A DNA stretch of 30,943 nt from a virus. Lineage: Duplodnaviria; Caudoviricetes. Positions 1-30,943 of this stretch are shown here, in pieces. Position numbers and translations under genes: made by a program. Location of the stretch: positions 1 to 30,943 of IMG/VR virus record IMGVR_UViG_3300010376_000099; one strand, 5' to 3'. Each line of letters opens with the position of its first letter. Within the stretch, counting starts at the first letter, position 1. The notes beneath the pieces are model-generated. The model saw nothing but the letters and a program-made list of their open reading frames with translations, was not told where the DNA came from and did no database searches.

Positions 1-255
1 CTTAAGTCTGAGTTTGTCTTTGAGAGGGATTGAATAGCCATTCTCCCAATTGAGGAATATACGGACGCGAAAGGGTTCAAGTTTGCTCCGAAGAATATGA
101 ATGATTTGACGCACACGACCGTTACTTAGATCAGTAAACATATCATGTGTCGCAACTTCCTTGTGCATGAGAATTTGCAAAACTTGCGCCTCTACGTGTG
201 TAACGCCGACAATATCTTGCAATGTCGGGATTGACACTCTTGTATTTATTTTCAT
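1..255 (-). CDS. Partial (runs off left edge) OmpR/PhoB-type winged-helix DNA-binding protein
   Basis: Not in ORF track. ATG at 255 with AAGGA RBS. Translates MKINTRVSIPTLQDIVGVTHVEAQVLQILMHKEVATHDMFTDLSNGRVRQIIHILRSKLEPFRVRIFLNWENGYSIP..., matching the T-x-x-E-x-x-(V/L)L ... I-x-x-LR-x-KL ... W-x-x-GY pattern of Trans_reg_C domains; no receiver domain. Confidence 0.65.
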   Translation of the reverse strand, partial: MKINTRVSIPTLQDIVGVTHVEAQVLQILMHKEVATHDMFTDLSNGRVRQIIHILRSKLEPFRVRIFLNWENGYSIPLKDKLRLK

Positions 256-277
256 CGCTTCTTATCCTTTGTTCGTG

Positions 278-306
278 ACTGTAGCATACTTGTTAGTCAA
301 TGTCAA
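278..306 (-). promoter_or_regulatory. Sigma70-type promoter
   Basis: Minus strand TTGACA-N17-TACAGT with extended -10 TG, upstream of the wHTH gene. Confidence 0.6.
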
Positions 307-361
307 TACCCTTCTCAAACCACAACTATTTATAGTTGCGCCTCAGTTAAATTTTCCCCTA

Positions 362-3148
362 TCATTTTAAATCTCCATAGCTAGTGCCAATTTTAGCTTC
401 TGCTTTTAATGGTATATCTAAACCCCATTTTGGTCTTCGCTCCATTTCTTCTATTACTATCTGTTTTAGTTCTGTAATAATAGATTTATGCACTACATAT
501 AACAATTCGTCGTGAATGTTATGAGCAAAGCGTATCTGTGTGCGCTGCCACACACGTAACGCAGCATCCATAATGATGATACGATCAAACGCTTGCACAA
601 GGTTTTCAAGGAATTTCCCTCCCCACAGCTTCTTCCTGCCGCCCCCATAAGTAAACTTCCACTCTCCAGCCTCAGCATCGTATCTTAAGTCATGATAGTA
701 TAACCGTAGTCCATTCGGCAGGAGGATGGATTGGTGGTCAACTTTACACGGTCCAATGTCCGTATCGCTACCGCCCATAGCGAGCAGTGGTAAGTATGCA
801 TTCAGCCTATCCCAAAAGGCATCAATGCGGTCATACCTACCGCGATAGAAATTCACAAAGTTATACGCTTCGGGTAGCCCGAAATAGTGGTCTATGCCTG
901 CTTCTTGTGCACCGTAGTTGAGTGACCATTGTAGTTTAGGGCCACCCATACCGAAGCCTAATCCAAGGATGCAGGTCTTACCAGCGAACCGCTCCAATGG
1001 TGTTTCTTTTGAACATGGATAACCAAATACATCTGTAGCAAATTCGCTATATACATCTGCCCCAACTTCAAACCGCTGGAGTAAATCTTTTTGTCCTGCG
1101 AACCATGCAGTAAGTCGTGCCTCAATTTGTGATGCATCAACTGCTAAGATCACATGATCCGGTGGAACGATAATAGCGTCCCTAAGTGTTTTAGTTTTCT
1201 TTGATGGTAAGTTCTGGCAATTTCCAGTAATAAAAATTGCGCCATTATATCGAACAATAATAAATGAACTGGTAACTTGCGGACAATAAACTTTTCCATT
1301 ATAGGGTTTTTTAAGACTTTGAATTTTAGAAATAGACGTTGTTTTGCTTTCTCTAAAATATACATCATATCTAGAAGAATAAAATTTAAGCGTAGCTGGC
1401 CTACCGCGTAGGAAGCCAATTGTTTGGACCCATTGAGCTTCACTAAGTATAGTTGTGTAAAAGATTATTTGTTTTTGATTTTGGCAATACATTCCATCCC
1501 AATGTGGAAGTTCATCTAAAAATATATCCATGCATTCAGGCGACAATGATAACACCCATTCATTTATTCCTTTTTGCATCCATATAGGAGTATTACTACC
1601 TCTAATAGTAAACTGAGTTAAATGTCCATCTGACCATTCGTTAAATATAATCTGTTCATCTTGTAAAAGCTTTCGCAGACGGTCAATTTTTCTCTGTTTA
1701 ATAAATCCAAATTGCCAACCACCTTTCCATTCTGTTTGTCTTGGTTCATCGTTACTACTACCAATATTTTCATATAGTTTACTACCATCAGCAGAGAGCG
1801 CAACAAGTATTTTTGTCTGATTTAGAGTAAATCTATTTAAAGTATTTTCAAATCTTCCATGTATAGGGATATTATCGAGTCTACTTTGTTCTATTTCTCC
1901 AGCCAATTTTATGCGTATACGCCCTTTATACCAATACGGTATGCGATGATTTGTAGTAAAACCCCCATTGACAAATGGGGCATTAAACCAAATTAAATAA
2001 CTATTTTCTTGTCGCTCTATTTTCTTTGCTGCGATTTCCCATTCTAATTTACCATCAGGAAACCATTGCATAATAGGCGTTTCGGGTTGCCAATCCTCTA
2101 TCCGTTGCCATCCATTAGGTGTAAATACTTCCATATCAGGATGTAAACAATTAAGCCCCCAATCTCCTGATAGTCTATGCGTGTGCGCGCCGCTGTAGCG
2201 TAATGCCATGGGAATAACTGGTTCGGTCCAACTATTTATAGTTGCTTCACCAATGCGGATAAACTTCTCTGTGCGTGTTTCCTCAAGTGTGGACTTAATC
2301 CCTAGTCGCGCCGCTACTAAAGCTTGCACGTCAGGATCAGGATGCTCTGCCAACGCCATAAATTCAAAGTCAGTCTTGGCAAATGCATAAGAGAGTTTTT
2401 TTGTAACCTGTGAGATTTTCGTAGGTGGATCAATATTATACGATCTGAGTAATTCTGCGAACTGCACGTTAGATGCTAAGACTTGTGGGGTAGTGCTTAC
2501 CTTCTCTAATAGTTCTGCCTTTGCTTGTTTTACATTATATAAATGCTCGTATAGTTTGTTCAGGTCCAATGAGAGTGCTGGTTGCGTAGTGGTCTTAATG
2601 ACCATATCCATAATAATGTGTTCGGCAGAGGGAAAGTCCATTACCAGCTTATAGTATATCGCCCTACACAAGTCACAGTCTGTGCGCCCATAGTCTACAA
2701 ACCTAGTATAAAACTCAGGATCGCTTTCTATCTCGTCAGCGCGTTTGTTCTTAGTTTGAAGTATAAACTCACTCTTCCTGCCGACACCTAAATATGCGGC
2801 TGTCTTTTCGAGTGAAGCGCGGCCGTTTGGTAAGAACGCCATGAGTAAAGCGCGGGCCATACCTAGCGTATCTATTAGTAAGGTGGGATGGATACCGTAG
2901 CGATAGGATAATATGGACGCATCAAACAATGCGTTATGGGATATAAACATATAAGGTTTAGTTTGTGAATTAAGATAATCTACTATCTGTTCACGCGGCA
3001 ACCATTGCGGAGGTTTAAATTCATCTTCGGCGACTGAACAACCAATACACTCAAAGCGCGCATCGAGTATATACTCAATTGGTGTCATTTTCTTGAGTGT
3101 GTAATCATCGCTCCAGAAGGTTTCAAAGTCGCCGAAGATGCGTTTCAT
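362..3148 (-). CDS. Phage family A DNA polymerase with intein
   Basis: N-terminal 3'-5' exonuclease motifs (DFET, HNALFD), THRLSG..N/CQNLP, motif A DASQIEAR, motif B RFAGKTCILGLGFG, motif C HDEL. Confidence 0.95.
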   Translation of the reverse strand: MKRIFGDFETFWSDDYTLKKMTPIEYILDARFECIGCSVAEDEFKPPQWLPREQIVDYLNSQTKPYMFISHNALFDASILSYRYGIHPTLLIDTLGMARALLMAFLPNGRASLEKTAAYLGVGRKSEFILQTKNKRADEIESDPEFYTRFVDYGRTDCDLCRAIYYKLVMDFPSAEHIIMDMVIKTTTQPALSLDLNKLYEHLYNVKQAKAELLEKVSTTPQVLASNVQFAELLRSYNIDPPTKISQVTKKLSYAFAKTDFEFMALAEHPDPDVQALVAARLGIKSTLEETRTEKFIRIGEATINSWTEPVIPMALRYSGAHTHRLSGDWGLNCLHPDMEVFTPNGWQRIEDWQPETPIMQWFPDGKLEWEIAAKKIERQENSYLIWFNAPFVNGGFTTNHRIPYWYKGRIRIKLAGEIEQSRLDNIPIHGRFENTLNRFTLNQTKILVALSADGSKLYENIGSSNDEPRQTEWKGGWQFGFIKQRKIDRLRKLLQDEQIIFNEWSDGHLTQFTIRGSNTPIWMQKGINEWVLSLSPECMDIFLDELPHWDGMYCQNQKQIIFYTTILSEAQWVQTIGFLRGRPATLKFYSSRYDVYFRESKTTSISKIQSLKKPYNGKVYCPQVTSSFIIVRYNGAIFITGNCQNLPSKKTKTLRDAIIVPPDHVILAVDASQIEARLTAWFAGQKDLLQRFEVGADVYSEFATDVFGYPCSKETPLERFAGKTCILGLGFGMGGPKLQWSLNYGAQEAGIDHYFGLPEAYNFVNFYRGRYDRIDAFWDRLNAYLPLLAMGGSDTDIGPCKVDHQSILLPNGLRLYYHDLRYDAEAGEWKFTYGGGRKKLWGGKFLENLVQAFDRIIIMDAALRVWQRTQIRFAHNIHDELLYVVHKSIITELKQIVIEEMERRPKWGLDIPLKAEAKIGTSYGDLK
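1220..2149 (-). mobile_element. Intein (310 aa) with LAGLIDADG-like homing endonuclease domain
   Basis: Starts CLHPDMEVFTPNGW, block B TTNH, LVALSADGS and FLDELPHWDG motifs, ends VYCPQV...IFITGN followed by Cys+1. Removal restores WGLN-CQNLP. AT-rich relative to flanks. Confidence 0.92.
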
Positions 3149-3561
3149 ATTTGAACTCCTATTATACGGTGGAAAATGTCATCAACCCACAGAATTTGTT
3201 TTTCAGATAAGAATCCTTGATAATTTTGTGATACTAATTTCGTAATAAATTCACGGTCTTTTGCTCGTAAATTTATAAATTTATCGCTTTCAAAAATTAA
3301 ATCAATAAGGAACCAAGGATCATCCGGCCGATCTCTTGGCGAAGGGCGTGACGGTGAAGGGCGTGACGGCGGAGGCGGTGGCGTTTTAGGGGTTTGAATT
3401 GGTTTTGCCTCTATGAGTTTAGCAATATCGTGCAAGTCTGCTTTCTCGCTCTGTAAGATACGCTTTATAGCATGAACAGTAGCTAACACTTCACCATCTT
3501 GGTCACTACCTAAGAGCCGTATTAATTGCGCTATACGCGTTTTACTCTCACTACTAAGCAT
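3145..3561 (-). CDS. Hypothetical phage protein with Pro-rich linker
   Basis: 138 aa ORF; ATGA overlap with polymerase start. Confidence 0.8.
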   Translation of the reverse strand: MLSSESKTRIAQLIRLLGSDQDGEVLATVHAIKRILQSEKADLHDIAKLIEAKPIQTPKTPPPPPSRPSPSRPSPRDRPDDPWFLIDLIFESDKFINLRAKDREFITKLVSQNYQGFLSEKQILWVDDIFHRIIGVQI

Positions 3562-3573
3562 AACACACTCTAA

Positions 3574-3723
3574 CTATTTATAGTAGCGCAGCATCCACCA
3601 TCTACTCGGTAATTGTATAGAGATACGAGAATAGACAAATCTCATACGCCACTGCGCACATCCTCGCGTTCGCCTTTTTATAGATTTTATTCGCAATCTT
3701 TTAAATAATTGAAAATGGGTCAT
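3574..3723 (-). CDS. Small basic hypothetical protein (49 aa)
   Basis: MTHFQLFKRLRIKSIKRRTRGCAQWRMRFVYSRISIQLPSRWWMLRYYK; fills the gap between neighbours; its TAG is supplied by the palindrome at 3572. Confidence 0.5.
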   Translation of the reverse strand: MTHFQLFKRLRIKSIKRRTRGCAQWRMRFVYSRISIQLPSRWWMLRYYK

Positions 3724-3724
3724 T

Positions 3725-3937
3725 TCATTTTCCCCCCATTAGACGAACAGAAATTTCATACTGCTCACCGCCGCGCAACACAACTGTAACATTACTATCG
3801 ATACGTGCAACGCTCTCAACGTGACCAGTTCGCTTTATATCGTAGTCGAGAATATGCGGCACATCGCAAATATTACAATCCTGGATATTGTTGGATATTA
3901 ACTCCACAAGCCATTTAGCGATAATATCAATATGCAT
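3725..3937 (-). CDS. Hypothetical protein
   Basis: Likely start MHIDII with GGGGGA RBS directly after the palindrome at 3948. Confidence 0.7.
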   Translation of the reverse strand: MHIDIIAKWLVELISNNIQDCNICDVPHILDYDIKRTGHVESVARIDSNVTVVLRGGEQYEISVRLMGGK

Positions 3938-3953
3938 GTTCTCCCCCAACTAT

Positions 3954-4043
3954 CTATAGTTTGATTGCCAAGACTATTACCCATACGATTGTTATCGCAA
4001 GGGCCATAAGCATATCATACGCATTATTTGCTTCTATGTCCAT
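3954..4043 (-). CDS. Small membrane peptide (29 aa)
   Basis: MDIEANNAYDMLMALAITIVWVIVLAIKL; one hydrophobic segment; stop codon lies inside the palindrome at 3948. Confidence 0.5.
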   Translation of the reverse strand: MDIEANNAYDMLMALAITIVWVIVLAIKL

Positions 4044-4045
4044 GA

Positions 4046-4384
4046 TTACCCCGCGAAAGGATCAGACCCGTATTCCTTCATAGCCCACTTACAATAGGCG
4101 AGCCAGTCGTCTTCGTCAAACTCGTATTCTTCTCCTTTTGCAGGTTTCCAATCATTGTCTATCATAGACGCGATACAAGTAATAGTATCCACCCCCCACT
4201 GCCGTTTGGCTTCTGCAATTTCTTCCTCTGTTAGCTTATTTAATGTTCGCATGTCTCCCTCCAAACTTCTAATTACCGTAGGTGATAACCATTCTTCATG
4301 ATCGTTGCAGTCATATACTGGCCAGAAATACCAGCCATCCGCTGCGATAATAAGCTCCCAACGATCAAATCGTGCGGTATCCAA
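4046..4384 (-). CDS. Acidic, Trp-rich hypothetical protein
   Basis: 112 aa ORF abutting the upstream gene; GGAG/AGGA RBS. Confidence 0.7.
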   Translation of the reverse strand: MDTARFDRWELIIAADGWYFWPVYDCNDHEEWLSPTVIRSLEGDMRTLNKLTEEEIAEAKRQWGVDTITCIASMIDNDWKPAKGEEYEFDEDDWLAYCKWAMKEYGSDPFAG

Positions 4385-4627
4385 TTAGTCCTCTCCATTA
4401 TGATACTTACGAATTACTTCGTGCATCTTCTCTACCGCTAATTCTTTGGGCAAGTCTTCTTTAAGTTTACGCAAAAATGCAGCCGCGCGCCCCCATACAT
4501 TTGCAGCTATCGTATTATCACGTTTAGCTTGTTTATCTGTTTGCTTACTCGCTCGCATATGAAGTTCATGACTTGTTTGTGTAAATATATTTGCTAATTC
4601 CTCCAAGAGGATTTGCGCAGTTTTCAT
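4385..4627 (-). CDS. Hypothetical protein
   Basis: 80 aa ORF; ATGA overlap with upstream gene. Confidence 0.75.
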   Translation of the reverse strand: MKTAQILLEELANIFTQTSHELHMRASKQTDKQAKRDNTIAANVWGRAAAFLRKLKEDLPKELAVEKMHEVIRKYHNGED

Positions 4628-5205
4628 TTTTTCCCCCTAACCTCCGCTATTGCTTTTAACATATGAAGCGAATCTTTATAAGTTCCATCAGGATTAATGT
4701 GTTCGTCTCCAGTTACCTCTATCTTTGAGTTTTTACTTGACATTTCCAAAAACCCATGACCTGTGAATACAGGCGGCAAGAGAACGAGGGCGTCCACTGC
4801 ATTATAACGCACTAACGCCAATATGTTACGCTTGCTTAGGCGTTCAAGATGTGCACGTAATGCGGGGTCACGGTGAGCATCTGGATAGTCAGGGTCGCAC
4901 CATATCTGAATAGCTCTAAATTCTTGACTAACCCCATACTCTGAACTATCAATAGTTACTTTGTCAGGCATCGGATCAATGACATAATGCGTCCTATCGG
5001 GACGCCCTAACCCCTCAGTGTTATCTCCGAGCAACCACACACAGGACCATAGCCTACACTCAGGTGAAATGCCCATAAGTTGTTTATAGATAGCGCACCC
5101 CTTCCTGTGCCGTTGGTATTTGCACTTATGGCCCGCACCTTTATTGATAGAGGTAACAGGCAATAACTTGCAGCATAGCTGGCAAGAACCACATTCACGC
5201 TTCAT
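4624..5205 (-). CDS. CxxCxxCC cysteine-cluster (YkgJ-like Zn/Fe-chelating) protein
   Basis: RECGSCQLCCK...KC...GCAIY...PECRLWSCVWL pattern. Confidence 0.75.
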   Translation of the reverse strand: MKRECGSCQLCCKLLPVTSINKGAGHKCKYQRHRKGCAIYKQLMGISPECRLWSCVWLLGDNTEGLGRPDRTHYVIDPMPDKVTIDSSEYGVSQEFRAIQIWCDPDYPDAHRDPALRAHLERLSKRNILALVRYNAVDALVLLPPVFTGHGFLEMSSKNSKIEVTGDEHINPDGTYKDSLHMLKAIAEVRGKK

Positions 5206-5639
5206 TTTGCACCACCGTTCTTATATGCTGCATAGCGATACAAACCTGCTTTACGTGCTGCTGTGCTGATATAAGGTTGCGACACACCCTCTTGTTCAGC
5301 AATGTCTGTAAGAGGCACACCTGCTCTATATAAGCGAAGCACAGCTTTACGCTTCTCCGGTCCATATGATCCACCAGGACCATGAGTTTTAATACCAGCC
5401 AGTTTTACATAGCGATGAATAGTCCCTCTTGCACAACCGTATTTTTCTGCAATATCCCTAACTTTCATACCAGCTTCGTAATCTTTTACAACTGCTAACA
5501 TGCGTGGTGGTCTATTCTCCAATTCGGCAAGGAAAGAAATAACCTCCTTATTGCTGCGCACCAACCTAACTAATGCTGGTGGTGCTTTTCCTGTTTTTAT
5601 ATAAGTGGCGACTTGATCTAACCTGAAACGCATCCTCAT
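5202..5639 (-). CDS. Tandem helix-turn-helix DNA-binding protein
   Basis: Two HTH motifs: GMKVRDIAEKYGCARGTIHRYVK and GVPLTDIAEQEGVSQPYISTAAR; GGAAAGGA RBS. Confidence 0.85.
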   Translation of the reverse strand: MRMRFRLDQVATYIKTGKAPPALVRLVRSNKEVISFLAELENRPPRMLAVVKDYEAGMKVRDIAEKYGCARGTIHRYVKLAGIKTHGPGGSYGPEKRKAVLRLYRAGVPLTDIAEQEGVSQPYISTAARKAGLYRYAAYKNGGAK

Positions 5640-5665
5640 TTCCTTTCCAACTATCTATAGTTGTC

Positions 5666-5974
5666 CTAGTGAACTGAGCCGGTATGCTCTCCATTTTGTT
5701 CTGCTAACAATTCCTCCACTTTGTTCCCTGCAACAAATACCAGTTTCATGAATATAAGGTGTTCATCCCTATCCATATAACCCCAAAAATATCCAGCTAT
5801 TTTCGCAACTGATTTAATAATGTCATTATATGCGTAGTCATCTACTTCGGGCCAAGTAGGATATTTAGCTTTGACAGCATTAAAGAACGCGCACACTAGA
5901 CAATTAGTCGAATGGTCTTCCCCAAGATGGTCAGTCTGTTTTGACTGTTTGATTTTTCGCTGCTTTTTGCTCAT
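5666..5974 (-). CDS. Hypothetical protein
   Basis: 102 aa ORF with GGAG RBS. Confidence 0.7.
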   Translation of the reverse strand: MSKKQRKIKQSKQTDHLGEDHSTNCLVCAFFNAVKAKYPTWPEVDDYAYNDIIKSVAKIAGYFWGYMDRDEHLIFMKLVFVAGNKVEELLAEQNGEHTGSVH

Positions 5975-6806
5975 TCTTCTTCTCCAACGCTACAACTTGT
6001 AGCTTCGATACTTCCTGCTCTATAAAGCTTAACGATAAATCAAGTCTGCAATAGCTATCAAGTTTAGCTCGTAAATAGGCATTACTTTTCATAATATTAT
6101 ATTGCGTTATGATCGTTGCACCTTCTTTCGCCCACATGACAAGATCGCGCGGTATCCACACATGGTCATGCGATGGAACAGCAGATGTGAGAATGTTAAA
6201 TTGTTGCACAAGCTGCCTTGCCTCTGCCGTATTGTCAGACCCGCCAAACCAGTTTGATACTTGAAACGTGCCCATGTCTGGCCGTCGGCTATTAGCAATA
6301 AGCTCAGGTGGAATTAGCAAATTAATCCACGGAAAGAATACATTAAAATCTCGCGTCCTATCAAGCACTGCGGAAATAGCTTCAAATGAATATTTCCAGT
6401 GCATCCATTGCATTTGCGCCTTACGAAGCGGAGCTAGCATATTATTAATACGCTTTAAATTTGTATCAATAGCAAAAGATTTAGGAAACATAATATTTGG
6501 CATTTCTTCACCACCATGACATTCTATCACAATGGTAACACCCGGTTCGACACTAACAGAATAGTCCGCATTATACCTCCGCATTATCCTCCCTGCCGCT
6601 TGTAAAACTGGAATATCCTCCTTCCGGCAGAAGAGAGAATGCGCTTCATTGTAGCTAATAACGGGAGTATAAATCTCCCGCGTGTAGCTCCAAATTTCAT
6701 CCATCATATAGCATATCCTGCGATAGATACGCTTATTGAGGATTTTATCGTCATCTAAGTATCGCATCGCTCTACCTTCTCCTTGTGATGCTTGTGCTGT
6801 TAACAT
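5931..6806 (-). CDS. Hypothetical protein (start may be ATG at 6767)
   Basis: 291 aa ORF; GGAG/AAGGT RBS before MRYLDD. Confidence 0.8.
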   Translation of the reverse strand: MLTAQASQGEGRAMRYLDDDKILNKRIYRRICYMMDEIWSYTREIYTPVISYNEAHSLFCRKEDIPVLQAAGRIMRRYNADYSVSVEPGVTIVIECHGGEEMPNIMFPKSFAIDTNLKRINNMLAPLRKAQMQWMHWKYSFEAISAVLDRTRDFNVFFPWINLLIPPELIANSRRPDMGTFQVSNWFGGSDNTAEARQLVQQFNILTSAVPSHDHVWIPRDLVMWAKEGATIITQYNIMKSNAYLRAKLDSYCRLDLSLSFIEQEVSKLQVVALEKKNEQKAAKNQTVKTD

Positions 6807-6976
6807 TGTCCCAACCCCGGGCGGTTGATGTAGCGCTCCAGCGCGCTGTGAACCTTGATCCCTTCGGCGAGCGCCGGGCTGTCTTCTTTGGGCAGATCGC
6901 GCGCGATGTATTTATGCCACGCCTTGCGAGGGCAGTTCGTGAAGTCGTTGAGGAAAGAAAAGGACCAGGGAATCAT
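6800..6976 (-). pseudogene. N-terminal fragment (58 aa) of a PD-(D/E)XK RecB/Cas4-like phage exonuclease
   Basis: MIPWSFSFLNDFTNCPRKAWHKYIARDLPKEDSPALAEGIKVHSALERYINRPGLGQC*; WSxS...CPR...G..VH.ALE motif, no catalytic core; ATGA-coupled to upstream gene. Confidence 0.65.
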
Positions 6977-7170
6977 TTTTGTACCGGATGCAGAGCATTA
7001 ATTTTGTCAGCCAGACTGAACAAATCGCCTATGTGCGTTGTTTGTATTTTTCCTACCGTATCTCCTTCTCGTTCAGAATAGAAATTAATTATAAAGATCA
7101 CCGTGTCTTCGTCGTCTTTTATGGACGCTGGTTCTGAGATCGTCGCATCTATAATAATTTCGTGTTTCAC
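6973..7170 (-). CDS. Hypothetical protein
   Basis: GTG start with GAGGAG RBS, 65 aa. Confidence 0.7.
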   Translation of the reverse strand: MKHEIIIDATISEPASIKDDEDTVIFIINFYSEREGDTVGKIQTTHIGDLFSLADKINALHPVQK

Positions 7171-7209
7171 GGTCGCTCTCCTCGCTTACTATCTATAGTT
7201 GACACACCA

Positions 7210-7234
7210 ATGGGGGAGTGGTTAGCTCCCCCAT
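7210..7234 (-). terminator. Intergenic hairpin (no clear U-tract)
   Basis: ATGGGGGAG-N7-CTCCCCCAT 9-bp stem, 9 nt before the palindrome at 7187-7200. Confidence 0.45.
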
Positions 7235-7241
7235 GAATACA

Positions 7242-7439
7242 TCAACGCTCGATCTGAATAATGAGATATACAGTTTCTTTTTCACCAGTAAATACTGGTC
7301 CTTGTGCTACATCGAACCACTCGTCTAGTATTTCTCCTACTTCTGGCGCGTCACCGTTTACATAGGCGCGAATTTTGTCAACACTTAAATCATGGACAAA
7401 TACATTATCGCCTTCAAGATCAATACGCAGTCCCATCAC
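7242..7439 (-). CDS. Hypothetical protein
   Basis: 65 aa ORF; AGGAG RBS; overlaps VWA gene stop. Confidence 0.7.
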   Translation of the reverse strand: MMGLRIDLEGDNVFVHDLSVDKIRAYVNGDAPEVGEILDEWFDVAQGPVFTGEKETVYLIIQIER

Positions 7440-8761
7440 TGTTCTCCTTTAATAGGGATATAGAGGAAGTCGCCGAACTTTGGCATACGATGGACTTGCT
7501 CTCTCGGCACAGAGGAAGCCCATATGACAGGGAAGGGGGGAGCCTTATCAGGGAACCCGCCGTCCATATCAGTGAAGAATATGAGAATGTCTGGTTCTAG
7601 GCTCTCCTTATATATCTTGTTAAACACTGGTCGGAAGTCTGTTCCACCCCAACCCCTACGCAATGTGCGCTTAAGGTTCGCGCCGTCTAGGATTTCCTCC
7701 CACATCTTGATTTCATCGTCACATTGGCACAAGATAAGCTCACGCGGGCGGGCATCCTCAAGGATGTTCCCTGTTGCCGCCATGAATATGTCGGACATTT
7801 TCTGTGTGATAGAACCAGAACTGTCCTGTGCCACAACCACCCGACCAACGCCCCATGCTATGCGCCCAGGTGCACCAATACCACGGATGACAAACTCTTC
7901 ATCCAAGTTATCCCACGTTTGCCTACCATTACCCACACGGCGATTGAACGTGGTGCGTAGCTTCTCCTGCCACGGAATATCCGGTTCTACAGCTTTACCG
8001 AATACACCCTCAAGATTGCCAGTTCCAGTGCCACGGCCCTTCATGCTAGCTTTCGCTGCTGTGATAGCCATGTCCCATGCTTGCTGATCGCGTTCGCTCA
8101 TTGCTTGTGACGGCGACTTGCCGCGAGCTTCTCCAGGGGTCATATGAACGTCGAACCCCTTTGAACTATTTATAGTTGAGCCGCCACCGTTTTGCTTCTG
8201 TTGCTGCTGATACTTAAACAGCTTGCGATAGGCATCAATAATGCTTATTTCTCCAGTAATCAAACCGGGGAAGTGAATAGCATCCTCTGGCATTTCGCCA
8301 ACTTTGGCATCTAGCAAGCCAGCATTGATAACTCCGTCAGCCGCTCGCTGCATAGTGTTATCATCATAAGGTAATCGCTCGCCATCAGGATACAGAATAG
8401 CCCCGGCAAGACGAAGACGATACATAATCGCGCAATGCCCCATCATCGCATGCCAAATCTCATGACAACCGATGAATATGCGGCACTCAAGTTTGCGTGT
8501 AAGATATTTGAGCGGGTTTAAATACAGAAACCTATCGTCTGTTCCTGCCGTTTGCACTTGATCCGTGAACCAAGCTTGCTCGCCTTTCTCACCTACCATC
8601 ATAGAATAGAGAATGTCAGTAAAAGCAGGTTGCGCCCACAACATTGCAGTGCGCGTTTTGTCCCACTCATACTGTTGCTGTGTATCAAGCTTTAACTGTG
8701 TCCAGTTATGAGCCTGACCCACAAGCGGCGCTTTAAGGTTCGCCAACCCTGCTAGTTCCAT
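7436..8761 (-). CDS. VWA-like domain / HEXXH metallopeptidase-like protein (DUF2201 type)
   Basis: TAGTD, CHEIWH zincin motif, MIDAS DSSGS, GWGGTDFRPVF, FFTDMDG..P. Confidence 0.9.
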   Translation of the reverse strand: MELAGLANLKAPLVGQAHNWTQLKLDTQQQYEWDKTRTAMLWAQPAFTDILYSMMVGEKGEQAWFTDQVQTAGTDDRFLYLNPLKYLTRKLECRIFIGCHEIWHAMMGHCAIMYRLRLAGAILYPDGERLPYDDNTMQRAADGVINAGLLDAKVGEMPEDAIHFPGLITGEISIIDAYRKLFKYQQQQKQNGGGSTINSSKGFDVHMTPGEARGKSPSQAMSERDQQAWDMAITAAKASMKGRGTGTGNLEGVFGKAVEPDIPWQEKLRTTFNRRVGNGRQTWDNLDEEFVIRGIGAPGRIAWGVGRVVVAQDSSGSITQKMSDIFMAATGNILEDARPRELILCQCDDEIKMWEEILDGANLKRTLRRGWGGTDFRPVFNKIYKESLEPDILIFFTDMDGGFPDKAPPFPVIWASSVPREQVHRMPKFGDFLYIPIKGEQ

Positions 8762-8819
8762 CGCATAACCCTTTTGAAATTGCGATTGTTCGATACTGTA
8801 TCATAGGTGTTAGGGGCTG

Positions 8820-9041
8820 TCAAGCCCCTGCTTTAAACGCGGGAATGGTAACGCGACCTTCCGCATTGTTTTCGTAGGTTATCTCCACTTTAACAGGATG
8901 CGCACTAAGCATTGCAGCTTGCGAAGCCAGATACTCGGCCTGTTCGCGAACAAGAGTAGTGTAAACCTTGTTGCGCCGCTTGTCGGTATCATTCACGTTC
9001 ATGATTAGCTTGATGGTAAACTCAGTTTTCATGGTAGCCAT
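8820..9041 (-). CDS. Hypothetical protein (73 aa)
   Basis: Start MATMKTEF preceded by AAACGAGGA RBS. Confidence 0.75.
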   Translation of the reverse strand: MATMKTEFTIKLIMNVNDTDKRRNKVYTTLVREQAEYLASQAAMLSAHPVKVEITYENNAEGRVTIPAFKAGA

Positions 9042-9124
9042 TGTAATTTCCTCGTTTTGGGGGTCTGCCCCAGATACGCCGTTTTTTAGGCGGCGCATCC
9101 AATCCGCAGACCAACTATAGATAG

Positions 9125-10234
9125 TTACCCTTGCGAGATAACCGTAAGCAGTCCAACAAGCGCAGATTTCTTTTTACACCATGCGCCAAACTTAGGCGTC
9201 ATAGCAACTTCTGGTTTGTAGGCATATGCTGCCTTCACGAACAAGACCTGAAATTCCTCAGGAAACCGTGACATATAAGTCATGGCAGGTTCAGCATCCT
9301 TCACCTTAACGTCTTTGGCAAGCTTGTAAGCCTGCAAGCGCCACAAGTCAGGACGTTCACGCGGAGGCATTTCAACCCTTTCAGGGTCCTTGATAATGTC
9401 TGCATACTTCGGCAGCGCATGTCCTTCGATAACAAATTTCATATACGCTTCCGCCGCAGACCTACCAATGCCACCTTGCACCAATTCCACCACGTTAGTA
9501 TCAGTGGGAACCTGATCCATGCCGAATGTTTCCATAAGGGTTTGAAGCATGGCATCGGTTTGTGTGAGCGTGCGCGGGTTACAATATGGTCCCTGTTCCT
9601 CCGGCGCGGTCATATACACAACCATAGGATGCTTATCTGCAAACTCGATTGTTTCGGGAAGCGCCTTTAGTTCGCGCAACACTTCAACGAACCCCTCAGG
9701 ATCATCTGTCACATCGATCTGATTACGGCGAGTGATAAGGTGATCAAAATCCCGCGTAGCACCCGCGCGATCTTCTGCACGATTACCCGCGAACCATATC
9801 ACCCATCCAGACGGCAAGCGGTGATTGGCAAGCACTTTGTCATAGGCACCCTCGCCCATGATTTTCTTTAAATCAGGGTCCATCATGTGAGCATCATCAA
9901 CTAAGATAATGCCACCATCATATTCGGAAAGATGCTTGCCTTCCTTCGTATATTGCCAGAACGGCTCCGTGAACGTGCTACGCTTACGACCGCTAGGCGC
10001 ATCCTCTGGCCACATATACCCCAACGCACTGCTCATGGTAAGCGTTGCGCCGTTAATAATGACAATCCCAAATTCCTTATCGGGAAATACCTTTTTCATC
10101 ATCTGCGGAAACTTGCGAAGCGTAAAGCTTTTGCCGCCTCCAGGCCGCCCGCGTAGATAATACGACTGGCCACCCTCCTTGACCGACACAAAGTAGAGTG
10201 CCGGCATATATAGTAGTAAAGTCTTGAGTTTCAT
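9125..10234 (-). CDS. MoxR-like AAA+ ATPase
   Basis: Walker A GRPGGGKS, Walker B IILVDD, AGNRAEDRAG, PRT sensor; upstream of the VWA partner. Confidence 0.9.
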   Translation of the reverse strand: MKLKTLLLYMPALYFVSVKEGGQSYYLRGRPGGGKSFTLRKFPQMMKKVFPDKEFGIVIINGATLTMSSALGYMWPEDAPSGRKRSTFTEPFWQYTKEGKHLSEYDGGIILVDDAHMMDPDLKKIMGEGAYDKVLANHRLPSGWVIWFAGNRAEDRAGATRDFDHLITRRNQIDVTDDPEGFVEVLRELKALPETIEFADKHPMVVYMTAPEEQGPYCNPRTLTQTDAMLQTLMETFGMDQVPTDTNVVELVQGGIGRSAAEAYMKFVIEGHALPKYADIIKDPERVEMPPRERPDLWRLQAYKLAKDVKVKDAEPAMTYMSRFPEEFQVLFVKAAYAYKPEVAMTPKFGAWCKKKSALVGLLTVISQG

Positions 10235-10280
10235 GACCTATCCTCGTTTCAACTATAGATAGTTGGGTTTGCTTCCAACT

Positions 10281-10332
10281 CGTTGCAGGGTTAAATTGCA
10301 ACGCATATAGGGAGTTTCTGAGGCTCCCTATA
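10281..10332 (-). repeat. Structured leader, copy 1 (two hairpins)
   Basis: CGTTGCA/TGCAACG plus TATAGGGAG/CTCCCTATA; second copy at 11500-11545. Confidence 0.75.
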
Positions 10333-10343
10333 AACTTTGCAAC

Positions 10344-10640
10344 TTACTTAATGTTACGGGTAACTTTCTTCGATGGATCACCATAGTAACAGCAATCTAA
10401 GAACCATTCAAGCTTTACGTTTGTATCCTCCTTTGTCAACTCTGTGCCCACATCCCTAATAATGGCAAGCCAAGCACGCGCATAATACGTGTCATGGTTC
10501 GCGTTTTTAGGTCGGCAGGAGTAGAACGCCCATGCCAATTTGCGAAAGTCATGGCGTTGCATTTGGTTTAGTCTCCACAAACTTGATCCATGCATCACAG
10601 TGCTGTTGCGTCCAATGCGGCTCCGTTTTAATTTTGACAT
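10344..10640 (-). CDS. Hypothetical protein
   Basis: 98 aa ORF; start uncertain because it overlaps the upstream ORF. Confidence 0.6.
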   Translation of the reverse strand: MSKLKRSRIGRNSTVMHGSSLWRLNQMQRHDFRKLAWAFYSCRPKNANHDTYYARAWLAIIRDVGTELTKEDTNVKLEWFLDCCYYGDPSKKVTRNIK

Positions 10641-10773
10641 ATACCGGCTTACCGCATTCGGGGCAATAGTTGGGTGTGCGCGGGTTAACCCAACATATGA
10701 GCGCTTGACAGCATGGCATTTGGATCAGGCGAAACTTTACCTTTTCGTTCCATGTTTTCACGGCCACGGCCAC
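10549..10773 (-). CDS. Small Zn-ribbon protein
   Basis: PCC...CPECG motifs; GAGG RBS. Confidence 0.7.
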   Translation of the reverse strand: MAVAVKTWNEKVKFRLIQMPCCQALICWVNPRTPNYCPECGKPVYVKIKTEPHWTQQHCDAWIKFVETKPNATP

Positions 10774-11324
10774 CCCCTCAGTTTTCTATAACAATATGCA
10801 CCTACTACGTTTTGGGATGCATCGTGTTTATATGCTATTTTTGCAACTGTTGGCCAGTCGTCATATGGCGTATTAGCAAGTAATATCATAATAGACTTGC
10901 CAACTTGCGCTGCAAACTCTTGCGCATGACGGTGTGTATCCTCCTGCTCTCTTTGATGCGCTACACCTTCACGAAAGCCTTTTTCTCGTGCGTATGCTGT
11001 AGGATGTTGGTTTGCCTTTCTCACTTTTGGTTCCTTTTTTGGCTTGACAACGCAACTATCTATAGTTGGTTGCTTCCTCTTTCTCTGCCGCTTTTGTTTC
11101 TGCGGCTTAAGGGTTTGTTGATATTGCTCATAATGCTCTAGCGAACAGAATGGCAAAGTAAACTTATCCTTTTCGTCTTGAGGGTTTGCAGGGTCACGCA
11201 CCCAATAAAATCCGACGTTCTTAGTAGTTGAACAAATGAAACAGCGCTGTAAGCGCGCTGCCTCTTCTCGCATGATGTATGCGCCTTTTGGCGCGCGCAA
11301 TTTCTTAACTGTTTGAATGGTCAT
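10758..11324 (-). CDS. Hypothetical protein with Cys/His Zn-finger-like N-terminus
   Basis: CFIC...FCSLEH; basic linker; start placed at MTIQ (track start 11408 overlaps the upstream small gene). Confidence 0.7.
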   Translation of the reverse strand: MTIQTVKKLRAPKGAYIMREEAARLQRCFICSTTKNVGFYWVRDPANPQDEKDKFTLPFCSLEHYEQYQQTLKPQKQKRQRKRKQPTIDSCVVKPKKEPKVRKANQHPTAYAREKGFREGVAHQREQEDTHRHAQEFAAQVGKSIMILLANTPYDDWPTVAKIAYKHDASQNVVGAYCYRKLRGWPWP

Positions 11325-11457
11325 TGGATTGCTGCTCAAGATACCAGCATGCATTCTCGTCACCATGATCGCAGGCTTCTTGCTTACTTGCATAATTGCC
11401 AAATGCAAACATGGCGCACAGAATGAGAAGTATAGTGATAAATGTTGCTTCCTTCAT
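11305..11457 (-). CDS. Small secreted/membrane protein (50 aa)
   Basis: MKEATFITILLILCAMFAFG...; AAACGAGGA RBS. Confidence 0.65.
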   Translation of the reverse strand: MKEATFITILLILCAMFAFGNYASKQEACDHGDENACWYLEQQSNDHSNS

Positions 11458-11499
11458 TTCAGTTTCCTCGTTTTTAAATGAGCCTTTTAAGGCTCTATC

Positions 11500-11545
11500 C
11501 GTTACACCATTGTAACGCATATAGGGAGTTTTGAAGCTCCCTATA
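11500..11545 (-). repeat. Structured leader, copy 2
   Basis: CGTTACA/TGTAACG plus TATAGGGAG/CTCCCTATA. Confidence 0.75.
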
Positions 11546-11547
11546 AG

Positions 11548-11694
11548 TCATAGTGGTCCTCCATTTTGTATTTGGTTGAACTGAATGTTAGGGACATTAC
11601 CCCCGTTCACTGCGATTGACACAAATGCGATGAAAACTAGAAGGCTTAAAAGTGCGAGGCACTCCAAAGCAGTGAATACAACTCGCCTAACCAT
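11548..11694 (-). CDS. Small membrane protein (48 aa)
   Basis: MVRRVVFTALECLALLSLLVFIAFVSIAVNGG...; GGAAAGGA RBS next to the palindrome at 11711. Confidence 0.65.
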   Translation of the reverse strand: MVRRVVFTALECLALLSLLVFIAFVSIAVNGGNVPNIQFNQIQNGGPL

Positions 11695-11772
11695 CGTAAC
11701 CGTCCTTTCCAACTATCTATAGTTGATTTTCTTCGTGCTGTTAGATCAGCTCTTTTTGTTATTTGTTCGAGA

Positions 11773-11801
11773 ATGTTAACATAGTGCATCGTGTCTGTCA
11801 A
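11773..11801 (-). promoter_or_regulatory. Sigma70-type promoter
   Basis: TTGACA-N17-TAACAT with extended TG, just downstream of a terminator. Confidence 0.65.
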
Positions 11802-11862
11802 GTGCTTGAGATTATTGAGGTTTTAGGACGGCAGAAGGGGGAAAGTATAGGGGAATTTGGAC

Positions 11863-11900
11863 AAAGAAAAACCCCCGAAGGGGTTAGCCTTGCGGGGGTT
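11863..11900 (-). terminator. Rho-independent terminator
   Basis: Minus strand AACCCCCGCAAGG-CTAACC-CCTTCGGGGGTT followed by TTTCTTT, right after the stop at 11907. Confidence 0.8.
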
Positions 11901-11906
11901 GTTTGT

Positions 11907-12083
11907 TTAGCGTTTATTCAATGGATCATTCGGGTTTGCGCGCCGCTTGCGCAATATTTTTTGACCTATTTTTGTGCGGCGAATTTCTTCGGCTGTTGCT
12001 TCATTGTGACAAGCTTGGGCCAAACGTTCCAGTTTGGCATTTACTTGCAAAATCTCAGTCCTAGTGGGAAAGCGCGCTTTCAT
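11907..12083 (-). CDS. Small basic hypothetical protein (58 aa)
   Basis: MKARFPTRTEILQVNAKLERLAQACHNE...; ATGA overlap with upstream gene; ends at the terminator. Confidence 0.65.
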   Translation of the reverse strand: MKARFPTRTEILQVNAKLERLAQACHNEATAEEIRRTKIGQKILRKRRANPNDPLNKR

Positions 12084-12289
12084 GGTTCCAAGTCATCCTT
12101 AATCATGCGGCGCGCATAAACTGCAAACTGTGAAAGTGTATCAATTTGATCATTTTGCTTCGCAGTTCTACGCCAAGGCTTTGGTTCAAATTGCCTTAGC
12201 TCATTCACCCGCTTTTCAGCCTGATAAATCGCAAGATTAATCACAGCTTGGTCGTTAAGGCTAAGATTAATGTCATAGGCCATATTCAT
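12080..12289 (-). CDS. Hypothetical protein
   Basis: Start MNMAYDIN after AAACGAGGA RBS. Confidence 0.75.
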   Translation of the reverse strand: MNMAYDINLSLNDQAVINLAIYQAEKRVNELRQFEPKPWRRTAKQNDQIDTLSQFAVYARRMIKDDLEP

Positions 12290-12495
12290 GTTGGTTCCTC
12301 GTTTGAGAGACAACTATAGATAGTTGCGAGGAAACAAACCACGCATTTATAGCGTGTTTATTTCAATTGCCGTCCTATTTACGATGTTTAGAGCAAATCA
12401 CATTTGATGTTCTGGAGTTTAGACCATTGCATCATTGAACCGGCAGGGGAAGATTGCGCCCTCCTCTGCCGGTCTGTCATGCAACTATCTATAGT

Positions 12496-13674
12496 TTATT
12501 CAGCCGCTTGCGCCTGCGCCTCAGCTGCCGCTTTCTTCGCGGCCTTTTCGGCCTTGTCCTTGGCCGCTTGCGCGTCCTTGGCCGCTTTCTCAGCTTTCCG
12601 CTTTGCAGCGTTATCGGCAACGCGCTTTGCATCGTCGATTTTCTTTTGAGCGGCTGCTTTCAGCCTATCTTCGCGCTCTTTGCGGAACCCCTTATGAAAT
12701 GCCTCACCCGCATAATACAGGTAATCAATGGCAAATCGCAGGGATTGACCGGCGGAACCCTTTTTCTCGTCTTTTAGGTCCACCGGGCGACGCGCCCAAA
12801 CATCCCCCGTCTTCTCTTGTTCAGGGGTGACGTTATCCCGCTCCTTGCCTTCCGCGACGCGTTCACACGCGCGAATTGCATCATCAAGAACATCAAAAAT
12901 GTCCTTATCGCGGGTTTGGCCCTCCGGCATAAGAACTTTAGCGATTTCATCCGCCGTCAGAAGATTAGGATGAATGAAACGCTTGGCAGTTCCCTTGCCG
13001 CTTGTAGGATCAGGACGCATTTGTTCGCGCGCCACGTCAAGCAAAGCTTCATACGTTGGCAGGGTTTTGAGAGTGTTCCGAATTGCCTTTCCGCCGCGCA
13101 ATGCCGCAACATGAGCATCCCGCGCCTTCTCAAGCATATCGTCCCACCCTTCAATACCATGCTTTGCGCCCAAGTTGTAAAACACCTTAAGCTTTCCGCC
13201 TTGGGCCTTCACAGCCGCTTCGTCAACTTCCGCCTCCGTAGCGTTTTTGCCAGCGGCAGTGTTAGAGCCGAGACGAAACCGCCGATACACTTCATTTAGC
13301 ATCTTCGGCGGAATTTCCGAAGTGTGGCCCGCTTTGGTGATTTTCTCAGCGAGCGCAATAAGAGACGAAAGCCCCTTACCGCGATCCGCGCCCAAAGCCT
13401 GAACTTCGTTCAAGAACGTTTCTTGCGCTGCTTTCTCATTCGCGGCGCGTTGCTCCGCGCTAGCAGCATCTTCCTCAGGGGCTTCATCCCCTTCGGTTTC
13501 ATCGTTCTCTTCCTCAGGGGCTTCATCCCCTTCGGTTTCATCCTCGTTTTCCAATTCCTCCGCGTTCTCCAACCCTTCTAACCCTTCCGTCTCGTTTTCC
13601 TCAACAGGCGGGGCAGGCGGGGCGGAAACCGGAGCGGCAGGATTAGCGAGGGTAACTCTGGTATTCTTAGCCAT
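12496..13674 (-). CDS. Early protein with acidic repeat N-terminus and Ala/Lys-rich C-terminus
   Basis: 392 aa; GAGG RBS; GC-richer than flanks. Confidence 0.9.
   Translation of the reverse strand: MAKNTRVTLANPAAPVSAPPAPPVEENETEGLEGLENAEELENEDETEGDEAPEEENDETEGDEAPEEDAASAEQRAANEKAAQETFLNEVQALGADRGKGLSSLIALAEKITKAGHTSEIPPKMLNEVYRRFRLGSNTAAGKNATEAEVDEAAVKAQGGKLKVFYNLGAKHGIEGWDDMLEKARDAHVAALRGGKAIRNTLKTLPTYEALLDVAREQMRPDPTSGKGTAKRFIHPNLLTADEIAKVLMPEGQTRDKDIFDVLDDAIRACERVAEGKERDNVTPEQEKTGDVWARRPVDLKDEKKGSAGQSLRFAIDYLYYAGEAFHKGFRKEREDRLKAAAQKKIDDAKRVADNAAKRKAEKAAKDAQAAKDKAEKAAKKAAAEAQAQAAE
13469..13542. repeat. 35-bp exact direct repeat (39-bp period) within CDS
   Basis: TCTTCCTCAGGGGCTTCATCCCCTTCGGTTTCATC at 13469 and 13508; encodes DETEGDEAPEE twice. 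Confidence 0.9.
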
Positions 13675-13936
13675 TTTGTGATTTCCTCAGATTGCAACGC
13701 CAATGGCCGCACAAGCGGGATGCTTGGCGGTCCAAAAGCGTTTACGATGACAAACAACGCGATTTAAGAGCTAAAACCCTAACAAAACCAGCTACTTAAA
13801 CCGAAGCGAACTACAGATGCAATCCGCCCGAAGAAACGTAGATCACAGTTCAAGCGGCAAGTCAAGGGGGTTGTTAAGTGCTTGTTTTTGTTCAACTAAT
13901 AGGTGCTACACACTGTAGCAACTATCTATAGTTGCA

Positions 13937-14164
13937 CTATGGTTGCCTATGCGAGTGATATTGCTTTTTCTGTATTTGCAATATCTCCATTAGTTCGTTG
14001 ATTTGGTCCCGTATTTGGTTAGCAAAGTGCATAATGTCCCTAGTATCCGCTGCATGCCCCCTAGGTCTGTGCACATATTTATAAAACTCATTCATCCTCC
14101 ACTTAACTTCGCTCAATAGTGATATTGCAATAGTGTGTGAATACACCCTTCTATCTGTTAACAT
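13937..14164 (-). CDS. Hypothetical protein
   Basis: Start MLTDRR with GGAG RBS adjacent to the palindrome variant at 14175. Confidence 0.65.
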   Translation of the reverse strand: MLTDRRVYSHTIAISLLSEVKWRMNEFYKYVHRPRGHAADTRDIMHFANQIRDQINELMEILQIQKKQYHSHRQP

Positions 14165-14204
14165 GATACACTCCAACTATTGAGAGTTCACAGCACATTA
14201 CCCC

Positions 14205-14477
14205 CTATTCTCTTGTAGAGAGAAAAGCGCTTAATTCATCTTCGGGCGGATTTTGGGGATTTTCATCAAATGTTTGTGACTGTTTGGGAATAGTATTTTG
14301 TAAAATAGATTTTTTAAGATTATGCATTTTCTTTAAAAGAATCATGACATTTTCAGATATGGCGTTAGCTTCTGCAAAATACTGCTCGTTTCCTTCAATT
14401 AGTAGTATAGCTCGAAAACGGTCTAACTCCACCTTAACATCGGCAAGAATGGTAATGCTGTTTCTATGTTTAGGCAT
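14205..14477 (-). CDS. Hypothetical protein
   Basis: Start MPKHRN with GGAG RBS. Confidence 0.65.
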   Translation of the reverse strand: MPKHRNSITILADVKVELDRFRAILLIEGNEQYFAEANAISENVMILLKKMHNLKKSILQNTIPKQSQTFDENPQNPPEDELSAFLSTRE

Positions 14478-15110
14478 ATTGTATACTCCAATAGAGTCAG
14501 ATTTTCCCAAATGTTCCTAAGTGTTAGGATACTTTGAGATAGTCGAGATTTGATCTTTCTATTGTGGCAATAGTGTGAGCTTAGCGAGCTACTGTGAATT
14601 TAATATGGTGTATGAATTATTGGAGCATTGAAATTGCAGGGATTTTTGCATTTTTATTTAATTAAATGTAAGTCGAGCAGATGTAACCCCCTGATGATGT
14701 GAGCGCGTTCATGTGCGTATGCGCTCGTGTGAGGGTCCTTACGTATAGGATTATATGAAATGATTGTTTTATTTTTAATATAATATATATGTCACACTTT
14801 CCACTCCCTGCCGCTGTGAAATCCAAAATCGGCCATTTTTTTGCAAATGTTAGGAACATTCACGAACATTTGGCCATAATGGAGGGTTTCCAACGCTGGC
14901 CCACTCCCAAAACCGCGCATGCGACTATCGATAGTTGGAAAGACCCCATTATGGGGGGGTGACGGTGCAACCAGGTAGCGGTTTTGTGATGTTATAACGT
15001 AACGCTGGAACGCCATATTTTTTGATCGGGCCAGCGACCCCACGGCCAGATGGACAGGCGGGGGCGGGGCACGCGGCGGCGTTTAGGTATCTCATCATCA
15101 CATTACCCCA

Positions 15111-15225
15111 AATTCCAATCCCCTAACATTTGCAAAATCCCCTAACATTTGCAAAATCCCACTACCGCACCTTAACATTTGCAAAATTCCAATCCCCTAA
15201 CATTTGCAAATCCCACTACCACACC
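15111..15225 (+). repeat. Iterated repeats (core TAACATTTGCAAA x4)
   Basis: Cores at 15124, 15143, 15173, 15198; inverted copy at 14839-14854. Confidence 0.9.
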
Positions 15226-15269
15226 TTTTCGCACTGCACCATTTTTAAACGCCATAAACCAGCATCCCC

Positions 15270-15298
15270 TTGACATAGCACGCCTCTCATGATATGCT
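15270..15298 (+). promoter_or_regulatory. Sigma70-type promoter
   Basis: TTGACA-N17-TATGCT with extended TG. Confidence 0.7.
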
Positions 15299-15365
15299 GT
15301 GATTGATGAAGAGGCGATGGACGCGCGAACCCCACCCCAAGGACCACCAACTATAAATAGTTCGC

Positions 15366-15438
15366 GGATTTGAGTTTACGAAAAATCCGCCAAATAAAAT
15401 GGATTTGAGTTTACGAAAAATCCGCCAAATAAAATGGA
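15366..15438 (+). repeat. 35-bp tandem duplication
   Basis: GGATTTGAGTTTACGAAAAATCCGCCAAATAAAAT at 15366 and 15401. Confidence 0.95.
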
Positions 15439-15694
15439 GCAACAAATGCCAAAAATTACAAACTTCCCAAAACTAATGCGGACCCCCCACACTGTAGAAG
15501 AAGCCCTTTTCACTGCCGGTCAAGACCCGGCAATTCGGCGCGTATTAATCATCGGCGAAACAGCGGCAGGTGAAATTACCTTAGTGAATAATAATCTTAC
15601 TTATGCTCAAGCAAACTGGCTGCTTGACCGTGCGAAGTTTGTTATCCACAGAGATGTTATCTTTGACGACAAGGATGAAGTCCCTGTAGCTTAG
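15434..15694 (+). CDS. Hypothetical protein
   Basis: 86 aa ORF downstream of the promoter; true start may be MPKIT (GGAG RBS). Confidence 0.75.
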   Translation: MEQQMPKITNFPKLMRTPHTVEEALFTAGQDPAIRRVLIIGETAAGEITLVNNNLTYAQANWLLDRAKFVIHRDVIFDDKDEVPVA

Positions 15695-15751
15695 AGGTTA
15701 GAGCGCCGCTGGAGCGCGGAAGCTTCGGTTCGACCCCGAACGGGGACGCCA
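15680..15751 (+). tRNA. tRNA-like RNA with truncated anticodon arm
   Basis: Acceptor GTCCCTG/CGGGGAC, T8-A9, D arm GCTT-AGAGGTTA-GAGC, T arm TTCGG-TTCGACC-CCGAA, G73-CCA. Anticodon arm is only CCGC-TGGAGC-GCGG (14 nt instead of 17). Confidence 0.8.
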
Positions 15752-15786
15752 CCCCTCCTGCCGAAATGATAGGGATGGGAGGGGTA

Positions 15787-15815
15787 TTGACAACAGTAGG
15801 AGTATGTGTTAATGT
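15787..15815 (+). promoter_or_regulatory. Sigma70-type promoter upstream of terL
   Basis: TTGACA-N17-TAATGT with extended TG. Confidence 0.6.
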
Positions 15816-16021
15816 AGTATTGAGCGGAGGACAACTTCACCGCTTGGGGGCACCTCCTGCCTACCCCCTCACTTGGTGCCCCCACTTTTCCAACTATTGA
15901 TAGTTGTTTTGTAGATCGTGAAGAAATACTTAGAGAATATCTTAGAGAATATGATTGACTAAAAAGGTGTCCTATTTCGACCTTTATTAAATACAATGCG
16001 CCTCCAATACTTAGCCGCTTC

Positions 16022-17440
16022 ATGGCGAATGAGGCGTTTGGGCGGATCGTGTTGGGGCCAGTGGGTAGTGGGAAAACTACTTGTTGCATGATTGAGATGC
16101 TGCGGAGGGCGCTTACTCAAGAGCGAGGGGAGAATGGGCGGCGGCATACTCGCTTCGCTATAATCCGCCAAACGCTTAGCCAATTAAAGATGACAGTATT
16201 GCGTGATGTGATGGCGTGGTTGGAGGAGATTGCGGAGTGGAAGGTTTCGGAAAGTATACTCTATATAAAACAAAAGGATGTTGTTAGTGAATGGATGTTT
16301 TTACCACTTGACGAGCCCGCCGACGAGCGGCGGTTATTGTCAACACAACTTACAGGCGTATGGATCAATGAGATATGTGAGATCAACGTTGATCTTGTCC
16401 CGGCAATTGCAGGTCGGTGTGGCCGCTTTCCTACTGGCCGTTTCGGTGTTCCTACTTGGCATGGGCTTATTGGGGATTCTAACTTCCCCACCGAAGGAAG
16501 CCCCTGGCACCAGTTCCTCGAAACACCTCCAGCGAACTTTGATATATTTAAACAACCGGGTGGGCGCTCTCCCCTTGCCGAGAACTTACCCCACTTAAAT
16601 CAAACATCAGAAACTATTAAGTTCCCGGAGGATGATGAACGGCGGATTGCTCAGGGACGCCAGTATTATGTTCGCAATGCTATGGCTAAAAATAAGGACT
16701 GGGTGCGGCGTTATGTTGATGCGGAATATGGTCGTGACCCTAGCGGTAGTGCTGTATTTGCGGGGAGCTTTGTCCGCCGCTTCCACTGTGTTCCAACTCT
16801 GGAGCCGGTCAAACTCAAAATGCTTATGGTGGGGCAGGACTTTGGCCGTAACCCTTGGAGCCTTATATGTCAGTTGGATTATAATGGCCGTCTACTTGTT
16901 CTTGAGGAAGTAGCGGCTGAGGATATTGGACTTGATTTGCATATGCGGCAAAACCTACGCCCCGCCCTCTCTAAGCCTGAGTATCAAAATAAACCAATCA
17001 TCATTATCGGTGATCCATCCGCTAAAGCTAGATCAAGTCTATATGAGATAAATGAGTTTGACCTGCTGCGGAACGTGTATCACCTGAACGCCATCCCTGC
17101 ACCTACTAACGACATTGACCAGCGGATTGCCTCAGTGGAACATTTCCTATTGGACAGTCGTGCTGGCGGTCCTGCTATACTAATCTCAGAGAAGGGGTGC
17201 CCTAATCTTGTCGCAGCACTGAATGGTGGCTATAGATACAGCAAGAGCCGCCTTGGCGTATCAGTATCTTCACCAGACAAGAATGAGAGTTCACATATAG
17301 CTGACGCACTTCAATATGTTTGTCTTGTCGCTCAATCTCCAGGTGCATACGATTACGCATCCAATTCGGCACAACGTGAAGCTCATAGGCGTCGTTTAAT
17401 GGAAGCCAGGGGTCGAATGCCAACTCAGGGCTGGACATGA
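16022..17440 (+). CDS. terL: Terminase large subunit (true start possibly ATT at 15974)
   Basis: Walker A GPVGSGKT, Walker B GVWINE, nuclease MVGQDFG, GDPS, SHIADALQY. Confidence 0.93.
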   Translation: MANEAFGRIVLGPVGSGKTTCCMIEMLRRALTQERGENGRRHTRFAIIRQTLSQLKMTVLRDVMAWLEEIAEWKVSESILYIKQKDVVSEWMFLPLDEPADERRLLSTQLTGVWINEICEINVDLVPAIAGRCGRFPTGRFGVPTWHGLIGDSNFPTEGSPWHQFLETPPANFDIFKQPGGRSPLAENLPHLNQTSETIKFPEDDERRIAQGRQYYVRNAMAKNKDWVRRYVDAEYGRDPSGSAVFAGSFVRRFHCVPTLEPVKLKMLMVGQDFGRNPWSLICQLDYNGRLLVLEEVAAEDIGLDLHMRQNLRPALSKPEYQNKPIIIIGDPSAKARSSLYEINEFDLLRNVYHLNAIPAPTNDIDQRIASVEHFLLDSRAGGPAILISEKGCPNLVAALNGGYRYSKSRLGVSVSSPDKNESSHIADALQYVCLVAQSPGAYDYASNSAQREAHRRRLMEARGRMPTQGWT

Positions 17441-17448
17441 GAGGATCG

Positions 17449-17538
17449 TCACATCGTGGCATTTAGGTATTCCTCAAAAACTTCTCTGCGTCGTTCGTAT
17501 GTTCCAAGTGTTCTATTACAGGCTAAACAGAGTAATCC
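17449..17538 (-). pseudogene. C-terminal remnant of an endonuclease VII-type HNH nuclease
   Basis: GLLCLACNRTLGTYERRREVFEEYLNATM*; matches the (R)GLLCxxCNxxLG...YL motif; in-frame TAG two codons upstream, no start. Confidence 0.55.
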
Positions 17539-17556
17539 GCTCTACAAATTTTCATA

Positions 17557-18120
17557 TTAGTCTCCGCTAAACTTCTTGGGTTCGTAGCCCGGTGGATCGA
17601 AGTTAATCTCAAATCGTGGGTCGGTAGGTGCAGGCTCTAAATCATCTTCAGTTTGAGCAGGGAGCACTGAACTATCTATAGTTATGGGAGCAACGCCTTG
17701 GCCTATGTTTATTTCTATATGGAACCCACCCCCTTCACTGCCGCTTCCAATAGGATCGGGGTTGCCAAGACCACCTATGCGCGCCAGAGTTTTGAATGCT
17801 TCTACTCTGGCAGCCATAGGTTCACTGTTATCTGTCATAAATCCAACCATGCTAGGAATGCTCTCTTCGACGGCCCACTGGCTTTTGAGTTTGATACGCT
17901 TTGCACTATTACTTGCTGCATTCCATTCGGTAACGGCTTGTGTTAGTAATTTTTGGAACACTGCAAGCTGTTCTATCTCTTCGTAGTCCTCTTCTGTCAT
18001 TCCCAAATTCTTAAGTATTTGCTCGCGGTCTAAGTATCCACGAGCTATTTCCTGTGCCAGAACATGCATTATTCTGGCTTGTTCTTCAGTGATTGTGACA
18101 GATAGGGCCTTTTTCATCAC
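17557..18120 (-). CDS. Putative terminase small subunit
   Basis: N-terminal HTH-like segment (EQILKNLGMTEEDYEEI), helical core, C-terminal GGFHIEINIG beta-strand; lies between terL and portal; no other TerS candidate seen. Confidence 0.5.
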   Translation of the reverse strand: MMKKALSVTITEEQARIMHVLAQEIARGYLDREQILKNLGMTEEDYEEIEQLAVFQKLLTQAVTEWNAASNSAKRIKLKSQWAVEESIPSMVGFMTDNSEPMAARVEAFKTLARIGGLGNPDPIGSGSEGGGFHIEINIGQGVAPITIDSSVLPAQTEDDLEPAPTDPRFEINFDPPGYEPKKFSGD

Positions 18121-18155
18121 TGCTATTCACAAAAAGAGCACTCGAAAAATAAGTG

Positions 18156-18203
18156 TTGACACCTATTTTGACCTATAGTATGCTAAACTGTTCTACTTGT
18201 CAA
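18156..18203. promoter_or_regulatory. Overlapping divergent sigma70 promoters
   Basis: Plus: TTGACA(18156)-N17-TATGCT(18179). Minus: TTGACA(18203)-N17-TACTAT(18180-18175). Confidence 0.7.
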
Positions 18204-18242
18204 GCCGTCCAAAGTAGCTCAACTATTGATAGTTGAGGGAGG

Positions 18243-20567
18243 ATGACAAGAAGGCGAGGGGAAACGATGGCCCCAAATGTGCCATTTAGGGTGGTAGGAC
18301 CGAACGAAACCGCAGCGCAATATGATGCGGTAGCGGCTAGTAAAGCTCTCACTCAGTATCCCCCACGCTCCACTCCAAGCATGACAGGTTTAGCTGGTTT
18401 CATTTGGGACCAGTGGATGCTCATGAGGCGGCATCGTGATACAGCATCTAGTGGATGGTCTTATCGCCTGCTTAGGGCGCTTAGGGCTTTTAATGGCGAG
18501 TATGAGCCGGAGCAGATAGTAGCGATTAAAAAGTTTGGCGGATCAGAGGTTTATGCTCGACTTATCGCGATGAAGTGCCGAGGCACCACGTCCCTCTTGC
18601 GTGATGTGTATCTTGGTCCAGAGCGTCCTTGGGGTCTTGAGCCTGATCCTGATCCGCCAATCCCTGACGAGATTATTCAATCAATCCAGCAATTAGTTCA
18701 TAACGAAATGACCCAAGCGGTGGCGGGACACCATGCAGGGTTGCAAGCTATTTCAGCACACCATCATGCAGTGCAACAAGTTCATGCATGGGGGATGCAA
18801 AGTGGTCAAACGGTTCAGCAAGTCCAACAATCAATCCCACCGCCACCGCCGCCTGCGCCTCCGATTCCTGACGCGAATGCAATACGTGACCGAATCCTTA
18901 TGCTTGAGGAAGCAGCGCGTGATGCGGCGAAAGCGAAATGCGCGAAACAAACGAAAATTGCTGAGGACAAGATACAAGAAATTTTTAACGTCGGAGGGTT
19001 TTATACGGCCTTTGCAGAGTTTCTAGTTGACCTACCACTGTTTCCCTATGCAGTTTTAAAGGGTCCAACTGTCCGAATTAAAACTGATGTAGAATGGATA
19101 CAAGACCCACCAACTATAAATAGTTCGGACACCAGGGCTACAAAACCGAACAAAGGTGGCCAACGTCGTCCGATAGTAACTAATAAGCCTATTCTTACGT
19201 GGAGCCGCATTTCTCCCTTTGATGTATATTGGACACCCGGTGTTTCAGACATTGAGAACGCGAACGTTATCGAACGTAGTCGGCTCACTCGTGCTGAGAT
19301 TAATGATCTTCTTGATCTGCCGGGGTTTAATACTGATGAAGTTCGCGCCGTCTTGGATGAATACGGCCGTGGTGGGCTTGTTGACACTTGGGATCAAACT
19401 GACAGTCCCCGTGCTATTTTGGAGTCAAGGGAAGACCCACGATTTAACCAATCAGGTTTGATTAGTTGTTTAGAGTTCCAGGGTAATGCTCAGGGACAAC
19501 ATCTTTTAGATATTGGGTTTGATCCTTCACAAATTTCTGATCCTTTACGAGACTATCATATTCAAGCTTGGTTGATAGGTCGCCATGTCATCAAAGCTCA
19601 ACTTACCCCCTCACCACGAAAACGTCATCAATACTACATTACCTCATTTGAGAAAGTCCCAGGAACCCCTGTCGGCAACGGCCTGCCTGATTTACTTACC
19701 GATATTACTACTGTGGCTAATGCTACTCTCCGTTCTCTTGTTAATAATATGTCTATCGCAAGTGGCCCACAAGTTGTTGTCAATGATGATAGATTGGGTG
19801 ACGGCGAGGATGGAGAAGAACTCTATCCCTGGAAACGGTGGCACGTTAAATCTGATCCATTTGGGAATAATACAGAAGCAGCGATTACTTTTTTCAATCC
19901 AGCAAGCAATGCACAAGAGCTTCTTCAAGTATATCAAGCTTTCAGTCAGATTGCTGATGAAATATCCGCCATCCCGAAATTCATGACTGGCACGCCATCT
20001 GCTGGTGTCGGACGCACAGCGTCCGGTTTGAGTATGTTGATGCAGAACTCAGCGAAGGTTCTGCAAACTGTTTGTGCGAATGTGGATCGTGATGTTATAG
20101 GAAAGGTGCTTGAAGGTCTGGTGGATATGGTCTTGTTGACAGATAAAACGGGGCTGTTGACAGGTGATGAAGAAATCAAGGTCCTTGGTGTGGCGGTCGC
20201 AATGCAACGTGAAACGCTGCGACAACGCCAGCTTGAGTTTCTGCAACTTACTGGCAATCCTGTGGATATGCAGATCATCGGGCCGAAGGGCCGTGCAAGT
20301 ATACTACGTGCTGTTAGCGATGGGCTTGGGCTTCCCGGTGCTGATATTGTTCCGTCCGCGGATCAGATGGATGCGCAACAGAAGCAGGCGGCGCTTCAAG
20401 CGCAGTCTCAAGGCATACCGGGCCACGCACAGCAGCCACCTGAGCAGCCAAATCCTGGTGGGCAGGCGCAAGGTGGTCAGCCGTCACAACTAAGCGCGCA
20501 ACAAGGACCTCAGCAAAACTCAGTTCCGAATAGTGGGCCTGCTACAGTCCACGGTGGGCCACAGTAA
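18243..20567 (+). CDS. Portal protein (start may be 18267)
   Basis: 774 aa after terminase; SPFDVYW, GNGLPDLL..NATLRSLVNN.SIASGPQ, RTASGLSMLM motifs; Gln-rich tail typical of podovirus portals. Confidence 0.88.
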   Translation: MTRRRGETMAPNVPFRVVGPNETAAQYDAVAASKALTQYPPRSTPSMTGLAGFIWDQWMLMRRHRDTASSGWSYRLLRALRAFNGEYEPEQIVAIKKFGGSEVYARLIAMKCRGTTSLLRDVYLGPERPWGLEPDPDPPIPDEIIQSIQQLVHNEMTQAVAGHHAGLQAISAHHHAVQQVHAWGMQSGQTVQQVQQSIPPPPPPAPPIPDANAIRDRILMLEEAARDAAKAKCAKQTKIAEDKIQEIFNVGGFYTAFAEFLVDLPLFPYAVLKGPTVRIKTDVEWIQDPPTINSSDTRATKPNKGGQRRPIVTNKPILTWSRISPFDVYWTPGVSDIENANVIERSRLTRAEINDLLDLPGFNTDEVRAVLDEYGRGGLVDTWDQTDSPRAILESREDPRFNQSGLISCLEFQGNAQGQHLLDIGFDPSQISDPLRDYHIQAWLIGRHVIKAQLTPSPRKRHQYYITSFEKVPGTPVGNGLPDLLTDITTVANATLRSLVNNMSIASGPQVVVNDDRLGDGEDGEELYPWKRWHVKSDPFGNNTEAAITFFNPASNAQELLQVYQAFSQIADEISAIPKFMTGTPSAGVGRTASGLSMLMQNSAKVLQTVCANVDRDVIGKVLEGLVDMVLLTDKTGLLTGDEEIKVLGVAVAMQRETLRQRQLEFLQLTGNPVDMQIIGPKGRASILRAVSDGLGLPGADIVPSADQMDAQQKQAALQAQSQGIPGHAQQPPEQPNPGGQAQGGQPSQLSAQQGPQQNSVPNSGPATVHGGPQ

Positions 20568-20621
20568 CTATTTATAGTTGAGTTGGTGTTACAATATTTG
20601 GATCAAACAAGGAGTGGGACA

Positions 20622-20894
20622 ATGCCTCGACGACCTGCAATGATTGGACCCGGTGCTGCGCGAATGGGTGGAGCGGGCGTTCGTCCTCGTGTGCCGCCGA
20701 CAGCGATGGCAGGTGCGCCTGCTGGTGGCGGAGCGCCTGGGTTGGGCCTCAAGAAAGGTGGCCATGTCTCCAAAGACAAGAAGGAGGAAATGCGCGAAAA
20801 GAAGGAGAAACGCCACGAGAAGCTTGCCAAGGGCGGTATCGTTGGTGGTTCCGATGCCAAAGGGAGGGAGCGTCACAGCGGCAAGGCTGAATAG
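20622..20894 (+). CDS. Small basic Gly-rich protein with KGG motifs
   Basis: AAGGAG RBS before MPRRPAM; LKKGGHV, LAKGGIV. Confidence 0.75.
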   Translation: MPRRPAMIGPGAARMGGAGVRPRVPPTAMAGAPAGGGAPGLGLKKGGHVSKDKKEEMREKKEKRHEKLAKGGIVGGSDAKGRERHSGKAE

Positions 20895-20900
20895 GAGGGT

Positions 20901-21287
20901 GTGATGCCGCAGTTTCCGATAAGGGGCGGGGGTGGCGCTTTTAGACCGGGTTTTAGGATGCCTGCTGGTGGTGGTCCTGCCGGTTTTTCCACTCCACTCA
21001 GTAGGACGCCCGTTGTTAGGATGCCTGCCGGTAGTGCCCCTGGTGCAGGTTTGTCCACGCCGCCAGCAAGTGCAGGTCAATACGGGACCCCTGCTTATGT
21101 TAATGCACAACCGCAAGCAACTAGTATGGCTAATTATGGAGGGTTTGCGCAGGCTCAACAGCAATTGGCTTCTGGTGGTCCTCGCCCCATGAAGAAAGGT
21201 GGGGCAGTTAAAAAAGCAAAGCATTCTAAGGGTGGTTCAGTAGGCGATACGAAACCTCGACATAAATCAGGGGGGTCGTTCAAGTAG
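20901..21287 (+). CDS. Small Gly/Pro-rich protein with KGG motifs
   Basis: GGAGG RBS; MKKGGAV, HSKGGSV, HKSGGSF. Confidence 0.75.
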   Translation: MMPQFPIRGGGGAFRPGFRMPAGGGPAGFSTPLSRTPVVRMPAGSAPGAGLSTPPASAGQYGTPAYVNAQPQATSMANYGGFAQAQQQLASGGPRPMKKGGAVKKAKHSKGGSVGDTKPRHKSGGSFK

Positions 21288-21295
21288 GAGTTTTA

Positions 21296-21625
21296 ATGCA
21301 TCGCAATCGGAATGGCCAACCTACTCGTTTGAAAAGGAAACCAAAAATGGCAAAGTTTGAAAGCAGGAGCGAACGACCAGACTTTTTTGCACAAGGTGGC
21401 AGCGGGCATATGTTCGACAAAGGACATGCCAGTTGCTCCGAAGCTGGTCAGTCGGGCAAGTCGAGTCAAGGCGCGAATGAAGGTCAGAGCGCTCAACAGG
21501 GCGAACATGAAGGTTATGCCAAAGGGATCAAGTTTCCCGAAGGGGGATCGGATCATATGTTTGGTAAGGGATCGGCTGGCAAGAAGGTTCCTGGCATTAG
21601 CGGCAAGGCTAGCCAAGTCGGCTGA
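21296..21625 (+). CDS. Small protein with repeated FxxGGSxHMF motif
   Basis: FAQGGSGHMFDKG and FPEGGSDHMFGKG; alternative start at 21347. Confidence 0.75.
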   Translation: MHRNRNGQPTRLKRKPKMAKFESRSERPDFFAQGGSGHMFDKGHASCSEAGQSGKSSQGANEGQSAQQGEHEGYAKGIKFPEGGSDHMFGKGSAGKKVPGISGKASQVG

Positions 21626-21654
21626 ACTTAACTATAGATAGTTGGAGAACTGCA

Positions 21655-22044
21655 ATGGCAAACGCGGCGACTTCTGACCTGGCACCACGCCCGAATGATC
21701 CGACGGTGCAAGCGACGAAGCCGCCGACACGTCAGCCATATGGCACGATTGGATTTGGCAATCGTAGGGAAGCAGTGGCATCGGTATGCAACTATGTCAA
21801 TCAAATTTTGGAATACAAGAACGGGAATACGAGCCAAGACATTCTCCTGCCGGGTCAATCGAACCAAGATGAGAGAATGCCTCTTACTTTTCTCAAGCCA
21901 GCTATTCTTGCACTTAATGCGCTGAATGTAGGTGGTGTTACGCCAATGAATGTGCCGACAGACAGTCTGGACTTTCACGGCTTCACAAGTTTTGTCAATC
22001 GGATCATCACACAGGCTAATGCAGTGATTACGGCGCTTCCCTAA
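21655..22044 (+). CDS. Hypothetical (virion-module) protein
   Basis: 129 aa; GGAG RBS abutting the palindrome at 21630. Confidence 0.8.
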   Translation: MANAATSDLAPRPNDPTVQATKPPTRQPYGTIGFGNRREAVASVCNYVNQILEYKNGNTSQDILLPGQSNQDERMPLTFLKPAILALNALNVGGVTPMNVPTDSLDFHGFTSFVNRIITQANAVITALP

Positions 22045-22045
22045 A

Positions 22046-22074
22046 TATCCACACGAGTTTACGAAGTGTGGATA
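22046..22074 (+). other. Intergenic hairpin with conserved GAGTTTACGAA loop
   Basis: TATCCACAC-GAGTTTACGAA-GTGTGGATA. Confidence 0.8.
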
Positions 22075-22090
22075 ATGTAAATGGAGACAT

Positions 22091-22420
22091 ATGATGGACA
22101 AGCCAAGCGAAAGGAAAAAAGACAATAAGGAATACGGCGATACTGACATTGGCACCCATGACTATGGGGCTGGTGGTAAACGTGAACAACTTGATGGGTT
22201 GTGGGGGTTTCCTACGATTACTGGTGGTTCGCGTTCTCAGCGATTGGTTGCGAATAATTACTGCAAGACCGATCATGAGAAGCATGAAAAGAATAAGGAC
22301 AACCCTGAATATCTGATCGGTGAAGCTCTTAATAGTATGGACACTCGCGGGCCGCCGCTGGAGAATACGTCTGGACCGCGTATCAAATCTGTTTGGCCAA
22401 ATGGCAGGGGAGGACTTTGA
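22091..22420 (+). CDS. Hypothetical protein
   Basis: 109 aa; GGAG RBS. Confidence 0.75.
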   Translation: MMDKPSERKKDNKEYGDTDIGTHDYGAGGKREQLDGLWGFPTITGGSRSQRLVANNYCKTDHEKHEKNKDNPEYLIGEALNSMDTRGPPLENTSGPRIKSVWPNGRGGL

Positions 22421-22659
22421 GGGAGCGTGAAAGTTATCTTCGGGCGTTGTTCGCATTATCGAAAGCAACGCAACCGGAGGTTTGGGACAAGTTTACGAAA
22501 GCGTTTGATGCGTTTGCGAAGTATGAGTTTGAGCGAGGGTTAAATAGTCCAACGCAAGATACATTGATTTCGGTAGGCATGAACAGGAGATTGAAAGAAT
22601 TGAGGGATGACGTATTGAATATTGATGATTTATATAAGCGTCTAACGAAAAGTGAATAA
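22393..22659 (+). CDS. Hypothetical protein (start possibly TTG at 22417)
   Basis: Small helical protein preceding the scaffold gene. Confidence 0.7.
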   Translation: MAKWQGRTLRERESYLRALFALSKATQPEVWDKFTKAFDAFAKYEFERGLNSPTQDTLISVGMNRRLKELRDDVLNIDDLYKRLTKSE

Positions 22660-22696
22660 CCGTCGGGGGACGGTAGAGTAGAGAACAGAGGATGCG

Positions 22697-23809
22697 ATGG
22701 CCGATACATCGGGTGTAAAACTACCAGCAGCAGTAGTTGCAGCGGCGAAACGTTCGGAAGAGATTGCTGCGCAGATTAAACAACAACGTGATAGTGGTCA
22801 GCTTACGCATGTTGAGCCGTTTGTGCCGCCGCCACCGCCACCTTACAACCCAACTATAGATAGTTCAACTCCTCCCTCTGCCGATGGTGAAGGCGATTGG
22901 GAACATCAGTTTAAATCTATGAAAGGTCGCTATGAAGCGGCCGAAGCACGCATTCGTAATCAAGCGAGTAACATTTCTGAATTGCAGCGCCTTATCGCTA
23001 TGGGGCCGGTGAACGCCCCTCCGGCCCCTACTGCTGTCCCTCAGAGTGTTCCGCAGCCTCGTTCTCCCTCCCTAAACGGGGCAACGCCCGCGTCCGGTGA
23101 CGTGCGGTTCGGTGGGGGACAGCCTTTTACCCCACCGAAATTTGTGACGGAGAAAGAAACTCAGGAGTATGGACAGGAATTATTAGACATTATGGGGCGG
23201 CGCACGATGGAGATTGTTGCGCCGGAATTTATGAAACTTGGTGATGTTGTTAATAGATTAGTTAGCGAAAATACACAGCTTAAGCAGCAAATGAGCGGTA
23301 TGCGCAATGTCGTATCGCACGATGCTACTGGGCGTTTTTACGATTCGTTGGATAAGGAGCTTCCTGATTGGGAGCAAACTAACAACGATCCACAGTTTTT
23401 ACACTGGCTATCGCAGGTTGATCCCTATTCTGGCCGTGTAAGAAAGGACCTCCTTACTGAGGCTCACTCGCGAAAAGAAGCTTCCCGAGTGCTGTCCTTT
23501 ATTAAGGGGTTCCGAGCAGAGAGAGCCGCCGTCAGTCCTGTCGAGGATTTGCAACCGACGCGGGCAAACGGGGGAGGCAGTAACGCCCCTCCACCGTCCC
23601 CCACGATCGAACTACAAAGCTTGGCAGCACCCGGTCGTGCAAAGTCTGGGCAGCCACCAACGCCCCCGGACAATCCCTTCTTTACTCATGCTCAAGTCAG
23701 TCAGTTTTATGCTGACGTGACTAAGGGCAAGTATGAAGGCCGCGACGCAGAGAAAACGGCTCTTGAACAGCAAATCTTTAGCGCTGCTAAAGAGGGCCGC
23801 GTTCGCTAG
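22697..23809 (+). CDS. Putative capsid scaffolding protein
   Basis: Directly upstream of MCP; coiled-coil and Pro-rich segments; C-terminal AAKEGRVR. Confidence 0.7.
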   Translation: MADTSGVKLPAAVVAAAKRSEEIAAQIKQQRDSGQLTHVEPFVPPPPPPYNPTIDSSTPPSADGEGDWEHQFKSMKGRYEAAEARIRNQASNISELQRLIAMGPVNAPPAPTAVPQSVPQPRSPSLNGATPASGDVRFGGGQPFTPPKFVTEKETQEYGQELLDIMGRRTMEIVAPEFMKLGDVVNRLVSENTQLKQQMSGMRNVVSHDATGRFYDSLDKELPDWEQTNNDPQFLHWLSQVDPYSGRVRKDLLTEAHSRKEASRVLSFIKGFRAERAAVSPVEDLQPTRANGGGSNAPPPSPTIELQSLAAPGRAKSGQPPTPPDNPFFTHAQVSQFYADVTKGKYEGRDAEKTALEQQIFSAAKEGRVR

Positions 23810-23883
23810 CGTCAAATTTTAGTTTTTAGTGGTTCGTGCAGCGCAAGCTTGCACTCACTAAATAACTCCTTGACGAGGCTGTC

Positions 23884-24876
23884 ATGGCTCTTGGCCTTGC
23901 TGGTGGCGCGACCACCCCTCCCTTATACCCTGCTGGATCAACGTCTGTTGACTATGTAGCCGCTGGTTTTGTCCCTGAATTGTGGTCGGGCAAACTTATC
24001 GAGAAGTTTTATGCGGCGACGGTGCTTGCCGCTATCTCGAATACCGACTATGAGGGAGAAATAAAAAACTACGGCGACCGGGTGAAAATCCGCACCAAGC
24101 CAACAATCGTCATCAACAATTACTTGGTGAACGGCGATCTGTCGCTCCAACGCCCGGTCGGCAACTTCGTGGAGCTATACATCGATCAAGGTAAGTATTT
24201 CAGCACGATCCTTGACGATGTGATCGAGAAGCAGTCCGACATTAACAATCTGTCCATTTGGGCGGATGATGCATCGGAGCAGATGAAGATTGCGGTTGAT
24301 ACTGACGTGCTGCTTTATTTGCTGCATCAGGCTGATAGCCATAACCGTGGCACTACCGCAGGTCTGGTTTCCGGCAATATCAATCTTGGTGTTACCGGCA
24401 CGCCTGTTGCAACCGTCGGCCGTAATCCTACGACTGGTCAAGTTGAAATTGTTGACGTGCTCCTTCGTCTTGGACAGGCGCTTGACGAACAGAACATCCC
24501 GGAGACGGGACGTTGGGTCGTTATGCCCACCTGGGCGACGTTCCAGATCAAACGGTCTGAACTGCGTGAAGTGTTCGTGTCGGGCGATAGCGTGACCATT
24601 CTTCGTAATGGTCGATTTGGGCAGGTGGATCGGTTCACGATCTACGGTTCAAACCTGCTTCCAAACGGTGCGGCTGGTGGTTTACAACCGGGTGAATACC
24701 CAATCTATGCTGGTCATGCTCATGGTTTGACCTTTGCGTCGCAACTGACCAACGTCGAAACGTTGCGTTCGGAGCGCACCTTTGGTCAAATCTTGCGCGG
24801 CTTGCAGGTTTACGGACGCCAGGTGCTCGATGGTAAGGCTTTAGCCGAAGCTATCGTGTCTCAAGCAGGTCCGTAA
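23884..24876 (+). CDS. Major capsid protein
   Basis: 330 aa; FVPELWSGKL..KFY..TV...ISNTDYEGEIK..GD.VKI and RGLQVYG motifs of podovirus HK97-fold capsids; position after scaffold. Confidence 0.9.
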   Translation: MALGLAGGATTPPLYPAGSTSVDYVAAGFVPELWSGKLIEKFYAATVLAAISNTDYEGEIKNYGDRVKIRTKPTIVINNYLVNGDLSLQRPVGNFVELYIDQGKYFSTILDDVIEKQSDINNLSIWADDASEQMKIAVDTDVLLYLLHQADSHNRGTTAGLVSGNINLGVTGTPVATVGRNPTTGQVEIVDVLLRLGQALDEQNIPETGRWVVMPTWATFQIKRSELREVFVSGDSVTILRNGRFGQVDRFTIYGSNLLPNGAAGGLQPGEYPIYAGHAHGLTFASQLTNVETLRSERTFGQILRGLQVYGRQVLDGKALAEAIVSQAGP

Positions 24877-24888
24877 ACGGCGAGGGGA

Positions 24889-24927
24889 GGGGACCAGTTA
24901 AGACGCTTAGCGTTCTTACTGGTCCCC
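24889..24927 (+). terminator. Long hairpin after capsid gene (no U-tract)
   Basis: GGGGACCAGT...ACTGGTCCCC outer stem with inner AAGACGC/GCGTTCTT; palindrome variant starts at the next base (24928). Confidence 0.55.
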
Positions 24928-24951
24928 GACTATCAATAGTTGGGTGTGGCC

Positions 24952-25344
24952 ATGCAGTATTTTAAAGTAAGTGATTACATGGCGACAACGCGGATAGCGT
25001 TGCAAGATACTATTTCACCATATCGCTATACTGATAGTCGCATTATAGATGCACTCAATTCAGCCATGTTTGAAATATCAAGAATGCGGGCTGATATATT
25101 CCTTGATGCAAAATACCAACATTCTGTAGCTACGGACGGTTCAAATTATGGTGACATGATTCCGCAACTATTCACCACCTCAAAAACAAGTGCAACTGTC
25201 CCCGTGCCGTCTTTATATCGGCCTGCGGTTGAGTGGTATATGTCGGCGTGGTTGCAATTTGATGATGTGGAGGATGCACAGGATCAGCGAGCGCAAGCGT
25301 TTATGCAGAAGTTTGCAGGTAGGCTATCGACGTTTCCGGGGTAG
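24952..25344 (+). CDS. Putative head-tail adaptor/virion protein
   Basis: Follows MCP; LQD...YRY.D..I...LN.A..EI.R.R.D pattern. Confidence 0.6.
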   Translation: MQYFKVSDYMATTRIALQDTISPYRYTDSRIIDALNSAMFEISRMRADIFLDAKYQHSVATDGSNYGDMIPQLFTTSKTSATVPVPSLYRPAVEWYMSAWLQFDDVEDAQDQRAQAFMQKFAGRLSTFPG

Positions 25345-25347
25345 TTA

Positions 25348-26079
25348 ATGTCAGGCGCAACGCTTACTCGGATAATAGATACTGCTAAGATACACTGTCC
25401 CGGTGTATTAGAGGGTATGGTTCGTCGTGATTTTGGCAATGTTATGAAAGAGTTTTTTAGGCGGTCTAATATTTGGTTACTTGAATTAGTTGTAAATATA
25501 GTGCCTACAACTAATGATTACTATTTACAAACAGGACAGAATGCTAATGTAATACGCTTAATGTCATTAACTAGACCATCATTTCCACCTGATACTCCAC
25601 CTGTTTATATCCCACCTGTAAATGGGGACCCACCGCAATATCTTTTATTAAGTCCTACTGGCCCTGGGAATAACGCACAGAGCCAGTATGCTCGCGTTCC
25701 TCGGGATGGTGGGTTGCTTTCGGCGGGATGTAAGACGCCAATATTAAGGATACATTGGAATCCTGGTTCAAATGATTGGTGGATTGCGACTGTATCATTG
25801 AATATTTCAGAGGATACGGATGATAATGGTTTTCCTATTCTCTATCCTAATTGGATATTAGAGAAATATTTTGAATATTTTCAAGACGGGATACTTGCAA
25901 AGCTTATGCTTCAAGCAAATAAACCTTACTCAAATGAGAAGGGTGCCATGTATCACTATCGTAAATTTCATGAAGGAATAGGATTGGCTCGCACAGAAGT
26001 AAGAAATTATTTCACGTATTCAGGGCAAGCTTGGTTGTATCCACAAACGTTTGCAGCGCGGCATCCGAGGGTTCAATAG
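25348..26079 (+). CDS. Putative adaptor/tail tubular protein
   Basis: 243 aa; HCPG, EFFRRS..W, G.LAKLM....KPYSN motifs; position. Confidence 0.6.
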   Translation: MSGATLTRIIDTAKIHCPGVLEGMVRRDFGNVMKEFFRRSNIWLLELVVNIVPTTNDYYLQTGQNANVIRLMSLTRPSFPPDTPPVYIPPVNGDPPQYLLLSPTGPGNNAQSQYARVPRDGGLLSAGCKTPILRIHWNPGSNDWWIATVSLNISEDTDDNGFPILYPNWILEKYFEYFQDGILAKLMLQANKPYSNEKGAMYHYRKFHEGIGLARTEVRNYFTYSGQAWLYPQTFAARHPRVQ

Positions 26080-26088
26080 GAGAGTATT

Positions 26089-26838
26089 ATGGGCATAGCG
26101 GCTGGCCTCCCTGTTAACTACTCGAACGATGCATATTTTTATCCTGACAATACGGGAGTGCTTGGTAGCTTTACTAAGTCACAGGACGCGCAAACACAAG
26201 TTTCACTTGATTACACTTCGATTATACCTACGGGTTTAACTATACTTAGTGCTTCTTTCGTGATTAATTATGGCACCGCGCCACAGTTGGTTATATCAGG
26301 AGCTACGGTCCAAGGAAGCGGTGAAATTATTGGATTTATGGTAAGTGGCGGTTTGAATGGTGTTAAGTATACTATTCAAATATTAGCTAAACTTAGCGAT
26401 GGCGCAACTGTTCTTCAACATACATTGGAAGTTGTTGTTTCAACTCCAGGCGTTAACACTCCTGCTGTTTCTGCTGCTTCATCGCCAGCTACGCCTGTCC
26501 TCCCTATTCCTGCTGCATTTCAACAAGGTCAAATTTTGAATGGTGATGGCACAAAGTTTGGTTCAAGTTTTGTTGTTTATTATGTTAGCGATACTGCACC
26601 GACGACTGCGAATATTTTAGATCGTTGGTATAACACAGTGGATGGGTTGATCTATGATTATGCTACTGATGGCGTTAGCGTATTCTGGGTATCTTCCTCA
26701 ATGCGGCCAGCCGCTTACACGACTGGTCCTACTGCACCTACTGACAATCGAATGGGAGATATGTGGTATGACACTGGTAACAATGTGTTAAAGGTATGGA
26801 TGAATACGGGTTCTGGCCCGGTTTGGTATACCATCTAA
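26089..26838 (+). CDS. Virion structural protein (beta-rich, fibre-associated)
   Basis: 249 aa; repeated AP....GD.WY.T motifs; AGGAG RBS. Confidence 0.7.
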   Translation: MGIAAGLPVNYSNDAYFYPDNTGVLGSFTKSQDAQTQVSLDYTSIIPTGLTILSASFVINYGTAPQLVISGATVQGSGEIIGFMVSGGLNGVKYTIQILAKLSDGATVLQHTLEVVVSTPGVNTPAVSAASSPATPVLPIPAAFQQGQILNGDGTKFGSSFVVYYVSDTAPTTANILDRWYNTVDGLIYDYATDGVSVFWVSSSMRPAAYTTGPTAPTDNRMGDMWYDTGNNVLKVWMNTGSGPVWYTI

Positions 26839-26858
26839 CTATAAATAGTTGGAAGCCA

Positions 26859-29800
26859 ATGAACGATTTTGCCATATTCCCACAAAACCCTGAGAACGGT
26901 GAAATCTATACCGTTCCGGGAGGCATTACGTTTCAATGGACAAGCCCACCTGGGGGATGGGTGCAAGTTGGCGCATGGCATTGGCCACCTGTAGTTGCTC
27001 CCGGTGCATATGCAGAGTTTCCATCTAACCCACAAACAGGCACGAAATATACTTCTCCAGGTGGAGTAATATTTGTTTATACTGATAAAGGCGCATGGCG
27101 TGTTCAGGGTTCCAATGTCTTACCGTCTCCGTGGATGCTTGCTGGCGTCGGCGCGCCTCCCGATATTGAAGGATTTGCCGGAAACTATTACTTGGACGTA
27201 TCAACAGGAGAGCTGTGGGGTCCTTACAATAACGGTGTGTGGCCCTACCCACCTAGCCCGTTCACGCCCGCTCAAGGCACTCCGGGGCCAATGGGACCTC
27301 AGGGGCCGCAAGGACAGCAAGGGTTACAAGGTCCGGTAGGTGCGATAGGCGCACAAGGACCGATTGGCAACACTGGCAACCAAGGAACAACTGGCGCAAC
27401 AGGCCCACAAGGTGTTGCAGGTCCACAAGGACCGGCCGGTTGGACTACGAAAGTATTTGGTTCGTTCTCAGTAAACCCCCCTTCCTCCCTGCCGACTAAT
27501 GGTTTTTTCCCTGCAAATTGGGATAGTTTGGGTAATCCACCTGTTGATACAACTATTCCAATTGGTGGTTCATTAGTTTATACTTCTAATAGTCATCTTT
27601 GGATGTTTGTAGGAACTAACTTTACATCGGCTGGATGGATTGATATTGGGGCTGTTCAAGGTCCACAAGGTATTCAGGGTATACAGGGACAGATGGGGCC
27701 AGCAGGTCCGAATGGTCCACAAGGTCCACAAGGTATTCAAGGTATATCGGGGCCACAAGGTATTCAAGGTATTCAAGGCCAAGTTGGGCAAACTGGCTTA
27801 ACTGGTGCTCAAGGTGTTACGGGGGCAAAAGGTGCTATTGGGGCACAAGGTCTTGCGGGTCCAACCGGGCCAGCAGGACCAATGGGACCAGTAGGGCCAC
27901 CCGGTTCTAGCGTTAAAGTTATTGGAGCTTTTACGAATAAAACACCTAGCACATTACCATCAAATGGTCATATTCCTGCGAATTGGGATGCTCCCGGTGC
28001 TCCTGCTGCTGATTTATATATGCTTGAGGGGCAAGCATTAGAATATACGGTTAATAGCCATATTTGGTTATATGTTACTTCTTCGTTTGTTCCTGCGGGC
28101 TGGATCGATGTTGGTGCAGTTGTTGGTCCGCAAGGTCCAACAGGACCGCAAGGTATAGTAGGTCCGGCTGGCGCGGTTGGTGCTCAGGGCATTCAAGGTG
28201 CTACTGGTGCGCAAGGTGTGCCGGGTATTCAAGGACCGGCAGGTAATCAAGGAACTGCGGGTGCAGTAGGTGCAACGGGACCAGCAGGACCAGTAGGACC
28301 GCAAGGACCAGCAGGACCACAAGGTAATCCGGGGCCACCCGGTGGGTTAGGTGAAGCGCCTACAGATGGTGCGCTTTATGGTCGAGAGAGTTCTGCTTGG
28401 GTAAAAGCGTTACCACTTAGTGGCGGCACATTAACGGGACCACTAACCTTAGCTGGTGATCCAACTTCTGGTCTTGGGGCTGCTTCAAAGAATTATGTTG
28501 ATAGTAATTTGGCATCAATTGGCATTCCTGAAGTGCCAAACGATGGTAATCCATATGTTCGTAAATATGGTAGTTGGGTGCAAGAGGTTATTCAAGCGGA
28601 CGCGCCGAACAATACTACTATTTATAGTAGGAAAGGTCTAGCATGGGTGGCGGACCCACTTCAATCAGATGCACCAAGTGATGGTAAGTTCTATGAGCGC
28701 AACAATGGCGTGTGGTCTGCTAATCCAATTCAAGCAGATGCGCCAAATGATACCAATGCCTATGTTCGTAAAGGGTTAGCATGGGTAGCTAATCCAATTC
28801 AAGCAGATGCGCCAAATGATGCCAATGCTTACGTTCGTCAAGGATTAGCTTGGGTAAGTCAAGCAACGCTAGCTGTGCAAAAAGCTGGCGATACGATGAC
28901 TGGTAATTTAACAATTGCTAAAACATCTGGTGCAAGTTCATTAAATATTAATGCTATTGCAAGCCAACAAGCTAATATTAATTTGCAAGATGCTGGCACG
29001 TCTAAATGGCAAATTGGTAAGCAAACTGATGATAGTTTCTTTATTTTTGATGTAGCAGGTGGTGCGACAGTAATGACTGTTGGTTTAAGTGGTAATACTG
29101 TAATAGGTGAAACGAATAAAGGTGTAACTGTTCCAGGCCAATTTACTGTTGCCCCAACAAGTGGCAATGCTAATTCTGTTATTAATGCGCCCACTGGTGG
29201 CGGTAGTGCTTTCCAATATTTCCAAATAAACGGGGTTACTCAAGCATATTGGCAAGCAAGTCCGACTGGATTTTCTGGTAATGACGGAGCGGGCACACAG
29301 TTTTTCTCGCTTGTTAGTGGTAATATAACGCTTGGTGAAACTGGTAAAACAATTACATCGCCAAGTGTTATGACTGTTAGTTCTCCCGGTGGCACAATTC
29401 CAGCTTCGAGTGGACTTTTAGCTTTAGGTGCTTCTGGTGTGCAACCAATTATTCAAGCATTTGGTCAGGGAGCGCGTGGTTTTATTGGAGCATATCGTGC
29501 TGATGGTTCATATGGAGCTATGACGCCACTTCTTGCAGGGGAGGAAATTGGGCGTATTGGGTTTGTCGGTAGTGATTCTGCTGCTATGGCAACTTCAACT
29601 AATGGTGCTGTGGCTGTATTTGCTGCTGCAAATTGGTCAACTTCCTCGCATCCTGTATATGTTGATATTTACACAACTCCAATTGGTTCGGTTGGAGCGG
29701 GAGTAACGGCACGGTTTCAACCTTCTGGTGGTATGTCGGTTGGTTCTGGTATTGTTGCAACTGACCCAGGTGCAGGTAATTTGCAAGTTCAAGGTGCTGT

Positions 29801-30779
29801 TATTGCACCTAATCAACCATTTAATGGTTGGCAGAATAAAATTCGTAATGCTTCGGCGCTGATTTGGCAGCGCGGTTTTCCTGTTTCGCATCCTGCGGGT
29901 TCAAACAATTATGGTCCCGATGGTTGGATTATTTCACCAACAGGCGCAGCAACAACTTCAACAGTGGGAAATGGTAACGGGCCATCTAGGAACAGTGTTC
30001 GATTAACTGGTGTTGCTGGTTTAACAGCTATCCAAATGAGTCAACGTATTGAGGGTTCGCGCTGTATGGCGTTGTCGTCTTCGCAGGTATTAGTGCAGGC
30101 AACAATATTTAATAATACTGCTTCTTCAATTACACCGTCGTTATATGTTGCTCATGCTACTGCACAAGATAATTGGGGTGGACAAACAGTTGATGTTAGT
30201 AACGCATCTTTACAGGCTTGTGCTCCTGGAGTTTGGACTAAAGTTGCATATGTATTTACGGGCAATGCTGCTTCATGGCAGGGATTACAAGTTGGTTTTG
30301 GTTTTGCAGGTTTGACGACTGCATATGTAGATGTTGCGAGTGTTGATGTTCGTGCGGTGCCTTCTACTATTCCTAATGGTCTTTATACTAATCCCCCGTA
30401 TCCTGAAGTTCGCGATATTGGCGCTGAATTACGTGATTGCCAGCGCTATTATGAAACAGGCTATGATTTAGGAACCGCGCCGGGAACTGCAAGTGTTAAT
30501 CCCGGATCACATGTCTACGCTATTGCATTACCTAGTGCTGCTTATCAAACTGGAGCACCCGTTTACTTTAAGACGAATAAACGGGCGCAACCGAGCATAA
30601 CTACTTATTCGCCTACTACTGGCGCTTCTGGTAAAGTGCGAGATGCTGTCGCTAATATTGATGTTACTAGTTCAATATCATGGACAGATCAGTTAGGTTT
30701 TCTTTGGTTTGCGACTATGAATGCGGCGACTACTGGTTGGAATATGTCGTGTCAATGGGCAGCAAGCTGCGAGTTTTAG
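26859..30779 (+). CDS. Tail fibre with collagen-like Gly-X-Y tracts and foldon-like repeats
   Basis: Gly-X-Y runs at ~27276-27440, 27660-27905, 28125-28343; LPLSGGTLTGPL and KAGDTMTG fibre motifs; C-terminal N.IRN....IWQRG...ELRDCQRYY domain. Start placed at MNDFAIF. Confidence 0.9.
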   Translation: MNDFAIFPQNPENGEIYTVPGGITFQWTSPPGGWVQVGAWHWPPVVAPGAYAEFPSNPQTGTKYTSPGGVIFVYTDKGAWRVQGSNVLPSPWMLAGVGAPPDIEGFAGNYYLDVSTGELWGPYNNGVWPYPPSPFTPAQGTPGPMGPQGPQGQQGLQGPVGAIGAQGPIGNTGNQGTTGATGPQGVAGPQGPAGWTTKVFGSFSVNPPSSLPTNGFFPANWDSLGNPPVDTTIPIGGSLVYTSNSHLWMFVGTNFTSAGWIDIGAVQGPQGIQGIQGQMGPAGPNGPQGPQGIQGISGPQGIQGIQGQVGQTGLTGAQGVTGAKGAIGAQGLAGPTGPAGPMGPVGPPGSSVKVIGAFTNKTPSTLPSNGHIPANWDAPGAPAADLYMLEGQALEYTVNSHIWLYVTSSFVPAGWIDVGAVVGPQGPTGPQGIVGPAGAVGAQGIQGATGAQGVPGIQGPAGNQGTAGAVGATGPAGPVGPQGPAGPQGNPGPPGGLGEAPTDGALYGRESSAWVKALPLSGGTLTGPLTLAGDPTSGLGAASKNYVDSNLASIGIPEVPNDGNPYVRKYGSWVQEVIQADAPNNTTIYSRKGLAWVADPLQSDAPSDGKFYERNNGVWSANPIQADAPNDTNAYVRKGLAWVANPIQADAPNDANAYVRQGLAWVSQATLAVQKAGDTMTGNLTIAKTSGASSLNINAIASQQANINLQDAGTSKWQIGKQTDDSFFIFDVAGGATVMTVGLSGNTVIGETNKGVTVPGQFTVAPTSGNANSVINAPTGGGSAFQYFQINGVTQAYWQASPTGFSGNDGAGTQFFSLVSGNITLGETGKTITSPSVMTVSSPGGTIPASSGLLALGASGVQPIIQAFGQGARGFIGAYRADGSYGAMTPLLAGEEIGRIGFVGSDSAAMATSTNGAVAVFAAANWSTSSHPVYVDIYTTPIGSVGAGVTARFQPSGGMSVGSGIVATDPGAGNLQVQGAVIAPNQPFNGWQNKIRNASALIWQRGFPVSHPAGSNNYGPDGWIISPTGAATTSTVGNGNGPSRNSVRLTGVAGLTAIQMSQRIEGSRCMALSSSQVLVQATIFNNTASSITPSLYVAHATAQDNWGGQTVDVSNASLQACAPGVWTKVAYVFTGNAASWQGLQVGFGFAGLTTAYVDVASVDVRAVPSTIPNGLYTNPPYPEVRDIGAELRDCQRYYETGYDLGTAPGTASVNPGSHVYAIALPSAAYQTGAPVYFKTNKRAQPSITTYSPTTGASGKVRDAVANIDVTSSISWTDQLGFLWFATMNAATTGWNMSCQWAASCEF

Positions 30780-30781
30780 CC

Positions 30782-30943
30782 ATGACGATGCAATATACAG
30801 AAGTTCGGGATATGTTTGGTGAAGTAAGCACAAGTATGATCCAAGCACAAGATGGTGACTTGATTATGTATGTGCCAAACGACGACGGTAACAAGGATTG
30901 GCAGGCATACCAAGCATGGCTTGCAGAAGGGAACTCACCGCAA
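30782..30943 (+). CDS. Partial tail fibre assembly/chaperone-like protein
   Basis: MTMQYTEVRD...VPNDDGNKDWQAYQAWLAEGNSPQ; P.D..N.D...Y..W...GN.P motif typical of genes after such fibres; runs off right edge. Confidence 0.65.
   Translation, partial: MTMQYTEVRDMFGEVSTSMIQAQDGDLIMYVPNDDGNKDWQAYQAWLAEGNSPQ

Follow-up and report, generated by a model that had tools for sequence, protein, structure and literature searches.

Which protein reads a short palindrome that recurs about every kilobase along a phage genome, and what does it do there? The window analysed here, the whole stretch of 30,943 nucleotides, makes up roughly half (51%, CheckV) of a ~60-kb genome of a soil phage akin to Rhizobium phage RHph_TM3_14A. 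Its leftward early arm carries PolA, an ATPase and a DUF2201 protein, its rightward arm the terminase, portal, capsid and fibre genes, and the 14-bp palindrome AACTAT-NN-ATAGTT is found in both.

The palindrome lattice of the window

An earlier note on this DNA had counted 22 perfect copies and six near-perfect variants. All 22 perfect copies are present, each in its claimed place, as against a mean of 0.02 and a maximum of 1 in shuffled sequence (0 of 100 shuffles reached 22). Five of the variants (3572, 7187, 14175, 14923 and 24928) carry a single mismatch as described, whereas the sixth, at 28616, has two mismatches, symmetrically placed. At up to two mismatches the window contains 33 matches where 1.41 are expected. 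Ten copies do extend to CAACTATNNATAGTTG, and the centres are as restricted as had been proposed (CT 8, TT 6, AG 5, TG 3, AA 3, CA 2, CG 1). The sites, to which no strand is assigned, are as follows.

324-337, perfect site, between PolA stop and next gene
2230-2243, perfect site, in PolA (EATINSWT); G009, G012, G013 and G020 hold differently worded sites at this position
3572-3585, one-mismatch site, start codon 11 bp further on
3948-3961, perfect site, abuts start codon
4944-4957, perfect site, in gene 4624-5205 (VTIDSS)
5649-5662, perfect site, gene junction
7187-7200, one-mismatch site, intergenic
8164-8177, perfect site, in DUF2201 VWA/metallopeptidase gene (STINSS)
9113-9126, perfect site, at ATPase gene stop
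10251-10264, perfect site, ATPase start 17 bp further on
11054-11067, perfect site, in gene 10758-11408 (PTIDSC)
11711-11724, perfect site, ~49 bp downstream of consensus sigma-70 promoter
12312-12325, perfect site, abuts start codon
12483-12496, perfect site, at stop codon of candidate reader gene
13920-13933, perfect site, ~250 bp upstream of candidate reader gene
14175-14188, one-mismatch site, gene junction
14923-14936, one-mismatch site, region between divergent arms
15349-15362, perfect site, ~51 bp downstream of consensus promoter
15892-15905, perfect site, upstream of TerL
17670-17683, perfect site, in TerS-like gene (ITIDSS)
18221-18234, perfect site, before portal start, near divergent promoters
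19112-19125, perfect site, in portal gene (PTINSS)
20566-20579, perfect site, at portal stop
21630-21643, perfect site, gene junction
22852-22865, perfect site, in scaffold-like gene (PTIDSS)
24928-24941, one-mismatch site, between major capsid gene and adaptor gene
26837-26850, perfect site, at stop of 26089-26838, in frame at fibre ORF head
28616-28629, two-mismatch symmetric site, in tail-fibre gene (TTIYSR)

Nineteen of these 28 sites lie between genes or at gene junctions, and the other nine well inside genes. Their spacing, the regularity of which it had been proposed to check, is even: the coefficient of variation (CV) is 0.51, versus 0.95 for uniform placement (P = 0.0004), and 0.64 for the perfect copies only (P = 0.026), with close pairs avoided as well as long gaps. 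The ceiling of ~2.1 kb that had been put on the gaps holds when the variants are included (largest gap 2076 bp, P = 0.00045) and fails for the perfect copies alone (3985 bp, P = 0.35). Evenness persists when junction sites are held fixed and in-gene sites are randomly re-placed, both in the window (P = 0.001) and at P < 0.05 in 17 of 21 genomes. Neighbouring sites show no helical phasing at 10, 10.5 or 11 bp, and no fixed -35 or -10 element was found adjoining them. Contigs of four runs differ by 17 substitutions in all, a small sample, none of which falls within a site.

The in-gene sites bear directly on the coding sequence. All nine share one stop-free frame, encoding T-I-[NDY]-S, and this use of a single reading frame means that the stop codon embedded in the palindrome is avoided; like the junction placement of the other 19, this had been missed in the earlier note. 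The window's genes encode nine T-I-[NDYH]-S peptides, every one of them at a site, where 0.25 would be expected. At one and the same position in PolA, five genomes each bear their own phage's wording and others bear decayed forms, which points to old sites being rewritten as the code drifts. The palindrome lattice is a real and strongly selected feature of this DNA.

Distribution and wording across the phage family

The nearest cultured relatives of the window phage are the Rhizobium phages RHph_TM3_14A, TM27A, TM27B and TM29 (MN988472, MN988461-3; capsid 68%, TerL 50%), and further relatives were found in assemblies of Bradyrhizobium, Pseudolabrys and Xanthobacteraceae. The top word of each of the 20 relatives first examined is a similarly built gapped palindrome, and all 26 further sequences share this build too, weakly in G028. 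Across the family the half-site reads T-[T/A/C]-A-C-[C/T]-x around a 3- or 4-base centre, both centre lengths coexisting within some genomes; RHph_TM3_14A holds TTAC-N8-GTAA 32 times and TTAC-N7-GTAA 14 times. The half-site is worded TTACC, TTACT, TCACTA or TAACTG in relatives and CAACTA in the window, and wording differs even between close relatives. Site density among relatives is 0.5-1.7 per kb, with ~30-100 sites per near-complete relative versus 28 in the window's 31 kb, and in 19 of 27 genomes the sites are spaced more evenly than uniform placement would give (P < 0.05), the remaining eight not showing this. The lattice is a family trait and not unique to the window genome. Palindromes of a different and less frequent kind occur in the more distant relatives G061, G058 and G063, and no strong palindrome was found in G059, G060 and G062.

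In 94 searched contigs of the collection the window's exact motif occurs at chance level, 93 of them having a single copy and one, of 416 kb, two. Multiple copies elsewhere were seen only in two family members, L302 (six in 8.2 kb) and L305 (two in 4.7 kb), which group with G009 and not with the window in the portal tree.

The motif was also sought in host DNA, a check that the earlier note had proposed, and proved to be phage-private in three prophage-bearing genomes. The host flanks of the three prophage contigs contain no sites, the copies ending at the prophage borders, and whole host assemblies of 3.3-7.9 Mb hold two to three copies of the strict 18-mer per genome. 

Over 1638 sites, the left and right halves agree no more than independent draws would (z <= 0.35 at all 11 positions). 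Such independent variation is expected of a dimer on duplex DNA and not of a hairpin.

A candidate reader and its co-variation with the motif

A search for a gene that co-occurs with the motif, also proposed earlier, brought out an unannotated early gene that clustering places in 19 of the 21 genomes of the first set, absent only from two half-genomes.

12496-13674, minus strand, candidate reader, 392-aa early protein: acidic ~76-residue N-terminal tail, all-helical core, predicted homodimer
13159-13221, minus strand, putative recognition helix, residues 152-172: Q158, G160 (codon 13195-13197), K161

The candidate heads a family of 942 clusters. All four RHph phages encode a homologue, annotated as hypothetical and designated EVB41_028 in RHph_TM3_14A, and the Rhizobium phage homologue is shorter (242 aa), without the long acidic tail. 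The window's protein matched no Pfam or PHROG family, and in particular no Pfam HTH. Among solved structures, Foldseek had no hit at E <= 0.001 and a sequence search none that was meaningful, while a viral structure library gave two uncharacterised matches; Atlas neighbours are unnamed viral clusters, with DUF3102 appearing only at 0.85 and 0.81. The profile has no match in G061, G058 or G063 (the syntenic protein of G061 reached a probability of 1.2). A literature search returned, in the published text it could reach, no account of the motif or of the protein.

The structure model is all-helical and of high confidence (pLDDT 92, pTM 0.84). As a homodimer the candidate scored 0.56, versus 0.00 for the best control, and the mark applied is one attained by 20 of 30 known pairs and by 1 of 23 single chains; the runs had at least 54% of contacts in common and a pLDDT of at least 73. 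Helix 152-172 does not appear among the residues listed for the interface, though it need not be free on that account, and its Lys161 is 99% conserved. The acidic tail carries a net -24.

The case for this protein as the reader is carried by residue 160. All 38 genomes whose half-site has T or C at position 3 encode Ser here, whereas the three that have A at that position (A-type: G002, G009 and the window), and that sit on three separate, well-supported branches, encode Ala, Ala and Gly. This is the sole diagnostic column among 11 core proteins, and the rough family-wise chance of the pattern is ~0.015 (4.9e-5 x 307 columns). The pattern was initially spotted by eye in 19 proteins; the 22 genomes added later, two of them near-duplicates, all have Ser and none is A-type, so that they tested only the Ser side. 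Searches for further A-type genomes yielded only the query or its twin, although 15 other homologues in the family are without Ser160. L302 and L305 are unusable for the residue-base code because both are without the candidate's region, and G028 was dropped, although the protein is present, because its motif is too weak to learn. Of 26 core families, these 11 were open to the three-genome comparison, the other 15 lying mostly outside this half-genome; eight of these 15 either showed at most one chance column when compared on two genomes or were represented in one genome only. In the two-genome comparison, three other proteins yielded one chance column each.

A second pairing comes from the outgroup G054, whose 38 sites read G7:A3 where other members have a nearly invariant A. 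The protein at the syntenic place in G054 can be aligned with the candidate family (hhalign E 1.1e-4, probability 56); it keeps Ser-Lys and has Ala at 158, a residue that is Gln or Asn in 40 of 41 members. G054 thus adds to the candidate an expected second case of a residue shifting with a base, here the neighbour of half-site position 3. The code is contradicted by G021, which has Arg158/Glu161 and yet an unchanged motif, and the candidate alignment offers no clean residue partner for half-site positions 6-7. Contacts of Gln or Asn with adenine, and of Ala or Gly with the thymine methyl, are common in recognition helices. On this evidence, the protein encoded at 12496-13674 probably reads the sites. 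The earlier suggestion of a dimeric, phage-encoded DNA-binding protein is thus supported by a motif that is phage-private and lineage-specific, by its independent halves and by a co-varying core protein.

Possible roles of the lattice and its relation to known systems

What follows for function we infer: the sites most likely act as symmetric, stoperator-like roadblocks, with organisation or self-marking of the genome a close rival. The complete proposal, a lattice bound by candidate homodimers that act as two-way transcription roadblocks genome-wide, is tentative, its chances being a little below even; if the candidate is taken as the reader, the balance tips slightly towards a roadblock role. 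Helix 152-172 of each subunit would enter its own major-groove opening, the two openings lying roughly a turn from each other, and there Gln/Asn158 would face the near-invariant A, Ser160 or its Gly/Ala counterpart half-site position 3, and Lys161 the invariant C:G pair. Bound dimers might, less certainly, damp stray transcription and read-through. In integrating members the lattice could serve as an immunity system, and in integrase-free members, such as the window's clade, as a carrier-state brake or timing device, which would be lifted once replicating genomes out-number the candidate protein.

Roadblocks would be consistent with the placement of sites, which peak at gene junctions, just before starts and at stops. 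A site stands directly after the candidate's stop in 21 of 29 genomes, where it would allow synthesis of the protein while blocking read-through; an SNF2 gene has a stop-codon site in 14 of 22 genomes, so the candidate's is not unique, and in the held-out set SNF2 exceeds the candidate (6/9 vs 7/12). In all of 14 genomes sites are denser in the early than in the structural region, above all in the integrase-bearing G017 and G030. Against roadblocks, the window shows no early bias (1.0 vs 0.97 per kb), and early genes, being short, have junctions in greater number.

A tyrosine integrase is encoded by 6 of 25 relatives and by none of the 11 searched members of the window's clade, and a serine resolvase by none of the 25. 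Lysogeny therefore cannot explain upkeep of the lattice in this clade, and integrase-free, plaque-isolated members of the family keep it as well. Five of the six integrase-bearing members gave no HTH_3 repressor match, a point in favour of roadblocks. Six of the window's seven strict promoters have a site within 80 bp and none overlaps one. Family-wide the tally is 1726 sites versus 98 strict promoters, and the link between the two, with intergenic position matched, is not significant (odds ratio 2.1, p = 0.087). The sites are not classical operators. Even spacing is not obviously needed for repression, and late expression would be impeded by sites that lie in late genes. Among the possible roles listed earlier (coating, silencing, protection, compaction or translocation of the genome), silencing is the best-supported candidate.

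In a somewhat unlikely alternative, the same protein binds the lattice and compacts, tethers or self-marks phage DNA without controlling transcription; self-marking might shield the DNA from processive host or phage nucleases, or separate it from co-infecting kin. Such a role fits the even spacing, with close pairs and long gaps both avoided, better than roadblocks do, and it fits the early bias worse, early regions being denser in 14 of 14 genomes and far more so in G017 and G030. Uniform coverage of both arms of the window speaks for it, as does the excess of sites over promoters with no matched enrichment, while spacing is not regular in 8 of 27 genomes. Wording that differs among close relatives is what a self-label would show, retention of the lattice by integrase-free, plaque-isolated members is in keeping with it, and the acidic tail of the candidate would also suit it; against this, a ParB domain was found in none of 21 genomes and no partner nuclease or motor has been shown to co-vary. 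A kindred and rather doubtful reading is of a chromatin-like, private lattice, with a dimer of undescribed fold about every kilobase and a word that co-evolves with its helix, serving discrimination of self, host and kin or the counting and organising of genomes.

The remaining alternatives concern the reader itself. Another phage protein might read the sites, for example a small HTH protein or the product of a gene in the half of the genome outside the window, the residue-160 match then being chance. This is quite unlikely, despite the room left by a comparison that covered 11 of 26 core families in the complete A-type set and by the break of the proposed residue code in G021: eight of the other 15 core families gave no or one chance column, or had single-genome coverage, and G054 adds a second, anticipated change in the candidate. 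Small HTH_3 proteins, found in six members of the window's clade, are missing from 14 of 21 lattice-bearing genomes, the window included. The window also encodes a two-HTH protein (5202-5639), which was considered as the reader and rejected, being matched in none of 26 relatives.

A host nucleoid-associated or regulatory protein is highly improbable as the reader, even with a T-x-A-C-Y half-site core common to the family, given that prophage-flanking host DNA is without sites, that whole host genomes hold almost none, and that the wording shifts between close relatives and tracks a phage protein. It is equally hard to credit a role for the sites as single-strand promoters, in the form of hairpins or cruciforms, or as places of programmed nicking or recombination. 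Arms of 6-7 bp around a centre of 3-4 bases would allow folding, and some genomes have both spacer lengths, but the lack of excess left-right agreement over the 1638 sites indicates that arm pairing is not selected. The nick sites of T5 and LUZ24-like phages are not known to be dyads, and the nick-site reading gained no support.

Returning to the candidate as the probable reader and to roadblocks as the most likely role, the lattice can be set beside known systems. The closest precedent in the published text available to us, one that the earlier note had not named, is that of the Cluster O mycobacteriophages, which have more than 30 copies of a 17-bp dyad repeat, inside and between genes and mostly away from promoters, in phages without integrase whose host is without copies; a dimeric reader was predicted and none identified, and the sites crowd toward the right end (PMC4351075). 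In the same text transcriptional control is judged unlikely for these repeats (PMC4351075), a doubt that weighs for the organising or self-marking alternative here. The two systems share spaced inverted repeats throughout the genome, in and between genes, absence from the host, here in three prophage-bearing genomes, and absence of integrase, here in the 11 searched members of the window's clade. They differ in sequence and in phage group (here with Rhizobium- and Bradyrhizobium-type relatives), and the present lattice is distinguished by measurably even spacing, lineage-specific wording and a co-varying candidate.

By analogy, the lattice would work most like the stoperators of L5 and other Cluster A phages. 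These number more than 20, many in short intergenic spaces, and are read by one phage protein; they are asymmetric 13-mers oriented with transcription, with a specificity that drifts among relatives, and the reader, in temperate phages, is a monomer with HTH and Stoperator domains (PMC9283540, as far as its accessible text goes). Dispersed sites read by one phage protein, here a candidate, and drifting specificity are common to both. The lattice is nevertheless not a member of this class, because its sites are symmetric dyads; its candidate is a predicted dimer without an HTH family match, and the searched members of the clade show no integrase.

At the level of fold, the best small soluble match to the candidate's model is the repressor RptR (PDB 9R2Z), which according to the available text is a homodimer whose DNA-contacting helix carries Ser60-Lys61 and which, at one promoter, occupies a 6-bp palindrome within a single groove (PMC12255303). 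The candidate's N-terminal domain aligned with Z 6.2 and 6.7 (rmsd 3.2 and 2.8 A, 74/78 residues), within the chance range for helical matches. Because ABCG membrane domains score as high or higher and hhalign detects no sequence likeness (probability 1.1), this match is a lead only. The four-helix arrangement and a Ser-Lys pair in the putative helix would be points of likeness, residue-level correspondence was not seen, and the sites are 14-16-bp spaced dyads dispersed genome-wide instead of 6-bp palindromes at one promoter.

Plasmid RK2 is ~60 kb in size. Like it, the phage would have dispersed operators on a replicon of ~60 kb; KorB of RK2, a ParB-family CTPase clamp, represses from dispersed OB operators at up to 1.5 kb, in the text available (PMC11790492). 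A CTPase-clamp system of the ParB/KorB/Noc kind was rejected for the phage, and with it the ParB/parS reading: ParB_N (PF02195) was found in none of 21 genomes, of which 16 have a completeness of 90% or more, with the positive control detected in 11 of 14, and the candidate itself gave no such match.

The RHph_TM3_14A group belongs to the same phage family and has a homologue of the candidate, with a different wording of the site and a shorter protein; the accessible main text of PMC8245606 does not name TM3. These cultured Rhizobium phages carry both lattice and homologue, and a specific protein, a helix and two residue-base pairings make the question of the reader directly testable. If the proposal holds, it would add a DNA-binding family of ~900 clusters with natural specificity variants, and it would mean that upkeep of a ~1-kb binding lattice is paid for by recoding of essential proteins, also in phages without integrase. 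What the present analysis adds to the systems above is a candidate for the protein that reads a dispersed dyad lattice, together with a prediction at the level of single residues.

PolA and genes of the early arm

The following genes of the window are considered in this section (window coordinates; strand in brackets):
362–3148 (−), PolA, with an insert at residues ~334–641
5202–5639 (−), a two-HTH protein with a weak D5-like PHROG match
6800–6976 (−), the start of a PD-(D/E)XK exonuclease, 58 aa
7436–10234 (−), a gene pair for an ATPase and a DUF2201 VWA/metallopeptidase

PolA comprises 928 aa in the window, the median in this phage family being 633, and is interrupted by an insert that begins with Cys and ends with Gly-Asn, followed by Cys. 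On inspection, this insert looks like an intein; no intein family was found among the Pfam matches for window PolA, and a PHROG match covers residues 333–582. The ATPase and DUF2201 genes, each present in 18 of 21 genomes, form a core module of the family. The two-HTH protein, which has a palindrome site (AACTAT-NN-ATAGTT) 10 bp upstream of its start, found no match among 26 relatives. The exonuclease start has 58 aa versus ~246 aa in relatives: either it is a remnant, or the complete gene is located beyond the window.

Terminase block and tail fibre

16022–18120, terminase block, with a TerS-like gene at 17557–18120
26796–30779 (+), tail fibre, 1327 aa

Gene order and orientation in the terminase block have changed more than once: in the window the TerS-like gene lies on the strand opposite to TerL and portal, in the cultured relative Rhizobium phage TM3_14A both terminase genes lie opposite to portal, and in the relative G010 all three share one strand. 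The tail fibre combines a fibritin-like segment with several collagen repeats.

Related genomes and their palindromes

The TM3_14A gene annotated 'putative integrase' (MN988472 42239–45322; L198:7239–10322) matches only DUF927, no tyrosine-integrase or resolvase match occurs across the MN988472 record, and the label looks doubtful. One Pseudolabrys contig (G052:C4) contains a pair of matches, L204 and L205, that are identical and separated by 61,893 bp; they represent either two prophages in tandem or an artefact of assembly. The profile of the 392-aa candidate reader of the palindrome matched nothing in three more distant relatives, G058 (L432–L434), G061 (L426–L428) and G063 (L441–L443). Each carries a palindrome of its own, TTAACC-N2-GGTTAA (11 copies), CTAC-N1-GTAG (18 copies) and TAATCC-N4-GGATTA (8 copies), respectively, and these palindromes are rarer.
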